From Anaerolineaceae bacterium (GTDB taxonomy: Bacteria > Chloroflexota > Anaerolineae > Aggregatilineales > Phototrophicaceae), in NCBI GenBank assembly GCA_020634135.1, contig JACKCG010000007.1:81550-145549 (forward strand): a stretch of DNA of 64,000 nt, in the 5' to 3' direction. Of the stretch, positions 1-64,000 are shown piece after piece. The notes beneath the pieces were generated by a model. It searched no databases. It saw only the letters and a list, made by a program, of their open reading frames with translations, and was not told the origin of the DNA. Numbering within the stretch: the first letter of the stretch is position 1; every line of letters begins with the position of its first letter. A program made the position numbers and the translations under genes.

Positions 1-854
1 GCGCGGTTAAGGCCGGAGCGTTCGACTTGAGCGCCGCCTGTTCCGGTTTTGTATATGGGGTGGAGATGGCAACGCAGGCTATTCGCTCCGGCAGCATTAC
101 AACGGCGGTGGTGATCGGTTCAGAGACAATGAGCCGTATTCTGGATTGGCAGGATCGCTCAACCTGCATCCTTTTTGGCGATGGCGCGGGCGCAGTGGTA
201 CTGCGTGCCAGCAGCAGCCCAGGCGGGGTTCTTTCTGCCGTGCTGCGCTCCGATGGCTCAGGCGCTGACATGCTCTCGATACCCACTGTAGGAAGCGAGG
301 ACTTATCCAACTCCTACTTTCTGGCAAGCGAACATCGCATGTTCAAGATGTACATGAACGGCAGTGAAGTGTTCAAATTTGCGACTCGCGTAATTGGGGA
401 AAGCATCCTGGAGGCGCTGCATAAAGCAGGCCTGACACTCAGCGACGTATCGTTAGTTGTCCCCCACCAGGCGAATGCCCGCATCATCCAATCTGCAGCG
501 CGCGCTTTGAAGCTGGATGCGGATCGTTTTGTCAGTAACCTCGATCGTTATGGCAACACATCGGCAGCCTCGATACCGATTGCCTTATGCGAGGCTATTG
601 AACAAGGGCGCATCAAAGAAAATGACAACCTGGTGTTCGTTGGTTTCGGTGGAGGACTGACCTGGGCAGCAATGGTTCTGCAATGGGGTGTCCCCCCGGC
701 CATAGAGGGTTTTGCCGGGAGCCGGATCAAACGCCAGCGCCGCCGCGCCAGCTACTTCCTGGCGAGATGGGGAATTCGCTTACAACGATGGGGGCGCACA
801 ATCAATCGATTCACTAACCGGTTGTTGGGGCGCAGCGAACAGCACGAAGATTGA
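1..854 (+). CDS. fabH: 3-oxoacyl-ACP synthase III (FabH), 5'-truncated by the window edge, with a ~55-aa basic C-terminal extension
   Basis: Frame is open from nt 3. Carries AFDLSAACSGF (active-site Cys), VPHQAN (His), GNTSAAS (Asn) and GFGGGLTW motifs. The ORF-track start at 27 is an internal TTG. Confidence 0.9.
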   Translation, partial: AVKAGAFDLSAACSGFVYGVEMATQAIRSGSITTAVVIGSETMSRILDWQDRSTCILFGDGAGAVVLRASSSPGGVLSAVLRSDGSGADMLSIPTVGSEDLSNSYFLASEHRMFKMYMNGSEVFKFATRVIGESILEALHKAGLTLSDVSLVVPHQANARIIQSAARALKLDADRFVSNLDRYGNTSAASIPIALCEAIEQGRIKENDNLVFVGFGGGLTWAAMVLQWGVPPAIEGFAGSRIKRQRRRASYFLARWGIRLQRWGRTINRFTNRLLGRSEQHED

Positions 855-980
855 AATAAGATCAGACCGCTGTCGTGATTTAACCGGCGGCGGTTTTTGA
901 TTCCACAGATTGACCGAAACTTTTGGCTGTTTTCGCCGTCGTTATAGGTGACGCCGATCTAATTGTATTGAGGGAGTACG

Positions 981-2579
981 ATGGAGCGACGATTTATCTT
1001 GCCTGAACTCGGCTCTGCACAAATATCTATCACCTGGCCGGCGATGCTGGTCCGGGTATATCAGCGGTTAGCATCTACGCGCTATAGTGTGTTTACAAGA
1101 GGCATCGTGCTTTACCTGTTGTGCGCCTCGGTATTAAGTCTCATTATTTTTGTGACACCTGCACTGTTGGGCACAGACGATTACTATCATGTCCGGATAG
1201 CGACGCAGATTATTGAACAAGGCAAACTACGGGTGGATTTCCCCTGGTTGCCCAATACACTTCTCAATCCTGAGGATTTTGTAGACCATCATCTGCTCTA
1301 TCACCTGTATGTTGCCCCTTGGGCATTTGCAGGTGGCATCAATGGCGCTAAGTTAGCCGCCGTGAGCATCGCGGCGGGGGTTTTTGTAGCAACCTGGATA
1401 CTGTTACGTGGAGTCAACGTAAATGCGGCTTCACTCTGGACACTTGCGCTGTTCGGAGTTTCTACACCCTTTCTGTATCGTCTCCTGATGATTCGCACCC
1501 AGGGGATGGCACTCTTGCTGTTAATCCTGGCACTGCATGTGCTTTTTCAGCGGCGCTATCGCTGGTTAATCCCGCTGGCTTTCGCCTATACATGGTTGTA
1601 CAACGGGTTCGTACTCATCATCGCATTTTCAGCTTTGTATATGCTGGGTAAATGGCTGACAACACGCCAATACGATTGGCGTCCCGTTGCATATACGATC
1701 CTCGGTGTCGGGCTGGGGCTGGTCATCAACCCTTATTTTCCGCAAAACATCCTGTTTGCAATCGAACATCTGGGCGCTAAGGTTGATTTAGGAAGCAGCG
1801 TCCGGGTTGGAAACGAATGGTATCCCTATACAACGGAGGCGCTGCTGAACAACTCAACCGGGGCGCTGATCCTGCTGACTGTCGGACTGCTCCACATGAG
1901 TTTTGATTGGCGACAACGCGATACTGTTGATAACACACTCCTGCTGACAGCTTTCGTCACATTGTTCATGGTCTTTCAATCGCGGCGTTTCATTGAATAT
2001 TTCCCTGCATTCGCGCTGCTGTTCAGCGCAGCGGCTTGGGGACGAAGCGGCCTTTCCGACCAACGGATACAGACTCAAGCAAGTCGCTTTCAGCGCCAGA
2101 TCACACTCATTATTGTGCTAATAATCGGCAGCATTTTTATCAGAAATACGGTGATCAATGTGTACCGGGACGCACAGGCCGCGAAAGATGTCGAAACATT
2201 TGCCGGGGCAGCAGCCTGGCTGGAGGAGAATACCGCGCAGGGGAGTCTGGTTTTCCAGACGGATTGGGATGATTTTACCCGGCTATTTTACTATAACACG
2301 CACAATACATATCTTGTTGGCCTTGACCCCACCTACCTGCAACTGGCACGCCCAGACCTGTGGAATCAATGGGTGGCACTCACCCGAGGGCAGATTGCGC
2401 AGCCCTCTCGCATGATCTATGAGAACTTTGGGGCGGAATATGTTGTCAGTGATTCCAATCATGCCGGATTCGTTGACCAGACACGCAGCGACCCGGCGCT
2501 GGAATTGGTGTTTCGGGATGCATATAGTTATATTTGGCAGGTACAATTGGATCAATTAGCTCGAAATCCGGCGTCCTGA
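981..2579 (+). CDS. Polytopic membrane protein, GT-C-fold glycosyltransferase-like
   Basis: 532 aa with more than 10 hydrophobic segments. A DDYYH acidic motif lies in the first extracytoplasmic loop after TM1, and there is a soluble C-terminal domain. No specific family recognised. Confidence 0.55.
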   Translation: MERRFILPELGSAQISITWPAMLVRVYQRLASTRYSVFTRGIVLYLLCASVLSLIIFVTPALLGTDDYYHVRIATQIIEQGKLRVDFPWLPNTLLNPEDFVDHHLLYHLYVAPWAFAGGINGAKLAAVSIAAGVFVATWILLRGVNVNAASLWTLALFGVSTPFLYRLLMIRTQGMALLLLILALHVLFQRRYRWLIPLAFAYTWLYNGFVLIIAFSALYMLGKWLTTRQYDWRPVAYTILGVGLGLVINPYFPQNILFAIEHLGAKVDLGSSVRVGNEWYPYTTEALLNNSTGALILLTVGLLHMSFDWRQRDTVDNTLLLTAFVTLFMVFQSRRFIEYFPAFALLFSAAAWGRSGLSDQRIQTQASRFQRQITLIIVLIIGSIFIRNTVINVYRDAQAAKDVETFAGAAAWLEENTAQGSLVFQTDWDDFTRLFYYNTHNTYLVGLDPTYLQLARPDLWNQWVALTRGQIAQPSRMIYENFGAEYVVSDSNHAGFVDQTRSDPALELVFRDAYSYIWQVQLDQLARNPAS

Positions 2580-2670
2580 TACATGAAAGATGCCTGGTAT
2601 AAGAGACCACTCAGTCATGACCAGACCATGTATCGTGTGAAGCAGAATACCCTATCCTGGCGGTAGATTT

Positions 2671-3252
2671 ATGATTGTACTTGTTCTTCCTGATATACCG
2701 GCTGAAGACCGGTTGTTAGCTCAAGCAAGAAGGGGAAATCAACAGGCGACCATGCGAATATATGAAGCCTACTTCCCTCCCATATACCAGTTTATCCGGC
2801 TACGTGTGGGTGATCCACACGCGGCGGAAGATCTGGCGAGTGATGTATTCGTTAAGTTTGTAACAGCGCTGCGCGGCAAAAATGCGCCAAGCCATAGTTT
2901 ACGAGGGTGGCTCTTTCGAGTCGCACGAAACACGATTGCCGATTATTACGGCAAAGAGAAGCAAGTCGCTACCGAAACGTTGGAAGATTGGGTGCCAGCA
3001 TTGGATGATGACAATCCGGAGTCGCAATTCATGCGCACGTTAGATATTGAGCGTGCGAGACAAGCGATGCGCATGTTAGCGGCAGAACAGCAGGAAGTCC
3101 TCATCTTGCGCTTCGGGCAGCTGTTGAGTCTTCAAGAGACAGCCGATGTAATGAATAAGACAATCAGCGCCGTGAAATCCTTACAATTCCGAGCAGTGGA
3201 TACACTCCGACGCATTCTTGGCGAAATGCAACTGGAAAACCAGCATGATTGA
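2671..3252 (+). CDS. ECF-type RNA polymerase sigma-70 family factor
   Basis: Region 2 motif (IYQFIRLRVGDPHAAEDLASDVFVKF...WLFRVARNTIADYY) and region 4 HTH (LSLQETADVMNKTISAVKSLQFRA). Confidence 0.9.
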   Translation: MIVLVLPDIPAEDRLLAQARRGNQQATMRIYEAYFPPIYQFIRLRVGDPHAAEDLASDVFVKFVTALRGKNAPSHSLRGWLFRVARNTIADYYGKEKQVATETLEDWVPALDDDNPESQFMRTLDIERARQAMRMLAAEQQEVLILRFGQLLSLQETADVMNKTISAVKSLQFRAVDTLRRILGEMQLENQHD

Positions 3253-4549
3253 AAAAGAATTGGTAAACATCTTCAACGAGTGTGTTGACCGGCTGGCCGC
3301 TGGGCAGACGATAGAAGATTGTTTGCGACAATACCCCCAATACGCCACACAATTGCGGCCTATGCTGGAAGTCGGGATGCTGACACGGCGGGTTGTGCCG
3401 CCTGCCACCGAGGTCATGGCGGCACAAGGCAGGGTACGCCAGCGCATCGAAACATTGGTACAGACGATGCCACCACAACGTCAACCCGTTCATCTGTTCA
3501 CCCAGCGGATCGCAACACTGGCAGCCAGTCTGGTACTCGTCTTCCTGATTGCAGTGGGCGGCGGTGCGACACTGGCCCAGGATAGTCTGCCCGGCGATTT
3601 ACTGTATGGCATGAAGCTGCTTACCGAAAATGTGCGTCTGGCTGTTTCGCCGGATGTCCCGGGGTTGACGGCTGAGTTCAACCAGCGGCGCGTAGATGAA
3701 GCCCGCCAGCTCATTACGTTTAAGCGCGAAGCAGAACTCGCGTTCGAAGGGTCTGTCACTGTCATAGATGCCAATACCTGGGAAATTGCCGGACTTCCCG
3801 TGAATATCCCGGCGGGGCTGGCGGCACAGGTTCAGACTGGTGACAAGGTGCGTGTCCGGGTGGAAACCACCAATAACGGTGAGATTCATGTGGTGGAGAT
3901 CATCGAAACGGAACACCTGGCGCCACCTGCGACACCGACTTCCCTGCCGACAGTTGTACCGAGTCAAACGCCCAGCCATACACCGACGGCGACCTTAACG
4001 GTGACATCCAGTCACACGCCAGCGCCTACAGAGACACCCAGCAGCACGCCAACAGCAACGGTGACGGTGACATCCAGCCACACACCGAGTCGCACGCCAA
4101 CGCCTACAGAGACACCCAGCAGCACGCCAACGCCAACGGTGACGAAAACACCACCAAGCACCCGAACGCCGTTCTTGCTGGTGACAAATACCTTTGCGCC
4201 AAGTCAGACGCCATCGCCAACACCCGAAATCTGTGTGCCGCAGCGCCCTGACCGCTGGCAGACTTACAGGGTACAAGCAGGCGATACATTATCTGGGTTG
4301 GCGGCTTCTCGCGGAGTACTCTTAAATCAGGTGATGGAGGTCAATTGCCTGGTAGATGCCGGATTCATCGTCGTCGGTCAGGAACTCTTTCTTCCAGTGC
4401 CGCTGGCAACTGTCGTGCCGCCATCTTCAGGTGATAATGGTCAGCCCGGAAACGGGTCGGACAGCGGCAACAATAACGGCGGGAATGGCAATTCTAACGA
4501 CAATGACAATGATAATGACGACGACCATAAAAACGATAATGACGACTGA
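3245..4549 (+). CDS. Anti-sigma-factor-like membrane protein with PT-rich repeat linker, LysM domain and Asn/Asp-rich tail
   Basis: ATG at 3245 overlaps the sigma stop by 8 bp (the ORF-track start at 3218 is less likely). Has one TM (IATLAASLVLVFLIAV) and a LysM-like YRVQAGDTLSGLAASRGVLLNQVMEVN...GQELFLP segment. Position is directly downstream of an ECF sigma gene. Confidence 0.7.
   Translation: MIEKELVNIFNECVDRLAAGQTIEDCLRQYPQYATQLRPMLEVGMLTRRVVPPATEVMAAQGRVRQRIETLVQTMPPQRQPVHLFTQRIATLAASLVLVFLIAVGGGATLAQDSLPGDLLYGMKLLTENVRLAVSPDVPGLTAEFNQRRVDEARQLITFKREAELAFEGSVTVIDANTWEIAGLPVNIPAGLAAQVQTGDKVRVRVETTNNGEIHVVEIIETEHLAPPATPTSLPTVVPSQTPSHTPTATLTVTSSHTPAPTETPSSTPTATVTVTSSHTPSRTPTPTETPSSTPTPTVTKTPPSTRTPFLLVTNTFAPSQTPSPTPEICVPQRPDRWQTYRVQAGDTLSGLAASRGVLLNQVMEVNCLVDAGFIVVGQELFLPVPLATVVPPSSGDNGQPGNGSDSGNNNGGNGNSNDNDNDNDDDHKNDNDD
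3998..4150 (+). repeat. Imperfect in-frame tandem repeat (units ~60 and ~78 bp) encoding the T/P/S-rich linker
   Basis: ACGGTGAC(GGTGAC)ATCCAG(T/C)CACAC...CCTACAGAGACACCCAGCAGCACGCCAAC recurs at ~3998 and ~4058, and partially at ~4136. Confidence 0.7.
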
Positions 4550-4574
4550 CGGGCGCGACATTACCTGAAATAAA

Positions 4575-4614
4575 AACAACCCAACGCTAACATAAGGTTG
4601 GGTTGTTTCGTTTT
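4575..4614. terminator. Rho-independent terminator between convergent genes
   Basis: AACAACCCAAC (4575-4585) pairs with GTTGGGTTGTT (4598-4608). It is followed by TTCGTTTT and preceded by an A-run, so it could act on both strands. Confidence 0.7.
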
Positions 4615-4632
4615 GACTACACGAACAGCCGC

Positions 4633-5319
4633 TTAACGGCGGCGGTTGAGAAGGCTGATGTAATACAGCAATTGCAATAATGCGGTTACGGCTGCCGCCA
4701 CATACGTCAGCGCCGCTGCGGTCAGTACCGAACGCGACCCGCTGCGGTCTTCATCCGCGACCATCAAGCCAGTATCGGTCAGCAGCTTGATACCCCGGCG
4801 GCTGGCGTCAATCTCAACCGGCAGCGTGAGCAGCATAAACGCCACCACTACACCATAAAACAGGATGCCAATTTCAATTAGCCCGACCATACGGAATAGG
4901 AAACCGGCCATTATCAAGCCATAAGACACCATTGGGCTGAACCGCATCGCCGGCACAAGAAAACCGCGCATCTGAATGAGGAACGAGCGCTCTTCATGCT
5001 GCTGGGCATGGCCGAGTTCGTGAGCGACCACAGCCATCGCCGCCACTGAAGGCTTGCTTGCTACGTCCTGTGACAGGCGCACTGTGTGTGACTGGGGATC
5101 GTAGTGGTCAGTATGTTGCCCCTGTATGCCTTCAAGCCGAACGCCGGCCAACCCGGAATACCGTTTGATGCGCTCAGCAACTTCGACACCGGTCAAGCCC
5201 GCACCATTACGAATGCGTCCCCATTTACTGAAAGCTGACGACACCATGATCTGCGCGACCACCGAGAAAAGCAGCGCCGGTATAATCACCAAGAAATAGT
5301 TAGGGTCGAAGTAAAACAT
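4633..5319 (-). CDS. Membrane zinc metallopeptidase (YugP-like, Zn_peptidase_2 family)
   Basis: HELGHAQQH zincin motif. The N-terminal FDPNYFLVIIPALLFS TM segment and the C-terminal TMs are typical of this family. Confidence 0.85.
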   Translation of the reverse strand: MFYFDPNYFLVIIPALLFSVVAQIMVSSAFSKWGRIRNGAGLTGVEVAERIKRYSGLAGVRLEGIQGQHTDHYDPQSHTVRLSQDVASKPSVAAMAVVAHELGHAQQHEERSFLIQMRGFLVPAMRFSPMVSYGLIMAGFLFRMVGLIEIGILFYGVVVAFMLLTLPVEIDASRRGIKLLTDTGLMVADEDRSGSRSVLTAAALTYVAAAVTALLQLLYYISLLNRRR

Positions 5320-5407
5320 CCCATTATCCTTCCAGAATCAGTTACAGCTACACTTCAAATATATACGAAATATAGTTGGAGTCGTCTTAGAAATTTCTCA
5401 ATGCCCG

Positions 5408-6310
5408 CTAAATATGGGGGATGGATGCCACCCCACCGAGCAGATCTGTCAGCCCATCACGGGTATTGAGTTCATTCGGAAGCAGACAGTTATCAATCAG
5501 GCGCGTCAAACCAATCTTTACAGCCATCGAGACCAGCAGCGGCATATCACCGGTAGTTGTGCTGTTTTGCAGCGTGCGGGCGTCGCACACCGAGACATAC
5601 TCGATCTGTGCCAGCGGTTCCGTGGTCAATACATCCAACACGCACTGCTGAAGAGAATCTGGTCGCCGCTCCCCGTCGGCGTAGGCTTTGCCTGCGGCCT
5701 GTAATGCCCGGTACAACACGGGCGCGGCCCGCCGTTGTTCAGGGGTTAGGTATACATTGCGCGAACTCATCGCCAATCCGTCAGACTCGCGCACCGTTGG
5801 GCAGATGATTACCTCAAGCGGAAAATTCAGGTCACGCGCCATCGTTCTAATCACAGCCGCTTGCTGGGCGTCTTTCTGGCCGAAGTAAGCGCGATCTGCC
5901 TGCGCCAGGTTGAACAGTTTCGCAACCACCGTTGCCACACCCTGGAAGTGCCCAGGGCGGTGTTCCCCTTCCAGTCCCTGGGAAATTTCCGTCACCTCCA
6001 CCACAGTCTGAAAACCGGGCGGATACATCACCTGGGGAACTGGTGTAAAGACCAGGTCAACGCTGGCAGCCTCAAGCATTGCCAGGTCGCGTGGCAGATC
6101 ACGCGGGTATTTCGAGAGGTCCTCATGGGGCGCGAACTGTGTCGGATTGACGAATATCGTGACGAGAACCGCGTCGTTTTCGGCACGCGCCTGTTCGACC
6201 AGAGCAAGGTGCCCGGCGTGCAGTGCCCCCATGGTCGTCACCAGACCGACCCGCCCATCCAGCGCCGCACGCGCCGCACGCAGCGCCGGGACTGTTTCGA
6301 CAACTTGCAT
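5408..6310 (-). CDS. panC: Pantoate--beta-alanine ligase
   Basis: VTTMGALHAGHLALV (HxGH), FVNPTQF and YFGQKDAQQ motifs. Adjacent to panB. Confidence 0.93.
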   Translation of the reverse strand: MQVVETVPALRAARAALDGRVGLVTTMGALHAGHLALVEQARAENDAVLVTIFVNPTQFAPHEDLSKYPRDLPRDLAMLEAASVDLVFTPVPQVMYPPGFQTVVEVTEISQGLEGEHRPGHFQGVATVVAKLFNLAQADRAYFGQKDAQQAAVIRTMARDLNFPLEVIICPTVRESDGLAMSSRNVYLTPEQRRAAPVLYRALQAAGKAYADGERRPDSLQQCVLDVLTTEPLAQIEYVSVCDARTLQNSTTTGDMPLLVSMAVKIGLTRLIDNCLLPNELNTRDGLTDLLGGVASIPHI

Positions 6311-6315
6311 CTGGG

Positions 6316-7155
6316 TTACACCTCTTCCGCCCGCAGTGCCGCCAGAATGTCCTCTTTCATGGAAAAACTGTGGTCTTCATCCGGGAATTGCCTACCCTCG
6401 ACCTCCGCGACATAGCTGCTGATGGCATCACGGATCAACGGTGCGAGCTGGATATACTGCTTAGCGTGGCGCGGCACGAATTCCTCAAACAACCCCAGGA
6501 GGTCATGAAACACCTGCACCTGCCCATCGCAATCCGCCCCTGCCCCGATACCAATTGTCGGGATCACCAACTTTTCGGTAACGATTTTTGCCAACGGCGC
6601 GGGAATCGCCTCCAGAACAATCGCAAAGGCTCCGGCATCCTGCACGGCCTTCGCATCACGCAAGACCTGGCGTGCCGATTCCACATCCTTACCCTGCAAA
6701 CGCATTCCGCCTAGTTTGTTTACACTCTGGGGAGTCAGCCCGACATGACCCATCACCGGGATGCCAGACTGGACAATACGGGCAATAGTTGGCGCGAGAT
6801 ACTCACCACCTTCCATCTTGACGGCATTCACCCGCCCCTCCTGCATCAACCGGGCAGCATTATGAATCGCCTGCTCTGGGCTGACATTGTAGGACATGAA
6901 TGGCATATCGCCTACCACAAAGGGACGAGTCGTCACCCGCATCACAATCTGGCAGTGATAGATAATGTGCTCCAGTGTCACCGGGATCGGGTCAGGATGC
7001 CCCTGCACCACCATCCCCAACGAGTCCCCTACCAGGATCATTGGCACACCGGCAAGATCACTCAGTCGGGCGCTGGTCGCGTCATAGGCCGTCAGCATGG
7101 GAATTGGAATACTATCCGCCACCATTTTCTGAATATCCCGAATCGTCAAACGCAT
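6316..7155 (-). CDS. panB: 3-methyl-2-oxobutanoate hydroxymethyltransferase
   Basis: MLTAYDATSARL, LVGDSLGMVVQGH, VKMEGG and GHVGLTPQS motifs. Confidence 0.93.
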   Translation of the reverse strand: MRLTIRDIQKMVADSIPIPMLTAYDATSARLSDLAGVPMILVGDSLGMVVQGHPDPIPVTLEHIIYHCQIVMRVTTRPFVVGDMPFMSYNVSPEQAIHNAARLMQEGRVNAVKMEGGEYLAPTIARIVQSGIPVMGHVGLTPQSVNKLGGMRLQGKDVESARQVLRDAKAVQDAGAFAIVLEAIPAPLAKIVTEKLVIPTIGIGAGADCDGQVQVFHDLLGLFEEFVPRHAKQYIQLAPLIRDAISSYVAEVEGRQFPDEDHSFSMKEDILAALRAEEV

Positions 7156-7167
7156 ACCTATCCCTCT

Positions 7168-8040
7168 TTATCTCAGGTCCAATACCTGTTCAATGGCTTC
7201 CAATTCAACGCCTCGCGCCGCCAACATGGGCAGCGTTAACCGCGCCAACTGCAAATACAACGCTGCAATATCTGAATCCAGTTCCCGGAGCGCAGCCAGA
7301 TGTAGCCGGACTGTCCCCGCATCGCCCCGTACCAGCGGGCCGGTCAGCGCCGCTGGTATCCCCTGCTGCCGCAAATTCTGGGCAGTAGCACGCACCAATG
7401 GATTCAACGCCCGATCAGCCGTTACAACATCTGCGCCCAGGCCTGTCAAAATCTGTTCGGCCAGGCTGTAGAGTGTTACGGCATAGTTGCTGGCAATCAC
7501 TAAGGCTGCATGATAAACCGCTTTCTTGCCTGGCGGTATAACCAATACCTGCCCATCCAACCGATGCACCAGTTCCACCAGCCAGGTTCGCAGTGGAGCC
7601 ATCTCGGCTTCCACCGCAAATGTGGAGCCGGGGAGATTCGTGACAGCCGTTTCTATATCCGCAAACGGAAACGCTGGATGCAAACTGCCAACCATCGCGC
7701 CACGAGCCGCCAGCGCCGCCAGACTGCCAGCATCATGCACGCCTGAAGTATGCACGACACCTTTTCCCTGTAAATCCTTCAGATTCAAGCGATTGGCAAC
7801 CGTTTCGATAGCATCATCCGGCACGGCCAATACAGTTAAATCGGCCACCTCTAAGACATGATCGGGCGTATCACAGCAGACCATCGCGCCAACCTGCTCT
7901 GCCAGCGCCATTGCCCGAACCTCGGAACGACTGTAGATTCCGCGCACCTCACACCCGGCCTGGTGCCAGAGCCGCGCCAATACTGAGCCGACTTTACCGG
8001 CACCGATGATGCCAAGCGAAGGCAATCCAGAAGCATTCAT
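7168..8040 (-). CDS. Rossmann + DUF2520-type oxidoreductase, candidate ketopantoate reductase (PanG-like)
   Basis: GIIGAGKVGSVLA dinucleotide fold, HPAFPF, and a C-terminal LTGPLVRGDAGTVRLHLAAL signature. It is the first gene of the panB-panC operon. Confidence 0.65.
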   Translation of the reverse strand: MNASGLPSLGIIGAGKVGSVLARLWHQAGCEVRGIYSRSEVRAMALAEQVGAMVCCDTPDHVLEVADLTVLAVPDDAIETVANRLNLKDLQGKGVVHTSGVHDAGSLAALAARGAMVGSLHPAFPFADIETAVTNLPGSTFAVEAEMAPLRTWLVELVHRLDGQVLVIPPGKKAVYHAALVIASNYAVTLYSLAEQILTGLGADVVTADRALNPLVRATAQNLRQQGIPAALTGPLVRGDAGTVRLHLAALRELDSDIAALYLQLARLTLPMLAARGVELEAIEQVLDLR

Positions 8041-8041
8041 G

Positions 8042-8836
8042 TTATTGTCCCAATGGTGTCGGCGTTGGAATTGGCTCGCTGATCGTGATATTCACCGTGC
8101 AGGAAGCTGCCTGAGTCAACGTAATATCAAAAACAACTAAGCGAAACTGGTATTCCCCAGGCTGGTAAAACGCCGGAACAAACTGTCCCAACACACCGGT
8201 TTCCCGCACCGGTTGGTCATAATCGCGCGGGAGCGGCGCGAAGTTGCTGTTTTCCGCCTTCAGTTCCAGTCTGTAAAATGAGAAGTCATCCGCAAAGGCC
8301 GTACCGACGATATTGATCGGTTCGTGTACCAGCATCCCGTTCTGGGGCACTTGCAGCGTCGCATTGGGCATATCGCAGCCCACGACCGGCGGCGGATTCG
8401 GCAGAATCGTCCCGACAGGTGTGGGCGTTAAAGTAGGCGTGATCTGGATTCTGACAATATCTTCCTCACCCAGATTAATACCACTGGGGTCAATCGGAGA
8501 ACTCCCTTGCACAAAAGGTGCGGGAGTCGGGGTATCAAAACTACCATCTGCCACGATGCGCTCAATCGTCTGGGTTGTATCCAGAGAAGCGCGAACAGTA
8601 GGCGCAACAACTCGCTGGATGCCCAAAACGGCCAACCCCAGTTCCACCAGGAGAACAATCGTGGTCAGCGCATTGGCCCGGCTATACCGATAAATATCCC
8701 GCTCCAACTCAAAATGTGTCGCCCGCAGGGCGCGGCTGCTGCGCCGCCAGCTCAACCACGACACAAAGACACCAACCCCGACGAGGATATATAAACCGGG
8801 AGCGATCTGCTCAACAATGAAAACTAACGCCGTCAT
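8042..8836 (-). CDS. Hypothetical membrane-anchored protein with an extracytoplasmic beta-rich domain
   Basis: Two N-terminal hydrophobic segments, a PT-rich linker, and a 4-bp start/stop overlap with the upstream PNP gene. No family recognised. Confidence 0.55.
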   Translation of the reverse strand: MTALVFIVEQIAPGLYILVGVGVFVSWLSWRRSSRALRATHFELERDIYRYSRANALTTIVLLVELGLAVLGIQRVVAPTVRASLDTTQTIERIVADGSFDTPTPAPFVQGSSPIDPSGINLGEEDIVRIQITPTLTPTPVGTILPNPPPVVGCDMPNATLQVPQNGMLVHEPINIVGTAFADDFSFYRLELKAENSNFAPLPRDYDQPVRETGVLGQFVPAFYQPGEYQFRLVVFDITLTQAASCTVNITISEPIPTPTPLGQ

Positions 8837-9687
8837 GCTAGTGTCCGCACCACGCCTCGCAAAATAGTCGTCAACTTGGGAACAATTACTTTTCCAGCAT
8901 CCAACACTTCCTCATGGTTGGTATCCGTTTCGTGATCGGGGTCGTCTATCGCCTCATTGGTAATACCTGAAAAGGCCAGCACCCGCATACCTGCATGACG
9001 CGCCACCAATACTTCATGAGCGGTAGACATCCCTACGGCGTCTGCTCCCCAGATACGCAGCATCCGAATCTCCGCCGGCGTTTCATAGCTGGGGCCGGAC
9101 AGACACACGTAAACACCCTCATGAAGTTTGATTCCGGCCTCATCCGCGACCTGGTGGGCTAACCGCCGGAGGTCACGATCATAGGTATGAGTCATGCCAG
9201 GGAAACGCGGGCCGATGGACTCATCATTCGGCCCCATGAGCGGATTATTCCCGGTCATACCCACCAGGTTAATGTGATCGTTCAGCAACATAACATCACC
9301 GGTTCTGTACCCGGTATTCAGCCCGCCTGCCGCATTGGTCAGGATCAAGGTACGAACCCCAAGCAGTTGCATCACCCGAATTGGGAATGTCACCTGCTGC
9401 ATTGTATAACCTTCGTAGTAATGAGCGCGGCCACGTTGTGCTACCACCCAACATCCTTCCAACCGCCCGATAACCAGCTCGCCGCTATGGCCGACTACAG
9501 TTGACTGCGGCCAACCGGGGATTTCGGTGTACGGAATCGTCACAGCATCGGCGAGAGCATCGGCCAATCCCCCCAACCCTGACCCTAATACCAGGCCAAC
9601 CCCTGTTTGCTGTGCGGTGTAGCTGCGGATAACCGCAACTGCGTGTTCATAGTCTGCTTTGTCATACATCGTCATATCTTTCGTCAA
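8833..9687 (-). CDS. punA: Purine nucleoside phosphorylase (trimeric PunA type)
   Basis: LGSGLGGLAD, GHSGELVIG, RAHYYEG, LTNAAGGLN and GPSYETPAEIRMLRIWGADAVGMST motifs. Confidence 0.9.
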   Translation of the reverse strand: MTKDMTMYDKADYEHAVAVIRSYTAQQTGVGLVLGSGLGGLADALADAVTIPYTEIPGWPQSTVVGHSGELVIGRLEGCWVVAQRGRAHYYEGYTMQQVTFPIRVMQLLGVRTLILTNAAGGLNTGYRTGDVMLLNDHINLVGMTGNNPLMGPNDESIGPRFPGMTHTYDRDLRRLAHQVADEAGIKLHEGVYVCLSGPSYETPAEIRMLRIWGADAVGMSTAHEVLVARHAGMRVLAFSGITNEAIDDPDHETDTNHEEVLDAGKVIVPKLTTILRGVVRTLA

Positions 9688-9869
9688 TGTAGAAGAAACA
9701 CAATTATCCTCATTATAACCGATGCCAGCCGAAGAGGGTTAGTTGCGCTAGTCAACCCGCCGCAAAATGGGTAAACTGAGCGTGTTTTGACAATAGCCAG
9801 GTTCTTTAGCAATTTTAACAGCCATTGCGCCTACAATGAATACAAGGCAGGTTTTGGGCAGGAGCACCG

Positions 9870-10115
9870 ATGGTGGAAACACTGAATGCCGAGCAAATTA
9901 TGAATCATTACGTAGAGGCTTATCAAAAACTCTATAATCGCAAACCCAAAGACCTGCGTCCCATAGAAAATGGGTGGGTGATTGTCAACGGTGCGCGGAT
10001 GCGAATCTCCGAGCTGCCATTCCTGACGGCGCAGCTTCAGCTTGAATATAAGCAGGGCATAGAAGAACGGCGCAGTGTCGTCAACCGATTATTAGGCTGG
10101 TTCAAGAAGCACTGA
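9870..10115 (+). CDS. Hypothetical small protein (81 aa)
   Basis: ORF only, 7 bp upstream of the next ORF. No motif recognised. Confidence 0.45.
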   Translation: MVETLNAEQIMNHYVEAYQKLYNRKPKDLRPIENGWVIVNGARMRISELPFLTAQLQLEYKQGIEERRSVVNRLLGWFKKH

Positions 10116-10122
10116 AATCGCT

Positions 10123-10488
10123 ATGACGAATACGCAACAGGCGATTATTCAGCAAGCGTTACACGACAATCAAGGGCGTTTTGTTGCTGCTGCCCTGGCT
10201 GAAGTGCCGAGTGGGGTGATTCTGTTTCTCCATGCGGATGACACATTACCCGAAGATTTCGCTGATGCCCTGGCGGAACTGGCAAAACGTGCCGCAACCT
10301 TCACCGAAAATCACGACCAATTTGACCATGTTGATGAAGTATTGTTTTACGACATTGAAGGCCGTCAGGTGATCCTCCATCTCATTAAGGGCGAGCCGGC
10401 AAACCAGATACTCGTCCTGGTCGCCGCGCCCCAAAAACCCTATAAGCAAGCCAGCAAGCGCCTCGCCAAAGCCCTGCAACAGACTTAA
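10123..10488 (+). CDS. Hypothetical protein (121 aa), possibly Roadblock/LC7-like fold
   Basis: Size and alternating beta/alpha pattern (VILFLHADD...VLFYDIEGRQVILHLI...ILVLVAAP). Weak, by-eye evidence only. Confidence 0.4.
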   Translation: MTNTQQAIIQQALHDNQGRFVAAALAEVPSGVILFLHADDTLPEDFADALAELAKRAATFTENHDQFDHVDEVLFYDIEGRQVILHLIKGEPANQILVLVAAPQKPYKQASKRLAKALQQT

Positions 10489-10614
10489 GCCCGGTTTCGT
10501 TTCGCTTTCAACAACCCGGCTATCTCCAATTCCTGCAACCGTCTACCGCAGAAAAAACCGCCCGGCCTGTTCGCTCGAAATCCGATCCCCGATTATAATC
10601 AGAGTTTGTAACCT

Positions 10615-12648
10615 GTGACATTATTGAGGAAAAATATGGATTCATTTCGAGAAACCTACCGGCAGATGATTATTGCGCTGATTGTGTTTCTCATCGTGCT
10701 GGCAATTGGGATACTGGGCCTCATGTGGCTGGAAGGTATCTCGTTTCTGGATGCAATCTGGATCACAGTGACCACCCTCACGACAGTGGGGTACGGTGAC
10801 AAAGTTGCCATAACCCCCGGCGGGCGCGTGTTCACCCTGGTATTGCTCGCAGCCGGGCTAAGTGTGACGGCCTACGGCATCCAGGCCAGTGCCACGTTCA
10901 TCCTCAGCCCAGCCATGCGTGACCTGCGCCAGCGACGGCGCACACAGCGGGCGGTTGAGCAATTGAGCCATCACTATATCATCTGCGGTGCAGGCGAACT
11001 GGTGGATAAAACTGTGAGCTTTATCACAAGGGCTGCCAGGGATCGCCAGGCTTACCATCGCGAACAATTTTATCTACCGCTGGACCACTTTCTGGATCGC
11101 CTCTTTGGAGATGATGCACACGGCCATTTTCCACGTACTCGCCAGATCATTCGCCGCGTTTTCCTCTTTTTCGTGCGCCGGTTGTATCGGGCTGAAACCC
11201 TGTTGGATGCGGTGGTCATTGTTACCCCCAGCGCCACATTCGCCGAACATCTACGCAGCAACCGTCTGCTTGTGATCGAAGGGGATCCCAACCGGGAAGA
11301 AACGCTGCAACGCGCCGGGTTAGAGCGTGCCCAGGCCATGATGGTCATGCTGGGTAAAGATACCGAAACACTGCTGACCGTACTCACTGCTCGCAGCGCT
11401 AACCCGAACCTGTATATCACTGCCGTCACCCTGGAAGAAGCCCTCGCGCCACAAATGATCCGCGTAGGCGCTAACAGTGCTATCACGCCGTTTGACGTTG
11501 CCAGTCAGTTCCTGAACAACGCCACGCTGCGCCCCGCAGTCAATGATTTTTTTGACAGCATTCTTTTTAGTCCGGCAGCGGACACCCAGACCACCCAGCT
11601 AACCCTGCTGTCAGGTTCAAATTGGATCGGACAGCGTATCGGTAAACTACAACTCCGCGAAAAGTTTAAGGCTGCCGTGATCGGACTCGGTTCTGATGAC
11701 GGCAGTTTTATGTACACGCCTGATGAAAACTATATTCTCAAAGAGAATGATATTCTGATAGTCGTCGCTCCTGGTCGCTCCACCACCGCCCTACAGCGAG
11801 ACTGTGACCAAGGCACACACGGCCAATCCCAATTTGCGAACTGGCAGCGCCTGCCTATCCCAGCGCCACCACCCCGCCAATCAGAACAGACATACACGCG
11901 GGAAGAGGCCGAGATTGCAGTACAGGCCATGTCGCAGCGCTATATCATCTGTGGCACAGGTCATGTGGTACGCAGCGCCATCAATAAACTTGACCCAAAG
12001 CGCCCATTTGTCATCATCAGCAGCGACACGGACTATGCTGACGAACTCCTGGCAAGAGGCTTCCGGGTGATTTATGGCAACCCCACAGAGGAAAACACAC
12101 TACGCCGCGCCGGGATTGATCGGGCACTGGCAATTATGATTTCACTGGAAGACGAAGCGGACAGCGTATTGACGGTTCTCAACTGCCGGGCGCTCAGCAA
12201 AAGCCTGCTGATTACAACCACTGCTCATATAGACGACGCCATTCACAAATTGCAACGTGCCGGGGCTGATCGCGTCGTGAGTCCGTTCCAGGTCGCCGGG
12301 CAGTTCGTCCTGCTGGCGACTACCCGCCCGGCTGTCAACGATTTCCTCCAATATGTGCTGTTTAACTATCACGTAGGAATCGAAACCACCGAACTCTATA
12401 TGCAGGATGATTCCCCCTGGATTGGTAAAACCATCGAGGATTTACGGTTGACTAATCTGTTTCGGGCCGGGGTGATCGGCGTGCGTCGGGCGGATGGGCA
12501 TTTTATCTATGCCCCACCCAGAACCCATAAGATCGGGGAGCATGAAGTATTAATCGTCGTCACGCCGATGGAACATTCCGATGAACTGCGGATCACCGCC
12601 AGTGGCAGCGCCACTAAACGGCCTACCACGCTGCGTCGGCCCAGGTAA
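10615..12648 (+). CDS. 2-TM potassium channel with two RCK (TrkA-N/TrkA-C) modules
   Basis: TTVGYGD selectivity filter between two TMs, plus two Rossmann GxGxxV motifs (HYIICGAGELV, RYIICGTGHVV), each followed by a TrkA-C-like segment. The start may be the ATG at 10636. Confidence 0.85.
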   Translation: MTLLRKNMDSFRETYRQMIIALIVFLIVLAIGILGLMWLEGISFLDAIWITVTTLTTVGYGDKVAITPGGRVFTLVLLAAGLSVTAYGIQASATFILSPAMRDLRQRRRTQRAVEQLSHHYIICGAGELVDKTVSFITRAARDRQAYHREQFYLPLDHFLDRLFGDDAHGHFPRTRQIIRRVFLFFVRRLYRAETLLDAVVIVTPSATFAEHLRSNRLLVIEGDPNREETLQRAGLERAQAMMVMLGKDTETLLTVLTARSANPNLYITAVTLEEALAPQMIRVGANSAITPFDVASQFLNNATLRPAVNDFFDSILFSPAADTQTTQLTLLSGSNWIGQRIGKLQLREKFKAAVIGLGSDDGSFMYTPDENYILKENDILIVVAPGRSTTALQRDCDQGTHGQSQFANWQRLPIPAPPPRQSEQTYTREEAEIAVQAMSQRYIICGTGHVVRSAINKLDPKRPFVIISSDTDYADELLARGFRVIYGNPTEENTLRRAGIDRALAIMISLEDEADSVLTVLNCRALSKSLLITTTAHIDDAIHKLQRAGADRVVSPFQVAGQFVLLATTRPAVNDFLQYVLFNYHVGIETTELYMQDDSPWIGKTIEDLRLTNLFRAGVIGVRRADGHFIYAPPRTHKIGEHEVLIVVTPMEHSDELRITASGSATKRPTTLRRPR

Positions 12649-12650
12649 CG

Positions 12651-13997
12651 TCATAGCCCGGCACGCCGGCGTTCGCGGCGATAATCTTCAGGGGTATCCA
12701 CATCCACAAGAATACTGTCGTTATCCACATTCACATAGGCGATACGATCCTGGTGAGCATTAATGACATCACGCGGAGCACCATCAGCAGGCAGCGCCAG
12801 GATTTCCGGCCAATAACGACGGTCAATGAGGATCGGATGCCCGCGCCGCATCTGATAGCTGGGCGCTACGATATCCCCCGCACCCTCAGCGTATGCCAGT
12901 AATATCTGGTTGATAATACGCGGCTGAATACGCGGTTGGTCGCCCAACACAACCAACGCTGCGGATACATGCGGGGGCATCGCCTGCAGGCCAACTTTCA
13001 AAGATGAGAGCATCTCGCCCTGAGCGTAGTCGCTATTATAGGCAATATTCGCACCCATCGGTGTCACACGGCTCGTGATTTCCCCGGCGTAATAACCAGT
13101 AACCACTGTCACATTTGTCAACCGTGCCAGATAGATTTGGTGAATAATATGCTCAATAATCGTCCGACGGCCTTCCCAGGGCAGCAGCATTTTGGGCCGT
13201 CCCATCCGCTGCGACATCCCGGCAGCCAGTGTCACGACCCCGATGTGGCGCTGGACTTCACACACCGGGTCTGCCGCCCGTGCCGAACCCAGCACAACGC
13301 TATGTACACGTGGCACACGCAGTATCAGATGCGCGGTCAAACGGGCACGAAGCCGCATAAACCCATTAGGCGGTGTCTGGTTGAGAAAGGCGATAACCCG
13401 CGCCTGTGCAGGGATACTTCGCAAGCCGAACTGATCGTCACGCAGCACCTGGGCTATCCAGGGGAACTTAACCCGGTTGCCAATCCCAAAACCATAGCGA
13501 TCATGAACAGCCTGCGCATTATACACATGATCCTCATCCAACGGCTGCCCTAAGACCGAAAGCCCTGCTATCGGAACGACAAGCGAAACCTCATCAGGGA
13601 TGACCGGCTCGTGACTCTTGGGCGCTTTGAGGGGTAATCCCCGCGCCCCATCGGCCTCAATCAACAGCACATCCGAGTCGACGGTATCCAATAAATAGGA
13701 TATGGCATCAGAACTAACGCCATAGACTTTATCACCCTGAATCCGGCCATAGAGAAACACAAAGCGAAAATCGCTCAAGGCTGTTGAGATTTCGCTCCGG
13801 TCACAGTCTACCGGAAGCGCGGCAGGCATCAGCTCGAGTTGGTCAAGGCCGATGCGGGTCGTGGTCGTCGCCAGCACTCGCCAACCGGAGTCGGCCAGTT
13901 CGTGCGCCAACGCGATCATAGTAGACGTCTTGCCACCAGCACCCACAAAAGCGATGACATCCCCGCGCACAATATCAAAGGCTTGTTGAAGTTTCAT
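12651..13997 (-). CDS. Fusion protein: YqeC-family accessory protein (N-terminal) + MocA-like molybdenum cofactor cytidylyltransferase (C-terminal)
   Basis: N-terminal VIAFVGAGGKTSTMIALA P-loop typical of YqeC. From about residue 250: VVTLAAGMSQRMGRPKMLL, VVLGDQP and RRGHPILI, typical of MobA/MocA NTP transferases. Confidence 0.8.
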   Translation of the reverse strand: MKLQQAFDIVRGDVIAFVGAGGKTSTMIALAHELADSGWRVLATTTTRIGLDQLELMPAALPVDCDRSEISTALSDFRFVFLYGRIQGDKVYGVSSDAISYLLDTVDSDVLLIEADGARGLPLKAPKSHEPVIPDEVSLVVPIAGLSVLGQPLDEDHVYNAQAVHDRYGFGIGNRVKFPWIAQVLRDDQFGLRSIPAQARVIAFLNQTPPNGFMRLRARLTAHLILRVPRVHSVVLGSARAADPVCEVQRHIGVVTLAAGMSQRMGRPKMLLPWEGRRTIIEHIIHQIYLARLTNVTVVTGYYAGEITSRVTPMGANIAYNSDYAQGEMLSSLKVGLQAMPPHVSAALVVLGDQPRIQPRIINQILLAYAEGAGDIVAPSYQMRRGHPILIDRRYWPEILALPADGAPRDVINAHQDRIAYVNVDNDSILVDVDTPEDYRRERRRAGL

Positions 13998-14847
13998 CCG
14001 TCTCCACCAGATACGAACGTACCTGAGGGGCGGCCAGGACTGCCTCTAGCACGCCTCCCCCTACTGCGAGTGATTTTTCAGAAATGGAGTAGCAGATTTT
14101 GACATCCCCGCGAGGGTCCAAATCTCCAATTTTCATACCGGCTCTGACCACGACCTGCTCGTGAATCAAGCCGCGCAGCACGCCAGAAAACGGCGCGATA
14201 ACTGGCTCGCCATTCAGGTTGGCGATCACTGCTCCAGCTTCAAGCTGCGCCCCAATGCGAACGGCAGGACGCACATGCCCGGCGGACGACGCCCGCAGCA
14301 CCCTGGAATGAGTCTGGCCCTTAACCTGTCCAGGCTCCCCTGTATCCGGCGCGGCACTACCCTGATATATGACCCGGCCCAGGTCATGCCCCCGATTGGT
14401 TTCGATAACGACATGGCAGTCCGCACCAACAGTGAAACCCGGCCCAAGCCCAATCACCAGCGGCGCATCGGTTATCCGTGTGTCGAGATTCACTTTTGCC
14501 AGCCGACCATCCACAATGACCACAGGCCGCAGTTCCGGCCATAAGCATAATCCTGGGTCTACGACCACCGGGATTTCGCCCGCCGCCAGAGTCGAAGCCA
14601 CATCATGGCGGTTGTCTACCAGACGTGCTGTCAACCCATCCACCGTGACGACCCTGTTGTAAACGGCATCGCCATAACTCACTGTCCGACGCACCAGCAG
14701 CGGCGACTCAAGTTCTGTCACCATTACCGGAAATCCGGCACGCCGCAACCGGTAGATCACGCCGCTCGCCAGATCACCCCCACCACGTACCACAACCAGA
14801 GCGCGGCTAAATAACACCGAGGCCATGTTCGCGCAGTGCCGCAACAA
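13975..14847 (-). CDS. yqeB: YqeB/EF2563-family selenium-dependent molybdenum hydroxylase system protein
   Basis: VVVRGGGDLASGVIYRLRRAGFPVMVTELESPLLVRRTVSYGDAVY N-terminal signature. The true start is probably ATG 14826 or GTG 14817, and it overlaps the upstream stop. Confidence 0.8.
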   Translation of the reverse strand: MLRHCANMASVLFSRALVVVRGGGDLASGVIYRLRRAGFPVMVTELESPLLVRRTVSYGDAVYNRVVTVDGLTARLVDNRHDVASTLAAGEIPVVVDPGLCLWPELRPVVIVDGRLAKVNLDTRITDAPLVIGLGPGFTVGADCHVVIETNRGHDLGRVIYQGSAAPDTGEPGQVKGQTHSRVLRASSAGHVRPAVRIGAQLEAGAVIANLNGEPVIAPFSGVLRGLIHEQVVVRAGMKIGDLDPRGDVKICYSISEKSLAVGGGVLEAVLAAPQVRSYLVETDETSTSL

Positions 14848-17038
14848 CTCGCTCAGGAGTTAAGGGTATGAAGTCCATCCAGATGCCCGTCGCATCATGC
14901 ACCGCCGCTACAATAGCCGGTGACAGCGGCAGGAACGGCATTTCGCCCATGCCTCGCGCCCCCCAGGGACCAATCGGGTCAGCATATTCCAGGATTACAG
15001 ACTTCACTTCATCCGGTACATCCAGGATGGTCGGAATGAGATAGGTGGAAAGGTATGGATTGAGGATACGTCCCTCTTGTGAGATAAGATTTTCCATAAT
15101 CGCGTAACCCTGTGCCTGTACTACTGCGCCTTCAATCTGCCCCTGCACAAGCTGCGGGTTCACCGCCTGACCGACATCATCCGCACAGATCACCCTTGCC
15201 AGGCGAATGTGGCCGGTCTCAATATCCACTTCAACCTCCACCGCCTCGGCCACATAACCATAGGCAAAGTTCGGCTCGCTCTTGCCGGTTTCCGGGTCAT
15301 AGGGCGTCGTGGCGGGCGGGCGGTACTGATATGTCGCAACGGCAGGTCGTTCCTCATTTCGCCACTTCTCCAGCGCCTGCTCCGCCGCCCCCTTGATAGC
15401 ATTCCCTGCCATAAACGTCATACGGGATGCCGAGACGCTGCCGGAATTCAGGGTTTCTGCCGTATCCTGGCCGATCAGCCGCACTTTTGCGAACGGCACA
15501 CCCGCCGCTTCAGCAGCCATCTGTATCATTACAGTATGTGTCCCCTGCCCGACTTCCGCCCCGGCATGGCGAACCACAACTTCCTCAATTTCGGTCTGAC
15601 CATACAATTCCACCGTCGCCCAACTTTGTTCGGGAGCGCCAAAGCTGAACCCGACATTCTTGAACGCAGCAGCGAACCCTACACCGCGTCGCAATGCGGG
15701 GTTATCCGGCTGAGGGTGCTGAGGACGTGACCAACCGATGTCGCCTTTTTTCCAGAAACTCTCACGGGCGCAGGCTTCAATCACCTGCGGGATACTCACC
15801 CCCGGCGGCAAGGGCGTTCCCACCGAAAGCAAACTCCCTTCTTGCAAGGCATTTCTCATACGGATTTCTACCGGATCAATACCGAGGGCCTCTGCCAACT
15901 TGTTCATCTGACCTTCAGCGGCAAAAGCACCCTGCGGCCCGCCAAACCCGCGAAATGCGCCACACGGGATGTTATTAGTGTAGACCCCATAAGTATCCAC
16001 GTGAATATTCGGAATTTCGTAAGGGCCTGTTGCCATCAAATTCGCGTTGCCCATCACCTTATTGGTGGTGTAGTTGTATGCCCCGGCGTCACCGATCACA
16101 ATAGCTTCGGCGGCGACTACCCTGCCGTCTCTGGTCGCACCCCATTTTGCCCGAATCCTCACCGGATGGCGCTTATGGTGATAAAGTATTGATTCTTCCC
16201 GGCTCCACTGGATTTTCACCGGGCGGCGCAGCTTCCAGGCCGCCAACGCCAGCACAATCTGGACGGACATATCCTCACGCCCGCCAAATGCCCCGCCAAT
16301 CGCCGGATAAATGACCCGCACCTGGTCTGCCGGCAGCCCCAACGCATGATAGATTTGTTCCTGATCCTCATGTACCCACTGCCCGGCTACAATCACCGTC
16401 ACCCGGCCTGCATCATCTATATAGCCGATACCGGCCTCCGGCTGAAGATAGGCATGTTCCTGGTATCCCGTGTAGTATTCGCCTTCTACGACGACATCGG
16501 CCTGTGTCCACCCGGCGGCCAAATCCCCTTTGCGAATTCGGTAATGACACAGCACATTGTTGGGATGATCGGCGTGGAGTCGGGGAGCACCTTCCGCCAT
16601 TGCCGCTTCGGCATCGAAAACAGCAGGCAGATCCTCGTAAGTGACATCCACCAACTGAACAGCCTCGGCTGCGGCGGCTTCGGTTTCCGCCACCACCACC
16701 GCAACGCAATCCATATAACAGCGCACAACGTCCGCGCCGGGAATGATACTGTTGCTACCCGGGCCACACAGCACCGGCTGGTCTAACATCGTCAGGCCGT
16801 ATTCGTTATTCGGCACGTCTTTCGCGGTAAACACCGCCACCACGCCCGGCAGCGCCGCCGCCTGTGTCGTATCAATCGCCACTACGCGAGCATGAACCCG
16901 GTCACTGAAGCGCAGCTTCATCCACAACTGCCCTTCCATACTAACATCGCCGGGGTAAACCGCCTCACCGGTTACTTTGCCTACTGCGTCAATGCGTTTG
17001 ACAGTATGCCCTACGGTAAAGGTTTTATCTTTTGCCAC
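14807..17038 (-). CDS. Xanthine dehydrogenase / aldehyde oxidase family molybdopterin-binding subunit
   Basis: 743 aa. N-terminal RIDAVGKVTGEAVYPGD, GGAFGGRED, GAFRGFGGPQG, and a C-terminal GMGE active-site-glutamate region. Confidence 0.9.
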   Translation of the reverse strand: MAKDKTFTVGHTVKRIDAVGKVTGEAVYPGDVSMEGQLWMKLRFSDRVHARVVAIDTTQAAALPGVVAVFTAKDVPNNEYGLTMLDQPVLCGPGSNSIIPGADVVRCYMDCVAVVVAETEAAAAEAVQLVDVTYEDLPAVFDAEAAMAEGAPRLHADHPNNVLCHYRIRKGDLAAGWTQADVVVEGEYYTGYQEHAYLQPEAGIGYIDDAGRVTVIVAGQWVHEDQEQIYHALGLPADQVRVIYPAIGGAFGGREDMSVQIVLALAAWKLRRPVKIQWSREESILYHHKRHPVRIRAKWGATRDGRVVAAEAIVIGDAGAYNYTTNKVMGNANLMATGPYEIPNIHVDTYGVYTNNIPCGAFRGFGGPQGAFAAEGQMNKLAEALGIDPVEIRMRNALQEGSLLSVGTPLPPGVSIPQVIEACARESFWKKGDIGWSRPQHPQPDNPALRRGVGFAAAFKNVGFSFGAPEQSWATVELYGQTEIEEVVVRHAGAEVGQGTHTVMIQMAAEAAGVPFAKVRLIGQDTAETLNSGSVSASRMTFMAGNAIKGAAEQALEKWRNEERPAVATYQYRPPATTPYDPETGKSEPNFAYGYVAEAVEVEVDIETGHIRLARVICADDVGQAVNPQLVQGQIEGAVVQAQGYAIMENLISQEGRILNPYLSTYLIPTILDVPDEVKSVILEYADPIGPWGARGMGEMPFLPLSPAIVAAVHDATGIWMDFIPLTPERVVAALREHGLGVI

Positions 17039-17095
17039 AGTTCACATCCATTTTCCATCAATGATTTCGCTAGACAATTCGGGTTGTGGATAGGT

Positions 17096-18862
17096 TCAAT
17101 GAGACGGCGGCAGGCCATTCATGACGTGGGTACGCTGGTAAATCCGCTGGACATCCCGGTTAAAAATACGCCGCAGGATCGCCACCGCTGTAGCATATGT
17201 GGGGTCTACGCCAGTATAGCTCAAGCTGCCCGCCCCCAGGTTATGCCCTTTGCTCATAGGCGTATCTGACGCATAATGCAAGAATCCGATGTCAAAAGAC
17301 ACACCGTACAGGTTCACAATCTCGTTATAGGGATGACGTTTGGGCCGGAATGCCTCATAGATGGCCGAAAGATACGGCCCGGCTTCCATCTCAATATCGG
17401 TGTACCCTTCATGGTAAAACACGCTCATATAGCGCGGATTTTGCAGGAATGTGCCCGGCGCACTGATGGCCTTCTGATTGTCCAGCACCATCCCAAACGC
17501 CATGTAAGAAGCAATATCATAGGCTGAAAAACTGTTGTCGAACAGATAGGTGTTCTGCGAATGTTCATCATGCACCACGTTCGGGATCATAACATCCCCG
17601 ACGCGCCCATTCAGAGTCGCGGCCTTGCCCATGATATATACCCCCATCAGATGACCGACACGTTCGGTAATCCGGCTGAGGATTTCGTAAGCAGCCATCC
17701 CTAACGGATAGTCAATGTTCAAAATCACCGCATCACTCTGGCTGAGCTGCGCCTGAGTGAACCCATCGGCCACCCGCGAGTCCAGCCAGTCAGCGCGCAG
17801 CTTATTAACCTCAATCACCTGGGATTCGATGTCAAAACCGCTGCGGCTGGAAATCCGATGGATGCCTATACTCTTTTCGTCAGCCGCCAGCATATCATGC
17901 GTTCGCTTATTGCCATCCACCAGATACTTCTTCAACACATAGTAGAGGAAGTTATCCAGATTTTTCGAAGCGCTCTCGTTTTTAATCTCATGATACTCGG
18001 TCAGAAGCTGCTCATAGCCGCAGGTCTTAATATATTCCAGCAGGTTTTCTTCCTCGCGCCGGGCAAACCCGGTGAGCAAATTCACGAGGGAATGGGTATT
18101 GCTGGAAACAAAGTAAACCGGGCGTTGTTCCAGATCAACTTCGTTATTCAACTGGTCTTGCAGTTCCGCCCACCAGTAAGCCGTCGCCCGCCGGTAATCT
18201 GCCAGGGAACCGGATAGAAGTTGCAGGCTGATCTGCTTACGTCGCTGCGACATCCGGTACAGGGTATCGAAAAACGCCACACCCCAGATGATCTCCAACC
18301 GGCGCAGATCATCTACCGCTAGGCGCAGTTCGCCCGCCAGTATGGCCGCTTCGTCATCCGTCAGGGGTGTCTGGCGGCCTTGATTGTCGCGCAGGAAGGC
18401 TTTGGTATCCCCACCCTGCAACAGCCGGTAGAATTTATTCCACTCGATCTGATAAGCCGTCAGGATCGGCACCAGGTCATCAATATCCGACCGACTGGCG
18501 ATAAATACCGCCAGGGTATTGCTCCCATTATGATGCATCCGACGGCGACGGCCAGGCGCTACCACGCGCGGCCATTGTGAGAGGTCAGTATAGCCCGCCT
18601 CATAAAAGGAACGTTCCAACTGGCCGACCAGCACCATGTCCACTTCTGCCATACATGGCGGCAAACGCAAACTGGAATACACCAACGCAGAGGTATCCGG
18701 CTCGGCACGACGGGCATGAACATGCAGCGATGACTCCATCGCCATGTGACTTTCTTCCAGCGTTTCCACCTGCACAGTATGAGTCGAACGCAGCAGCGAA
18801 TAATAGGTTCGCATGTAGAGTTCGATTTCTTCACTGCCAGTCTTTGGAACAGTACGATCCAT
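17096..18862 (-). CDS. Uncharacterised 588-aa protein with a C-terminal nucleoside phosphorylase/nucleosidase (PNP_UDP_1)-like domain
   Basis: C-terminal ~240 aa: AVILNIDYPLGMAAYE...GVYIMGKAATLNGRVGDVMIP...TDIEMEAGPYL resembles AMP nucleosidase / uridine phosphorylase cores. The N-terminal ~340 aa is not recognised. Confidence 0.55.
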   Translation of the reverse strand: MDRTVPKTGSEEIELYMRTYYSLLRSTHTVQVETLEESHMAMESSLHVHARRAEPDTSALVYSSLRLPPCMAEVDMVLVGQLERSFYEAGYTDLSQWPRVVAPGRRRRMHHNGSNTLAVFIASRSDIDDLVPILTAYQIEWNKFYRLLQGGDTKAFLRDNQGRQTPLTDDEAAILAGELRLAVDDLRRLEIIWGVAFFDTLYRMSQRRKQISLQLLSGSLADYRRATAYWWAELQDQLNNEVDLEQRPVYFVSSNTHSLVNLLTGFARREEENLLEYIKTCGYEQLLTEYHEIKNESASKNLDNFLYYVLKKYLVDGNKRTHDMLAADEKSIGIHRISSRSGFDIESQVIEVNKLRADWLDSRVADGFTQAQLSQSDAVILNIDYPLGMAAYEILSRITERVGHLMGVYIMGKAATLNGRVGDVMIPNVVHDEHSQNTYLFDNSFSAYDIASYMAFGMVLDNQKAISAPGTFLQNPRYMSVFYHEGYTDIEMEAGPYLSAIYEAFRPKRHPYNEIVNLYGVSFDIGFLHYASDTPMSKGHNLGAGSLSYTGVDPTYATAVAILRRIFNRDVQRIYQRTHVMNGLPPSH

Positions 18863-18877
18863 AAAATCCCCTGTTAC

Positions 18878-19240
18878 TTATTTACGGGACTGCTTCTTCA
18901 TATCCAATTCGCGCTTTTTCTTGGCGACACGACGTTTGTTACGCAGCGCTCGCTGCTCAAGAAGCTCTTTCTCACTGATTTTATCCATCGGGTTGCGATT
19001 CTTCGGCACAGCGGCAGCGATAATCAGCACCACAATCGCCCCTAAAATCAGGAAAATAACGCCGGCAACCGCCACCACAAGTTGATCGTAGGGCATCTGA
19101 CCGTTATTAAGCTGTGGCACGACGTATTGAATCGCCACCGGTGAAAGGATATAGGAAATGGCACCAAGTGCCAGCGCCAATACGAACCCAACAACCGGCC
19201 AAAAGGCCCTGTTACCCCCACCTCTATTCTCTGCCACCAA
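18878..19240 (-). CDS. Small two-TM membrane protein with a Lys/Arg-rich tail
   Basis: Two hydrophobic helices followed by KNRNPMDKISEKELLEQRALRNKRRVAKKKRELDMKKQSRK. No family recognised. Confidence 0.45.
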   Translation of the reverse strand: MVAENRGGGNRAFWPVVGFVLALALGAISYILSPVAIQYVVPQLNNGQMPYDQLVVAVAGVIFLILGAIVVLIIAAAVPKNRNPMDKISEKELLEQRALRNKRRVAKKKRELDMKKQSRK

Positions 19241-19249
19241 GCACCTCCC

Positions 19250-20671
19250 CTATTCCCACACTTTTACTGGTTTCTCTGCGACATCCTGCAAGGCTTCTAT
19301 GATTTTGTAGTACCCCGTACACCGGCACAGATTCCCGGTGAAACTCTGTTGAATCTGTTCCAGAGTAGGATTAGCATGTTCCTCCAGGAGTTTCGCCCCA
19401 GCCATCACAAAGCCCGGCGTGCAGTAGCCGCACTGCACCGCCCCATGTTCCACAAAGGCTTCCTGCACTGGATGCAGGCGGTTGTCCTCAGCTAACCCTT
19501 CAATGGTCACAATCTCAGCACCATGCGCCCTTGGAGCAGGCACAAGACACGACATTACCGCCGCACCGTCCAAAAACACCGTACAGGCGCCACACTCACC
19601 TTCCCCACAGCCCTCTTTCGTACCCGGAAGGCCGCCCTCTTCACGCAAGAGGTGTAACAGCGACTTTTCCTGGCCGGTGGCAAATGTCACCGATTGGCCG
19701 TTGATGGTAGTTTCAATAGGCTGTCCATCCTCATGTGCAACGGAGTGCGCCAATTTTTGCGAGTTCAGCGCCGCACCCCACAACATAGCCGGAGACTGCG
19801 GCCAATCCGCAGCCTGCTGGTTGGTCGCTAACGCCCGCAGCGCCCGCAGCACCAGCACTTTTATCATTTCAGTCCGATACACCGCCGTCCCCCGCACATC
19901 ATCAATTGGTGAAGGCGCAGCAGCCGCCAGCCGGGCAGCATTCGCCATGACTTCCGGCGTCAGCGTCCGCCCGACCAATGCCCGTTCTGCAACCGGAGCA
20001 TGAATAATGGTTGGGGCAACACTGCCCAGGGTGATTGTAGCACGAGTCACTGTGTCGTCATCGAAGGACAGCACAACGGCAACATTGACAACAGAAATAG
20101 CCTGCGTTCGCCGCAACCCCAATTTAAGAAAGATACCCCGCTCCGTCCGCGATAACGCGGGGAAAGTGATCGCCGTCAGCATTTCGTCCGGGCGCATCAC
20201 CGTCTGGCGCACACCTGTATAAAAATCAGCCAGCGCCACCGTGCGTTCGCCTTCCAGAGATAACAGGCTGACTTCTGCACCCAGCGCCATCAGCGGCGTA
20301 ATCGTGTCGTTAGCGGGCGAAGCCGTAATCAGATTCCCCGCCACCGTTGCCCGGTTGCGAATCTGTGGAGCACCGACCTGCCAGCACGCCTGCGCCAGCG
20401 GCAAGGCACGCTGCACCAATAGCGTATTGGCAACCACTTGATTATGTGTAACCAGCGGCCCTAACCGCACTTGATCGCCATGCAGCGTCATGTCGGCCAG
20501 GCCAGGCACCCGGGTAACATCAACCAGTACATCCACGCCAGGGCGCTGTTGGCGCTCCAGCTCAAGCAGAATATCCGTTCCCCCGGCAATGATCCGCGCC
20601 CGTTCCCGATACTGCGCCAGCAATTCCAGCGCTTCTGCTAATGATGCAACACTATAATAGTGATTCCACAT
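19250..20671 (-). CDS. Fused FAD-binding (CoxM/XdhB-like) and [2Fe-2S] (CoxS-like) subunit of the molybdenum hydroxylase
   Basis: N-terminal [14 protein letters not shown]_binding_5 and CO_deh_flav_C regions. C-terminal [12 protein letters not shown] and CGYCTPG...CRCTGY iron-sulfur motifs. The ATG at 20671 (MWNHYY) is preferred over the ORF-track start at 20752. Confidence 0.88.
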
Positions 20672-20809
20672 AACCTTCTTGTACCTTTTTTGTTCACTGT
20701 GTCGAATAGTCCGGCAAACAGGCTCAGGCTGCTGCCGGGTAGCTGCTGACATGCACAGATCGTACTGACCTGTACATTACCATGTGCCCTTGCCGGGCGC
20801 TACAACCAA

Positions 20810-21424
20810 TCAAGACTTAAGCGGTTCGATTTCCATCACCGTTACCGGGTTGATGTTGATAATACAGGTCTGCTGGTACTCGGTACGAGTCGTCACCCGG
20901 CGATCCCAGGTATGAACATGTCCGTGTACCATATAACGAGGCCGGTACCACTGAAGAAAACGCAGCAGACTGCCAAATCCCCGATGCGGCCCATCCTCTC
21001 CATCATGGATACCCTGTGGCGGGGAATGCGTCACCAGCACATCCACCCGACCATGCTGTAAGCGATGAAACTGCAGGTAGGGCGCGGCGCCGACGACCAT
21101 ACCGCGCATCTCCCCTTCCGTATACTGTATGCCTCGATCATTGTAACGGATTGATCCCTCCAGGCCATAAAATGAGAGATTCTGGAACGTCAGGAGCCGC
21201 CGGTGCAGGTCTTCCCCACCCGGCGGTTTTTCATCATAGTTGGTATCGTGGTTGCCACGTACATAAAATAATGGCACATTCAGAATAGATGTAATAAATT
21301 CCAGATACGCGGCAGGTAAATCACCGCAGCTCACAACCAGTTCAATATCAGAATAGTAGCGCCGCAGGTTCACCGCGCTTTCCATTTGCGGCATGACCGT
21401 ATCACTAAGAAATAGTATTTTCAC
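20810..21424 (-). CDS. Calcineurin-like metallophosphoesterase
   Basis: ILFLSDT, CGDL, RGNHD, LVTHSPP and GHVH motifs. Confidence 0.8.
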   Translation of the reverse strand: MKILFLSDTVMPQMESAVNLRRYYSDIELVVSCGDLPAAYLEFITSILNVPLFYVRGNHDTNYDEKPPGGEDLHRRLLTFQNLSFYGLEGSIRYNDRGIQYTEGEMRGMVVGAAPYLQFHRLQHGRVDVLVTHSPPQGIHDGEDGPHRGFGSLLRFLQWYRPRYMVHGHVHTWDRRVTTRTEYQQTCIININPVTVMEIEPLKS

Positions 21425-21484
21425 AGCATGGCTCGCATACTCTAATCGGATATTCCTCGTACAGCAGCGCGCAATATTTGTTCA

Positions 21485-22315
21485 CTATCCATTCACTTTT
21501 TGAGGTGTGCTGACTTCGCGCATCGGTTGACCATCACCGCCCCGCCGTATCATGATAATCTCACCCAGAATACTTACAGCAATTTCATGTGGTGTTTCAG
21601 CATTCAATTCCAGGCCGATGGGCGCATGGATTCGCGCCAACTGCGCATCAGTTATACCGCGTTCCGCTTTTAGCTGCTGAACGGTTAGTGCCCAGCGGCG
21701 GCGACTGCCAATCAGACCGATATACGCCGCCTCAGTCTCCAACAAGGCCGGAATCAGACTGATGTCTACCGGCAAACCGCGAGTCACAGCCGCGACATAG
21801 GTTTGTGTGCTGATCGTCATGTGCTGGGCGATTTCACCGGGTGCGCAGACAAGATAACCATCCATTCCCGGCAGATAGTCAGGCGTACACAAATCGGGCC
21901 GATCATCGGAGACCACGACACGATAGCCAGCCCATTTCGCTAGTTCAGCCAGCGCCTTGCCCACATGTCCACCGCCAATCACCAGCACCGTTGGCGAAAG
22001 ACCCGCTGGTTCGATAAACACCTGCACCGTACCACCACACACACCGGCATCTCCCGCTTCCATGTCATTGAGCGAATAGGAACACAACCGCGTTTTTCCA
22101 TCCTGAAGCGCAGCCAGAGATTCGGCAATGACCCGCGACTCTAACATGCCACCACCCACTGTCCCGACAATCGAACCATCAGCACGTACCAGCATTTTGC
22201 TCCCGGCATGGCGCGGCACGGAACCCTGGGCACTCACAACTGTCGCCAGCGCCACCGGCTCGCCCTGCTCCTGTGCCTCCAGTAGTGTCTGGTACACGAT
22301 CCGGTCAGCTTCCAT
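21485..22315 (-). CDS. xdhC: XdhC/CoxI-family molybdenum hydroxylase maturation factor
   Basis: ALATVVSAQGSVPRHAGSKMLVRADGSIVGTVGGG and Rossmann VLVIGGGHVGKALA. The ATG at 22315 is preferred because the longer ORF-track form overlaps the upstream gene by ~100 bp. Confidence 0.85.
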   Translation of the reverse strand: MEADRIVYQTLLEAQEQGEPVALATVVSAQGSVPRHAGSKMLVRADGSIVGTVGGGMLESRVIAESLAALQDGKTRLCSYSLNDMEAGDAGVCGGTVQVFIEPAGLSPTVLVIGGGHVGKALAELAKWAGYRVVVSDDRPDLCTPDYLPGMDGYLVCAPGEIAQHMTISTQTYVAAVTRGLPVDISLIPALLETEAAYIGLIGSRRRWALTVQQLKAERGITDAQLARIHAPIGLELNAETPHEIAVSILGEIIMIRRGGDGQPMREVSTPQKVNG

Positions 22316-24875
22316 TCTCGACAACCTCCACCTCACCCAACAGCAGCCGCTGCTGTTCGTCACCATCAGTGGGAGACAATCGCGTCCCCGTAACCGGGTC
22401 ATACAATCCCATCATAACCCGGTATTGTCCCGATGGTGCTTCTGTCAAGTTTACCACAAATGTGTCCTGAAACCCGCCAGGAAGCCAGTTGCCCGGCGGC
22501 AGTGTCCCGCCTCCTGGCCGCCCATCATATTGTCCGTGAATCACATCCGAATCGTCCAGCAGGTGGATGAACACTTTGTAGTCTCCCTGCGCCGTCCCAT
22601 CTGTATACCAATCGAGTGAAATTGCCAACTGGCCGGAATCGGGTTGGTAATCCAGGGCAGCCGCCGCCAGGATAATTGCGCCATCCTGGAATGCTGACAC
22701 GTTTGACGCCGGGGCTTCCGCCTGAAGATCACTTCCATCATATGCCATATGATAGTACGGCATATAGAAGCCGCCGGGGACATCGGCCACAATGCGAATC
22801 TTCAGAGGGTTGCTGAAGAGTTCTCCCGGAATCAGCGTGGGGATATCCAGCCAGCTACCCGGTAAGGCGGGTATCCAGCGGCGAGCGACAAAGACATCGT
22901 TAGCGAATACATCAAATGTGCCGGCCATCATGGGGTGAACCCGTGTCACGAGCAGAATAGGCGTTCCGGTAGCCAGCGTATCATCAAACCGCAGATCAAA
23001 TGACTCCTCGCCGGTGAGCAACCGTCCACCGTCCACCATGTGGCAATCGCAGCCGATATAACTCATCTGGCGCACTTCAGAGGGAAAACCGGGCAGTCGC
23101 TCCGCATTCGACCAGGTATAGGCAGCAGCACGCTCATCAGCAATATCAGCCACATCCACGCTGCTCAAAATGGCAGCATCTTCCGTAAGGTAATTCTGCA
23201 CTATACTCGGCTGCCCCGCTCCAGCCAGATGAGAAATCGCATCCCAATCAGGGCGATATATCCCCTGGAAATCCGCCGCCAGCGCCACATTATATTGAGA
23301 ATCCAGATCAACCGGGAAGCCTGCCAGCAGTTCACCATACACACCGGAATCGGCAACCATCCCCAGGCCGTAGCCGTGTCCCACGCCGTAACTGGCAATA
23401 TAATCGGGTTTGTGATGTAGCAAAAATTCCGCTACTGCGCCGGGGCCGGTGCGCCAGTAATCTGCCGCGCCGGGGGTGGTCAGTCCTACAATATCCAGTG
23501 TGGTTCTCCCTCCCACATAACGCATCATGCCCACATCATGAACCGCAACAACTGCATCTTCTGGCGTGTTGGCCGTCAACCAGCGTGCCATTTGCAGCGG
23601 TTGTTGATAGACGTAATCTACATTGAGAGCAAAATGCCCCTGGAACTGGACACCCGTCCATAATGCGGCCACCAGAGTCAGGCCCAAAATGCCGTAAGTG
23701 ATGAACCGCCAGCGAGTGGCGATAAGTGCCAGACCATAGGCAAAGAGTGGAAAAAGCAGCGCCAGCAGCGGCATCTGATAGCGCTTGAAATGCCAGAAAG
23801 CCGTATCCAGCGTAGCAACAGCCGCTGTCCCTGCCAGCAACCAGCCAACCAGCATCAGCCCTAAAGCCCGCCGGTCACGCTGGATAAACAGCCGACCCAA
23901 CCCAACAAAACTCACCAGAGGGACAGTGAACAGCACATACAGGCCCTCACGGGAGCTGATTCCGGTAATAAACTCGCGCCACATGCGGACAAACTGACCG
24001 ATGATACGCCCAATGACATCATCCCAGTAAAACGGTACAATCCCCAATACCGATTTAGCCGCATTTCCCGAAGCCACCGCCGAGCCGGTCACGAGCACAT
24101 TCACGAGCGGCTGCACCCCAACCGCCAACACGGGCAGTAGCAACCAGACGTGACGACGCCGCAGCGGGCGCGATTCCCAGAAGACAACCGGCACGGCCAG
24201 CAGTGCCAGCACTCCGCCCTCAGGGCGAATCAGGGCCAGTAGCGCTGCTGCCACCAGACTCTGCCGGAAATATCGCTGGTTGACCGCATACAACGTACTT
24301 AGCGTCAGGAAAATAACGATGCCGGTTTCCATGCCACTCATAAAATGCCAGGAAACCGGGCCTGACAAGCCGAAGATCACCACCAGCCCGACAGCCAGCC
24401 ATTCCGGCACATTCCACGAACGAGCAAGCCGGTAGACCAGCCACAACGAGCCGGCCAGCGCGGACGCGCCAAGAATCATCGCCCATAGACTGAGATTCAG
24501 GCCCTTGAAGCCCAGGTTATAGCCCGCTGCCAACAAATAGGGATACAGGAAACTGGTCGCGCCGGAGGAAGCAGGCAGGCCGGGGTTATAGACATACGGC
24601 TGGCCGACGGCAAGCTGCCTGGCGTACTGGAAATGAATGTAGACATCATCCAGCGGCAGCAGGAATTCCCCCCGCCCTGCTGCCTGGCTGGTCATGGCAT
24701 ACACCAGGAAAACCGCGCCAGCCAGCATCACACACACTGCCCATATAAAAAGGGAGCGTCTACGAAAGACGCTCGCCGGGGTTTGGTTCGATTTGAGATC
24801 TGAGGCAATCAAAATGTTTGGTCTTTGTTCAGGTCCTGATAGATTAATTCGAGTACCCATCCGCGAACGTGTCAA
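22305..24875 (-). CDS. Large polytopic membrane protein, GT-C-fold glycosyltransferase-like, with a ~400-aa extracytoplasmic C-terminal domain
   Basis: 856 aa with ~12 TMs. An [13 protein letters not shown] acidic motif follows TM1, resembling the DDYYH motif of the 981-2579 product. The C-terminal half is soluble. Confidence 0.55.
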
Positions 24876-25851
24876 TCATCAGGCGGACATCTGCTCCCAG
24901 CGGGTAGAGAATCGGACAGGTAGCGCCATACTGGACATATTCGCGCACTTTCGCCTTGACTTCCTCCGGTGTGCCGGAAGCCGTAATCATCTGCACCACA
25001 TCATCTGGCACAAGCCGCATCGCATCCAGAATCTGGTCCTCGGTGGCCGGCCATGTCAACACCTGGCCGATTTCATCCAGCAGTTCCTGGCTCACACCGC
25101 TGGCCTTCATGATGTGTGGCTGCTGGCCGAGATACTGTGTAACGAGCTTCCGGGCAGCGTCCAGCGCCTTTTTCCGGTTATTATCCACCGAGCAGACAAC
25201 CAACTGCGGGCGATCAATCGAGTCGAGCGTGCGTCCGGCCTGCTTCGCCCCGGCCTCCAGTTGGGCCAGCGCGCCATCGTTATACTTCGGTGAGACAAGA
25301 TAGTTCAGAACGGCGCCATCGGCGATCTCGCCAGTGAGCGCCATCATCTTGGGGCCAGTTGCGCCGATATAGATCGGCACGTTGCGCGGGTCTTTGCGAC
25401 CATGCACAACGTCTAGTTCGACATCATCCAGGTGGACAAATTCACCATGAAATGTCACCCGTTCCCGGTGCAGCAAAGCGCGCACCACGGTTACCACTTC
25501 ACGCATCGCCAACAGTGGCTTCTGCCGGTTGATGCCGACTTTCTGCGCCAGCGGATCCCACCACGCGCCAATTCCACAAATGATCCGGTCTGGCGCAAGG
25601 TCATCCAGCGTCAGGTAGGTCGCGGCAATTACCCCGGCATTACGAGTCCAGTTGTTAATCACCCCGGAGCCAATCTTAATCCTGCTGGTCGTCGCAGCAA
25701 AAGCGGCCATCGGCACGATTGCATCGCGCACAAGCCGGCTCTCCGCCTGCCATACCGCCTCGAAACCCCGCGACTCGGCATATTGTACATACTTAATCGC
25801 ATCCTGAAGCGAATGCGCGTCTTGCAAATAAAGAGCAACACGATCAGCCAC
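24844..25851 (-). CDS. Luciferase-like (LLM class) F420-dependent oxidoreductase
   Basis: N-terminal [20 protein letters not shown]-barrel signature, ~335 aa, next to cofC/D/E. Confidence 0.75.
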
Positions 25852-25952
25852 GATAATATTCCTTATAAGTCAATGAATAGGCATATTTTGTTCTGGCCGG
25901 AATTGAATAAGGGGCTGACGCCCCTTATTGAGAAGGCAGAAGCCTTCAAATA

Positions 25953-26567
25953 TTACATGATTTCGCCAACTTTTGCTAATTCCCGGTAGATTTCCAGGTC
26001 AGCAGGCAGGTCAATATCCAGCAGCAGTCGGGGGGATTGATACTGTTTAACATCCGCGCCTGCCTCTTGAGCCAGCTCAATGTGCCGCCGGAAACTTCCG
26101 GGACCATAAGCATAGTCAATGACTCCAGGGGGGCGGATGAAGAGCGCGTTCGTGCCATCTTCATTCTGATCGGTAGCGATCACGACGGTCTGGTTATATG
26201 GACCCAACTCAATCATCGCAGTCAGGTCTTCCGGCGCAACCAAAGGCAGGTCCGCTGGCAAAACGAGGACGGCTGCACTGTTCCAGCGCGTCACCACCTG
26301 GGTCGCTCGCATCAGCGCGTTATTTAACTCAGGAGCGCCGCTTTCCTGCACCGTGCGTGCGCCAAATTCACGGGCAATCGCCAGCGCCCGGCTGTCACGG
26401 CTGATGACCAGCGTCCCCATAATCTGGGGGACGTTACGCACAGTAGCCAGCACATGCCGCAACATCAGTTCGGCCAGCTGTTCCCGTTCTTCGGGCGAAA
26501 GCACCTGCGCCAGACGGCTTTTGGCCCGGTTCAGTGGTTTGACTGGAATAATTGTCCATATTCCCAT
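25953..26567 (-). CDS. cofC: Phosphoenolpyruvate / 2-phospho-L-lactate guanylyltransferase (CofC/FbiD)
   Basis: IIPVKPLNRAKSRLAQVLSPEEREQLAELMLRHVL N-terminal signature, ~200 aa. Confidence 0.85.
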   Translation of the reverse strand: MGIWTIIPVKPLNRAKSRLAQVLSPEEREQLAELMLRHVLATVRNVPQIMGTLVISRDSRALAIAREFGARTVQESGAPELNNALMRATQVVTRWNSAAVLVLPADLPLVAPEDLTAMIELGPYNQTVVIATDQNEDGTNALFIRPPGVIDYAYGPGSFRRHIELAQEAGADVKQYQSPRLLLDIDLPADLEIYRELAKVGEIM

Positions 26568-26671
26568 AAGTCTTCAGCGCAAGCCCGCTTAAACCTGGGC
26601 CTGTCGCTTGAACCTCCTTTCGTTAGTGGCTCTATATCAGTAAAAAGCGTCTACCTTACCACTACCTATCT

Positions 26672-27604
26672 TCAAACCCAGGATTGAACCCACTGTAGCA
26701 TGTTTTCCGCTACGGCAATCCGGTCCGATTCTGAATTCATAACAATTTCAAAACTGGTCGTATGCTGCACTGGCAGTGGGAGTGTCTTATCTATGGTATC
26801 CACAATGAAGCCGTTTATTACGTCACCATAATACTCAGCGACAATCTGAGCTGACTGTTCATATCCTAACTCTACCATCAATTTTGCAGCAGGACCCTTA
26901 ACAGCTTTCCCCCCAATAATTGGGGAGATAGCCACACGTGGCACATCGCGGGATACGATAAGATCACGCATCCCCGGTACCGCCAGAATCGGCGCGATAG
27001 ATAACCAGGGATTCGACGGGCCGATAACGATGATGTCCGCATTTTGCAGTGCGGTATGAGCAGCGGGCGTGATAGCAGCATTCTCTATCCCGGCAAAGCG
27101 GAGCGATTTTACTACAGGTTGCCAGCGATAGCGTACAAAATAGGTTTGAAACGCCAGTTCGCCATGTTCAACCGTATCAACTATCGTTGCTACCGGCACA
27201 TCGGTCATCGGTAACACACAATGCTGTACCCCTAAAGCTGTATTCAGCCTCCTGGTGACCTCGGTCAGTGTCTCTCCGGCGGCCATTGCATTTGTGCGCA
27301 GCAGATGGGTCGCGATGTCCTGGTCGCCCAACTGAAACCAGGGTTCTTCGCCATAGCGTCGCGCCGCATCCAGAACGGCGTGCGTATCGCCTTCAATCCC
27401 CCATCCGTTGGTTTTACTTACCAGGCCGGAGAGCGTATACATGATGGTATCTAAATCGGGGCAAACGCGCAGACCATAATGCCAGAAGTCATCGCCCGTA
27501 TTCACAATAATGGTCAGGTTTTCCGGCGGCAGGATTTGCGCCAGGCCAAACGCCAGTTTCGCGCCACCTACCCCGCCAACCAGTACAACGACATTTATCG
27601 CCAC
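26672..27604 (-). CDS. cofD: 2-phospho-L-lactate (EPPG) transferase CofD/FbiA
   Basis: VLVGGVGGAKLAFGL and NTGDDFWHYGLRVCPDLDTIMYTLSG motifs. The GTG at 27604 is the proposed start. The longer ORF-track form to 27754 runs 160 bp into the upstream nitroreductase gene. Confidence 0.85.
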   Translation of the reverse strand: MAINVVVLVGGVGGAKLAFGLAQILPPENLTIIVNTGDDFWHYGLRVCPDLDTIMYTLSGLVSKTNGWGIEGDTHAVLDAARRYGEEPWFQLGDQDIATHLLRTNAMAAGETLTEVTRRLNTALGVQHCVLPMTDVPVATIVDTVEHGELAFQTYFVRYRWQPVVKSLRFAGIENAAITPAAHTALQNADIIVIGPSNPWLSIAPILAVPGMRDLIVSRDVPRVAISPIIGGKAVKGPAAKLMVELGYEQSAQIVAEYYGDVINGFIVDTIDKTLPLPVQHTTSFEIVMNSESDRIAVAENMLQWVQSWV

Positions 27605-28221
27605 AATACACTCGATTCTAGCGGGCGGCGGTCTCTGACCCGCGACTCCGCAGGAAAGCCCAGGGTAATCAAGCCCTGCGGCTGCCAATCCGCCGGAAGC
27701 GACAGAGCAGTCTGTACGACATCCGGGCAAAACAAGGGCGCACACAACCAGCACGCCCCTAAACCCGCATCATGCGCTGCCAGCAGCAGACTCTGCCCGG
27801 CCATCGCTACACTTTGTACCGCCATCACAAATTCGCTGCGGCTGCGGCGTTCATCGGGGTAGCTATCCATATCGGCCATTGTCAGGCAAACCACGATGAC
27901 GACGGGCGCAGTCGTAATGCGTTCATACGAACGAGTCGTATCGGCAATGATGGCGGCTTCAGGCACACTGTCAGCCTCCAGGTCGCGCCGTAAGCGTTCG
28001 CCCATCGCCACAGCCAATTGTGTCTTCCGTTCCACAGTCTCCACCACCGCGAAACGCCAGGGTTGGCGGTTATGGGCAGAAGGCGACCAGATTGCCGCCG
28101 TTAGAAGCGTTTCCAAAACCGCACGCGGCACCGCTTCAGGCCGGTAGCGGCGAATAGAACGCCGCCCCCGAATTGCAATCAGCAGGCCAGATGGCGGTGT
28201 GCTGCCAGCAGCATCACTCAA
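27595..28221 (-). CDS. Stand-alone nitroreductase-family protein, candidate dehydro-F420-0 reductase (FbiB C-terminal domain equivalent)
   Basis: RRSIRRYRPEAVP...AAIWSPSAHNRQPWRF nitroreductase signature. Has a 4-bp overlap with the cofE stop and a 10-bp overlap with the cofD start. Confidence 0.65.
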   Translation of the reverse strand: MSDAAGSTPPSGLLIAIRGRRSIRRYRPEAVPRAVLETLLTAAIWSPSAHNRQPWRFAVVETVERKTQLAVAMGERLRRDLEADSVPEAAIIADTTRSYERITTAPVVIVVCLTMADMDSYPDERRSRSEFVMAVQSVAMAGQSLLLAAHDAGLGACWLCAPLFCPDVVQTALSLPADWQPQGLITLGFPAESRVRDRRPLESSVLWR

Positions 28222-29030
28222 CGGTACAAATCCTGTTCAGGAGAGCGAACCAGGTTGGCAGCCCGGCCATCCGCAGGCGGATAATTGAGACCACGCAGAT
28301 GCATCACAGGTCGGCCTTCATTCGCCTCACCACTCAGCAAGTGAGCCGCCGAAGCCACCAGGTCGGCATAGCCCATCGTACTGATGTGCAATTTGCGCCC
28401 GAAAAGATCATCCTGACCGCGCAGATCAAGCACCGCCGGCAGCCCGGCAACCCCAATCGCCACACCGATATTACCCATCCGAAACGGCCTGCCATGCGAG
28501 TCACTAATCACAATCCCTACCGATGCGCCCGTTTTCGCTTTCAGGGCATCATGAATCCGGCAGGCCGAGGCGTCAGGATCAATGGGCAACAGCAACGCCC
28601 AATCGTCACTCCCGTTGACATTCGACTGGTCAATTCCGGCATTGGCGCTGACAAATCCTTGCCGGTGTTGTGTAATCAGGATTCCAGGCGCCTGCCGTGA
28701 AATCCGCAAACTCTCCCGCAGCACCAGTTCAACGATGCGCGGGTCTTTGTTTGTCTCTGCGGCCAATTGCTGCGCTTCGGTACTTACTTCAACCAAATTC
28801 AAATCTACCATACGACCTTCAGATTTGGAGACAATTTTGGATGTTATCACCAAAGCATCACCGTCTTGCAGCACCAACCCAGCCTGTGTCACACCTTCCA
28901 GAATGATCTGTACCAGATCATCACCGGGCTGAATCAGCGGAAGTCCCGGCAATGCGGTAATCGTCAAAGTTACATTTTGAGTTGGCAAACTATTCAATAC
29001 CGGTGATACGAATACCGGCCCCTTTGACAC
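28218..29030 (-). CDS. cofE: Coenzyme F420:L-glutamate ligase (CofE)
   Basis: [30 protein letters not shown] and NAGIDQSN motifs. The GTG at 29030 overlaps fno by 41 bp, and an alternative TTG at 28988 would remove that overlap. Confidence 0.87.
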
Positions 29031-29661
29031 TATATGCCTTGTTAATATACAGCAGCACGGGCGTTAATGCCTCGACGGCCACTGCGTTTGCCAGCGGCCC
29101 GGCATCCACACCCCGCATCCCGGTGGCCTCAACCAGTTTCATCACGTCAGCTTTAGCCGCCGCATCATTCCCACATACTAACACGTCGCAATCCACCACA
29201 TGGTTCGGGTTACGCAGATGCTCGGCGCTCACATTCTGAAAAGCAGCCACAACACGCACGGTATCGCCCAGATATGCCTGCGCCTCCAGTGCTGCCGAAT
29301 GCCCCTCCGGCACATGCACTGTACGGACCTTTGGCGGTTGAAGCGGAACGGTCAAATCCACCAGCACCTTACCGGCCAGGCAGTCTTTGACTCCTTCAAG
29401 TGTCGGTTTATGGGCTGAATACGGCACACTCAACACCACCAGGTCGGCCTGTGTAGCCGCCGCTCCGTTTTCCAGACCGGTAAGATAGTCTCCGCCCAAT
29501 TCAGCATTCATCTCAACCGCACGACTGGCAGCGCGTTCAGGGTCCCGCGAACCGATAATCACGTTATATCCGTTGAGCGCCCACCGCATCGCCAGGCCGG
29601 AGCCTTCTTTGCCTGTGCCACCTAAAACAGCGATTGTAAGCATCTGCTTTGCATCTATCAT
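28990..29661 (-). CDS. npdG: NADPH-dependent F420 reductase (Fno/NpdG)
   Basis: IAVLGGTGKEGSGLAMRWALNGYNVIIGSRDPERA signature. The start is probably ATG 29661 or 29643, because the ORF-track start at 29730 overlaps ssnA. Confidence 0.83.
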   Translation of the reverse strand: MIDAKQMLTIAVLGGTGKEGSGLAMRWALNGYNVIIGSRDPERAASRAVEMNAELGGDYLTGLENGAAATQADLVVLSVPYSAHKPTLEGVKDCLAGKVLVDLTVPLQPPKVRTVHVPEGHSAALEAQAYLGDTVRVVAAFQNVSAEHLRNPNHVVDCDVLVCGNDAAAKADVMKLVEATGMRGVDAGPLANAVAVEALTPVLLYINKAYSVKGAGIRITGIE

Positions 29662-29690
29662 AACGAAACTTAGTCCTTTTGTGACAACGA

Positions 29691-31034
29691 TTACAGTTGT
29701 TTTACGGCATGAGCCGCGTAGCGTTCCCATATCTGGGGCGCTAATGCCAATGCTTCACGAGCGATTACGGTCTCGTCCAGCATGAGAAGCTCACGATCTA
29801 ACATCAACGGTTTTCCGGCGACGATTGTGGCAGTCACCATAGAAGACTCGAAGCCAAACACAATATGCCAGGGGATATTCCCGTCTGTCAGCGGGGTGAA
29901 CGGGTGATAATCCACAAAGATTATGTCAGCAGCCGCCCCCACCCGCAATTCCCCCAGGGTCTGGCCGGGGAAGAAGCGCTCAATAAGCCGGGCATTATTT
30001 ACCGTAGCAATGCGCGCAATATCGGACCCGTTTGCCTGACGCGGATCACGGTGAGCGACTTTATGCAGCAAATAGGCCGTTTTCCACTCTGCCCACATAT
30101 TGTTGCTGAAGCCATCGTTGCCCAGCGCGACGTTCATCCCCGCTCCAAGCATCGTTTCCAGTGCCATCGCGCCGACCCCATTATTCATGTTTGAGCGCGG
30201 CTGATGCGAAATCCACGTTCCGCTCTCGCTCAGTATCCGGCGTTCTGCTTCGTCAATATGCACACAATGAGCAGCGATGGTCTTATCGCCCCATACACCA
30301 TACTCATCCAGACGCTGTACGACCCGTTTACCGCTTCGCCGCAGACTGTCTTCCTCATCGGCCTCATGTTCGGCCACATGGACATGATAGCCGGCGCCCT
30401 CAGGCAGCGCATCGGCACAGGCGCGCAGCGCGTTGTCATCAAGCGTCAGGCTGGCGTGCAGGCCAAATGTCCCGGCGATAAGCGGGGATTGGTTGTTTCT
30501 CATAAAACGGACATTTTCGGCAATCCCGGCGTACATCTTCTCTTCGCCGTCGCGGTCTGTCACTTCATAACACAACACGGCGCGCAGTCCTGCCAGACTA
30601 ACCGCATCCGCAATCTCATCCAAACTGCCCTCAATGAAATTCGGGCTGGCATGATGGTCAATCAGCGTAGTTGTGCCATGCTTCACAGCATCTACCAGAC
30701 AAACCAGGGCGCTCATCCGCACCGCATCAGCATCCAGCGCCTTATCCAGCGGCCACCATAACCGCCTCAGAATCTGCGGGAAGTCCGCTGGTGGCGCCCC
30801 CGGGATTGCCATACCCCGCGCATAGGCCCCGTAAAAATGCGTGTGAGCGCAGATGTTTCCCGGCATGACCAGTTGACCACGCGCATCCAGACGTGGCGTT
30901 TGCGGGTATTGTTCGAGTAAGTCCTTTGTGCGCCCTAATGCCTGAATCAGGCCATCTTCAATATAGAGTGCTTGGTCGCTTAAAACCTGGTTGTTTTCCC
31001 CCCAGGTGATGAGCGTACCGTTAATAATCAGCAT
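29691..31034 (-). CDS. ssnA: SsnA-family amidohydrolase (selenium-dependent Mo-hydroxylase-linked aminohydrolase)
   Basis: PGNICAHTHFY, LWWPLDKALD, LIDHHASP and PRSNMNNGVG match my recollection of E. coli SsnA. Amidohydrolase superfamily metal ligands are present. Confidence 0.82.
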   Translation of the reverse strand: MLIINGTLITWGENNQVLSDQALYIEDGLIQALGRTKDLLEQYPQTPRLDARGQLVMPGNICAHTHFYGAYARGMAIPGAPPADFPQILRRLWWPLDKALDADAVRMSALVCLVDAVKHGTTTLIDHHASPNFIEGSLDEIADAVSLAGLRAVLCYEVTDRDGEEKMYAGIAENVRFMRNNQSPLIAGTFGLHASLTLDDNALRACADALPEGAGYHVHVAEHEADEEDSLRRSGKRVVQRLDEYGVWGDKTIAAHCVHIDEAERRILSESGTWISHQPRSNMNNGVGAMALETMLGAGMNVALGNDGFSNNMWAEWKTAYLLHKVAHRDPRQANGSDIARIATVNNARLIERFFPGQTLGELRVGAAADIIFVDYHPFTPLTDGNIPWHIVFGFESSMVTATIVAGKPLMLDRELLMLDETVIAREALALAPQIWERYAAHAVKQL

Positions 31035-31037
31035 TGT

Positions 31038-31712
31038 TCAATGCCATCCTTCCAATGGAACATTCACAAACACTGGGCCGCCAGCCGCAGCAATCCGCGC
31101 CAGGATTAAGGCCAGCAGTTGATCTTCCTGCTGACCACTATCCAGATACAACCGGTCAGCGCCCGACTCGGTAGACGCCACAACGGCCCCGTGCTGGCAT
31201 AAGACACGGATTTCGGGCGCTATGTTGGGATATTGCGCGTCCCAGGTGCGATCTGATTGTATCCCACGATTACGCAGCGCATGATAGATACGATCCACGA
31301 AGTAATCCGCCGGGCTGTACAGGTCGTTGATCTGCCGGGCATGAACAAACCGGTCCCATGTTGTGTAGATAAAGGAAATGGGACGATGGGCAGGATTCAA
31401 AATGGGGGGCGATTTTTCGAGCAGCGCCCCCAACTGCACTTTGTAATATACGTCATCCGCTCGCGGGTGGTCAGCTTGTTTCGGCAGCAAATCCCGACGG
31501 CGAACCAACTCCACCCCGGTACGGCGGGCATAATAATGGATACCCCCGTTGCGCTCTTTGAACACTCCACTCAAGAAAAAGGCCAGGTACTCGGCGTGAA
31601 TGCCCTGCTTCAAACGCGCCTGCGGGATACGATACCAGTGCGCATCCTGCGCGTAAGCCAGGTCACGCTTGCGATTGATAACGCCCACGAGCACGCGGTC
31701 TTCCGGGAACAT
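31038..31712 (-). CDS. Hypothetical protein (224 aa), operon-embedded
   Basis: A 3-nt gap to both neighbours on the same strand. No motif recognised (AHWYRIPQARLK...IHYYARRTG). Confidence 0.55.
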   Translation of the reverse strand: MFPEDRVLVGVINRKRDLAYAQDAHWYRIPQARLKQGIHAEYLAFFLSGVFKERNGGIHYYARRTGVELVRRRDLLPKQADHPRADDVYYKVQLGALLEKSPPILNPAHRPISFIYTTWDRFVHARQINDLYSPADYFVDRIYHALRNRGIQSDRTWDAQYPNIAPEIRVLCQHGAVVASTESGADRLYLDSGQQEDQLLALILARIAAAGGPVFVNVPLEGWH

Positions 31713-31715
31713 ATC

Positions 31716-33110
31716 CTATTCCCCACTGCCCTCCGCTGCCCGCACTGCTTCCAGGCGGGTGTCAAGCTCGGCAACCATGCGCTGGTGTGCCTCCCACCAA
31801 TCCTGATGGCGCTGGGCGTCCAGTTCTTCCACCGTCTTACCCTGCTGCTCGACCCAGGTGTAGTATTTCAGATTGTGCCAGCGTTCACGCGCTTCCGGCG
31901 TGCCCCGCATCACCCAATCGGTACGTGCGCCCTTGAAGATGCTTTCTACCCGCCCTACCGCTACCGCTTCGTCCATTTCACCATGCTGGGCCGGCATTTT
32001 ATCCATAACCGAGTAATAACGATCCAGCGAATCAGTAGCGATTGTGACAATCGTGTCATCCGCCCCGAGATCGTAATACCGGGCGGTTTTGATCGCGCCG
32101 ATGATGTTACAAATACTGCTGATTCCGAAGAGAGTGCTCATCTTCTCAACCAGCGCCGCATCCACGCCGTAACGTTCGGCCAGCACACGCTGCCCAACCG
32201 GATCAGCAAAAACCTGTAGCCCTTTTTTGCTATCCTGGTCGTCAATGCACATGAGCGCGTCCATATTCATGACGTTGTGAATCCAGGTGACGTGTTTATC
32301 GCCAATACCTTCAATATCATGTGCGCCGTAGCCATTACTGTAGAGTGTACGGCACTGCACCGGCTCCAGACCGACGATTTTATGATCCGGCCACACCTGC
32401 TTCAGGCGATCACCAGCGGCAATCGTACCGCCGCTGCCCATGGCAGAGACAAACGCGGCGATTTTGCCGTTGCCTACCCCCCGCTCGGCCAGTTCCGCCG
32501 CCAGTTCAACAATCGTATTCCCTGTAACGTGGTAATGGAAACGATAATTGCCCATCACTTCAAACTGGTTGAGAATACGCACGTTGCTATCACTGGCGCG
32601 TAAACGGTGAGTCTCGTCATAAATCTCTTTTACATTGCTTTCCGAGCCAACCGTCGCAATCACCTCCGCACCATAGGAGTGGATACGATCAAACCGTTCT
32701 TTGCTCATTCCCTCCGGCAGCACCACGAGACAGTTATACCCCATCCGGCAGCCAATCCACGCCCCACCAATTCCGTAATTACCCGTAGACGGCCACACCA
32801 GTGTATTCTGATTCGGGTCTACCTCACCAAATAACTGTTTTTCCAACAGTACGGAATACGCCGCACCGACCTTGTGGCTCCCGGTGGGGAATTCCTTGCC
32901 ATACAACACCACAATATTGGCGGCCACGCCGGTGACTTCACGCGGGAGGACGACATAGTAAATCCGGTTATCCGGGTCGCGCCAACTGACGTTATACAGG
33001 TTGATGGGGTCAAGCGGGTCGGCGGTTTTCGCCTCGAACGCCCGTTTGCGAATTTCGGGGTTAATTTTCTCAGGATGCAGCATTTCTTCAAAAGTTGGAC
33101 CTGTTATCAC
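31716..33110 (-). CDS. Fold-type II PLP-dependent enzyme, long CysK/CBS/TrpB-like form (464 aa)
   Basis: PTGSHKVGAA (PLP lysine), STGNYGIG, SAMGSGGT glycine loop and IEGIGDK. Has N- and C-terminal extensions relative to CysK. Confidence 0.75.
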   Translation of the reverse strand: MITGPTFEEMLHPEKINPEIRKRAFEAKTADPLDPINLYNVSWRDPDNRIYYVVLPREVTGVAANIVVLYGKEFPTGSHKVGAAYSVLLEKQLFGEVDPNQNTLVWPSTGNYGIGGAWIGCRMGYNCLVVLPEGMSKERFDRIHSYGAEVIATVGSESNVKEIYDETHRLRASDSNVRILNQFEVMGNYRFHYHVTGNTIVELAAELAERGVGNGKIAAFVSAMGSGGTIAAGDRLKQVWPDHKIVGLEPVQCRTLYSNGYGAHDIEGIGDKHVTWIHNVMNMDALMCIDDQDSKKGLQVFADPVGQRVLAERYGVDAALVEKMSTLFGISSICNIIGAIKTARYYDLGADDTIVTIATDSLDRYYSVMDKMPAQHGEMDEAVAVGRVESIFKGARTDWVMRGTPEARERWHNLKYYTWVEQQGKTVEELDAQRHQDWWEAHQRMVAELDTRLEAVRAAEGSGE

Positions 33111-33124
33111 AAGTACTCTCCCCT

Positions 33125-33364
33125 TTAGGGTTCATCATCATCAATATGTAATTCTTGCTCCAGAGTGTGCATGTCGTTGAACATTTCATCACGCTTCTGG
33201 GCCAATTCACGGTAACGCAATTTTTCTTCGGGCGGCATTTGAGACGGATCGCCTCGGTATGTTGCCAATAACGCATCAATCTGCGCATTCAGAGCTTCAT
33301 ACACCAGAACCATTTTGCGGTACTGCTGGACTTTATGCAGCAGTTCGCGGTCACTATCGGCCAT
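33125..33364 (-). CDS. Hypothetical small coiled-coil protein (79 aa)
   Basis: ORF in the operon with a heptad-like charged sequence. No family recognised. Confidence 0.45.
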   Translation of the reverse strand: MADSDRELLHKVQQYRKMVLVYEALNAQIDALLATYRGDPSQMPPEEKLRYRELAQKRDEMFNDMHTLEQELHIDDDEP

Positions 33365-33373
33365 CGCTGCCCA

Positions 33374-34393
33374 CTATCCCTCCACATCCTGATCTGCTTC
33401 AGATTGTGGCACGCCGGAGGCGCGCTGTCCAGGCGACGTGTCCAGATTGGATCGAGACGCCACAATGTACAGGGGACGCTGCCGCACTTCATCATAGATT
33501 CGGGCGATATACTGCCCCATGATGAACAGGAAGAACAACTGGAACGCGCTCACTATCAGCAGCAGCAAAATCGTTGTGACCTGCCCACCCAGGAATTCAT
33601 AACCCAGAATCACCCGCAAGATACCGATGACCGGTATCGCGATGACGGCCAGCAGCCCCAGGATGAAGCTAACATAAACCATGATCTGCAAGGGGAAATA
33701 AGAAAAGCCTGTTACCGCATCCATCGCAAAACGGACCATTTTACGAAGGGGGTATTTAGTCTCTCCCCATTCCCGTGCCTCGCGCACATACGAAACGCCG
33801 GTCTGCTTGAAACCCGCCCAACTCGTCATACCCCGGATAAAGCGGTTATGCTCGCGCATCGTCCGCAGCACATCTGCCACATTGCGGTCAATTAAGCGGA
33901 AATCACCCGTATCCAAGGGGATGTCCACGTCCGTAATGCGGTAGATCATCCGGTAGAACAGCTTGGCTGTGAACAGTTTGAACCAGCTTTCGCCTTTACG
34001 CTCCTGGCGAATCGCGTACACCACTTCATATCCGGCCTTCCAGCGTTCGATCATCTCCAGAATGAGTTCCGGCGGGTCCTGCAGGTCGGCGTCAATGACC
34101 ACCACCGCGTCACCCGAAGCATGGTCTATCCCCGCAGTAACCGCCAATTGGTGCCCGAAATTGCGGGCAAAGTTCACCACTTTGATGCGGCTGTCTTTGG
34201 CCGCTAATTCGGAAAGCATCTCGAAGGAGCGATCACGGCTGCCATCGTTGACCGTAACAAGTTCCCACTCTTCACCAGTGGAATCCATGACCAAAGTGAT
34301 ACGATCATAGAGCTTCTGAATGTTGCCTTCCTCATTATAAATAGGGGCTACAATCGAATAACGTGGGTTTTCACTCATGTTTGCTTCACCCAT
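33374..34393 (-). CDS. GT2 polyprenyl-phosphate glycosyltransferase (GtrB/ArnC/DPM1-like)
   Basis: YSIVAPIYNEEGNI, VNDGSRD and IDADLQDPP (DxD) motifs, plus two C-terminal TMs typical of GtrB-like enzymes. Confidence 0.87.
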   Translation of the reverse strand: MGEANMSENPRYSIVAPIYNEEGNIQKLYDRITLVMDSTGEEWELVTVNDGSRDRSFEMLSELAAKDSRIKVVNFARNFGHQLAVTAGIDHASGDAVVVIDADLQDPPELILEMIERWKAGYEVVYAIRQERKGESWFKLFTAKLFYRMIYRITDVDIPLDTGDFRLIDRNVADVLRTMREHNRFIRGMTSWAGFKQTGVSYVREAREWGETKYPLRKMVRFAMDAVTGFSYFPLQIMVYVSFILGLLAVIAIPVIGILRVILGYEFLGGQVTTILLLLIVSAFQLFFLFIMGQYIARIYDEVRQRPLYIVASRSNLDTSPGQRASGVPQSEADQDVEG

Positions 34394-35627
34394 CCTGTAA
34401 GGCTCGTTGAACTGCGGATAAGTCAGGTTGTACCCTGATCCCCTGTGAAACCGACTGTTGGGCGCTCTTGATGTCTTTCAGCCCGTTGCCTGTAACCAAC
34501 AGCGCAACACGTTCTTCAGGTTGAATCAAGTTCGATTGTACAGCACGTTGCGCCCCGGCGAAAACCGCTGCCGCCGCCGGTTCAGCAAAGACACCGGTCA
34601 ACCGTGCTAACTGCGGAATCGCCGCAAGAATCTCAGAATCCGGCACGGCGATAAACGCGCCATTCGTCTCCCGTACCGCCCGCAGCGCCTTAACCCGGTC
34701 ACGTGGTAGACCGGCGGAAATGCTGTCTGCGATAGTCTGCGCCTGCACCGGATGCATCTCTTCTGGTTTCGTATGATCTTGCCAGGCTCGCACCAACGGT
34801 GAACTGCCTACTGCTTGTACACCGATTAAGCGTGGAATCCGCTGTATCCACCCCAATTGGAATAATTCCCAGAACCCTTTATGGACACCCCCGATAATGC
34901 TCCCGTCGCCCACACTGACCACCACCACATCCGGCACATCCCAGCCCGATTGTTCGGCCATCTCATAAGCAACGGTTTTCTTCCCCTCGGTGGTGAATGG
35001 GTTAATGCCCGTATTGCGGCAGTACCAATCTTCCGTCACACACATATCGTAACACAGGTCGAAGGCAACATCATAAGATGCTTCCACCAGCAGTACCTTC
35101 GCCCCATAGACCAACAGCTGTGCAATCTTGGCTTCCGGTGCAGTGGCGGGAACAAAAATAACAATGTTCAGTCCCACCGATGCCCCTACACCGGCCAGAG
35201 CCGCCGCTGCATTGCCGGTACTGGCGGTACTGACCACCTGAACACCCTGCTCTAACGCACGGGCAACGACCATCGCACTGGCCCGGTCTTTGAGTGAGGC
35301 TGTCGGGTTCTGGCCGTCATCCTTCACCCAGGCCTGGCGTACTCCCAGAGCCGTAGCCAACCGTCCCGCATCATACAGCGGTGTAAAGCCCACCCGCAGC
35401 GGCGGGACAACCGATCCGGCATCCAGCGGCAGCAAAGCGCGATAACGCCACATAGACTGCTGTTGATTACGCAATGCGTCCCGCTCAAGTTGCGTGCTGA
35501 GCAGTTCATAATCGTATAACACATCCAGTGTGCCAACCTGCCCGCACGCCGGACAGAAGTATGGCACCTCATCCGGTTGATACGAACGACCACATACAGT
35601 ACAACGTAGCTCTTTAATTGTTGCCAC
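34386..35627 (-). CDS. thrC: Threonine synthase family PLP enzyme with an N-terminal zinc ribbon
   Basis: CTVCG...CPACG ribbon, NPTASLKDRAS (PLP lysine), STGNAAAA and VSVGDGS. Confidence 0.8.
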   Translation of the reverse strand: MATIKELRCTVCGRSYQPDEVPYFCPACGQVGTLDVLYDYELLSTQLERDALRNQQQSMWRYRALLPLDAGSVVPPLRVGFTPLYDAGRLATALGVRQAWVKDDGQNPTASLKDRASAMVVARALEQGVQVVSTASTGNAAAALAGVGASVGLNIVIFVPATAPEAKIAQLLVYGAKVLLVEASYDVAFDLCYDMCVTEDWYCRNTGINPFTTEGKKTVAYEMAEQSGWDVPDVVVVSVGDGSIIGGVHKGFWELFQLGWIQRIPRLIGVQAVGSSPLVRAWQDHTKPEEMHPVQAQTIADSISAGLPRDRVKALRAVRETNGAFIAVPDSEILAAIPQLARLTGVFAEPAAAAVFAGAQRAVQSNLIQPEERVALLVTGNGLKDIKSAQQSVSQGIRVQPDLSAVQRALQDG

Positions 35628-35648
35628 AGTATTCGCCTATCCGCCGGG

Positions 35649-36605
35649 CTATTTCGGCACGATGCGCGTGCCGGTTTCGCCACGCAGCGCCCGCGCCAGA
35701 TTCCAGGGATCAGTGATAATCGCCTGCGGGCCACCGTTCTGCACGAAATCTAACGCGGCTTCGATCTTGGGCAGCATACTCCCCACACCAAAATGCCCTT
35801 CGGCCATATACTGATTGGCTTCGCTGAGCGTCATCGTATCAAGGAAACGCTGGTCAGGCTTATTGAAGTTCAGGGCCACTTTTTCGACACCAGTCGAGAT
35901 TATCAGCAGGTCAGCCCGGAGTGTTTGCGCCAATAAACTGCTGGCACGGTCCTTATCAATCACCGCGTATACCCCTTTCAAGCCGCCGACCTCATTCCGC
36001 ACAACCGGAATACCGCCGCCGCCACAGGCAATGACGACATAGCCGCTCAGCATGAGTGCCTGAATCGCGTTGATTTCCTGGATAGACTGCGGTTTGGGTG
36101 AGGCCACCACCCGCCGCCAGCCACGCCCGGCATCTTCCATCACCTGCCAGCCCTCTGCCTCGAATTTACGCGCTTCAGCCTCGGTCATGAAACCACCGAT
36201 TGGCTTGGTCGGGTTCTCAAAAGCCGGGTCATTAGCATCCACCCGTACCTGGGTGACAACAGTAGCGCACGTCCGATTCATACCCAACCGGCGCAGCGAA
36301 TCGTCGAGTGCCTGTTGCAGCATGTAGCCGATGCTGCCCTGCGTGTCCGCCACGATCAAGTCAAGCGGGACATCGTGAATACCTTCTTTGGCCGCGATTT
36401 CCCCCCGCCGTAGAATAAAACCAACCTGCGGGCCGTTGCCGTGCGTCACAACCACATGCCATCCACCAGCCACCATCGCGGCGATGTGTTCACACGTCTG
36501 CCGTACCGCATCCCACTGGCGAGAAATACTGGGGTCTTTCGGGTCTGAAATTAAGGAATTGCCGCCAATTGCGACGATTGCCAGTTTTTCAATCATAGTT
36601 TTCAC
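35649..36605 (-). CDS. arcC: Carbamate kinase
   Basis: IVAIGGNSL, VVTHGNGPQVG, ACGGGGIPV and VIDKDRAS motifs. Confidence 0.92.
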   Translation of the reverse strand: MKTMIEKLAIVAIGGNSLISDPKDPSISRQWDAVRQTCEHIAAMVAGGWHVVVTHGNGPQVGFILRRGEIAAKEGIHDVPLDLIVADTQGSIGYMLQQALDDSLRRLGMNRTCATVVTQVRVDANDPAFENPTKPIGGFMTEAEARKFEAEGWQVMEDAGRGWRRVVASPKPQSIQEINAIQALMLSGYVVIACGGGGIPVVRNEVGGLKGVYAVIDKDRASSLLAQTLRADLLIISTGVEKVALNFNKPDQRFLDTMTLSEANQYMAEGHFGVGSMLPKIEAALDFVQNGGPQAIITDPWNLARALRGETGTRIVPK

Positions 36606-36696
36606 TTTCAGATTTCAATCAGGTTATAACAACTATGTCTACAGTTATAGTTTAATCACCTTGCTTCAGTACAAAGATTTCGCCACCAGTCGAGAC

Positions 36697-36735
36697 CAAA
36701 AAGCCGCCAGCCCCCTTCCCCGAATGCTGACGGCT
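36697..36735 (-). terminator. Rho-independent terminator downstream of the ygeW-like gene
   Basis: On the minus strand, AGCCGTCAGC pairs with GCTGGCGGCT (10 bp, one G-U) around a 13-nt loop, followed by TTTTTGG. Confidence 0.6.
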
Positions 36736-36752
36736 CATCGCTCATAGCAAGT

Positions 36753-37733
36753 CTAGCGCATGGTCAAAGCCATCGCCGCTTTCTGAACATGCAGCCGGTT
36801 CTCGGCCTCGTCATACACCACACTCTGCGGCCCATCCAGCACGCCGTCCGTCACCTCGATATTGCGGTCAGCGGGCAGACAGTGCATGTAGATGGCATGA
36901 TCGTTCGCCAGTGCCATACGCCGTTCATCAGTGATCCAATTGGTATACTTCTTGCCGATTTTGGCTGATTCCGCGTTGTCCTCAGTCGTCATCCATGAAC
37001 CCCAACTCTTGGGATACACAATATCCGCGCCAGCAAACCCGGCATCAAAATCATCAAGGATTTCAAATGAACCGCCACTCCGATGCGTGTTTTCCTTTGC
37101 CTGTTCCACAATATCCGGCATCAGCTTGTATTCTGCCGGATGGGTCAAGCGCACATTCATCCCGAAGCGTGTCATCAGCAGCACCAGGCTTTGTGGCACG
37201 GAAATCGGCTTCTGGTAACTGGCGGCATACGCCCAACTGACATTAATGGTTTTGCCGCGCAGGTCACGCCCGAATTTCTCCATAATGGTCATCATGTCAG
37301 CCAGAATCTGGAACGGGTGATATACATCACATTGCATGTTCAGCACCGGCACCCGGCTGGCCGCAGCCACATCACGGATGTACTGGTTGCCAAATTTCCA
37401 ATCACATTGGCGGATGGCGATACCGTCGTTATAGCGTCCCAGGATTTCACCGATTTCCTTCGCGGTATCCCCATGTGAAATCTGGGTTGTCGTGCTGTCA
37501 ATAAACTGCGCATGGCCGCCCAACTGCGCCATACCAGCCTCGAAGCTTGCACGAGTCCGGGTACTGGTGAAGAAAAATAGCATTGCCAGCACTTTATCCC
37601 GCAGGTACGCATGGGATTCGCCCAACGCCCGTTTGCGTTTTAAGTCCCATGCCACATCCAGCAGGGTTTCGATCTCTTCTTTTGTCCATTCCTGGGTCGT
37701 GATAAGATCACGCCCACGCAGGTCAGTCTGCAT
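36753..37733 (-). CDS. ygeW: YgeW-like carbamoyltransferase (ATCase/OTCase family)
   Basis: FFTSTRTRASFE, TQISHGDTAKE, NMQCDVYHPFQILAD and HCLPA. The QIxHG(D/E)T and QCDxxHP variants match my recollection of YgeW rather than ArgF. It is shorter (326 aa) than E. coli YgeW. Confidence 0.72.
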   Translation of the reverse strand: MQTDLRGRDLITTQEWTKEEIETLLDVAWDLKRKRALGESHAYLRDKVLAMLFFFTSTRTRASFEAGMAQLGGHAQFIDSTTTQISHGDTAKEIGEILGRYNDGIAIRQCDWKFGNQYIRDVAAASRVPVLNMQCDVYHPFQILADMMTIMEKFGRDLRGKTINVSWAYAASYQKPISVPQSLVLLMTRFGMNVRLTHPAEYKLMPDIVEQAKENTHRSGGSFEILDDFDAGFAGADIVYPKSWGSWMTTEDNAESAKIGKKYTNWITDERRMALANDHAIYMHCLPADRNIEVTDGVLDGPQSVVYDEAENRLHVQKAAMALTMR

Positions 37734-37832
37734 AATTCAACTCTCCTTAAACAACCGTTTCTATGATTCTTGAGGAACAAACGGGGGCAAATACCCCCAA
37801 ATGAAATGCCACATATTGTACACGAACACGTG

Positions 37833-38429
37833 TTAGAGATGCTCCACCAGATTCCACGAACGGCAAATATACCGCTCGGTATCGTAACGCTCCAGGATGA
37901 CTATGCCGGTATTATCGAGAACGCTATTCTGTTGCAGCGCCGCCGCGTTCACGCAAAGGTAAGGCGTGACCGTCCCTGTGATGCCGCCGTGTGTCACCAG
38001 CAGCGCCGTTTCCTTGACATGGTGTAAAGCGCGGGAGAAACGCTCAAAACCCTGGCGATACGACTCGCCGCCGGGAAATGCCGCCTCCCACTCACCAGCT
38101 CGCCAGCGGAACGCTACTGCCATAAACTCATCCCAGGCAGCTTCATCTACCCGTCCTTCAAAATCTCCGCAGTCCATCTCGCGTAGTCCATCTTCAACCT
38201 CAAGTGGCAGGTTCAGCTTTTTAGCGACAATCTGCGCGGTCTGCTCCGCCCGATGAAACGGACTGTGTAAAATCCGCGAGATGCCTTTATCCGCCAGCCA
38301 GTCAGCGGCTTTGGCAGCCTGCTCACGTCCCAGGTCGGTGAGATCGCCTTCAAGACTGCGGCAGGTCAGGCGGCGCTCCACATTCACCACACTCTGCCCG
38401 TGCCGCATCAGGTAGATTAAGTCAGTCAT
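37833..38429 (-). CDS. Histidine phosphatase family protein (phosphoglycerate mutase-like)
   Basis: IYLMRHGQS (RHG), SPFHRAEQTA, and a C-terminal LLVTHGG motif. Confidence 0.85.
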   Translation of the reverse strand: MTDLIYLMRHGQSVVNVERRLTCRSLEGDLTDLGREQAAKAADWLADKGISRILHSPFHRAEQTAQIVAKKLNLPLEVEDGLREMDCGDFEGRVDEAAWDEFMAVAFRWRAGEWEAAFPGGESYRQGFERFSRALHHVKETALLVTHGGITGTVTPYLCVNAAALQQNSVLDNTGIVILERYDTERYICRSWNLVEHL

Positions 38430-38435
38430 AACCCA

Positions 38436-39641
38436 TTACTTTTGCAGCAGCGCCGGGAGCAGAGCGTACCACTCCGTCGCCCGCACCACATCATCCAGCG
38501 GCACCTGGTCAATCACCGTATGCGCGTGAATTTCATCTCCCGGCCCAAAACCAATGCTTGGGATACCGGCTTTACCCATCCAGTAAATACCATTGGTCGA
38601 GAAATCCCACTTTCCAGTCGGTGTCGGATCACCCCACAGCAGTTTCCCGGCCTGCACCCCGGCTTGTACATATGGATTCTCTTCGGGCAGCGCCCAGGCA
38701 GGAAAGATTTTATCTACCGGGAATACAAATCCGGTGTAGCTGGGATCATCGTAAAACAGGATTGATGCTTCAATATCCTTACGATCCCCAATCAGACGCT
38801 GGATGCGTTCGAGTTCGGCCTGCGGTTCTTCGCCAAATGTCACGCGGCGGTCAATGTAGATCAGGGCTTCATCGGGCACGGCGTTGATGCTCGGCGTCTT
38901 GACGTGCATATCCGTCACCGTGATGCGGCCATGCCCCAGGAACGGGTCGTCGCCCAGTTCCGGCTCAAGTTTACTGATGCCTTCAATCACCGGCAGCAGC
39001 TTGTAGATAGCATTATCCCCCAGGAAGTTGCTGGCGGCGTGGGCGCTCTTGCCCTTCGCAACCACCTGCATCTCAACGCGGCCTTTATGCCCCCGGTAGA
39101 CCTGCATCTTGGTCGGTTCACCGATCACCACGAAATCCGGGCGCAATCCTTCCGCTTCAACCAGCGCGTGTGGCGCGATGCCGTCGCACCATTCCTCCAT
39201 ATTGCCAAAGTAATAGCCGGTCACGCCTTCCAGCAGGCCGAGTTCCTTCGCCAGCGCCAGCCCGTAGATCATGCCGGGCGTGCTGCCCTTCTCGTCACAC
39301 GCGCCGCGTGCGAAAAAGACGCCATTTTCAACCTTACCCTGGAAAGGGTCCCAGTCCCAGCTATCCGGGTCGCCAATCCCGACCGTGTCAATGTGGCTGT
39401 CATAAAGCAGCTTAACCGGGCCATCCCCGATTTTGCCGACAACATTGCCCATCTGGTCGAACCACACGTCGTCAAAGCCGAGTTTCTTCATTTCAGCTTC
39501 GGCGCGTTCCCCTACTGCGCGAATCTGACTGTCATAGCTGGGGATAGCGCACAACTCTTTTAAAAAGGTGATGATATCCTCGCGCTGCGCCGCCACGCGG
39601 GATTTAATTGTTTCTATACTTTGCGGACTAACCATCTTCAA
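38436..39641 (-). CDS. ygeY: YgeY-family M20 metallohydrolase
   Basis: LYDSHIDTV, RGACDEKG and EEW...G motifs of M20 peptidases. Context with ygeW, ssnA and yqeB/C. Confidence 0.82.
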   Translation of the reverse strand: MKMVSPQSIETIKSRVAAQREDIITFLKELCAIPSYDSQIRAVGERAEAEMKKLGFDDVWFDQMGNVVGKIGDGPVKLLYDSHIDTVGIGDPDSWDWDPFQGKVENGVFFARGACDEKGSTPGMIYGLALAKELGLLEGVTGYYFGNMEEWCDGIAPHALVEAEGLRPDFVVIGEPTKMQVYRGHKGRVEMQVVAKGKSAHAASNFLGDNAIYKLLPVIEGISKLEPELGDDPFLGHGRITVTDMHVKTPSINAVPDEALIYIDRRVTFGEEPQAELERIQRLIGDRKDIEASILFYDDPSYTGFVFPVDKIFPAWALPEENPYVQAGVQAGKLLWGDPTPTGKWDFSTNGIYWMGKAGIPSIGFGPGDEIHAHTVIDQVPLDDVVRATEWYALLPALLQK

Positions 39642-39722
39642 TCTCTTTCTCTCTGTCTAGTTACACCGGGGCATTATATATCACATCACTGCGCCGAGTG
39701 TAGGCCACACACAACCACTTCC

Positions 39723-41447
39723 TTACACAAACAATTCAACCATCTTGAATTGCTCAACATCCACCAGCCCCAAATCAGTCAGTTTAAGTTTAGGGATCAC
39801 CTCCAGCGCCATGAAACTCATTGCCATGAATGGATCGTGCATGGTGCTGCCTAACGCCTGTGCCTGTCGCGTAAGCGCATCATAATCGTGCCGCACATCA
39901 TCCAGCGGGCGTTCGCTCATCAGACCGGCCACCGGCAGCGACAGCTCGCCTAATACCTGATCGCCATCCACCGCAACCAGGCCACCGCGAATATCCACCA
40001 CGGCCTGCACTGCCCGGCGCATACTGGCATCATCCACACCGATGACCACCAGGTTATGGTGGTCATGGGCCACCGTTCCGGCAATCGCGCCGCGCTTGAG
40101 ACCAAATCCCTTGATAAATCCTTTGCCTATCCCGCCCGTAGCCCGGTGGCGCTCGACCACCGCCATTTTCAGTATGTCGCGTTCGGGGTCGGATACCGCC
40201 AGGCCATCCACAATCCGCGCATCTTCGACAACATGACCGGTCACAACCTGGTCGCCCACCGCACCAATCACCCGAATCCGGCTGGTCTGAGCGGGGATTG
40301 CGAAGTCCAGCGAATCAAGGCGGACGTTCATTGAACTGCGCAGGTCTATCGGGCGCAAGGGGGTTTTCTCGGTGAGCATTTTGCCGTTTTCAGCCACCAG
40401 TTTACCGCCCCGGAAGACCATCTCAGGACGCAGGTTGAGCATGTCGCTGAATACCACGATGTCGGCTCGCTTCCCCGGCGCAATCACGCCATGCTCGTGT
40501 AATCCGAAGTATTGCGCCGTGTTAAGCGTCCCCATGCGAATTGCCATCACGGGATCAATCCCCTCCGCAATAGCCGTCCGTACCATATAATCAATCGAAC
40601 CATCATCAATCAGGCTGGCTGGAACACGGTCATCGGTACAGAAGCACAGGCGGGTATGATTTTCCGGCGTCACCAGCGGCAGCAGCGGGCGCAGATTACG
40701 TGTGGTCGTCCCTTCACGGATAAACACTGTCAATCCCAGGCGCAGTTTTTCCAGCGCCTCTTCGACCGTGGTGCATTCGTGTTCGCTGCCGATTCCCGTA
40801 GAAACATAAGCATTGAGTTCCTTACCGGTCAGTGCCGGGCAATGGCCGTCGAGCACCATTTTTCCAAACAATGCGATCTTATCCAGCATCCCTTCGTCGC
40901 CGTAGACAACACCGGGATAATTCATCACCTCTGCCAGTCCCAGCACCCAATTGTGGTTGACAAGCTGGGCTAAATCCTCAGCCTCCAACCGTGCCCCACT
41001 GGTTTCCATATGTGTCGCCGGCACACAGCTCGATGCCATCACATACATGCTCATCGGGCCGTTCTTGGCCCGTTCGAGCATGAAACGAATCCCTTCCAGC
41101 CCCAGCACATTCGCAATTTCATGAGGATCCGTAATCACGGTTGTGACACCATGTGTCAGCACCGCGCGGGAAAATTCGGGCGGGGTACACAGACTGCTTT
41201 CGATATGCACATGGGCATCAATAAAGCCAGGGCATACATATCGCCCGCCCAGATCAATTTCCTGATGGGCGTTGTAGCCCGCTCCTATCGCCGCGATGTG
41301 CGAACCCTGTATTAAGATGTCTGTCGGGTAGATTTCGCCCGTCCACACATTCACCAGGCGGGCATTCCGCAATGCCAGCGTGGCTGGCTGTTCACCGCGC
41401 GCGACAACCAACCGGTCAACCAGCGTCATATTCACTATCCCTTTCAA
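39723..41447 (-). CDS. ade: Adenine deaminase
   Basis: PGFIDAHVHIESS, VITDPHEIANV and a ~570-aa two-domain architecture. Confidence 0.9.
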   Translation of the reverse strand: MKGIVNMTLVDRLVVARGEQPATLALRNARLVNVWTGEIYPTDILIQGSHIAAIGAGYNAHQEIDLGGRYVCPGFIDAHVHIESSLCTPPEFSRAVLTHGVTTVITDPHEIANVLGLEGIRFMLERAKNGPMSMYVMASSCVPATHMETSGARLEAEDLAQLVNHNWVLGLAEVMNYPGVVYGDEGMLDKIALFGKMVLDGHCPALTGKELNAYVSTGIGSEHECTTVEEALEKLRLGLTVFIREGTTTRNLRPLLPLVTPENHTRLCFCTDDRVPASLIDDGSIDYMVRTAIAEGIDPVMAIRMGTLNTAQYFGLHEHGVIAPGKRADIVVFSDMLNLRPEMVFRGGKLVAENGKMLTEKTPLRPIDLRSSMNVRLDSLDFAIPAQTSRIRVIGAVGDQVVTGHVVEDARIVDGLAVSDPERDILKMAVVERHRATGGIGKGFIKGFGLKRGAIAGTVAHDHHNLVVIGVDDASMRRAVQAVVDIRGGLVAVDGDQVLGELSLPVAGLMSERPLDDVRHDYDALTRQAQALGSTMHDPFMAMSFMALEVIPKLKLTDLGLVDVEQFKMVELFV

Positions 41448-42336
41448 TTACCAGCATGTCTACTTCTGCTATTGGATTCTGTATGACCCACACCGGGTCC
41501 TGCATATAGCGCTTTCGCACCCGGTTTACGTACCACGAGTCTAACTCGACCAATGGGGCATTTCGGGCAGTAATCCATTCCGCTTCATCAAGCGGCTCGC
41601 CCTCCTCAATTGAAGCCGCAAAAACAAGTTCAAGCTCCCCTTGTTCGACATCCTGCCACAGACCAACCCACTGTAAATCGGGTCGCAATCCGCACAAATC
41701 ATTAATCCGCTGTGACAACTCGCCCCAGGGGGATTGTGAACCAGCACATGGTACGCGCGGCAGCACACACTGCCGCCCGGTGGGCAGTGTCAGAATGCGG
41801 CGGTGGTCTTCGTCCCACAAAACCGCAACCGCTCGCACAGTGAAGCGGGGGTAGCGCGGCTCTGGATGACCGGAAAGCAGGTTCTTAACCCATCGCCAGC
41901 GCAATCTCGATTTCATTCGCCGTAGTTCGTCAGGTGGCGTCTCGATGACACGTGGAGCGGGGCGCACGTCGGAGATGGCGTCAAACAGCATCCATTCCCA
42001 CGATAAGTCATCCGGTAGGGCACGCAGATCAAAAAACGTATTTTCACGTGTTTCGTGGGTCGCCTGCTGCAATTCACCCCCCAACACCCAACCGGAATAC
42101 AGTATGTTCAGGCGATCCCAGCCGGCCCAGTAATAAAGACCAACCGGCTGGTCGAGATGGGCGACGACGCCCGTTTCCTCGCGCACTTCGCGCACGGCTG
42201 CCGCTGCCAGCGGCTCACCCCTATCCAGCCGGCCACCGGGCAGATTCCAGATATTGAGATCACCCCGGCGAGAGAGCAGGATACGACCATCGTCATCCAG
42301 TACAGCGCAGTTGACTCCCAGGCGCAGAAACGTCAC
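41416..42336 (-). CDS. Tandem-domain NUDIX hydrolase
   Basis: Canonical Nudix box GGRLDRGEPLAAAAVREVREETGV in the N-terminal half. The C-terminal half has a Nudix-like beta-grasp pattern without the catalytic box. Confidence 0.82.
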   Translation of the reverse strand: MTFLRLGVNCAVLDDDGRILLSRRGDLNIWNLPGGRLDRGEPLAAAAVREVREETGVVAHLDQPVGLYYWAGWDRLNILYSGWVLGGELQQATHETRENTFFDLRALPDDLSWEWMLFDAISDVRPAPRVIETPPDELRRMKSRLRWRWVKNLLSGHPEPRYPRFTVRAVAVLWDEDHRRILTLPTGRQCVLPRVPCAGSQSPWGELSQRINDLCGLRPDLQWVGLWQDVEQGELELVFAASIEEGEPLDEAEWITARNAPLVELDSWYVNRVRKRYMQDPVWVIQNPIAEVDMLVIERDSEYDAG

Positions 42337-42348
42337 AGGACTGCCCCG

Positions 42349-43704
42349 CTAACCCATTCCATCAATCAGACTGCGCGAAAGGCCGTTATGTCGCTCGACC
42401 AGAACCGGCAGATCATCCGTGAGCAGCACGCCATCCCGCACCGTCACCCGCCCATTGATAATAGACAAATCCACAGCGGGTGACTGGCCGAATACCAGCC
42501 CGGCCACCGGGTCATGCAGCGCCCCGGCAAATCCCACCGTATCCAACCGGAAAGCTACCAGGTCAGCAGCCATGCCAGGTGCAAGCGCACCCACATCATC
42601 ACGTCCCAGGACAGCAGCACCGCCCAACGTCGCAATTTCCAGGGCTTCGCGGGCGGAAAGCCCAGCGGGATCCCCCATCACCCGTTGCAAGAGCATCGCC
42701 TGACGCGCTTCGTTCAGAAGATGTCCGGCATCATTGGAAGCAGAACCATCCACACCCAGGCCAACCGGCACCCGCGCATCCAGCATCTTCCGCACCGGGG
42801 CAATACCGGAGGCCAACCGCATATTCGAGTTCGGACAGTGGCAAACGCCGGTATGTGTGCGAGCAAACAGTCCGATTTCACTGTCATCCAACTGAACACA
42901 ATGGGCGTGCCAGACATCATCTCCCACCCAACCAACATCCTGAGCATAATCGCCCGGACGGTAACCGAACGTTTCCAGGCTGTAGGCTACATCATTCACA
43001 TTTTCCGCCAGATGGGTGTGCAGGTGGACGCCATAGCTGCGGGCGAGGGCTGCTGCTTCACGCATTAAATCCTGGGTCACACTGAACGGCGAACACGGCG
43101 CGACGACGACGCGAAGCATGGCGTGGCGGTTAGCGTCGTGATACTGCTCGATCACCCGGCGCGTATCGCGCAGAATCTCGGCCTCGCTCTCAACAACGCT
43201 ATCCGGCGGTAGACCGCCCTGGCTTTCGCCCAGACTCATTGAGCCACGAGCTGCATGAAATCGCATCCCCATTTCCTGGGCAGCCCGGATTTCATCATCC
43301 AGCCTGACATCATTGGGGAAAATATACAGATGATCGCTGGAAGTTGTGCAGCCGGAAAGCATCAGCTCAGCCATCGCGAGTTTAGCGGAGACATACACCA
43401 TCTCGCCCGTCAGGCGACTCCAGACCGGATAGAGTGTTTTGAGCCAGCCGAACAACTCGACATCCTGCGCCAGCACACGGGTCAGACTCTGATACATGTG
43501 GTGGTGTGTGTTGATGAGGCCGGGTAAGACAATGTGACGCGATAAGTCGAACACCTCACCGGGCGCTTCGGCGGGCATATCCCCCAATAAACCCACCGCT
43601 TCAATAACGTTATCACGGATAAACACCGCGCCGTTTGCGATCTCGCGGCGGGCAGAGTCCATCGTGACAAGTGTATGGATGTTTTTCAACAGGATTGTGT
43701 GCAT
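42349..43704 (-). CDS. 8-oxoguanine deaminase-like amidohydrolase (COG0402 group)
   Basis: LPGLINTHHHMYQSLTR, WLKTLYPVW, APCSPFSV, HTHLAEN, CHCPNSNMRLASG and GVDGSASND. The ATG at 43704 has an AAAGGAG SD 5 nt upstream. Confidence 0.78.
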   Translation of the reverse strand: MHTILLKNIHTLVTMDSARREIANGAVFIRDNVIEAVGLLGDMPAEAPGEVFDLSRHIVLPGLINTHHHMYQSLTRVLAQDVELFGWLKTLYPVWSRLTGEMVYVSAKLAMAELMLSGCTTSSDHLYIFPNDVRLDDEIRAAQEMGMRFHAARGSMSLGESQGGLPPDSVVESEAEILRDTRRVIEQYHDANRHAMLRVVVAPCSPFSVTQDLMREAAALARSYGVHLHTHLAENVNDVAYSLETFGYRPGDYAQDVGWVGDDVWHAHCVQLDDSEIGLFARTHTGVCHCPNSNMRLASGIAPVRKMLDARVPVGLGVDGSASNDAGHLLNEARQAMLLQRVMGDPAGLSAREALEIATLGGAAVLGRDDVGALAPGMAADLVAFRLDTVGFAGALHDPVAGLVFGQSPAVDLSIINGRVTVRDGVLLTDDLPVLVERHNGLSRSLIDGMG

Positions 43705-43822
43705 CAGAACTCCTTTGTGGTAGAGGGAGTGTAGCACGCCGGGAAAATGTTCACAAGCAGGCCAACGGGCAAACCGCCCAATGCTCTGCCCGCCCTTTTG
43801 TTTCGTCCTGATTTAGTGTAGA

Positions 43823-44314
43823 TTGGGTATACTGAGAGTCGTGACGGAGCGCAAATTGGCCGCAAAAACACCGCCAGAAACCACGCCACAGCCAGAAAAG
43901 CGCAAGCGTACTACCGGCCAGCTTTCCGGTTTGCAGATTATGTTTGCTGCTATCCTGGCAATCGGGCTGATTCTGGCGATTAACTTCAGTTCACGTATTA
44001 CCGCTGCCCAGCCCCTCCAGCAGCTGTACGCTCAGGTATCCGGCGAAATCGAACGCCTCAGGCAGGAACAGGGCGACCTGATCGCCGAGCGCGATTATGT
44101 GCAGAGCGACGCCTACGTGGAGTCCTGGGCGCGGGACGCCGGAAAAATGGTACGTCCCGGCGAAATCCTGGTCATCCCCAAACCCGCTGAAATCGGCACT
44201 GAGCCGACTCCAGTACCACCGCCGGACATCCCTCTGGAAATCGCGCCACCGGAACCGGACACCTGGCAGGTATGGTGGGCACTGTTCTTCGATAGTCCCC
44301 CACCGAAGTTCTAA
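43823..44314 (+). CDS. Septum formation initiator (FtsB/DivIC-like) protein
   Basis: One TM, then a coiled coil (LQQLYAQVSGEIERLRQEQGDL) and a YVESWARDAGKMVRPGE tail. The start is ambiguous (TTG 43823 or GTG 43841). Confidence 0.68.
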   Translation: MGILRVVTERKLAAKTPPETTPQPEKRKRTTGQLSGLQIMFAAILAIGLILAINFSSRITAAQPLQQLYAQVSGEIERLRQEQGDLIAERDYVQSDAYVESWARDAGKMVRPGEILVIPKPAEIGTEPTPVPPPDIPLEIAPPEPDTWQVWWALFFDSPPPKF

Positions 44315-44322
44315 GCAAAACA

Positions 44323-44349
44323 AAAAACCTGCCATTGAGACAGGTTTTT
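44323..44349 (+). terminator. Rho-independent terminator
   Basis: AAAAACCTG / CAGGTTTTT stem with a 9-nt loop and a T-run. Confidence 0.7.
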
Positions 44350-44381
44350 GCATATAGAGCATTCATTTCCTGAGTTCTTAG

Positions 44382-44454
44382 TGGGCAGTACAGGACTTGA
44401 ACCTGTAACCGCGCGGATGTAAACCGCGTGCTCTGCCAATTGAGCTAACTGCCC
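44382..44454 (-). tRNA. tRNA-Val (anticodon TAC)
   Basis: Manual cloverleaf: acceptor GGGCAGT/ACTGCCC, D stem GCTC/GAGC, anticodon stem CGCGG/CCGCG with loop TTTACAT, T stem ACAGG/CCTGT with loop TTCAAGT. CCA is not encoded. Confidence 0.9.
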
Positions 44455-44560
44455 TTAATGACTCAGATTTTACATGAGCCACTCCGGTTTATCAATACCA
44501 GCGTACTCCCGAATCGCGCCGAATACATACCGCACAAGGATCGTCCAGTGCCAAACCACT

Positions 44561-45115
44561 CTACATGCGCGGCAAGGTAACACCGGTCTGTCCCTGATAC
44601 TTGCCCTTCTTGTCGGCGTAGGATGTTTCGCACTCTTCGTCTCCCTCGAAAAATAACACCTGCGCGATCCCTTCGTTCGCATAAACCTTTGCGGGCAGTG
44701 GTGTCGTGTTGCTGATTTCCAGTGTCACATACCCTTCCCACTGCGGCTCAAAGGGAGTCACATTCACGATCAACCCGCAGCGAGCGTAGGTGGATTTACC
44801 CAGGCAGACCGTCAACACGCTGCGCGGAATGCGGAAATACTCCATCGAGCGTGCCAGGGCAAACGAATTGGGCGGAATCACGCACACATCACCTTTGAAA
44901 TCCACAAATGAATTGGGAGCGAACTCCTTCGGGTCAACAATCGCGTTATACACATTGGTGAACACTTTGAATTCGTCCGCCACGCGCATATCATAACCAT
45001 AACTGGAAACACCGTAGCTAATCACCCCCTGGCGCACCTGGTTTTCCACAAACGGCTCAATCATGCCGTGTTCCAATGCCATCTTGCGAATCCAATGATC
45101 GGGTTTAAGTCCCAT
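44561..45115 (-). CDS. dcd: dCTP deaminase
   Basis: [19 protein letters not shown] and [22 protein letters not shown]. The ATG at 45115 has AGGAG 8 nt upstream. Confidence 0.92.
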
Positions 45116-45218
45116 GCCCGCACTCCTGTTCTTAGGATCAACCAACACGACCATTGTACACAGATTCAGAAATTAAAAAGAGCCGTCACCGGCCCTCTCT
45201 GCGCACAGAAACATGCGA

Positions 45219-45926
45219 CTAAACGTGCTCAATCGGCATCCGGTAGCCCTGCCCCGGCACCGTGACGATATACGTCGGATGGCGTGGGTTTTTCTCAAGT
45301 TTCTGGCGTAACCGGGAGATGTTCACGCGCAGCACCGAATAATCCCCCTGATACTGCTCGCCCCATACACCCCGCAGCAAATCATCGTGCGTGACAATTT
45401 TCCCTGCGCTGCGCATCAGCGTTACGAGCAACCCATACTCAATCGGCGTCAGGTGCAGCCGCTGCCCACGTATGTAGGCCTGGCGGCGGGGAATATCCAG
45501 TTCGAGCTGCCGCACCACCAGCTTCGTCTCCGGCTGGGGCGTCCAGTCAATCCTCCGCAGCAGTGCCCCTATTCTGGCAACCAGCTCTTCTGGCGAGAAC
45601 GGTTTCGCCATATAGTCATCAGCGCCGGCTTCTAACGCCACCACCTTGTCGCGCTCTTTGGTAAACCCACTGAGTACAATCATCGGCAGAAAAGAGTGGC
45701 TGCGTACCTGCCGCAGCACTTCCAACCCATTAATATCTGGCAGGTTGATGTCCAGAAGCACCAGGTCAGGCATCATCGCGGCTATCTCTTGTAGTGCTTC
45801 CGTGCCACGTTCGACGGCAACGGCATTATACCCAGCCTCTTCAAGCACCGCGCAAACCACCTCAGCCGTATCATCATCGTCTTCTACGACTAGAACCTGC
45901 CGGTTAGGGGTATCCAACATTACCAT
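45219..45926 (-). CDS. OmpR/PhoB-type response regulator (no cognate kinase in window)
   Basis: Receiver domain (VLVVEDDDD...DLVLLDINLPD...K) plus a winged-helix C-terminus (LTPIEYGLLVTL...VPGQGYR). The ATG at 45926 is preceded by GGGGAAG. Confidence 0.88.
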   Translation of the reverse strand: MVMLDTPNRQVLVVEDDDDTAEVVCAVLEEAGYNAVAVERGTEALQEIAAMMPDLVLLDINLPDINGLEVLRQVRSHSFLPMIVLSGFTKERDKVVALEAGADDYMAKPFSPEELVARIGALLRRIDWTPQPETKLVVRQLELDIPRRQAYIRGQRLHLTPIEYGLLVTLMRSAGKIVTHDDLLRGVWGEQYQGDYSVLRVNISRLRQKLEKNPRHPTYIVTVPGQGYRMPIEHV

Positions 45927-46191
45927 GTAAACTTCCCCAGGGTACGATCTCACGACAAGAATCCACCAGGATGCCAGTTTGTATAGACTCGGACAAACGC
46001 CACCTGCCTGACCTAAAGTGAAAGATCATTACGCAAAGAAAACAATTACCAGACCAATTTGTAACAATCATAACGTAACTTGCCCACTCTGCGCAACATA
46101 CGCTCAGGGCATTCTGATATATTGCAGGCCCAAAACGGGAAATACCATGAACACAAGAGATGGGAATTACAGTTTTCTGTGATGAACGTGG

Positions 46192-47232
46192 CTACAAAGA
46201 CTGGACACCGGGTAAGCCAAGGATATGCACGACACTTCCGTCCGCCATTAGTGATTGCCCCGGAACTGCCAGCGGGAGTTTGACGACACCGATCCCAAGT
46301 ATTTCCCCCAACGGTGTTACAACACTGCTGGTAAGCATTCCGGCGGGCTTACCCTCGTAAGTCAGTTCGACAGGTGCCTCAGCCATTGCATCCAGCCGCA
46401 GGGTAACAATGGTTTTAGCAAGTCGCTGCCGGCTTTCCATACGGGCGAGAATCTCCTGCCCGGTATAACACCCCTTGCCGAAGCTCACTTCATCCCATAA
46501 TCCCAACTCAAGCGGAATATAGTTCGCCGTAAGCTCATGGCCGATTGCAGGGCGCCCGGCACGAATACGGATCGCGTTATAGGTTAGCGATCCGGCAGGA
46601 ATCAGACTGTACGCTGCCCCAACCTTGAGCAGCGCCGCCCATACCTGTTCCGCCATTTCGGAAGGAGTCACCAGTAACCAATGCGCTCCACTGACAGGTT
46701 TCCGCCGGACCATGAAAACGGGGACACCGGCTACCGTGACTTCCGCCCCATGAAACGACGTGAAAGCCGCAGCGCCGGGCAGCAGCGCGTCCGCTATCTG
46801 GTCAGACTCAGGGCCGTGCAGGACAAACTGGCGCGTTGTAGCGGTGAGGTCAACAAAATGCACCCGGTCATTATAAAAAACCTGCCGCTGGAGACTGGTC
46901 TGGAACGCCCCACCCTGCCCCGGCTCGGTCACCGCCAGCAGCCAATCGCCCCGGTTGTAGATAACGGCACGATGAATGACACGCCCGTTCGCATTCGTGA
47001 ACAATGTCGGACGACCAGTGTGCGCTGGCAAATCCATCAGGTCATTGGTGGCAATCCGCTGCAACCAATCCACCCGATCATCTCCGGCAATATGCAGTCT
47101 CCCCTCATGAGAGCGATCCATCACAACTGCCTTTTCCAGCGCGGCGTGATATTCTGCTCCCAGATCACCGTAATGCAGCGGAATGCCATCCTTGGCGAGA
47201 ACCGCACCATGTGCGAGGTGGAATCCTGTCAT
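46192..47232 (-). CDS. Folate-binding YgfZ/GcvT-family protein
   Basis: Aminomethyltransferase-like fold, with a KGCYTGQE motif characteristic of YgfZ/CAF17. Confidence 0.78.
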   Translation of the reverse strand: MTGFHLAHGAVLAKDGIPLHYGDLGAEYHAALEKAVVMDRSHEGRLHIAGDDRVDWLQRIATNDLMDLPAHTGRPTLFTNANGRVIHRAVIYNRGDWLLAVTEPGQGGAFQTSLQRQVFYNDRVHFVDLTATTRQFVLHGPESDQIADALLPGAAAFTSFHGAEVTVAGVPVFMVRRKPVSGAHWLLVTPSEMAEQVWAALLKVGAAYSLIPAGSLTYNAIRIRAGRPAIGHELTANYIPLELGLWDEVSFGKGCYTGQEILARMESRQRLAKTIVTLRLDAMAEAPVELTYEGKPAGMLTSSVVTPLGEILGIGVVKLPLAVPGQSLMADGSVVHILGLPGVQSL

Positions 47233-47247
47233 CTTTTCGCACCCTGC

Positions 47248-48264
47248 TCAAAGCTGCTGATGGAATGCCACGAGCGTCTCACGGAAGCCCTCTGGTAGTG
47301 TGGCCTGCGTCACTGGCACCCACTCCCAGCCAGGCGGCGTGATACGGTGGGATAGGGGGTAGAAATAGTATAATGTGGTGTGTTGGAAAAACTCAGGCGG
47401 CAAGCTGTCCATCGCTTCCGGCAGGGTGGCCGGGCTGGTAGACCAGCTCGCATAGCGCAGGTTGGCGCGATCCACTTCAATTCCCAGGTTATCTACCAGG
47501 GCGCTGCGGGCCGCATCCACCACCAACCGCCCATCGGTCACGCTGCCGGTTGGGAAGCGAGAATCACCCTGCAACTGCAACACCTCGTCATTGTAGACCG
47601 GAATGACCGTCACAACCGCTGTTTGTCTGTGGCGCGGCAGGTGCCGCTGCATACGCAGCTTTTCCAGGTCACGGCGACTGTATGCGGAGAGGATAATCGC
47701 GTGTAGTTGGTCTGCCGCCTGATTGATGTCATCATTCGTGATGAGATAGTCGCACAGGGGCGCATACTGCATCTCCATCTCAACCCGGCACAGCCGCTTT
47801 TCAATCTCTTCCGGGGGTTCGCCCCGCGCCTGCATCCGGGTCCGCAGCACGTCTAGCGCAGGTGGTTTAATAAAAATCAGAATGGTGTTATTCGGGTAAC
47901 AGGAACGGGTATACGTCGCCCCAAACACCTCGATATCCGCGATCAGGTCTTCACCAGCGCCCATAGCGCCCTCAACGGTCATACGCGGAATGCCATAAAG
48001 ATGCCCATGAACAACCTGGTGTTCCAGGAGTGCGTCGCGGGCAATCATCGTTTCAAATTCATCACGGGTGACAAACAGGTGTTCCCGCCCCTGTTTTTCT
48101 CCTGGGCGGATTGGGCGGGTTGTAGCGGTTGGAAGTTGGCGGATTTGATGACCAGATCGTGCCAGTACTGCTTTCATCAAGGAGTTTTTACCGACCCCAG
48201 GTGGGCCAACCAGTAAAAAAAGCAGTCCCAGAAAATGTTGTGGAATCCCTGTCACGACTTGCAT
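47248..48264 (-). CDS. gmk: Guanylate kinase fused to a C-terminal degenerate Nudix-like domain
   Basis: GPPGVGKNSL P-loop and TTRPIRPGEKQGREHLFV. The C-terminal ~150 aa has FPTGSVTDGRLVVDAARSALVDNLGIEV, a Nudix-box-like spacing that lacks the catalytic glutamates. Confidence 0.75.
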   Translation of the reverse strand: MQVVTGIPQHFLGLLFLLVGPPGVGKNSLMKAVLARSGHQIRQLPTATTRPIRPGEKQGREHLFVTRDEFETMIARDALLEHQVVHGHLYGIPRMTVEGAMGAGEDLIADIEVFGATYTRSCYPNNTILIFIKPPALDVLRTRMQARGEPPEEIEKRLCRVEMEMQYAPLCDYLITNDDINQAADQLHAIILSAYSRRDLEKLRMQRHLPRHRQTAVVTVIPVYNDEVLQLQGDSRFPTGSVTDGRLVVDAARSALVDNLGIEVDRANLRYASWSTSPATLPEAMDSLPPEFFQHTTLYYFYPLSHRITPPGWEWVPVTQATLPEGFRETLVAFHQQL

Positions 48265-48365
48265 CCTTATTACCCGGGTACAGGTAGTGTATTATATCAG
48301 GTAGTGTATCAGGATGGCCCGTCAGGGACTATAGGAAATTTGTTAGAAAATACAAAGCCTGTCCG

Positions 48366-48394
48366 ATAACAAACAAGGGGCCGAAGCCCCCTGT
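48366..48394 (-). terminator. Rho-independent terminator downstream of the giant gene
   Basis: Minus strand: CAGGGGGC-TTCG-GCCCCTTG followed by TTTGTT. Confidence 0.6.
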
Positions 48395-48454
48395 TCGCTG
48401 TTCGTCTCAGAGATGATGGCGGAGTACGGCGAACCGCCGCACCCCGACCTCAGC

Positions 48455-51400
48455 TTAGTTGTTCACCTGGATTTCCGTAATCCACCAACCATCTCTCACA
48501 GAACTGGTTGTGTATAGTCGGAAGCGCAGGCCGATGTAATTGTTCACATAGGACGCCAGGTTATGCCGCCGCAACATCCAGTCCCGCGATGGTGGCAACC
48601 ACTGCGCTGAACCTGAGATAGTCGGACTGTCGCAGCCCGGTGTACACCCGTTCGACAGATTATTCTGTGTCCAGGTGAAGCCCCCACTGTCAGTCACTTC
48701 CACATAGGCGCGATTGCCACTAGCCAGGTCATAGTAGGTATAGAATTGCAGCTGCGGTGCCCAGACAAAGCCCGGTGTCCCAGGGCTGGGATTATACAGA
48801 TTCAGCAGCCCATTCAGCATGAGTGACGAGTCACCATATAGAACTGAATTGATAACCGGGCTGGTCTGCGTCAGACGTGGGCTATCACTGAAGGAGAAGG
48901 TGTTATTCCCGACAGCCAGCTGGATCACCGCACTACCGCTTGCCTCAAACCATTCCAGGATCATACGGTAGTTACCCGCCGTCAGGGAAACATTTGCCAT
49001 GTAAACCGTCGCGCCCTGAGTCTTCCATTGCTCAACCAGATTCCATCCGGGCGGTTCGCCACCCGCTGGGTACGTTTCGTACCGGAGGCGTACCCCGTCA
49101 TCGGAACGGACGATAAATGTATAGTCACCGGCCTGAACCTGAATGTCGCGCACCCACCGCCCCACGAAGTGATCCGACCAGGTATTATCAAACTCACCGC
49201 CTGGCGGCCTGCCAGAAGTACCGAAATCGTAGTCAATATCACTGCTATAGGCCCGCAGCACCAGACCCGGATTGGCGACATCATAGGCTTCCATCGCGGC
49301 TACATACGTCCCGGTATCCGGATAATCCTCGGGCCTCGGCACACCATTCAGAGTTGAATTGGCGCGTGAGGTACTGCACGAAGCCGGACAGTCAATGAAG
49401 TAACCGTACCAGGGATTCGGGCCTAGCGCCGCCGGGCCACCACCAGAACCTTTCCACATATCCGGTGCCAGCCCCCAAATACCTTCAGCAACCCAGTTGG
49501 CTGTATTCTGAGCGCTATCGAAGAAGGGCAAACCGTAGATGGTGGGATTGTTCAGCACAAACCGCACATCATCCACCCAGAACCCATCCCGCAGACCGCC
49601 GCTTCCGCTGTAAGAGTACACCAGGAACCGGACACGGATTCGCGTCCCGATGAACGACGTCAGATCAATCTGTTCGCGTCCCCAGGTATCCCGCCGCGCC
49701 CATTCACTCTGTATCCAGACCGTTTGCCAGGCGTCCCAACCGTACAGACGCTCATACTGCTGCACAGTCTGAGACGTATTTTCCGGCGCGAACTGCACCA
49801 TAACATAGTCGTTGTCGCCAACATTATAGTGTGTCCAGAAGTACATAATCGGGTTGTCGCTGGCCTGTGTCCCGCGCAGGTCAATGATCGTGCTCATTTC
49901 CAGTACGCTGTAGGTAAGATGCCGGTAGTTGGTGTTTTCCGGCGGGCTGTCATGGAATGACCGCAACAGGCTGCGACGATCCCAGTCAATCCCGAACCAA
50001 TCGCCACCAGCCCACCACCGAGTCCACCAGGCGGATGGTTGGTCAATATTGTCAATATAGTTGCCACCACCAAGGCCCAGGCCACCGGGATTATCCATCT
50101 GACTCCACAGCTTGTGGACGACTTCCTGTTTTTCGTAGACATCTATGTTGTCCACATAGATGCCGTCACCAACAGACGAATTCGAGCGCGCATCCAACCG
50201 GATACGGAAGTAGAAGTCATCATCATGTGTATCACCGTTGCTCTTCAGCGTCGCCCAACTCAACCCGGTAGCCTGTTGGATAGCCGCCAGCAGGTCAATT
50301 TCAACTCGTTCCCAGGCAAGCTGGTCGCGGGTCGTGCTGTTGTAGGTATAGCTCCACACAGGTGTCCAGGCGATTGATGCCGTGCCAGTATCCGTGTTTG
50401 CTGGACGGAAGATGTCCACATAGATCGCTTCGTTGGGATTCAGATCACGCCAATGCCAGAAGGATAGCATCGGATATACTGCCGGGCCGGACGGATTGTT
50501 ATTACAGTCCTTGTTGCCGCCCCAGACCGTCAGATTTTCTGGCGTGTCATTGTTGAAGTCAATCGGGTAGCGCAGTTCAAGCGAGTTGTTTGAACCATGG
50601 ACGTAGTTACCCAATGGACTGTCGGTGAAGGAATGTCCAGCGCCGCCGTAGCCACTGCTGGAGGTCATCCCCCACGACCCGGTGAAGAACCAATTATCAA
50701 TCCCGCGTTCAGCGTCATCACAGAAAGGATACTGGCTGTAGCGCGGCAGCCCTTCCCGTTCGAGGGTAATGTCATCAATGTACCAACCGTCGCGGCTGTT
50801 GCTGTTCTTGTCAACAATCAGGGCGAAACGCAGCCGGAATGGCTGGCTGTACCAGTTCGGGACTGCATTCAACAGGAATTCGACAAACTCATATCCTGCT
50901 GCGGACTGCCCGGTTGCCAGTACATTACCGGCCCGAGTCCAGGTATCCGGCACATTGTCCCGCGCATCCCGCGTCCATTGAATTTCAATGCGGTCTCCCG
51001 AGTCCAGGTCATAAGCACTCCAGAAGGAGAGCATCGGCATACCATCATCGCCCTCCCAATCCGGTTGTCCACCGGAACCATCGGGGAGGATGTCAGTCAG
51101 ATTGATGTCACCGTTGAACTCAACATAGTGTATACGAACATCGTTGGTCGCGTCCTGCTGCCAACCAAAGTCGTCATAGTTCCCGGTGGGGCTGGAATCC
51201 CAGCTCATAGCGGCTGTATCGCCCAGATGAGCATTATTGGTCGTCAATTCGAAGCGACCCGACGAGATGAAGTCACTTTTTTGACTCTGTGAATCGAGGT
51301 TCCACGCCATCCCGCAGGTGAGTTTACTGTCGTGACACACGGTAAACGTCCGCGTATTCCGGTTCGTGATATTGACATCGTCTATGAACCAGCGACGAAT

Positions 51401-52753
51401 GCCCGTTCCGGCGGTACTGCGTACCCGGAAGCGGTACGCCACCTGTGTGTATCCCAGGCCGGAGAGGTCTACCACGTTCCGTGTCCAGTTGTAGTTCGAC
51501 CCACTCGCATGTAGAGGAATCGTCAGCCCGGCTGCCCAGTTCGGGCCGCCACTGGCGAAGTCAGCGCCATAGGGCGCGTACTGTGCAATCTGCAGATCAG
51601 CCGTCGCGCCCGCCTGGAAATCCCAGACATCCCAGAAATTGAGTTCCGGGCTGACGAGGCCGCCAATATCCACATAGCCACGCAGTTCCAGGTGGCAAAG
51701 CATATTGGGTTCAATACCATTCGAGTCCGTAGCATTGTCGAACCAGGCCCAGGCCAGTGTATTCGGCTGGGTTCCGGTAATACGGCCCCAGGCACAACGC
51801 GGATCGCCGCTCCCTAGATTCTGGTCATCCGGTGTGCTGCGTTTCGGCAGGGTGATATCCAGGAACGCACGCGCATTACCGCTGTTTTCCCTGAACTCAA
51901 AGATCAGCGTATGCGTTCCGGCGGTCAGTGTCTGGTTCGTGCTGCGGCTGCCGCTCGTCCACTGGTTCCACACCGTCGTGGAATCAATTTTGAAACTATA
52001 GTAGTCGTCGGCCTCAACGCTGAAATTGAGCGTAATATCGTTCGCAACCTGGATAGTCCGTGTCCACCGTATCGAGAAATTGTCGGTTGCCCAACCCGGT
52101 AGCGGCGAGCCACCACCCCAGTCAAAATTGATATTCCGCTTGTGATTATCGTGAATGCCAGGTCCCCACAAGCTCTGAAGCTCATAATTCCAGATGAAAT
52201 TACGGCCCAGGTATTCAACCGGCGTGCCACTCAGGCTGTTGTTGGGGAAGTATTCGCCCTTCCAGTCCTCACCGCCCAACCAGGCGCTGGTATCCGTCCG
52301 CCACCAATCGGGATGGTCAATCGGATCAATATGCGGCGCAATAAATTCCGCGTCCGTCGCGGTTGGAGTGATTGTATCCGTCTTCGTCGGTGTCGGCGTC
52401 GGTGATGGCACCGTCGGAGAAGGTGTCGGTGTCGGCCCTTCTGTCGGCTCAACCGTGTCTGGCGGCGGCAGGTTCGTCGGGAATGGTGTTTCCTGCGGGG
52501 GATTCAGGGCTATTGCGGTGACGGTCTGCCAGAAGGCAACCGGCCCCGCCCCGGATAAGTCCGAAGGCGTCGTATCCTGTCCCAGCAGGTTATATACCGT
52601 GTTGCTGAAAACGTTCCCCAGAGCCGGGCCAGTCGCGATCAAGGCCGCGGCCAGGGCGATGACGACCAGAATCAGGATCAGCGCATATTCAATTAATGCC
52701 TGACCCGATGATCGCCGCCGTGCTGCTTTAGGGCTGGCGTGCTGTGCATTCAT
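48455..52753 (-). CDS. Giant secreted/surface protein: Flp/TadE-type prepilin-like N-terminus, PT linker, PA14 domain, four jelly-roll-like modules, second PA14, fifth module
   Basis: SSG/QALIEYALILILVVIALAAALIA fits the G/XXXXEY class III signal. PA14-like W.GEYFPNNSLSGTPV (aa ~165-312) and WSDHFVGRWVRDIQVQAGDYTFIVRSDDGVRLRY (aa ~1120-1292). Five modules each carry P.L.FW...D and end in DGW(Y/F/W)(I/V)DD(I/V). The ATG at 52753 is preferred (GAGAGG upstream), and the ORF is open to 52780. Confidence 0.85.
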   Translation of the reverse strand: MNAQHASPKAARRRSSGQALIEYALILILVVIALAAALIATGPALGNVFSNTVYNLLGQDTTPSDLSGAGPVAFWQTVTAIALNPPQETPFPTNLPPPDTVEPTEGPTPTPSPTVPSPTPTPTKTDTITPTATDAEFIAPHIDPIDHPDWWRTDTSAWLGGEDWKGEYFPNNSLSGTPVEYLGRNFIWNYELQSLWGPGIHDNHKRNINFDWGGGSPLPGWATDNFSIRWTRTIQVANDITLNFSVEADDYYSFKIDSTTVWNQWTSGSRSTNQTLTAGTHTLIFEFRENSGNARAFLDITLPKRSTPDDQNLGSGDPRCAWGRITGTQPNTLAWAWFDNATDSNGIEPNMLCHLELRGYVDIGGLVSPELNFWDVWDFQAGATADLQIAQYAPYGADFASGGPNWAAGLTIPLHASGSNYNWTRNVVDLSGLGYTQVAYRFRVRSTAGTGIRRWFIDDVNITNRNTRTFTVCHDSKLTCGMAWNLDSQSQKSDFISSGRFELTTNNAHLGDTAAMSWDSSPTGNYDDFGWQQDATNDVRIHYVEFNGDINLTDILPDGSGGQPDWEGDDGMPMLSFWSAYDLDSGDRIEIQWTRDARDNVPDTWTRAGNVLATGQSAAGYEFVEFLLNAVPNWYSQPFRLRFALIVDKNSNSRDGWYIDDITLEREGLPRYSQYPFCDDAERGIDNWFFTGSWGMTSSSGYGGAGHSFTDSPLGNYVHGSNNSLELRYPIDFNNDTPENLTVWGGNKDCNNNPSGPAVYPMLSFWHWRDLNPNEAIYVDIFRPANTDTGTASIAWTPVWSYTYNSTTRDQLAWERVEIDLLAAIQQATGLSWATLKSNGDTHDDDFYFRIRLDARSNSSVGDGIYVDNIDVYEKQEVVHKLWSQMDNPGGLGLGGGNYIDNIDQPSAWWTRWWAGGDWFGIDWDRRSLLRSFHDSPPENTNYRHLTYSVLEMSTIIDLRGTQASDNPIMYFWTHYNVGDNDYVMVQFAPENTSQTVQQYERLYGWDAWQTVWIQSEWARRDTWGREQIDLTSFIGTRIRVRFLVYSYSGSGGLRDGFWVDDVRFVLNNPTIYGLPFFDSAQNTANWVAEGIWGLAPDMWKGSGGGPAALGPNPWYGYFIDCPASCSTSRANSTLNGVPRPEDYPDTGTYVAAMEAYDVANPGLVLRAYSSDIDYDFGTSGRPPGGEFDNTWSDHFVGRWVRDIQVQAGDYTFIVRSDDGVRLRYETYPAGGEPPGWNLVEQWKTQGATVYMANVSLTAGNYRMILEWFEASGSAVIQLAVGNNTFSFSDSPRLTQTSPVINSVLYGDSSLMLNGLLNLYNPSPGTPGFVWAPQLQFYTYYDLASGNRAYVEVTDSGGFTWTQNNLSNGCTPGCDSPTISGSAQWLPPSRDWMLRRHNLASYVNNYIGLRFRLYTTSSVRDGWWITEIQVNN

Positions 52754-53016
52754 AAGTGCTTGACCTCTCATCCCAATCATGGAAGTCGGATTTGATATGG
52801 AAAATCAGGCCAGCCACAGGCTTGCCGATTCCTACCTCTTATTTATGGTACTCTAATCTGTCAAAATATCGGCTTAGGTTTTGTCGGCAAGTTGTTCAAA
52901 TGCGTTTACAATTTGTCCGGCAAAAATCATAACCTTCCTCACTCGTTTCCCTACATCTCTCATGTTATGCTGTTGGTACCCGAACTTCAATAGCACGGAA
53001 GGACTGTATTGCACCC

Positions 53017-53898
53017 ATGACAGCGACAATTATTAATGGCACCGCGGTAGCGGAACGGATGCGCAACGAGTTGGCGGCAGAAGTCACGCGCTTCAAAGAG
53101 CGGCACGGGTATGCGCCGGGGTTAGGCGCCGTGCTGGCGGGGGATGATCCGGCATCGGCCCAATACGTTCGCATGAAGCGGCGGGCTTGTGAGCAGATTG
53201 GCATTGAATCAACTGCGCATGTGATGGATTCCAGCAGCACCCAGGCCGAGGTTGAAGCGGCAGTGCGCCAGCTCAATGACGACCCGAAAGTGCATGGGAT
53301 TCTCGTGCAGCTCCCGCTCCCCAAACAGATTGATGAGGAGAAGATACTCCAGCTCGTCAGCCTGGATAAAGACGTGGATGGCTTCCATCCCATCAATATC
53401 GGCAAACTCGCCATGAAAGGACGTGAACCAACGTTCACCCCGGCGACCCCCACCGGCTGTATGGTGCTGCTGGAAGAGGTCGGCGCGAAGATTTCCGGCG
53501 CGAATGCGGTCGTCATCGGGCGCAGCAACATTGTCGGGCTTCCGGCGGCCATGATGCTCCTCAAAGCCAACGCCACCGTCACCATCTGCCACAGCCGCAC
53601 TCAGGATATACCCGGCATCGTCAAGCAGGCGGACATCGTGATCGCCGCCATCGGTCAACCGGAATTCGTGAAAGCCGAGTGGCTCAAGCCGGGCGCGGTG
53701 GTGATTGATGTCGGCACCAACCAGGTGGATGATCCAGCCAGCAGCAAGGGCTATCGCTTCGTCGGGGATGTGGACTTTGAAGCGGCCAAAGAAGTCGCCG
53801 GGGCGATCAGCAAAGTGCCGGGTGGCGTCGGCCCGATGACCATCACCATGCTGCTCCACAACACGGTCAAAGCCGCCTGGCGCATCGCCGGGGAATAA
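53017..53898 (+). CDS. folD: Bifunctional methylenetetrahydrofolate dehydrogenase / methenyl-THF cyclohydrolase
   Basis: YVRMKRRACE, HGILVQLPLP, TPTGCM, VVIGRSNIVGLP and PGGVGPMT motifs. Confidence 0.93.
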   Translation: MTATIINGTAVAERMRNELAAEVTRFKERHGYAPGLGAVLAGDDPASAQYVRMKRRACEQIGIESTAHVMDSSSTQAEVEAAVRQLNDDPKVHGILVQLPLPKQIDEEKILQLVSLDKDVDGFHPINIGKLAMKGREPTFTPATPTGCMVLLEEVGAKISGANAVVIGRSNIVGLPAAMMLLKANATVTICHSRTQDIPGIVKQADIVIAAIGQPEFVKAEWLKPGAVVIDVGTNQVDDPASSKGYRFVGDVDFEAAKEVAGAISKVPGGVGPMTITMLLHNTVKAAWRIAGE

Positions 53899-53918
53899 TA
53901 ACTGATACAAGATTCGTA

Positions 53919-53942
53919 GGGGCGGCCCGGCGTGGCCGCCTC
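53919..53942. other. GC-rich stem-loop (possible terminator or element end)
   Basis: GGGGCGGCC-CGGCGT-GGCCGCCTC forms a 9-bp stem with one G-U. There is no U-tract on either strand. Confidence 0.3.
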
Positions 53943-53950
53943 ATTGACAC

Positions 53951-54145
53951 CTAACGTCTACGCGATTGGTCTTGCCTCAGTTTGATGGAGGACAAATAAG
54001 CGGCTTCAAAGTCCGCCGGGCTGAGATAATCCAGTGCCGAATCCCTCGCCATCAATTGCAAAACAACTTCAATGAACTCGAATACCGCCGCCCGTGTCGC
54101 GCCATTTGCCGGAACATACCCCGCCTGCCAACCTCCCACATGCAA
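53951..54145 (-). pseudogene. Relic of an IS3-family transposase (extreme C-terminus of the integrase-core ORF)
   Basis: RAAVFEFIEV...RDSALDYLSPADFEAAY resembles the conserved IS3 OrfB tail (IFxYIExFYNxxRxHSxLGYxSPxxFE) with an internal deletion. No catalytic DDE region or inverted repeats were found. Confidence 0.45.
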
Positions 54146-54264
54146 GCCAGCAGCTGGAGGCTAACCGCCAGCGACCAAACTGAACAAATGTTTAAACAAA
54201 GATTCACCACCTCACGCCCGTTTTATGCTATTGTACTCCTATGGCGACTCCCCCCTACATACTG

Positions 54265-54513
54265 CTCTTTTTACTCGGCACTCGGCACTTTCTCCACTTT
54301 TGCCGCAAAAGTCAGCATCTTGCTGCAAAACTCACCACGCCACACATCCCCATTTTTCCCTCAGAATCACGAATCTTGCGGCAAATACAGCAATTGCAGC
54401 ATTTTTTCGCTTTTATTGCAATTTCCTCCCATCCGAGTTTTCAGCAGTCGTTTCCATCATCGCAACGCTCAGGATTTAGCACAACTTTCCACTTTTTACT
54501 TGGCACTTGGCAC
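54265..54513. repeat. Pair of 24-nt direct repeats (21/24 identical), each containing ACTYGGC x2, within a ~570-bp non-coding island
   Basis: CTCTTTTTACTCGGCACTCGGCAC at 54265-54288 and CACTTTTTACTTGGCACTTGGCAC at 54490-54513. Confidence 0.5.
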
Positions 54514-54716
54514 ATTCGAATGCTTTCGCCTCAGCACTCAAGACTCAGGACTGCTTTTTCCCGGCACTACTCACTGCCTTAAGCTGACGTTTGCCCTACG
54601 CTCCTGGCTTTGGCTGTACATTACCCCAGTATTTGATAGAATTATTGGCTTGTGGTATTGTCAGCTCGCGGCGATAGCCGTGCTGTGCTCAAAAGATTTA
54701 GTACAGAGGTCAGATA

Positions 54717-56141
54717 ATGCAATCAAAGAAGAATGTCATTCAAGGGAGCAGCCTGGCGCTCGTCGCGCTGGTTTTGCTCGTCTCCCTCTTGATTTCCGCC
54801 AGCGTGGCCCAACCGGTCATGGCCCAGGGTCTGCCGACACCAACGGCTACGCCCAATGATCCGATCTGGCGCGGGTTTTCTGCCGTCCGCGCCGCTATTG
54901 AAGAGAAGTTCTCCGTCAGCCTGCCCTATGTGCGCTCGTATGACTGGGAACAGGCCGAGTTCATCGGTGGGATTGATGGCTGCCGTGAATTGGAGAATCC
55001 GCTGGAAGCCCGTCCTATCTACTGGGGCTGGCAGTACACCATCACCAGCCTGTTTGGAGAAGTCTACCAGGGGCGCATCAGTTTTGACCTGAAAGAAGTC
55101 GCCGTCTGTGACGAAGTCCAGGTCGCGGCGGCGCCAGCGCCTGTAAATGGAACCCCCGACCCGAACCTCCCTACCCCGGTTCCGGGCAGCGCAGCCGCTG
55201 GCGGGTTTGAACTGGGCGGTCATGTTCTCGATATGAGCCTGAACACGTTCGGCCTCATGAATCGCGCTGGTATGAAGTGGGTCAAGAAGCAGATCCGCTA
55301 CAACGTCGGTGATGATCCCAGCAACGTCGCAACATTCATCAGCACAGCCCACTCAAACGGCTTCAAGATTCTCCTCGGCATTGTCGGCCAGACTTCGCAG
55401 ATGGGTGACTACAACGGCTACATTAACACCTTTGCCAACTATCTCGGCGGTGTCGCAGCGCTCGGCGCGGATGCGATCGAAGTCTGGAATGAACCGAACA
55501 TTGACCGCGAGTGGCCTGCCGGTACCGTCAACGGAGGCACCTATACCCAGATGCTCGCCGCCGCTTACAACGCCATCAAAGCCAAGAACGGCAACACACT
55601 CGTGATTAGTGGCGCACCGGCACCTACCGGCTACTTTGGCACAGCAGGATGTACCGCCAACGGCTGTAACGATGACACCTTTATGCAACAGATGGCACAG
55701 GCTGGAGCAGCCCAGTACATGGACTGTGTAGGTCTGCACTATAACGAAGGCATTGTTTCACCGCAGACCAACAGCGGCGACCCGCGTGGCGAATACCCAA
55801 CCTACTACTTCAGCTCAATGCTCAACCGGGGCTACTCGCCATTCGGCGGTAAGCCGGTCTGCTTCACCGAGTTGGGGTATCTCTCGCCAGAAGGCTTCAG
55901 CACGCCGCTGCCAGCGAACTTCGCCTGGGCGCAGAACACCAGCGTGGCTGAACATGCGTCCTGGCTCGCGGGCGCGGCTACAGCCGCCTCGCAGAGTGGC
56001 AAGGTTCGCCTCATGATTATCTGGAACGTGGACTTCCCCTTCTTCACGGCAGATGACCCGATGGGTGGCTATGCCCTCTTCCGGCCTAATGCCACCTGCC
56101 CCGGCTGCGACAGCCTGGGCGCGGTGATGAAGGGCAGCTAA
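54717..56141 (+). CDS. Secreted clan GH-A (GH5-like) glycoside hydrolase with an N-terminal domain of unknown function
   Basis: Signal peptide (LALVALVLLVSLLISASVAQPVMAQG). IEVWNEPN is the acid/base Glu motif and CFTELGY is the nucleophile Glu motif. An AGAGG SD lies 7 nt upstream. Confidence 0.68.
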   Translation: MQSKKNVIQGSSLALVALVLLVSLLISASVAQPVMAQGLPTPTATPNDPIWRGFSAVRAAIEEKFSVSLPYVRSYDWEQAEFIGGIDGCRELENPLEARPIYWGWQYTITSLFGEVYQGRISFDLKEVAVCDEVQVAAAPAPVNGTPDPNLPTPVPGSAAAGGFELGGHVLDMSLNTFGLMNRAGMKWVKKQIRYNVGDDPSNVATFISTAHSNGFKILLGIVGQTSQMGDYNGYINTFANYLGGVAALGADAIEVWNEPNIDREWPAGTVNGGTYTQMLAAAYNAIKAKNGNTLVISGAPAPTGYFGTAGCTANGCNDDTFMQQMAQAGAAQYMDCVGLHYNEGIVSPQTNSGDPRGEYPTYYFSSMLNRGYSPFGGKPVCFTELGYLSPEGFSTPLPANFAWAQNTSVAEHASWLAGAATAASQSGKVRLMIIWNVDFPFFTADDPMGGYALFRPNATCPGCDSLGAVMKGS

Positions 56142-56168
56142 ATACATACGGTTACACGCATATCGAAT

Positions 56169-56197
56169 GGGAGAGGCGGGTGTCCTCTCCTATTTTG
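56169..56197 (+). terminator. Rho-independent terminator
   Basis: GGAGAGG-CGGGTGT-CCTCTCC followed by TATTTTG. Confidence 0.7.
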
Positions 56198-56231
56198 ATT
56201 CCATCTTTGTGATACCTTTTCATCTTGCCCG

Positions 56232-56237
56232 TATAAT
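56232..56237 (+). promoter_or_regulatory. Candidate -10 box (TATAAT) positioned for a leaderless or near-leaderless ECF sigma mRNA
   Basis: A perfect TATAAT sits 9 nt upstream of the ATG at 56247, with no Shine-Dalgarno in between. A possible -35 TTGTGA (56209-56214) has 17-nt spacing. Confidence 0.3.
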
Positions 56238-56246
56238 GATTCAATT

Positions 56247-56783
56247 ATGAACACAAATCCGCACATAGCTGACTGCACAGAAACGGAAACCACGGAAACC
56301 GATTGGGAAGCGGTATACCGCGAACAAATGCCCCGAATCTATAACTTTTTCCGCTACCGCGTAGGCGATGGGCAGCTAGCTGAAGACCTGACGGCTTCCG
56401 TCTTTGTAAAAGCGTGGCGAAACAGAGATCAGTATTCGCGCAACCTGGGCGCATTCTCCACATGGCTGTTCACTATCGCCCGCCACACCGCCATAGATTA
56501 CTTTCGCCAACATCACATTGAACTTCCGTTAGAGATGGCCGTAACTCAGCCTGAAAACACACCTGTTGAAGAAATTATTCAGCAAAGAAGTGATTTTACA
56601 CGGCTCTCAGGACTGCTTCAGCGTTTATCTGCTCGCGAACGGGAGTTGATTTCCCTCAAATACGGCGGTGAATGTACGAACCGGGCCATCGCCACGCTGA
56701 CCGGTCTGAGCGAATCAAATGTCGGAACTATCCTGTATCGTGTGGTGCAAAAACTCCGAGGACAATGGGAATCTGAACCATGA
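56247..56783 (+). CDS. ECF-type RNA polymerase sigma-70 family factor
   Basis: IYNFFRYRVGDGQLAEDLTASVFVKAW, WLFTIARHTAIDYFR, and region 4 CTNRAIATLTGLSESNVGTILYR. Confidence 0.9.
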   Translation: MNTNPHIADCTETETTETDWEAVYREQMPRIYNFFRYRVGDGQLAEDLTASVFVKAWRNRDQYSRNLGAFSTWLFTIARHTAIDYFRQHHIELPLEMAVTQPENTPVEEIIQQRSDFTRLSGLLQRLSARERELISLKYGGECTNRAIATLTGLSESNVGTILYRVVQKLRGQWESEP

Positions 56784-59041
56784 GCGATGACTTCTTACAT
56801 AAATTCCGGGAAGAACCACGCCCTGAGTTTACTGAATCCTTGTACAAACAACTCAATCAGGAGGCAGATGACATGATGTTATCAGTCAGTGTACCAACCC
56901 TGTCCATAAATGGTCGTCATACCCGCTCCCGGTCGCATACCACAAACCACTCGCTGGCTTTAATCGCGGCTACTTTTGCCCTCGTGATCTTAGGGGCAAT
57001 TCTGCTTTACATGGCGAATGCGGGCACTCCACACCCCACCATACTCACACAGATTGACACCGAAATATCGTTGGACGACCTGCCAACAATCACCCGTGAA
57101 AACGCCAACCGGCTAGTGCAAATCAAACAGATTGGCGAGGGCGCGGTGAATCAGATTGTCTGGTCACCAGATGGCAAAACACTGGCCGCCGCCGGAACGC
57201 TTGGTGTATGGCTCTATGACACCAGCGCGTGGGACACTTCCCCACTGCTGTTAATGCAATCAGCGGACATTGGGGCGGAACGCCAGGTTACCTTCAGCGC
57301 AGACGGAACACTGTTGGCAGCTTCGGATGGAGCGGCTATCCACATCTGGGATACAAGTACATGGGGATTAACACTCATCCTGGAAGGACACACCAATACC
57401 GTTACCGCCCTGGCCTTCAGCCCGGATAGCTCGACTCTAGCCTCCAGCAGTGGCGATTTCGGGGTTGCAGACAGCGAATACACTGTTCGATTATGGGATA
57501 CACAAAGTGGCGCTCAGCAAGTTGTTCTCACTGATACGGACGGAGTCATACAGAGTCTGGCCTTCAGCCCTGATGGCGCCCTGTTAGCGGCAGCCTGCTG
57601 GTGTGAAGATGAGAAGAGTCGGGTATGGAATTTGCAGTCCGGTGAACGGATTCAGCAACTGGAGCATACCGGCGGGGCATACGCGAAACAAGACCTGGTT
57701 TTCAGCCCTGATGGCGGGTCGTTGGCACAGGGAGACAGGTGGGGTGTGAACCTGTGGAACACAGTGACCGGAGAACAAATCGAGCAAGTAAAGCGTACAG
57801 AATCTGTTCCGCTCAATCTCCAGGATATAGTCTATAGTTCGGATGGCGGATTGTTGGCTTTTGGTAGCTGGAACTACGGGATAAACGTTTGGGATACTCA
57901 GGCAAAGGAATTCCTGCCCCGATCCCAGGAACAACAGTCTCTGCTTGAGGTAGACAGCTTAACATTTAATCCAAGTGGGGAACAGATAGCAACTCTGACC
58001 AACGGCAATCTGGTTCAAATTTGGGATACCTATTCCGGCGAAGAACTCGCTCATATTCAGGATTGGACGGGGCAGGTTCGCGCCCTCATCAGCGCCAACG
58101 GTCAGTCTATTGTCGCGCATTCGACACGAGGCGGAGTGATTAGTGTGTACGACAGCGCGAATGGTACACTGCGCCGCCAGATAGATACCGGATTGAGTCG
58201 CATCTTTTATCACGGAGTTGCTCTCAGTTCAGATAATACCACCCTGGCATATGTGGGATGGAATGCCTCACTATTGAATACAGTGCCAATTACCACTAGT
58301 ACGCCGATCAGCTTAACCAATATTTCAACCGGTGAAATCCGTTCATTGGGCGAAGATTCAAAAGGTGGCTATCTACTGGCGATCAGCCCGGACGGAATAC
58401 ACCTGGCGAGTGCATCACCTCTTACCCCGACATCAGTACAAATCTGGGACATCGCAGATCCAGAAATCCCTGTATCGGTCTTCCAGACCCACCTGGAACT
58501 CGATCCCCCAGCGATCCAGACGCCGAATGACATCCGGTACTCCCCCGACGGCCTATACCTGGTTCTGGAATATGTATCTGGTGAGATGTCCGTTATCAGG
58601 GCAGATACGGGCGAACCGGTGAGTGAATTCAGACCACCAAGTGATGTTGATACCACATCAGGCAGCTTTCATGATCTGCTCACTGCGATCAGCCCAGATG
58701 GGATGCGGCTTGTCACAATGTACAATGCACCGTATGACACGCCCGAAGATGGGGCTGCAATTTATATCTGGGACATAGAAAGCGGCGAGCTTCTGAACAC
58801 CTTCCAAGCGAGCGCACTTGGTATCGCTGACCCCATCTTCAGCCCGGATGGGCGGTTGCTGGTGCTGGCGATGGTCAATAAAACAGAAATTCTGGATGCT
58901 GAAACTGGCGAGAGTCTTTTCCTTAGCGATCAATCCGGCCTTTTGTCTGCCAGCTCAATCGCGTTTGACCCTGACGGGCGGTTTATCGTAACAGGTGGCT
59001 GGGATGGCATTATCCGGGTGTGGGGTGTACTGCCGAAATAA
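56780..59041 (+). CDS. Anti-sigma-like membrane protein with a large WD40/beta-propeller extracytoplasmic domain
   Basis: 4-bp ATGA overlap with the sigma gene. One TM (LALIAATFALVILGAILLYM), then ~13 (F/W/Y)SPDG...-type blades ending in GGWDGIIRVW. Confidence 0.8.
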   Translation: MSDDFLHKFREEPRPEFTESLYKQLNQEADDMMLSVSVPTLSINGRHTRSRSHTTNHSLALIAATFALVILGAILLYMANAGTPHPTILTQIDTEISLDDLPTITRENANRLVQIKQIGEGAVNQIVWSPDGKTLAAAGTLGVWLYDTSAWDTSPLLLMQSADIGAERQVTFSADGTLLAASDGAAIHIWDTSTWGLTLILEGHTNTVTALAFSPDSSTLASSSGDFGVADSEYTVRLWDTQSGAQQVVLTDTDGVIQSLAFSPDGALLAAACWCEDEKSRVWNLQSGERIQQLEHTGGAYAKQDLVFSPDGGSLAQGDRWGVNLWNTVTGEQIEQVKRTESVPLNLQDIVYSSDGGLLAFGSWNYGINVWDTQAKEFLPRSQEQQSLLEVDSLTFNPSGEQIATLTNGNLVQIWDTYSGEELAHIQDWTGQVRALISANGQSIVAHSTRGGVISVYDSANGTLRRQIDTGLSRIFYHGVALSSDNTTLAYVGWNASLLNTVPITTSTPISLTNISTGEIRSLGEDSKGGYLLAISPDGIHLASASPLTPTSVQIWDIADPEIPVSVFQTHLELDPPAIQTPNDIRYSPDGLYLVLEYVSGEMSVIRADTGEPVSEFRPPSDVDTTSGSFHDLLTAISPDGMRLVTMYNAPYDTPEDGAAIYIWDIESGELLNTFQASALGIADPIFSPDGRLLVLAMVNKTEILDAETGESLFLSDQSGLLSASSIAFDPDGRFIVTGGWDGIIRVWGVLPK

Positions 59042-59072
59042 CAAGGTCAGAATAGCGCATTCGTGTTTACAG

Positions 59073-59107
59073 TTCCCCTCTTTATTACATTAGAGAGGGG
59101 AATTTTG
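59073..59107 (+). terminator. Rho-independent terminator
   Basis: TTCCCCTCT / AGAGGGGAA stem followed by TTTTG. Confidence 0.7.
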
Positions 59108-59180
59108 ACTCACTCGCTAATCCCCATTTTCTGCTATGATACATTTTCTCTCAATTGCACGGACTATTTCATAACGCAAC

Positions 59181-60077
59181 ATGCCCATCTTCGGATTTCT
59201 CAACATCAACAAGCCCGCCGGAATGACCAGTCATGATGTCGTCGCGAAGGTGCGCCGGGGGCTGAAAGTCAAAAAAGTCGGCCACGCTGGAACACTCGAC
59301 CCAATGGCAACCGGTGTGTTAGTCGTGTGCCTGGGTAGTGCAACCCGGCTGAGTGACTATATCATGCACGGCACGAAACGCTACACCGCCCGTATGCACC
59401 TGGGCATCACCACCGATACCTACGACGCCGAAGGGGCAATACTCGAAGAACGCAATGCGGCGTCAATCAACCGCGAGGATGTCGAACGGACATTAGCCGC
59501 GTTCCGAGGAGACATTCAGCAGATTCCCCCGATGTACAGCGCCATCAAACAGGGTGGGCGAAAGCTCTATGACCTGGCGCGCGCCGGGCAAACAGTGGAA
59601 CGCGAGCCACGCGCAGTCACCATCACTACCCTGGATATACTCAATTGGCAGCCCCCACAGTTCACGCTGGATGTCGAATGCAGTGCCGGGACATATATCC
59701 GCAGCCTCGCCTATGATCTGGGAGCGGCGCTGGGAGTTGGGGCACACCTCGCCGGACTGACCCGCACCGCCAGCGGGAATTTCACCCTCGAAAACGCGGT
59801 AGAACTGGAAACGCTCCTCACGTCACAAGACTGGGAAACTAATCTCATATCACCCAAAGTGGCGCTGGCGGGCTGGCCTTCGATACAGCTCGATGACGTG
59901 AGTATCGCTCATATTCAGCATGGCCGCGAAATCGAGTTTCCTGCCACATACCTCCCCAGCCCGGCAAATCCGGAAAACATCCTGTTTGCTTATACATCCG
60001 ATGGGACTCTGCTCGCCATTCTGGAACAGAGGGCAAATCACCTGCATCCCCGCAAAGTGTTTCTACCCGGCGATTGA
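59181..60077 (+). CDS. truB: tRNA pseudouridine(55) synthase
   Basis: GFLNINKPAGMTSHD, VGHAGTLDPMATGVL (catalytic Asp), and PPMYSAIK. Confidence 0.93.
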   Translation: MPIFGFLNINKPAGMTSHDVVAKVRRGLKVKKVGHAGTLDPMATGVLVVCLGSATRLSDYIMHGTKRYTARMHLGITTDTYDAEGAILEERNAASINREDVERTLAAFRGDIQQIPPMYSAIKQGGRKLYDLARAGQTVEREPRAVTITTLDILNWQPPQFTLDVECSAGTYIRSLAYDLGAALGVGAHLAGLTRTASGNFTLENAVELETLLTSQDWETNLISPKVALAGWPSIQLDDVSIAHIQHGREIEFPATYLPSPANPENILFAYTSDGTLLAILEQRANHLHPRKVFLPGD

Positions 60078-60135
60078 ACCCCCTCACACCTTCGTGTACA
60101 ATCGCGCCAGTTTAGTCACCGCATAGGGCGCTTTC

Positions 60136-61089
60136 ATGAATCACATTTACGACCTTGTCCAGGCGCAAATCCAACAACCTTCTATTGTCACCATTGGTGT
60201 GTTCGATGGTGTGCATCGTGGTCACCAGCATCTCATTCGAAAATTAGTGGAAGCAGCCCAGACCACAAATCGCCAGGCTGTGGTGCTGACGTTTTTCCCG
60301 CACCCGGATATGGTCGTGCGGGGATTGCAGGGACGCTATTACCTCACGTCACCGGAGCAGAAAGCGGCGGAACTGAGTAAGTTGGGTGTGTACTGTGTCG
60401 TGACTCATGCTTTTGACGAGCAGGTACGGCACATCCGGGCGGCGGATTTCGTAGATCGCCTCCTGAAGCACCTGCACATGGCGGAATTATGGGTTGGCTC
60501 TGATTTTGCACTGGGCTACCAGCGTGAGGGCAATGTCTCGTTTCTCAAAGCGCAGGGGGAACAGAAAGGCTTCACCGTCCAGGAGATAGACTTGCTCATG
60601 AATCACGGTGACGTCATCAGCAGCACCACCATTCGTGAGGCAATTCAGGCCGGCGACGTGACTCAGGCAAAAGATTGGTTGGGACGGAGTTACACCGTAA
60701 GCGGTACCGTTGTACATGGTGAAAAACGCGGACGGCAGATTGGCTTCCCTACTGCCAACCTGGAAACGTGGGCAGAACAGGTCATCCCGGCCAACGGGGT
60801 ATACGCAACCTGGGCGACAGTAGGCAGCGAACGGTTTATGGCCGTGACCAACATCGGAGTGCGTCCGACATTTTCCGGGCAGGATGTAACCGTTGAAGCC
60901 CACTTGCTTGATTTCAACCGCGACATTTACGGGCAGGAACTGACCCTGACATTTGAAACGCGGCTGCGCCCCGAACAGCGCTTCAATGGTATTGATGAAC
61001 TCACCACCCAGATCAGGCGCGATGTTGAAGCTGGACGAGATTATCTGAGCCATCAGGCCACTACAAATGCCGGCAGGAACGCGCCTTAA
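60136..61089 (+). CDS. ribF: Bifunctional riboflavin kinase / FMN adenylyltransferase
   Basis: IGVFDGVHRGHQ, FFPHP, GFPTANL and the C-terminal kinase motif RPEQRFNGIDELTTQIRRD. Confidence 0.93.
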   Translation: MNHIYDLVQAQIQQPSIVTIGVFDGVHRGHQHLIRKLVEAAQTTNRQAVVLTFFPHPDMVVRGLQGRYYLTSPEQKAAELSKLGVYCVVTHAFDEQVRHIRAADFVDRLLKHLHMAELWVGSDFALGYQREGNVSFLKAQGEQKGFTVQEIDLLMNHGDVISSTTIREAIQAGDVTQAKDWLGRSYTVSGTVVHGEKRGRQIGFPTANLETWAEQVIPANGVYATWATVGSERFMAVTNIGVRPTFSGQDVTVEAHLLDFNRDIYGQELTLTFETRLRPEQRFNGIDELTTQIRRDVEAGRDYLSHQATTNAGRNAP

Positions 61090-62042
61090 CCTTTGTCGTC
61101 TTTCGGTAGCTTGTAACCCAACCGTCGCATAAGCGCCTCGTCACTGCGCCAGTCTTTCAGCACCTTCACCCGTAGATCGAGATACACCTGAGTCCCCAAT
61201 TCGTGCTGGAGTTCGATACGGGCTTCCGCCCCAAGCTGTTTAATCTTCGCCCCGCCTTTGCCGATGATAATGCCCTTCTGTGACTCGCGTTCAACGTAGA
61301 TCACCGCCGAGATATAGGTCATTTCTTCCGAGCGTTCCTTGTATTCCTCAACCTCAACGGCAACCGAATACGGGATTTCCTTCTCGGTGCTGAGAATGAT
61401 TTTCTCCCGGATAATTTCTGCGGCGATGAAGCGCATGTTGGCTTCGCTCACCTGGTCTGCGGGGTAATAACGCGGGCCAAGCGGCAAACGCGCCATCAGG
61501 TCGGTCACGAGGTCAGCCACACCACTATTCTGCAAAGCACTCACCAATAGCGTATGTTCATGCGGAATCAGCGCCTCATGGGCAGCGATCAAGGCCTCAC
61601 GCCTCTCAGCCGCCAATAAGTCGGCCTTATTCAACGCCAGCACAACCGGTGTATTCCCTCGCAATGTCGCCACCGTTTCCGCGATATGTTTATCGCCCTC
61701 TTGTGGCTCTGTCGAGACATCCAGCACCCATAAAATCAGGTCGGCATCGCGCAGCGCGGCCTCAGCGTCACTCACCATGAATTCACCCAGTTTGTGGTGT
61801 GGTTTATGCAAGCCCGGTGTATCCACAAATATGATCTGGCCGTGTTCGATAGTGAAAATGCCCAACTGCTGTTTGCGTGTGGTCTGCGGCTTTGGGGTGA
61901 CAATAGCGATCTTCTGCCCCAGGATCGCGTTAATCAGGGTAGACTTGCCCACATTCGGGCGGCCCACTACAGCAACCAGGCCAGAGCGGTGATCTTCCGG
62001 CCAATCGTCTTGAAAAATACTATCCAGGTCACGATCCGTCAT
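61086..62042 (-). CDS. era: GTPase Era
   Basis: GRPNVGKSTL (G1), DTPG (G3), NKAD (G4), and the C-terminal KH domain GKGGAKIK. Confidence 0.93.
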   Translation of the reverse strand: MTDRDLDSIFQDDWPEDHRSGLVAVVGRPNVGKSTLINAILGQKIAIVTPKPQTTRKQQLGIFTIEHGQIIFVDTPGLHKPHHKLGEFMVSDAEAALRDADLILWVLDVSTEPQEGDKHIAETVATLRGNTPVVLALNKADLLAAERREALIAAHEALIPHEHTLLVSALQNSGVADLVTDLMARLPLGPRYYPADQVSEANMRFIAAEIIREKIILSTEKEIPYSVAVEVEEYKERSEEMTYISAVIYVERESQKGIIIGKGGAKIKQLGAEARIELQHELGTQVYLDLRVKVLKDWRSDEALMRRLGYKLPKDDKG

Positions 62043-62547
62043 GAGTGTGTTCCGTCTGCCATTCAGCTATAGAAGCATATCGGGGGAGATACTGTAAAAT
62101 ACGTTCTGGAATATTAACAGTCAAATCGGCAATCAGCGCCGTTGGGCGCGCGGCAGGCAGAACAGCCTTATCCTGGGTATACACGAGCACTTCCGGCGGC
62201 AAGGTCAAATCAAATTGCTTGACCGGCACCATGTCCTCTTCACCATCGCTGCGATAACCCAGGACATCCGAACGTGGATGCAGATTGCTCCGGCGATAAA
62301 TAAATGTCCAGGCTTCCTCTCCGGTCAGCATCTCGCCATATTCCAGCGCCACCAGGCCCGGCACCAGCGAAAGATGCGAACGCCCCAGAAAGCGCACCCC
62401 ATAACGCACGATGAGGTCACCACTGGCGACGACCTGTTCTCCCTGCTCCACTGTTGGAATCAATAATTGCGTCGCACCAAACCGGAGAACAGCGCCGGTA
62501 AATGAATCACTGATTGGCTGCTGTTCAGGAATGTTTCGCCCTGGCAA
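62029..62547 (-). CDS. Hypothetical protein (172 aa) overlapping the era start
   Basis: ORF with a 14-bp overlap onto era. No motif recognised, and it is not YbeY (no HGxLHLxGYDH). Confidence 0.5.
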   Translation of the reverse strand: MPGRNIPEQQPISDSFTGAVLRFGATQLLIPTVEQGEQVVASGDLIVRYGVRFLGRSHLSLVPGLVALEYGEMLTGEEAWTFIYRRSNLHPRSDVLGYRSDGEEDMVPVKQFDLTLPPEVLVYTQDKAVLPAARPTALIADLTVNIPERILQYLPRYASIAEWQTEHTHDGS

Positions 62548-62552
62548 ATCGT

Positions 62553-62906
62553 TTACCCGTGAGCTGCTTCAGTGTCTTCGGCATGGTCATCATGATGCTC
62601 CTCATGATGATGGCCGGTATACTGAGGCTCATTGATGTCATCAAAGTGCTTGTATGGCTGGACAATCGCCAGCCAACCTGCGCCGCCCAGGATAAGCAGC
62701 AGCAGCCCGGCAGCAAACAACAGACCAATCGCGTTCGCGTCGGCGCTGCTTCCCTGAATAACCCCAATCCCCAGGGAGGACGCCATCAGAATAAAACCCA
62801 ACCCGGCCACAAGCGACACAACCAGGACAATCGGATGATGATTGGTGCTAATCTTTTCGCTGGTTCTCACTGAAATTTCGCTCCTGTGTTTGGTAAACTG
62901 GCTCAA
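62553..62906 (-). CDS. Small two-TM protein with a His/Asp/Glu-rich C-terminal tail
   Basis: Two hydrophobic helices, then YTGHHHEEHHDDHAEDTEAAHG. Confidence 0.45.
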   Translation of the reverse strand: MSQFTKHRSEISVRTSEKISTNHHPIVLVVSLVAGLGFILMASSLGIGVIQGSSADANAIGLLFAAGLLLLILGGAGWLAIVQPYKHFDDINEPQYTGHHHEEHHDDHAEDTEAAHG

Positions 62907-62967
62907 CTTGCCTAATTTTGCCGCTCTTCCGGCGGCACGTCAAGCCTGATCGGAAAGGGACCAAGCC

Positions 62968-63579
62968 ATGATCGAACGAGTCATGCTCATCCGGCATGGA
63001 GAAACTGACTGGAACGTACAACGCCGCTGGCAGGGGCAAGCCATCGTCCCGCTGAACCAGACCGGGCTGGCCCAGGCACAGGCGCTCGCGGCTTATTTGC
63101 AGGATGCGCCTGTAGCGGAAATCCACAGCAGCGACTTATCGCGTGCATGGGACACTGCCAGTATTGTCGGTGAGGCAATCGGTATTACCCCCAGACCAGA
63201 CCCGCGCTGGCGTGAATTCAGCCTGGGTATCTTTCAGGGATTAACACGAGACGAGATTCAGGAAAAATACCCGGCGGAATATGCCCAATTCCAGAATGAT
63301 CTGTGGAATTATACCATCCCGAACGGCGAATCTCGCCGGAACTTACAAGACCGTGCCTTTGATGCCTGGAAAGCCCTGCTCGCACAACCCGGCGGAGCAG
63401 AAAGGTTGGTCGTCTCTCATGGTGGCACGTTGCGGTTACTCCTTGAGCGTCTGTTCACAGACGACCCGCGCCTGAAAGGCCTCTACCTACCCAACACATC
63501 CATTACCACCCTGGAAAAACAAAGAGATAGCTGGCAGTTGGTCGAACTCGCTACCATGCCGCACTGGACGGAAGCATAA
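62968..63579 (+). CDS. Histidine phosphatase family protein (phosphoglycerate mutase / CobC-like)
   Basis: VMLIRHGETDWN, SSDLSRAWDTA and VVSHGGTLR motifs. Confidence 0.85.
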   Translation: MIERVMLIRHGETDWNVQRRWQGQAIVPLNQTGLAQAQALAAYLQDAPVAEIHSSDLSRAWDTASIVGEAIGITPRPDPRWREFSLGIFQGLTRDEIQEKYPAEYAQFQNDLWNYTIPNGESRRNLQDRAFDAWKALLAQPGGAERLVVSHGGTLRLLLERLFTDDPRLKGLYLPNTSITTLEKQRDSWQLVELATMPHWTEA

Positions 63580-63585
63580 CAAATG

Positions 63586-63619
63586 CCTGCTGGGGACGGG
63601 GAATAGTGTCCCCAGCAGG
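63586..63619. terminator. Bidirectional stem-loop terminator between convergent genes
   Basis: CCTGCTGGGGAC / GTCCCCAGCAGG form a 12-bp perfect stem with a 10-nt loop. Confidence 0.65.
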
Positions 63620-63653
63620 CCGCCAGAAAGAGGATTGAGGGGACAAACCCTCG

Positions 63654-64000
63654 TTACTTGCCACCGCCCGTGTTCTTAAGAGCAGCGTGTGCCGCAGCCA
63701 ACCGTGCGATCGGCACACGGAACGGTGAGCAGCTTACATAATCCAGGCCAACGCGATGGCAGAAATGAACGCTTTGCGGGTCACCACCGTGTTCACCACA
63801 GATGCCGATTTCAATATCCGGGCGAGTCGCACGCCCCTTCTTAGTCGCCAGGTCTACCAGATACCCCACGCCTTCCTCGTCAATAACCTGGAAGGGGTTC
63901 GCCGGCAGGATGCCTGTTTCAACATATTCGAGCAGGAACTTTCCTTCCGCGTCATCACGGCTGATACCGAATGTAGTCTGCGTCAGGTCATTGGTACCGA
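63654..64000 (-). CDS. ppdK: Pyruvate, phosphate dikinase, C-terminal part (5' end beyond window)
   Basis: [21 protein letters not shown]..., [12 protein letters not shown] and [16 protein letters not shown]. The frame is open to nt 64000, beyond the ORF-track start at 63869. Confidence 0.92.

Follow-up and report, generated by a model that had tools for sequence, protein, structure and literature searches.

A probable Anaerolineae version of the reductive purine-degradation cluster with embedded F420 genes

The known pathway and the locus

The anaerobic breakdown pathway for uric acid and other purines was solved in gut bacteria in 2025. This route, called the "yanthine" or 2,8-dioxopurine pathway, was reconstituted that year (10.1101/2025.04.24.650524; PMC12507026; PMC12990295), and its steps are experimentally established for Escherichia coli and Clostridium. 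SsnA received its functional assignment in these studies (PMC12507026; 10.1101/2025.04.24.650524), and the view in the original prediction that the chemistry of SsnA, YgeY, and YgeW is not fully resolved is thus outdated. Ring reduction is carried out by YgfK in E. coli and by UacX in Clostridioides, whereas an F420-dependent reductase of the luciferase family is proposed here. Based on genome neighborhoods, Li et al. (2025) had already inferred that SsnA clusters of Chloroflexota carry a luciferase-family F420 enzyme instead of YgfK or UacX.

The DNA analyzed here (the window, 64 kb) comes from an uncultured Anaerolineae (Chloroflexota) bacterium. An unbroken series of long minus-strand ORFs runs for ∼31 kb from position 43737 down to 12651, and the predicted count of 28 co-directional genes is correct: 27 ORFs have at least 119 aa, and one of 79 aa (33125-33364) occupies the sole large gap. 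Coding density across the run is 98%. With each ORF taken at its maximum length, neighboring genes overlap at ten junctions, by 4-160 nt (Logan gene calls make some of the overlaps smaller), and the remaining intergenic gaps are 3-147 nt. No riboswitch, promoter, or terminator signal that would define an operon was found in the window.

Judging from its sequence, this region is quite likely the lineage-specific Anaerolineae version of the reductive uric acid and purine degradation cluster of the 2,8-dioxopurine pathway. It is a real and well-conserved variant of a known pathway. The best tblastn matches of the E. coli cluster proteins in the window fall at the expected genes, with 31-51% identity. 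Among the markers on which the original prediction was built, YqeB, YqeC, SsnA, and YgeY score above their NCBIfam cutoffs, MocA narrowly misses its cutoff, and YgeW scores well below. The core reading of a purine or urate catabolic cluster centered on SsnA, YgeY, carbamate kinase, YqeB, and YqeC holds, as does the predicted departure from the enterobacterial version. With the E. coli proteins as queries, tblastn revealed no match for HyuA and no orthologue of YgeX in the window, and none for YgfK either there or in the 80 loci from related genomes. Three known steps, those of an XdhD-type urate reductase, HyuA, and YgeX, thus lack a recognizable gene here. The predicted absence of selD and a purine permease from the 64-kb window agrees with Pfam scans of the remaining ORFs.

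SsnA served to retrieve 80 Anaerolineae genomes, from which the related loci come. The same gene order is found in all 80 and is not unique to this genome. Because the unrelated flanking genes for PanB, PanC, FolD, and guanylate kinase are syntenic too, conserved order lends little support to the noncanonical members. Sister clusters have the same core plus a HyuA that is 37-40% identical to the E. coli protein, and one of them (L069) also has an XdhD-type Fe-S/Mo enzyme at the equivalent position. These genes tie the cluster family to the known pathway. Four traits have not been described before: the embedding of F420 tail biosynthesis in the cluster, a Mo enzyme that is XDH-like rather than XdhD-like, the absence of HyuA and YgeX, and a set of conserved extras (DUF6909, a PUA-like 224-aa protein, two PLP enzymes, and a GT2 glycosyltransferase).

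F420 genes and ring reduction

The genes that bear on ring reduction are given below, with model scores and cutoffs in parentheses.

29691..31034 (-) SsnA aminohydrolase (NF005540, 503 vs 444; TIGR03314, 478 vs 455)
28990..29730 (-) NpdG, NADPH-dependent F420 reductase (TIGR01915, 218 vs 150)
28218..29030 (-) CofE, F420-0:L-glutamate ligase (TIGR01916, 255 vs 181)
27595..28221 (-) stand-alone domain of the nitroreductase type, resembling the FbiB C terminus (TIGR03553, 141, under 250)
26672..27754 (-) CofD, 2-phospho-L-lactate transferase (TIGR01819, 313 vs 257)
25953..26567 (-) CofC guanylyltransferase (TIGR03552, 177 vs 105)
24844..25851 (-) luciferase-like, Mer-like F420-dependent oxidoreductase, 335 aa (Pfam Bac_luciferase, 228 bits)

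The original prediction recorded F420 genes among the further contents of the cluster. No Fo synthase is encoded in the 64-kb window. Several observations indicate that these genes are not incidental cargo but a conserved stand-in for the missing YgfK. The Mer-like reductase, NpdG, and the four tail-biosynthesis genes lie in invariant order directly downstream of SsnA, and NpdG, present in 78 of the 80 loci, is immediately downstream of SsnA every time. The Mer-like reductase, found in 69 of the 80 loci at a median identity of 87.5%, shares first place in conservation with the carbamoyltransferase described below. Its top NCBIfam matches are the Mer F420 families (186 and 184 bits, with FMN-dependent models at 39 bits or less), and its nearest solved structure is Mer (151 bits). 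No window gene matches a UacX-type family in NCBIfam or Pfam. Li et al. (2025) independently proposed an F420-dependent yanthine reductase of the luciferase family for Chloroflexota, so the F420 genes here appear integral to the cluster.

We propose from these comparisons that the Mer-like protein is the 2,8-dioxopurine (yanthine) reductase that replaces YgfK or UacX. With F420H2 as its cofactor, it would reduce 2,8-dioxopurine by hydride transfer to the C6=N1 bond, and NpdG would regenerate F420H2 using NADPH. The F420 tail would be built by the locally encoded CofC, CofD, and CofE together with the FbiB-C-type protein, whose gene overlaps that of CofE by 4 nt and which is proposed to be the dehydro-F420-0 reductase.

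The Mo hydroxylase and its maturation

21485..22402 (-) XdhC-family maturation factor (NF045664, 236, and TIGR02964, 121, both below cutoff)
19250..20752 (-) fused Mo-hydroxylase subunit, FAD-binding N terminus and 2x[2Fe-2S] C terminus (NCBIfam)
18878..19240 (-) predicted membrane-spanning protein of 120 aa with two hydrophobic stretches
14807..17038 (-) Mo-cofactor-binding subunit of an XDH-like hydroxylase, 743 aa (NCBIfam and residue comparison)
13975..14847 (-) YqeB of the C-terminal-half type, 290 aa (TIGR03309, 334 vs 220)
12651..13997 (-) YqeC-MocA fusion, 448 aa, last gene (TIGR03172 and TIGR03310)

All three predicted hydroxylase components, namely a Mo subunit, a fused FAD/2Fe-2S subunit, and an XdhC-family protein, were confirmed. 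In the fused subunit, NCBIfam models place the FAD part at residues 9-312 and the Fe-S part at 338-494, and the Pfam domains were seen in the Logan gene call. The 120-aa protein is poorly conserved in sequence, and a small ORF is found in the same slot of related loci L090 and L091.

By sequence, the enzyme is not an XdhD equivalent. The Mo subunit falls below every NCBIfam cutoff, and the PucD (565), XdhA (472), and Se-XDH (458) models all outscore the XdhD-type model (313). It keeps the bovine xanthine oxidase residues E802, R880, E1261, and F1009 and lacks two features of XdhD, the Q at the R880 position and E606. The residue at the A1078 position is S; two DOPDH substitutions have been published, and A1078S is the only one that the subunit carries. 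Its matches in the PDB are nicotinate dehydrogenase (296 + 162 bits) and bovine xanthine oxidase (291 bits), and no orthologue of the XdhD-type urate reductase was found in the window. The two-gene hydroxylase may make urate, turn urate into 2,8-dioxopurine, or both.

The original prediction listed XdhC and YqeB separately. Both genes are present, but the "XdhC" protein is 38% identical to residues 3-265 of E. coli YqeB, and the YqeB gene product is 49% identical to residues 270-524. The former thus corresponds to the N-terminal half of a YqeB that is split here. YqeB is missing at this position in L090, L091, and L060. YqeC and MocA are fused, as they are in L090 and L091. The YqeC part (residues 14-212) scores 161 against a TIGR03172 cutoff of 73; the MocA part (residues 254-441), which is the C-terminal half, reaches 168 with TIGR03310, slightly under the cutoff of 186. 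The split YqeB and the fusion would together mature the hydroxylase. YqeB is a marker of the selenium-dependent Mo-hydroxylase trait, and from YqeB and YqeC alone we infer that this enzyme may depend on selenium.

Ring opening, front-end, and other genes

38436..39641 (-) YgeY M20 hydrolase (TIGR03526, 474 vs 321)
36753..37733 (-) short YgeW-like carbamoyltransferase, 326 aa (full-length identity to E. coli YgeW, 37%)
35649..36605 (-) carbamate kinase of the YqeA/ArcC type (NF009007, 408 vs 266; TIGR00746, 375 vs 358)
34386..35627 (-) threonine-synthase-like PLP enzyme, 413 aa (NF006050, 317 vs 303)
31716..33110 (-) CysK/CBS-like PLP enzyme, 464 aa (Pfam PALP; N- and C-terminal extensions)

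SsnA (35% identical to E. coli SsnA) would carry out the first ring opening by cleaving the six-membered ring of dihydro-2,8-dioxopurine. The hydantoin ring would then be opened, probably by a hydantoinase whose gene lies elsewhere or else by an unrecognized cluster protein. The protein predicted to be YgeW is YgeW-like: it lacks the SMG motif of OTC and contains the YgeW motifs WAYxxSYxKPxSVPQ and ADIVYPKSW. However, it is short and falls under both YgeW models (208 < 500, 225 < 453), and it is under the OTC models as well. Its median identity across loci is 87%, and its gene adjoins that of carbamate kinase (51% identical to E. coli YqeA). The carbamoyltransferase would phosphorolyze one ureido group to carbamoyl phosphate, from which carbamate kinase would form ATP, and YgeY (41% identical to the E. 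coli protein) would hydrolyze the remaining ureido group to yield 2,3-diaminopropionate.

In the end step to pyruvate and ammonia, YgeX is probably replaced by one of two PLP enzymes of fold type II, and both are candidates. The threonine-synthase-like protein has the PLP lysine (K113) and a T in place of YgeX D120, and is found in 63 of 80 loci, without exception between carbamate kinase and GT2. The CysK/CBS-like enzyme, present in 68 of 80, has cysteine synthases as its nearest solved structures (best, 109 bits) and matches YgeX locally over 68 aa only; K80 is present, with D120 changed to T and D189 to N.

42349..43737 (-) 8-oxoguanine deaminase family amidohydrolase, 462 aa, first gene (NF006055, 707 vs 532)
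41416..42336 (-) Nudix hydrolase, 306 aa (Pfam NUDIX match confined to residues 5-107)
39723..41447 (-) adenine deaminase, 574 aa (TIGR01178, 630 vs 472)
37833..38429 (-) histidine-phosphatase superfamily protein, 198 aa (all NCBIfam matches below cutoff, e.g., TIGR03162, 93 < 163)
20810..21424 (-) metallophosphoesterase, 204 aa (Pfam Metallophos, 48 bits)
17096..18862 (-) DUF6909 protein, 588 aa (PF21850, 734 bits)

The two predicted deaminases both exceed their NCBIfam cutoffs. Orthologues of the first (65-68% identity) also come first in the HyuA-type sister clusters, where the HyuA slot corresponds to the position of the Nudix and adenine deaminase genes here. Adenine deaminase shares 40% identity with E. 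coli AdeD, keeps every metal or catalytic residue checked, and looks fully canonical; despite its slot, it is therefore a poor HyuA substitute. The supposed tandem Nudix is a single ORF with one Nudix box (residues 35-56) and no detectable internal repeat (z = -0.2). No family match was found for its C-terminal ∼150 aa, and it occurs in only one of the 80 loci. The histidine phosphatase is an optional member (15 of 80), and the metallophosphoesterase (58 of 80) is a possible front-end nucleotide phosphatase.

The 588-aa protein described as nucleosidase-like belongs to Pfam DUF6909, and its gene sits between those of the two Mo-hydroxylase subunits. The likeness consists of short motifs in the C-terminal domain that resemble nucleoside phosphorylases, without statistical support: sequence comparison with the PDB gave no match, hhalign against Amn and PNP was not significant, and Foldseek returned nothing significant, only many weak matches to UP, MTAN, and PNP, from an AF2 model with a pLDDT of 69 whose residues 413-553 are unreliable.

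31038..31712 (-) 224-aa protein with an N-terminal PUA-like (YTH/ASCH) fold (AF2 model, Foldseek)
33374..34393 (-) GT2 glycosyltransferase, ArnC/PgfS type, like polyprenyl-phosphate sugar synthases (NF047588, 263, and NF007986, 178, both below cutoff)
33125..33364 (-) conserved 79-aa protein, the 28th gene (ORF; helical by eye)
22305..24875 (-) ∼851-aa membrane protein, rich in transmembrane helices and ending in a soluble domain (sequence inspection)

The 224-aa protein (70 of 80 loci) has no Pfam family, no PDB match by sequence, and 2301 homologues, none of them named. Its AF2 model (pLDDT 89.6) matches YTH and ASCH folds in Foldseek (probability 0.99, E ∼3e-3). Gaps of 3 nt on either side suggest that the gene is translationally coupled to those of the CysK/CBS-like enzyme and SsnA. 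GT2 (68 of 80) has C-terminal transmembrane helices, and its start overlaps the stop of the threonine-synthase-like gene by 8 nt. The 79-aa protein matches no Pfam model or other family and has tblastn matches in 62 of the 80 loci. The ∼851-aa protein, which has no Pfam or NCBIfam family, looks by eye like a GT-C glycosyltransferase; it is optional (39 of 80) and co-occurs with XdhC.

8833..9687 (-) inosine/guanosine-specific purine nucleoside phosphorylase (NF006054, 369 vs 218; TIGR01700, 339 vs 293)

Together with this nearby phosphorylase, the Nudix hydrolase, histidine phosphatase, metallophosphoesterase, and possibly DUF6909 would convert nucleotides and nucleosides to free bases. Adenine deaminase and the 8-oxoguanine-deaminase-family enzyme would then supply oxopurines, the latter by an entry step that turns 8-oxoguanine (or guanine) into urate (or xanthine). 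The phosphorylase gene is a possible outlying member beyond the run, from which it is separated by a plus-strand K+ channel gene. In L090, a purine nucleoside phosphorylase gene follows YqeC-MocA with a single small ORF between them.

Layout of the gene run and its family assignments

The original prediction described 28 co-directional genes, and an ORF scan of the window bears this out. All long ORFs from 43737 down to 12651 lie on the minus strand, and the count is made up of 27 ORFs of at least 119 aa and one conserved ORF of 79 aa (u79). Coding density of the run is ~98%. When the longest possible ORFs are taken, overlaps occur at ten junctions, and the remaining gaps measure 3-147 nt. G+C content is even across the window. 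The upstream edge of the run is marked by a tRNA-Val gene plus a terminator-like hairpin just before the start, and the downstream edge by a convergent K+ channel gene.

The small conserved ORF and genes beyond the run
33125-33364, minus strand: 79-aa ORF (u79) that fills the sole sizeable gap of the run; kept in 62 of 80 loci (best 80 of 499 SsnA relatives)
8042-8836, minus strand: 264-aa protein without a family match; next after the purine nucleoside phosphorylase gene
8833-9687, minus strand: purine nucleoside phosphorylase, inosine/guanosine-specific (NF006054, 369 > 218; TIGR01700, 339 > 293); 3 kb past the run, on the same strand
10615-12648, plus strand: K+ channel gene; between the run and the purine nucleoside phosphorylase gene
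47248-48264, minus strand: guanylate-kinase-like protein, 338 aa; just under the TIGR03263 cut-off
48455-52780, minus strand: PA14/MAM-domain protein, 1441 aa; in one block with the guanylate-kinase-like and FolD genes
53017-53898, plus strand: FolD; same block as the PA14/MAM protein
62968-63579, plus strand: second histidine-phosphatase-superfamily gene (Pfam His_Phos_1, 194 bits); far from the cluster

The cluster may extend to the purine nucleoside phosphorylase gene because, in one related locus from another Anaerolineae genome (L090), that gene sits almost directly after the fused YqeC-MocA gene with which the run ends. The intervening K+ channel gene looks like an insertion. The block of PA14/MAM, guanylate-kinase-like, and FolD genes adjoins the cluster start in sister genomes. 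In the window this block appears inverted, and genes for a YgfZ/GcvT-like protein, an OmpR-type regulator, dCTP deaminase, and tRNA-Val lie between it and the cluster. Given the second histidine phosphatase gene, the copy in the cluster (37833-38429) is not the only one in the genome.

An Rfam scan of the whole window returned tRNA-Val as its sole match, and found no purine, xanthine, guanidine, or other riboswitches. Scans for sigma-70 promoters and intrinsic terminators gave counts not above those of shuffled sequence, which means that the operon limits cannot be set computationally. The 99 nt that separate the histidine phosphatase and carbamoyltransferase genes contain a GC-rich hairpin with a T-rich tail (37782-37799, minus strand), the sole terminator-like site inside an intergenic gap of the run, which could serve as an internal terminator or attenuator.

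Marker proteins were called by their scores against curated NCBIfam cut-offs. A marker set for selenium-dependent molybdenum (Mo) hydroxylases, reportedly compiled by Haft and Self in 2008, consists of TIGR03309 (YqeB), TIGR03172 (YqeC), TIGR03310 (MocA), TIGR03314 (SsnA), TIGR03526 (YgeY), and TIGR03316 (YgeW). Four of these six models are exceeded. YqeB (334 > 220), YqeC (161 > 73), SsnA (NF005540, 503 > 444; TIGR03314, 478 > 455), and the M20 amidase YgeY (TIGR03526, 474 > 321) score above their cut-offs, as does carbamate kinase (408 > 266). The MocA domain, which forms the C-terminal half of a YqeC-MocA fusion, falls 18 bits under its own (TIGR03310, 168 vs 186), and the YgeW model is missed by a wide margin. 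The two purine deaminases that had been proposed are also supported, with adenine deaminase at 630 > 472 (TIGR01178) and 8-oxoguanine deaminase at 707 > 532. The gene read as a "tandem Nudix" has a single Nudix box and no internal repeat, and that description had to be abandoned.

Identities to the E. coli proteins (tblastn) are 35% for SsnA, 41% for YgeY, 51% for carbamate kinase, 35% for YqeC, and 31% for MocA. E. coli YqeB (541 aa) maps to two genes, its N-terminal half to the "XdhC" gene (38%) and its C-terminal half to the YqeB gene (49%). The carbamoyltransferase (36753-37733) lies far below both YgeW models (TIGR03316, 208 < 500; NF005538, 225 < 453) and also fails to reach the ornithine carbamoyltransferase models. 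It shares 37% identity with E. coli YgeW from end to end, carries the YgeW stretches WAYxxSYxKPxSVPQ and ADIVYPKSW, and lacks the ornithine-binding SMG motif. Judging from its sequence, we treat it as a short YgeW-like enzyme that is not a strict family member. An ornithine carbamoyltransferase in an ATP module of the arginine deiminase type was considered and rejected, because the SMG motif and arcA are absent and the YgeW motifs are present.

Searches with E. coli proteins (tblastn) did not find YgfK, HyuA, or YgeX in the 64-kb window, and Pfam scans of the remaining window ORFs revealed no SelD, permease, or Fo synthase. Apart from that of Fo synthase, these absences agree with the original prediction. 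An exact-match look-up of SsnA found no record. The same genome was met again in Logan assembly SRR20682006 by way of DUF6909, a conserved protein of the run.

Relation to the reductive urate pathway

In the pathway described in 2025, urate is first reduced to 2,8-dioxopurine ("yanthine"), a step for which E. coli uses the Mo enzyme XdhD-YgfM and C. sporogenes the selenium-dependent XdhAC. The ring is dearomatized by YgfK (or UacX), after which SsnA opens it to ureidomethylhydantoin and HyuA converts this compound to 2,3-diureidopropanoate. YgeW takes off one carbamoyl group, from which the carbamate kinase YqeA makes ATP, whereas YgeY hydrolyzes the other ureido group to yield 2,3-diaminopropionate, which YgeX turns into pyruvate (PMC12507026; 10.1101/2025.04.24.650524). 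The functions of SsnA, YgeY, and YgeW, whose chemistry the original prediction had regarded as not fully resolved, were thus established in 2025. We consider it likely that the cluster is a variant of this reductive urate (2,8-dioxopurine) pathway. The deaminases, Mo enzyme, SsnA, carbamoyltransferase with carbamate kinase, and YgeY would fit known steps directly. The purine catabolic interpretation offered at the outset is right in outline.

From a sequence similarity network of SsnA proteins, Li et al. proposed a putative F420-dependent reductase of family PF00296 as an alternative yanthine reductase in Chloroflexota (PMC12507026). The window exemplifies that variant: a PF00296 enzyme of the F420 type is encoded no more than 15 genes from SsnA, YgfK and UacX are absent, and the host belongs to the Chloroflexota. 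Because the replacement of YgfK by an F420 enzyme in this phylum was already published as a bioinformatic inference, the surprise is limited, and our literature search found no later paper on the variant. Li et al. report family co-occurrence only, and do not mention the embedded cofC, cofD, cofE, fbiB-C, and npdG genes. Also absent from their account are the two sub-types of the cluster, its conserved unknown genes, and the finding that the PF00291 and PF00185 matches here are not YgeX or strict YgeW. Our analysis adds to the published prediction the full anatomy of the cluster, its two sub-types, the XDH-like Mo enzyme, the split YqeB, the fused YqeC-MocA, the embedded biosynthesis of the F420 tail, and a list of three steps without orthologues together with their candidates. 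The reductive urate pathway is of medical interest for gout, hyperuricaemia, and engineered uricolytic probiotics, and the cluster represents an environmental, non-gut version of it.

The E. coli genes (ygeW-ygeX-ygeY-hyuA-yqeA, yqeB-yqeC-mocA, and ygfK-ssnA-ygfM-xdhD) share with the cluster SsnA, YgeY, carbamate kinase, YqeB, YqeC, MocA, and a YgeW-like enzyme, as well as nearby purine deaminases and the pairing of a carbamoyltransferase with carbamate kinase that yields ATP. As had been predicted, the cluster nevertheless differs from the enterobacterial version. YgfK is missing, with a Mer-like reductase of the F420 type, NpdG, and genes for the F420 tail in its stead, and HyuA, YgeX, YgfM/XdhD, a sigma-54 regulator, and a purine permease are likewise missing. 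The Mo enzyme is XDH-like and encoded by two genes, one of them for a fused FAD/Fe-S subunit; YqeB too is divided between two genes, and YqeC is fused to MocA. The extra conserved genes encode DUF6909, u224 (31038-31712), u79, a ThrC-like protein, a CysK-like protein, and the glycosyltransferase GT2. As in the clusters of Clostridium sporogenes and Clostridioides difficile (XdhAC = DOPDH, UacX, UacY), the reductase and decarbamoylase steps are filled by lineage-specific families, and the association with YqeB/YqeC is common to both. In contrast, Clostridium-type clusters use an FAD-less Fe-S/Mo fused DOPDH and the PydA-like UacX, and C. difficile has the hydrolase UacY instead of YgeW and carbamate kinase. 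The proposed electron carrier here is F420, whereas ferredoxin or NAD(P)H acts directly in those clusters.

An SsnA-based scan with one genome per species yielded 499 relatives, of which the best 80 were compared. These best 80 are Anaerolineae-type Chloroflexota MAGs (Aggregatilineales, Phototrophicaceae, Anaerolineaceae) except for two records that are probably mislabelled bins, and their SsnA proteins are 67-83% identical to that of the window. Gene order and conservation were derived from tblastn of all window proteins against the 80 loci. The order is near-invariant and therefore not unique to this genome, with brackets marking optional members: (8-oxoguanine deaminase) - adenine deaminase - YgeY - (histidine phosphatase) - carbamoyltransferase - carbamate kinase - ThrC-like - GT2 - u79 - PLP464 (a CysK/CBS-like PLP enzyme) - u224 - SsnA, continuing as SsnA - NpdG - CofE - FbiB-C - CofD - CofC - Mer-like reductase - (u856, a membrane protein, - XdhC) - metallophosphoesterase - fused FAD/Fe-S subunit - DUF6909 - Mo subunit. 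YqeC-MocA comes next wherever the 10-kb flank extends far enough. Unrelated flanking genes (purine nucleoside phosphorylase, PanB, PanC, FolD, guanylate kinase, and the large PA14/MAM protein) are equally syntenic, and conserved order alone consequently says little about function. The persistence of the core through module swaps is a stronger argument. In a sister sub-type the order is 8-oxoguanine deaminase - HyuA - (YgeY or second carbamoyltransferase) - carbamoyltransferase - carbamate kinase - ThrC-like - GT2 - u79 - PLP enzyme - u224 - SsnA - NpdG, and in other loci the entire upstream block is inverted.

The HyuA sub-type occurs in L084, L086, L089, L065, L069, and L077, with HyuA between 8-oxoguanine deaminase and the YgeY slot. 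In most of these loci a second carbamoyltransferase (317-318 aa, ~26% identity to the first) replaces YgeY, and could give a second ATP per purine. The two natural sub-types, one with HyuA and an XdhD-type enzyme and the other with adenine deaminase, an XDH-like enzyme, and DUF6909, offer a ready comparison for the missing enzymes. This comparison may also help to assign functions to DUF6909, which has thousands of members, and to the u224 family.

The F420 block and the steps without orthologues

CofC (177 > 105), CofD (313 > 257), CofE (255 > 181), and NpdG (218 > 150) all exceed their cut-offs, whereas the FbiB C-terminal-type domain scores 141 against a cut-off of 250 and no Fo synthase (CofG/CofH or FbiC) is encoded in the window. 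Whereas actinobacterial FbiB is one protein, its two halves are encoded here by separate genes (27595-29030, minus strand), and CofE overlaps the nitroreductase-type C-terminal domain by 4 nt. Six genes from SsnA lies the gene for the luciferase-family reductase (24844-25851), which ranks with the F420/Mer type and not the FMN type in NCBIfam, although it falls under both Mer equivalog cut-offs (186 < 276, 184 < 349). Among solved structures, the nearest to it is Mer, the F420-dependent methylenetetrahydromethanopterin reductase (PDB 8QQ8, 1Z69, 1EZW, 1F07), matched at 151 bits over residues 15-319. No YgfK homologue was found by tblastn in the window or in the 80 loci (best 80 of 499 SsnA relatives), and no window gene matches a UacX-type family in NCBIfam or Pfam.

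The F420 block would supply the ring reduction otherwise carried out by YgfK. By analogy with Mer, we infer that the reductase could use F420H2 as the hydride donor for the C6=N1 bond of 2,8-dioxopurine; both enzymes would deliver the hydride to a carbon bonded to a ring nitrogen in a bicyclic N-heterocycle. Unlike Mer, the reductase belongs to a bacterial, non-methanogenic host and is expected to have a different substrate. NpdG would recharge F420 from NADPH, and CofC, CofD, CofE, and the stand-alone FbiB-C-type domain would assemble the F420 tail. On balance, we favor this specific role as the dioxopurine reductase, with some reserve. If it is correct, coenzyme F420 has a clear catabolic role in Chloroflexota, and pathway engineering gains a small single-subunit alternative to YgfK, a large Fe-S flavoprotein. 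Because the biosynthesis of the F420 tail is embedded in the cluster, the purine pathway may also be a major user of F420 in these bacteria.

The Mo subunit (14807-17038) reaches no family cut-off, and ranks with PucD (565 bits), XdhA (472), Se-XDH (458), and the XdhD type (TIGR03313, 313) in that order. It keeps the bovine XO residues E802, R880, E1261, and F1009, and has S at A1078. In E. coli XdhD, Q takes the place of both E802 and R880, and the XdhD residue E606 is without a counterpart in the Mo subunit. The signature changes of DOPDH are F1009V and A1078T/S (Liu et al., 10.1101/2025.04.24.650524), of which only A1078S is present. No XdhD/XdhAC-type urate-reducing Mo enzyme was found in the window, where the Mo hydroxylase is XDH-like, with making urate, reducing it, or both as candidate activities. 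The YqeB and YqeC genes come immediately after that of the Mo subunit in the direction of the run, and the ORFs overlap. In L090 (14119-15468), L091 (14139-15491), and L060, YqeC-MocA directly follows the Mo subunit and there is no YqeB gene at the equivalent position; L090 is also without an XdhC-like gene. The two half-genes of YqeB are thus not constant members of the cluster. Differences from the selenium marker set are the missed YgeW model, the lack of SelD in the window, and, in these related genomes, the absence of YqeB; the variability of YqeB bears on whether selenium dependence is universal in the clade.

For the hydantoinase and YgeX steps, our confidence in the proposed substitutes is lower than for the role of the reductase. 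In sister clusters, HyuA holds the position that is occupied here by the Nudix and adenine deaminase genes, and for this reason adenine deaminase was considered as a hidden hydantoinase. The idea was largely rejected, because the protein exceeds TIGR01178 by 158 bits and keeps every AdeD metal and catalytic residue checked, with a residue list based on the E. coli and A. tumefaciens work. In L085 (10001-11359) and L088 (10001-11401), HyuA-like dihydropyrimidinases with 58-60% identity to the cluster type lie outside any SsnA cluster, beside an 8-oxoguanine deaminase orthologue and FolD and DnaJ-domain genes, and directly upstream of a nuo operon. In place of YgeX, the window holds two other fold-type-II PLP enzymes with local similarity only (tblastn), both of which have the PLP lysine and a T at YgeX D120.

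An ordinary xanthine dehydrogenase would convert hypoxanthine and xanthine to urate, leaving an XdhD/DOPDH-type reductase, HyuA, and perhaps YgeX to be encoded elsewhere, so that the window would hold an incomplete pathway and an enlarged salvage-type front end. We consider this arrangement less likely than not. The Mo subunit has XO-type catalytic residues and ranks PucD and XdhA over the XdhD model, sister clusters use an XdhD-type enzyme and HyuA, and adenine deaminase, purine nucleoside phosphorylase, and Nudix genes suit a front end that needs an XDH. HyuA-like genes outside the cluster in some Anaerolineae genomes also make a copy elsewhere in this genome plausible. However, the Mo genes sit at the downstream end of the cluster, just where L069 has its Mo gene, an Fe-S/Mo fusion with 38% identity to E. 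coli XdhD and TIGR03313 as its best family. One of the two DOPDH signature changes is present, and the highest summed PDB score of the Mo subunit is for selenium-dependent nicotinate dehydrogenase (296 + 162 bits vs 291 bits for bovine XO), the group nearest which DOPDH has been placed (Liu et al., 10.1101/2025.04.24.650524). At the opposite extreme, non-homologous enzymes encoded in this adenine-deaminase-type cluster would carry out all three steps: an XDH-like urate reductase matured by YqeB/YqeC; DUF6909, u224, or the metallophosphoesterase as a new hydantoin-opening hydrolase; and a CysK- or ThrC-like PLP enzyme acting on diaminopropionate or albizziin, with the F420 tail genes serving mainly purine catabolism. 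We regard this full set of assignments as improbable; if true, the last part would constitute a new physiological role for F420 in bacteria.

It is also unlikely that only the canonical genes (deaminases, Mo enzyme, SsnA, YgeY, carbamoyltransferase, and carbamate kinase) serve purines, with the F420/NpdG/reductase block, the block from ThrC-like through GT2, u79, and PLP464 to u224, and the membrane protein being unrelated operons kept by descent. The syntenic housekeeping flanks would agree with such a mosaic, as would the resemblance of GT2 and the GT-C-like membrane protein to envelope glycosylation genes, the score of the ThrC-like protein above the threonine synthase cut-off, intergenic gaps of 99-147 nt, and the hairpin at 37799-37782. 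Yet in all variants carbamate kinase and the Mo genes enclose the F420 and ThrC-to-u224 blocks, even where neighbors are swapped (HyuA for adenine deaminase, the second carbamoyltransferase for YgeY, XdhD for the XDH-like enzyme) or inverted. Moreover, the SsnA and NpdG ORFs overlap, u224 lies 3 nt from SsnA, every one of the best 80 of 499 loci lacks another reductase candidate, and the Mer-like reductase is under the strongest conservation, being with the carbamoyltransferase the most conserved cluster protein (median 87% identity among these 80). If the substrate were another N-heterocycle, or if purines were degraded by a modified route running through neither 2,8-dioxopurine nor the hydantoin intermediate, XdhD, HyuA, and YgeX would not be needed. 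This explanation would accord with three canonical steps without orthologues, with the conserved DUF6909, u224, and u79 proteins that have no assigned function, and with PLP enzymes of the CysK and ThrC kinds, whose chemistry is beta-replacement rather than that of an ammonia-lyase. Nonetheless, we regard it as very improbable: SsnA and YgeY reach equivalog-level models, the window encodes two purine deaminases and a purine nucleoside phosphorylase, and HyuA and an XdhD-type enzyme accompany the same core in sister clusters.

Conserved proteins and glycosylation genes

The 588-aa protein that the original prediction called nucleosidase-like is DUF6909 (734 bits to PF21850), and its gene lies between the two Mo-enzyme subunit genes. 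Neither phmmer nor a 23-sequence profile found a match in the PDB. The AF2 model has a pLDDT of 69 with an unreliable C-terminal domain, and Foldseek gave no significant PDB match (best E = 0.9). Alignments by hhalign to E. coli AMP nucleosidase (Amn) and to the purine nucleoside phosphorylase of the window had probabilities <1%, and a permissive Pfam scan of the C-terminal domain returned nothing significant. No significant match to the nucleoside phosphorylase/AMP nucleosidase superfamily (PNP_UDP_1) thus emerged. Short motifs and scattered weak Foldseek hits are reminiscent of nucleoside phosphorylases, and "nucleosidase-like" is an impression based on the motifs. Sequence searches with u224 likewise found no matches, and its 2301 relatives are all without a name. 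Its AF2 model (pLDDT 90) has a PUA-like (YTH/ASCH) N-terminal domain (Foldseek E ~3e-3), a modeled fold that suggests a binder of a base or nucleoside and defines no specific activity.

GT2 is of the polyprenyl-phosphate sugar synthase type, and the optional 851-aa membrane protein (u856) looks like its GT-C partner. No link between this pair and purine chemistry was seen. GT-C-like polytopic membrane proteins occur at differing cluster positions (L030, 2530-4675; L009, 5382-6730; window, 22305-24875) and differ between genomes, always with the conserved GT2 alongside, making glycosylation a recurring theme. Genes inserted in related loci are heterogeneous and include HEAT-like repeat proteins, GT-C-like membrane proteins, a CBS protein, and a transporter; none encodes HyuA, YgeX, or YgfK except in three type-B loci. 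In a few genomes, repeat-rich proteins of ~380-420 aa are inserted at varying cluster positions (L002, 1938-3275; L010, 3074-4430; L023, 427-1759). These proteins start with MLEGLD..., end with ...PTNLLSFFYGLPDSREELRKLIAES, and resemble mobile immunity or SMI1-like cargo.

Follow-up and report, generated by a model that had tools for sequence, protein, structure and literature searches.

The window analysed here, a stretch of 64,000 nucleotides, contains an uninterrupted open reading frame (ORF) for 1,441 amino acids (positions 48455 to 52780, minus strand, as are all features below; stop codon at 48455-48457), intact as the first-pass annotation had described it. The encoded giant protein has at least 206 homologues, nearly all full length. 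The first nine codons of the ORF are probably untranslated. The true start is likely to be the ATG at 52753-52751 (M10 of the ORF), giving a protein of 1,432 residues: a homologue that is 97% identical (P0001) begins at the methionine equivalent to M10, and a Shine-Dalgarno-like hexamer, GAGAGG (52764-52769), lies 10 nucleotides ahead of this ATG. The upstream intergenic region extends over 236 bp to the start of the ORF, as noted earlier, and over 263 bp to M10. A GC-rich hairpin resembling a terminator, with a T-rich tail behind it (48376-48392), located by consensus scan only, lies 63 nucleotides past the stop codon, in agreement with the previous claim that the gene has its own terminator.

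With M10 as the start, the glycine at which the leader would be processed is G17 of the 1,432-residue protein. The earlier description had correctly placed the motif running from this glycine to the tyrosine at nucleotides 52685-52705, but had numbered the glycine G26. The N-terminus comprises, in order, a basic leader, the motif G/QALIEY, a hydrophobic helix, and ATGPALGNVFSN. In the alignment, the basic leader peptide MNAQHASPKAARRRSSG (52703-52753) ends in the invariant G17, after which a prepilin peptidase is predicted to cut. The Flp-pilin-like module that follows, QALIEYALILILVVIALAAALIATGPALGNVFSNTVYNL (52583-52702), contains two helices in the AF2 model (residues 17-40 and 44-57). A short conserved helix (FWxTVTxVAxNP, 52484-52543; 57% identity; AF2 helix 71-83) separates this module from a linker rich in Pro and Thr, with GPSPTPT as its conserved core (52346-52483; pLDDT below 50).

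The motif G/QxxxEY after a basic leader was retained in 116 of 120 homologues; the remaining four are truncated at the N-terminus. The succession of Flp-type class III leader, pilin helix, and PT linker proposed from the single sequence was upheld. In the six-frame translation of the window, the combination of G/QALIEY and a hydrophobic helix is unique. G17, Q18, E22, Y23, and L25 are invariant in an alignment of 55 sequences with a mean column identity of 29%; within the Flp-like module, F49 is also invariant, and T41, G42, P43, A44, and N47 are conserved at 90% or more. Mean pairwise identity across the family is 70% for the head, 33-40% for every module of the ectodomain, and 17% for the leader. 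The head is therefore the most constrained part of the giant protein and is under strong purifying selection. The invariant Glu and Tyr within the helix go beyond the needs of a plain membrane anchor or Sec signal.

Profile searches gave a less uniform picture. Flp_Fap was the top Pfam match of the N-terminus, at scores (12.7-13.8 bits in the first search, 12.7-19.8 bits overall) below the gathering threshold of 32.2 bits; the Class_IIIsignal score of the head was likewise below threshold. TadE (PF07811) was detected only with an E-value of 0.2 in one homologue, N_methyl (PF07963) gave no significant match in the N-terminus, and a search of the giant protein against NCBIfam returned no match. 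Hence, among the profiles suggested earlier, PA14 was recovered (see below), but Flp_Fap and TadE were not recovered at significance. AF2 confidence was low for the head (pLDDT 45-66). The sub-threshold Flp_Fap and Class_IIIsignal scores, the NCBIfam result, and the lack of tad genes nearby are compatible with an ordinary signal-anchor, as in a type II membrane protein, or with an atypical Sec signal, in which case the likeness to Flp would reflect descent or convergence, and the protein would not act as a pilin today but be a membrane-tethered multi-lectin. We consider this very unlikely in view of the invariance of G17, Q18, E22, and Y23 and of the gap in identity between the head and the rest of the protein. 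In addition, a Glu fixed five residues into the membrane helix is a hallmark of type IV pilins (PMC10710030), and direct reading of the sequence showed no AxA-type site behind the hydrophobic segment, which spans more than 20 residues.

Small Flp pilins of the same clade provided a closer comparison. One related locus (L018) carries two tandem flp genes of 48-49 codons, reading GQGLVEYALILVLV...LLGPAIGNIFSNLVRNI, at a distance of 3.2 kb from the giant gene. The head is identical to the 48-residue Flp of this locus at 22 of 40 positions (55%). Flp_Fap tops the Pfam matches of both the head and the small Flp, at the same profile positions, and the small pilins bear precomputed PF04964 assignments and Flp names. 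Besides this locus, co-occurrence of the small Flp and the giant protein is supported by records P0162 and P0059, which both list a longest contig of 6,247,952 bp. By sequence comparison, the head corresponds to an entire Flp pilin of the same clade and is more pilin-like than the first-pass annotation had held.

The head was then used as query against 1.84e9 representative proteins, yielding 963 matches, of which the best 150 were inspected. Every protein of more than 300 residues among these 150 matched the ectodomain HMM of the giant family; the remainder were Flp-sized proteins or short fragments. Among the best 150 matches, the head is thus borne only by small Flps and the giant family, indicating that it is a dedicated pilin-type module rather than a general export signal. 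The result bears on the possibility that the protein is a surface lectin with pilin-like processing that never polymerises, the class III signal serving only for peptidase processing and for anchoring in the membrane or in a pseudopilus stub, much as in the sugar-binding proteins of Sulfolobus described below. A general signal would be expected on many cargoes, and the whole Flp helix is conserved, including ATGPAxGNVFSN past the membrane-spanning part, which suggests subunit-subunit contacts and not anchoring alone. Such a lectin would nevertheless account equally well for the processing motif and the conservation of the head. The gene was never within a tad operon in the loci examined, the long PT spacer would suit wall crossing from a membrane anchor, and a housekeeping role at the surface would be in line with the single copy and its stable synteny. 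On balance, we regard an unpolymerised lectin as rather unlikely.

The ectodomain, of about 1,300 residues, consists of five homologous jelly-roll modules of the MAM, reelin-subrepeat, or CBM type and two PA14 domains. Pfam detected PA14 (44.3 bits versus 24) and InhA-like_MAM (49.1 bits versus 26.9) above their cut-offs, each in two stretches. All five modules are homologous to one another (hhalign probability 97.4-99.7%, E-values of 1e-11 to 1e-26), as are the two PA14 regions (99.5%). These searches uphold the two PA14 domains and the five repeats recognised initially; the guess that the modules are MAM-like is confirmed by Pfam and Foldseek. Foldseek retrieved reelin repeats, the MAM domains of meprin and enteropeptidase, neuropilin, CBM22, and the PA14 domain of a Marinomonas adhesin. 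AF2 models reached a pLDDT of 80-95 over the domains, and the second half of the protein was predicted with a pLDDT of 88 and a pTM of 0.75.

The module boundaries were drawn from hhalign, AF2, and Foldseek. The main body of module 1 (51356-51838) ends in RRWFIDDVNI, and modules 2 (50750-51355), 3 (50126-50749), and 4 (49547-50125) end in DGWYIDDITL, DGIYVDNIDV, and DGFWVDDVRF, respectively, module 4 giving the top InhA-like_MAM match. The main body of module 5 (48458-48895) ends in DGWWITEIQVNN. PA14 domain 1 (51839-52258) is supported by Pfam (36 bits versus 24), by similarity to the PA14 domain of RsgI3 (6qe7, E-value 5e-31), by hhalign, and by Foldseek; PA14 domain 2 with a helical lead-in (48896-49453) is supported by Pfam, by its match to PA14 domain 1, by AF2, and by Foldseek. 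The first 25-55 residues of the module are missing from modules 1 and 5 and instead precede each PA14 domain. The candidate first strands of module 1 (FIAPHIDPIDHPDWWR..., 52259-52345) were assigned from a weak match to the N-termini of modules 3 and 4 and from AF2 strands at residues 135-143, and those of module 5 (LPFFDSAQNTANWVAEGIWG, 49454-49546) from a match to the N-terminus of module 3 with a probability of 84%. Since the missing strands are located just ahead of the PA14 domains, the latter appear to be inserted into modules 1 and 5. The linear order given previously (PA14-1, four modules, PA14-2, fifth module) holds, with the PA14 domains apparently nested rather than arranged as separate beads. 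All ectodomain folds are of the binding type, and no catalytic domain was found. Longer variants of the family carry additional F5/8-type-C, CBM_4_9, LamG, and TSP3 modules.

Family members are 1,432-2,270 residues long. The giant gene is a vertically inherited, syntenic, apparently single-copy core gene of Aggregatilineales (Anaerolineae), an order of filamentous Chloroflexota, with the conserved gene order FolD, giant gene, guanylate-kinase-like, GCV_T ... DivIC. Judged from its homologues, it represents a conserved order-wide family and not an isolated oddity. Public pipelines name many members 'Flp pilus assembly pilin Flp' or 'Flp family type IVb pilin'. The head has thus already been flagged by annotation software; a literature search found no paper dedicated to the family, and a search for expression or proteomic data on it also found none. 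A Pfam scan of 50 further ORFs, corresponding to all long non-overlapping ORFs of the window, revealed no tad/cpa or prepilin-peptidase family, and motif scans of the window gave no credible match to secretion-ATPase or A24-peptidase signatures, as expected from the first-pass annotation. In about 85 related loci, neither the existing records nor motif scans revealed such genes at 10 kb or less from the giant gene. The missing tad neighbours say little, since the bona fide small flp genes of this clade are likewise orphans among housekeeping genes.

Order-wide conservation, single copy, and housekeeping synteny are also features of structural envelope components. The giant protein might accordingly form a structure of its own as the major subunit, polymerised by Tad-type machinery or by self-assembly into a thick filament, a sheath, or a surface layer whose every subunit bears the lectin array. 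The compact and rigid fold predicted for the second half and the multilayered, poorly understood envelopes of filamentous Chloroflexota (PMC7332563, PMC13319060) fit such a role. Against it, evidence for high expression was not found, one 150-kDa ectodomain per 40-residue helix of a Tad-type core would be sterically demanding, and the small Flp of the same genomes, which is extremely conserved, is the obvious major subunit. We think a major-subunit role very unlikely.

Most likely, the giant protein is an adhesin that is either carried by a pilus or anchored through its pilin part. The earlier functional proposal, which named a Tad-pilus adhesin and a pilin-anchored surface protein as the options, is plausible. 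More specifically, there is in our estimate an even chance that the gene product is a modular pilin of the Flp type (type IVc or Tad) whose ectodomain is a multivalent glycan-binding adhesin; the best reading would be a minor pilin whose multivalent lectin array serves adhesion or aggregation. We infer cleavage, incorporation into a pilus, a tip location, and glycan binding as follows. The preprotein would enter the cytoplasmic membrane via its class III signal and be cut after Gly17 by a prepilin peptidase of the TadV/CpaA type. The 40-residue Flp helix could then prime or join a Tad filament built mainly of the 48-residue Flp of the clade or, alternatively, retain the protein, pilin-like, at the membrane. 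Within a filament, the giant protein would most likely occupy the tip or be scattered sparsely among the other subunits, given that Flp exposes its C-terminus on the surface of the filament. The short conserved helix and the Pro/Thr spacer of about 45 residues would carry the ectodomain outward, where multivalent glycan binding might mediate cell-cell, filament-filament, or cell-substrate attachment. Several observations count against a modular pilin. It is unusual for an adhesin gene to be inherited in single copy and in strict housekeeping synteny, a pattern that would be equally compatible with a structural protein of the envelope. The folded ectodomain, at about 150 kDa, must also traverse the cell wall or be accommodated in it. 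The sub-threshold Flp_Fap scores, the NCBIfam result, the low AF2 confidence for the head, and the missing tad neighbours also weigh on this side.

Precedents exist both for modular pilins and for large pilins at the tips of Tad pili (TadG, KilN) (PMC8179133, PMC12075869), and Anaerolineae commonly possess and express Tad clusters (PMC4877987, PMC11653643, PMC10746286, PMC13319060). Streptococcus sanguinis PilB (pilin and vWA) and PilC (pilin and lectin) resemble the giant protein in combining a class III signal and a pilin module with grafted modules that are not pilus-specific, in monoderm-type organisms, with a proposed role in adhesion and a predicted tip location (PMC8179133, PMC9934059). 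They are of the T4a type, with the N-methylation motif IPR012902 and a globular pilin domain, whereas in the giant protein the modules are carried by a bare, type IVc-class Flp helix. The modular-pilin survey, which does not mention Flp or Tad, highlights proteins of up to 860 residues, versus 1,432-2,270 in the giant family (PMC8179133, PMC9934059). TadG, Caulobacter CpaL, and Myxococcus KilN are also large, have a prepilin-type N-terminus, and display variable C-terminal domains proposed to functionalise the tip of the Tad pilus (PMC12075869, PMC11870444). These TadE/TadG-like pseudopilins, encoded in tad/kil loci, often contain vWA-type domains and form complexes with TadE/TadF; in contrast, the N-terminus of the giant protein is a full copy of the major-pilin type, its gene is located outside tad loci, and its cargo is PA14 and MAM-like. 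Flp pilins have 40-60 residues and no C-terminal domain (PMC10710030). The Flp/Fap major pilins (PF04964), including the 48-residue Flp of Anaerolineae, share the G/xxxxEY site, the hydrophobic helix, and the GPAxGNxFSN tail with the giant protein, which continues for about 1,375 further residues past the head.

The PA14 domains are similar in fold and sequence to those of Clostridium thermocellum RsgI3 (6qe7), a polysaccharide sensor, and of the Marinomonas primoryensis ice-binding adhesin (6x7x, 6m8m), and an extracellular role in carbohydrate recognition is likewise expected. RsgI3 is anchored as an anti-sigma factor, and the Marinomonas protein, an RTX adhesin, leaves the cell through type I secretion; neither has a pilin head. 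In the sugar-binding proteins of the Sulfolobus 'bindosome', large soluble domains for binding follow a class III signal of prepilin type, which is processed by a prepilin peptidase. That archaeal system has its own assembly machinery and several different cargoes, whereas the head described here is borne by one bacterial family.

The first-pass annotation had described a pilin-headed giant ORF carrying PA14 and jelly-roll modules, and this observation was confirmed with small corrections. The ORF extends from position 48455 to 52780 on the reverse strand, encodes 1,441 residues without interruption, and has a G+C content unremarkable against the rest of the window. The ATG at 52753-52751 on the same strand, corresponding to residue M10 of the ORF, has a GAGAGG hexamer 10 nt upstream, and P0001, a homologue 97% identical to the window protein, begins at the same methionine. 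Residues were numbered from M10 because of these two features. M10 is likely the true start as judged from the sequence, which would give a protein of 1,432 residues with G17 as the processing glycine. A terminator-like hairpin is located 63 nt past the stop codon. An assembly artefact or interrupted ORF, which had been named beforehand as refuting the observation, was rejected since intact orthologues of at least 1,300 residues were present in 72 of 87 related loci. The ORF was broken after 151 to 343 residues in three loci from Microflora Danica long-read MAGs (L051, L054, and L070), probably owing to homopolymer frameshifts of the long-read assemblies rather than to real pseudogenes.

A class III signal directs the insertion of type IV pilins into the membrane, and cleavage takes place after a conserved glycine. 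The window protein contains such a leader with a G/XXXXEY site, SSG/QALIEY. The motif reported in the first-pass annotation is therefore real, but its glycine is G17 of the 1,432-residue protein rather than G26. In a six-frame scan of the window, the pattern G-x4-E-[YF] followed by a hydrophobic stretch occurred only once, in the N-terminal Flp-like module of the giant protein (the head). The sequence G-Q-[AS]-[LM]-[IV]-E-Y-[AT]-L-I was found behind a basic leader of 12 to 25 residues in 116 of the 120 listed homologues, the remaining four having a truncated N-terminus or a start called further downstream. In an alignment of 55 sequences, head residues G17, Q18, E22, Y23, L25, and F49 were invariant, and T41, G42, P43, A44, and N47 were at least 90% conserved (invariant in a subset of 34 sequences). 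Mean pairwise identity was 70% for the head (residues 17-57), in comparison to 17% for the leader, 57% for the third helix, and 33 to 40% for each piece of the ectodomain. Thus, the head is the most constrained part of the giant protein.

Flp_Fap (PF04964) was the first or second match for the giant heads (E-values of 0.0007 to 0.12; profile positions ~5-45 of 46). The scores, 12.7 to 13.8 bits for the window head and 13.6 to 19.8 bits for the heads of the homologues, were below the gathering score of 32.2 bits. The small Flp pilins of the same clade (48 to 49 residues; Anaerolineae) obtained 24 to 27 bits in the same hmmscan, likewise under the cut-off. Since bona fide Flp pilins of 48 residues also score below threshold, the PF04964 model is weak for this clade. 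Flp_Fap was the best-supported family for both the small Flp pilins and the giant heads, which aligned to the same profile positions, and NCBIfam models gave no match for either.

Small and giant genes co-occur in locus L018, from the genome encoding homologue P0028, in which two tandem genes for proteins of 48 to 49 residues are located 3.2 kb upstream of the giant gene. One of these small pilins reads MLYMPREEGQGLVEYALILVLVAVVVIVILALLGPAIGNIFSNLVRNI, and 22 of 40 residues are identical between the window head and the L018 small Flp. The latter has 7,555 relatives, of which the best 120 are 85 to 100% identical, mostly exactly 48 residues long, of Anaerolineae origin, assigned to PF04964 by precomputed annotation, and named Flp pilin. 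P0162 and P0059 would be a second case of small Flp and giant in one genome: both list a longest contig of 6,247,952 bp, this matching length being the only link between them. The contig concerned, ERZ25072999:ctg322078_11x_l, carries P0059 and apparently P0162. Judged from these sequence comparisons, the N-terminus of the giant protein is more than a prepilin-like leader and reproduces the entire Flp pilin of the clade.

The small flp genes are orphans, located beside genes for EF-G and ribosomal proteins S1 and S21, or beside CAP and LysM genes. The 48-residue Flp of Anaerolineae is extraordinarily conserved, its gene standing alone among housekeeping genes and outside a tad operon (L018:6634-6980; loci L088 to L098, with flp at ~10001 or ~4000-7000). 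In one genome, a glycosyltransferase of the PMT_2 family is encoded two genes downstream of a small flp gene (L090:10999-13017). Four further proteins, retrieved by searching with the head and encoded outside the window, contain two to four or five Flp-like units per ORF, each consisting of the motif G-Q/E-G-x-V-E-Y and a helix (P0348, 418 residues; P0241, 182 residues; P0325, 152 residues; P0349, 138 residues). The units alternate with extra hydrophobic segments in P0348, P0241, and P0325. As read from their sequences, these ORFs could encode poly-Flp precursors cut at several sites by prepilin peptidase, or could be fused calls of tandem flp genes.

The head (residues 1-62) was also compared to 1.84 billion representative proteins, which yielded 963 matches with E-values of 0.001 or lower. 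Among the best 150 of these matches, 134 new proteins were classified with a hidden Markov model of the ectodomain only, the other 16 being family members from the full-length search. Every protein of more than 300 residues in this set of 150 fitted the ectodomain profile from its beginning; full-length giants comprised 1,243 to 2,268 residues, and shorter ones ended at the end of the contig or frame. The 53 proteins of less than 150 residues had no ectodomain match, and about 11 proteins of 150 to 300 residues also devoid of such a match were head-plus-linker fragments or tandem Flp. The close relatives of the head, among the best 150 of the 963 matches, are of two kinds only, small Flp pilins and the giant family. 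Use of the head as a general export or anchor signal on many cargoes is therefore unlikely. The protein might nevertheless be processed without being polymerised and act as a membrane-anchored lectin, which we regard as rather doubtful. In a bindosome-like situation, one class III signal would be shared by many cargoes, and the restriction of the close relatives to two kinds speaks against this. A plain signal-anchor devoid of pilin function appears improbable. The 6,596-residue grappling-hook protein GhlA of Litorilinea aerophila (WP_141610714.1), another member of the Chloroflexota, is reported to possess an N-terminal hydrophobic stretch of 19 residues and no signal peptide (PMC13319060), and might carry a class III or Flp-like head as well.

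Two PA14 domains and five repeated jelly-roll modules had been proposed for the remainder of the protein, and both proposals held. In the Pfam analysis of the whole protein, PA14 (PF07691) scored 44.3 bits (cut-off of 24) and InhA-like_MAM (PF20773) 49.1 bits (cut-off of 26.9), each over two stretches. Scanned piecewise, PA14-1 scored 36 bits, PA14-2 17, module 4 26.4, and module 5 17.2. Profile-profile comparisons based on the 55-sequence alignment indicated that the five modules are mutually homologous (probabilities of 97.4 to 99.7%; E-values of 1e-11 to 1e-26), as are PA14-1 and PA14-2 (99.5%); modules 1 to 3 are linked to MAM only via their profile-profile homology to modules 4 and 5. Modules 1 and 5 aligned to modules 2 to 4 only from module residue ~25-55 onward, and the missing N-terminal strands were found immediately before each PA14 domain. 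In particular, LPFFDSAQNTANWVAEGIWG, which precedes PA14-2, matched YPFCDDAERGIDNWFFTGSWG, the start of module 3, with a probability of 84%. We infer that the ectodomain would consist of five jelly rolls, the first and the last each containing a nested PA14 domain. The homologues carry precomputed assignments to PF20773 and PF21471, and comparison of the family profile to PDB sequences retrieved the PA14 domain of RsgI3 (6qe7) with an E-value of 5e-31.

AlphaFold2 models were built with 33 to 34 homologues. Mean pLDDT was 77.6 for the first half (residues 1-670), with domains from residue 135 on mostly at 80 to 95, and 88.0 for the second half (residues 665-1432; pTM of 0.75). The head was modeled as two helices (residues 17-40 and 44-57) and, behind them, a short third one (residues 71-83) spanning the conserved FWxTVTxVAxNP motif, all with pLDDT values of only 45 to 66, and the Pro/Thr linker was disordered. 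For both halves, the top Foldseek matches in the PDB were reelin repeats (2e26, 5b4x, and 3a7q; E-values of 8e-13 to 3e-15). Further matches were enteropeptidase and meprin, both with MAM domains, neuropilin, tandem CBM22, CBM-like domains of Cry toxins, and two PA14 domains, that of RsgI3 and that of the Marinomonas adhesin (MpIBP). The MAM-like structure suggested in the first-pass annotation was thus recovered, and both types of domain combine a profile score above the gathering threshold with the appropriate fold, a β-barrel for PA14 and a jelly roll related to PF20773 and the reelin subrepeat for the modules. In lectin PA14 domains, the calcium- and carbohydrate-binding site is formed by a DcisD-type motif. 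PA14-2 has a conserved DD(G) motif, in which D1218 and D1219 are nearly invariant. A protease was rejected since NCBIfam analysis of the whole protein only retrieved chance-level matches to C-terminal non-catalytic regions of M36 peptidases and no peptidase domain. According to the profiles and models, the ectodomain is an array of predicted binding-type β-sandwiches devoid of a catalytic domain.

Family variants of 1,800 to 2,270 residues contain extra modules, namely an F5/8 type C domain in the middle of the protein and an additional PA14-like region close to the C-terminus, while other members add CBM_4_9, LamG, and TSP3 (variants encoded by L005, corresponding to P0116, and by L050, L052, L053, L073, L074, and L084; P0261, P0297, P0317, and P0335). 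Thus, the scaffold takes added binding modules. The core of the Pro/Thr linker (window positions 52346-52483, reverse strand), T-x-G-P-S-P-T-P-T, is nearly invariant. Such conservation is unusual in a simple spacer, and the core could be a glycosylation site.

The full-length search identified 206 homologues, nearly all covering 98 to 99% of the query with 30 to 97% identity; a subgroup of 1,950 to 2,020 residues contains an inserted F5/8-type-C region. Scanning one genome per species revealed 148 relatives, and the named assemblies belonged to Aggregatilineales, Phototrophicaceae/Phototrophicales, Candidatus Flexifilum breve (a genus placed in Aggregatilineales), and unclassified Anaerolineae or Chloroflexota, apart from a few evidently mis-binned MAGs. 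None of the assemblies contributed two of the 80 loci that were kept. In five distant genomes (32 to 45% identity), folD is divergent upstream from the giant gene, which is followed by genes for a guanylate-kinase-domain protein and a GCV_T-domain protein; a DivIC-domain gene comes next on the other strand, often with a gene for an SH3 and β-lactamase protein after it. The gene order is the same in the window. Across one order, Aggregatilineales, the giant gene is conserved as a core gene, apparently in single copy; in the complete genome CP146238.1 (Aggregatilineales bacterium SYSU G02658) it occupies positions 1,549,330-1,553,832. Giant-bearing contigs are also filed under Bacteroidetes, Pleurocapsa, and δ-proteobacterium MAGs (L013, L044, L045, L071, and L076), which are likely binning or labelling errors; the one such contig that was checked carried the giant gene with its usual neighbors.

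Several observations concern the neighbors themselves. A gene for a Transposase_mut-domain protein (213 to 341 residues) followed by clpP is present just past folD in four loci (L001:7800-8738, L002:8135-8776, L005:8104-8817, and L007:5223-6248). The conserved position, which is odd for a transposase, suggests a domesticated gene. The equivalent place in the window (54717-56141, forward strand) is occupied by an ORF of 474 residues without a Pfam match. Downstream from the giant gene (47248-48264, reverse strand), the guanylate-kinase domain covers only residues 17-191 of a 338-residue protein, the remaining ~145 residues having no Pfam match; the proteins of other genomes comprise 196 to 324 residues.

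As stated in the first-pass annotation, tad/cpa genes are absent from the window: Pfam analysis of all long ORFs revealed no tad or prepilin-peptidase family, the other long ORFs having housekeeping or metabolic functions (F420 biosynthesis, a xanthine-dehydrogenase cluster, purine and pyrimidine enzymes, and sigma factors). No tad gene was recorded within 10 kb of the giant gene in about 85 related loci. Motif scans of the window and of 88, later ~98, loci did not detect the Walker box of the secretion ATPase or the GxGD box of A24 peptidases, and the ATPase motif was absent from 1.77 Mb of related loci. Following the context of two small flp genes led to orphan genes and no tad operon, and neither the supplementary tables of a wastewater Chloroflexota paper nor a search for strain SYSU G02658 provided anything on the tad machinery. 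The lack of tad genes near the giant gene says little, because the bona fide small flp genes of the clade are also orphans. Anaerolineae widely carry and transcribe Tad clusters (PMC4877987; PMC11653643; PMC10746286), and thin pili consistent with Tad pili have been reported on Litorilinea, another filamentous member of the Chloroflexota (PMC13319060).

The giant protein was compared to the known classes of pilins, in which Glu5 is a conserved feature of the type IV N-terminal helix (PMC10710030). Tad pilins are helices of 40 to 60 residues without a C-terminal domain (PMC10710030), whereas ~1,415 residues follow the predicted cleavage site of the giant protein, which for this reason was not filed as an ordinary Flp pilin; it has the processing site of this group but neither its size nor its profile score. 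With a Flp-like head, two PA14 domains, and five MAM/CBM-like modules, the protein combines an N-terminal pilin module with non-pilus domains, as modular pilins do (PMC8179133). Modular type IV pilins are of the N-methylation class, whereas the giant head is of the Flp class: the N-methylation motif used in that survey (IPR012902/PF07963; PMC8179133) was absent from the window protein and matched one homologue head with an E-value of 1.2. Pseudopilins of the TadE/TadG type differ in having TadE-like or Tad and vWA domains and in being encoded by tad loci. TadE (PF07811) only matched the head of one homologue (E-value of 0.2), no vWA or Tad domain was detected in the full-length Pfam scan, and the neighboring genes encode FolD, guanylate-kinase-like, GCV_T, and DivIC proteins. 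The giant protein may work like a modular or Tad tip pilin, yet it belongs to neither defined group since it lacks the N-methylation motif, TadE/TadG domains, and placement in a tad locus.

Precedents exist for the concept. For modular T4a pilins, onto which adhesive domains are grafted, a position at the pilus tip has been proposed in a survey that does not mention Flp or Tad (PMC8179133), and large Tad minor pilins (TadG and KilN) have been proposed as exchangeable tips (PMC12075869). No paper describing the giant family was found in the literature, although the names 'Flp pilus assembly pilin Flp' and 'Flp family type IVb pilin' have already been given to many of its proteins by automated pipelines. 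The sequence features point to a modular pilin of type IVc (Flp) whose lectin-type cargo is exceptionally large and which is encoded by a core gene of one order.

The likeliest reading, which we consider an evenly balanced proposition, is that the giant protein is a modular Flp-type minor pilin bearing a multivalent PA14/MAM-like lectin array. It would be cleaved after G17 and incorporated via its Flp helix at the start (tip) of the filament formed by the 48-residue Flp, or sparsely along it. The lectin array, mounted on the Pro/Thr spacer, would then be displayed on the pilus for binding to a putative ligand. The earlier interpretation, an adhesin displayed on a Tad-like pilus or a pseudopilin-anchored surface protein, is in part supported, the head being even a whole Flp copy. 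It is improbable that a separate filament, sheath, or layer is instead built from the protein as its major structural subunit. It is similarly a long shot that the Flp head serves polymerisation and that the giant protein itself repeats along an order-specific surface filament or sheath, either as its subunit or as a stoichiometric partner obligatory to the 48-residue Flp. In that case, a Tad-type core would be covered along its whole length by 150-kDa lectin arrays, a new class of type IV filament building the aggregating, filament-bundling envelope of Aggregatilineales, and this would explain why the gene belongs to the syntenic core instead of varying as adhesins do.

A pilus specialist would not expect a full Flp pilin to be extended at its C-terminus by 150 kDa. 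The specific adhesion of bare Tad filaments is for now attributed to separate tip pseudopilins (TadG, CpaL, and KilN); a whole Flp pilin covalently fused to a multi-lectin array of this size would solve the problem of adhesion differently and would extend the modular-pilin idea to type IVc, with a cargo far beyond that of any pilin singled out in PMC8179133. Aggregatilineales are an order of filamentous Chloroflexota that abound in activated sludge, sediments, and mats, and the giant gene offers a concrete candidate for the as yet unexplained way in which they adhere, aggregate, and build flocs. A complete genome is available for at least one isolate, making the minor-pilin reading testable, and the strongly conserved head is a natural probe for substrate recognition by the Tad machinery.

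Further genes were noted elsewhere in the window. Two gene pairs, in each of which a large putative partner comes after a sigma-70/ECF-type sigma factor, are located on the forward strand at 56247-59041 and 2671-4549, the partners being a WD40 β-propeller protein of 753 residues and a LysM protein of 443 residues. A xanthine-dehydrogenase-type cluster (14807-22402, reverse strand; molybdopterin subunit, FAD/2Fe-2S subunit, and XdhC) encloses a gene for a 588-residue DUF6909 protein (full-length match of 734 bits) and is adjoined by an ORF of 856 residues without a Pfam match (22305-24875). The coenzyme F420 biosynthesis cluster (25953-29730, reverse strand) encodes a CofC-like protein, CofD, a nitroreductase-family protein, F420-0:γ-glutamyl ligase, and an F420-dependent NADP oxidoreductase.
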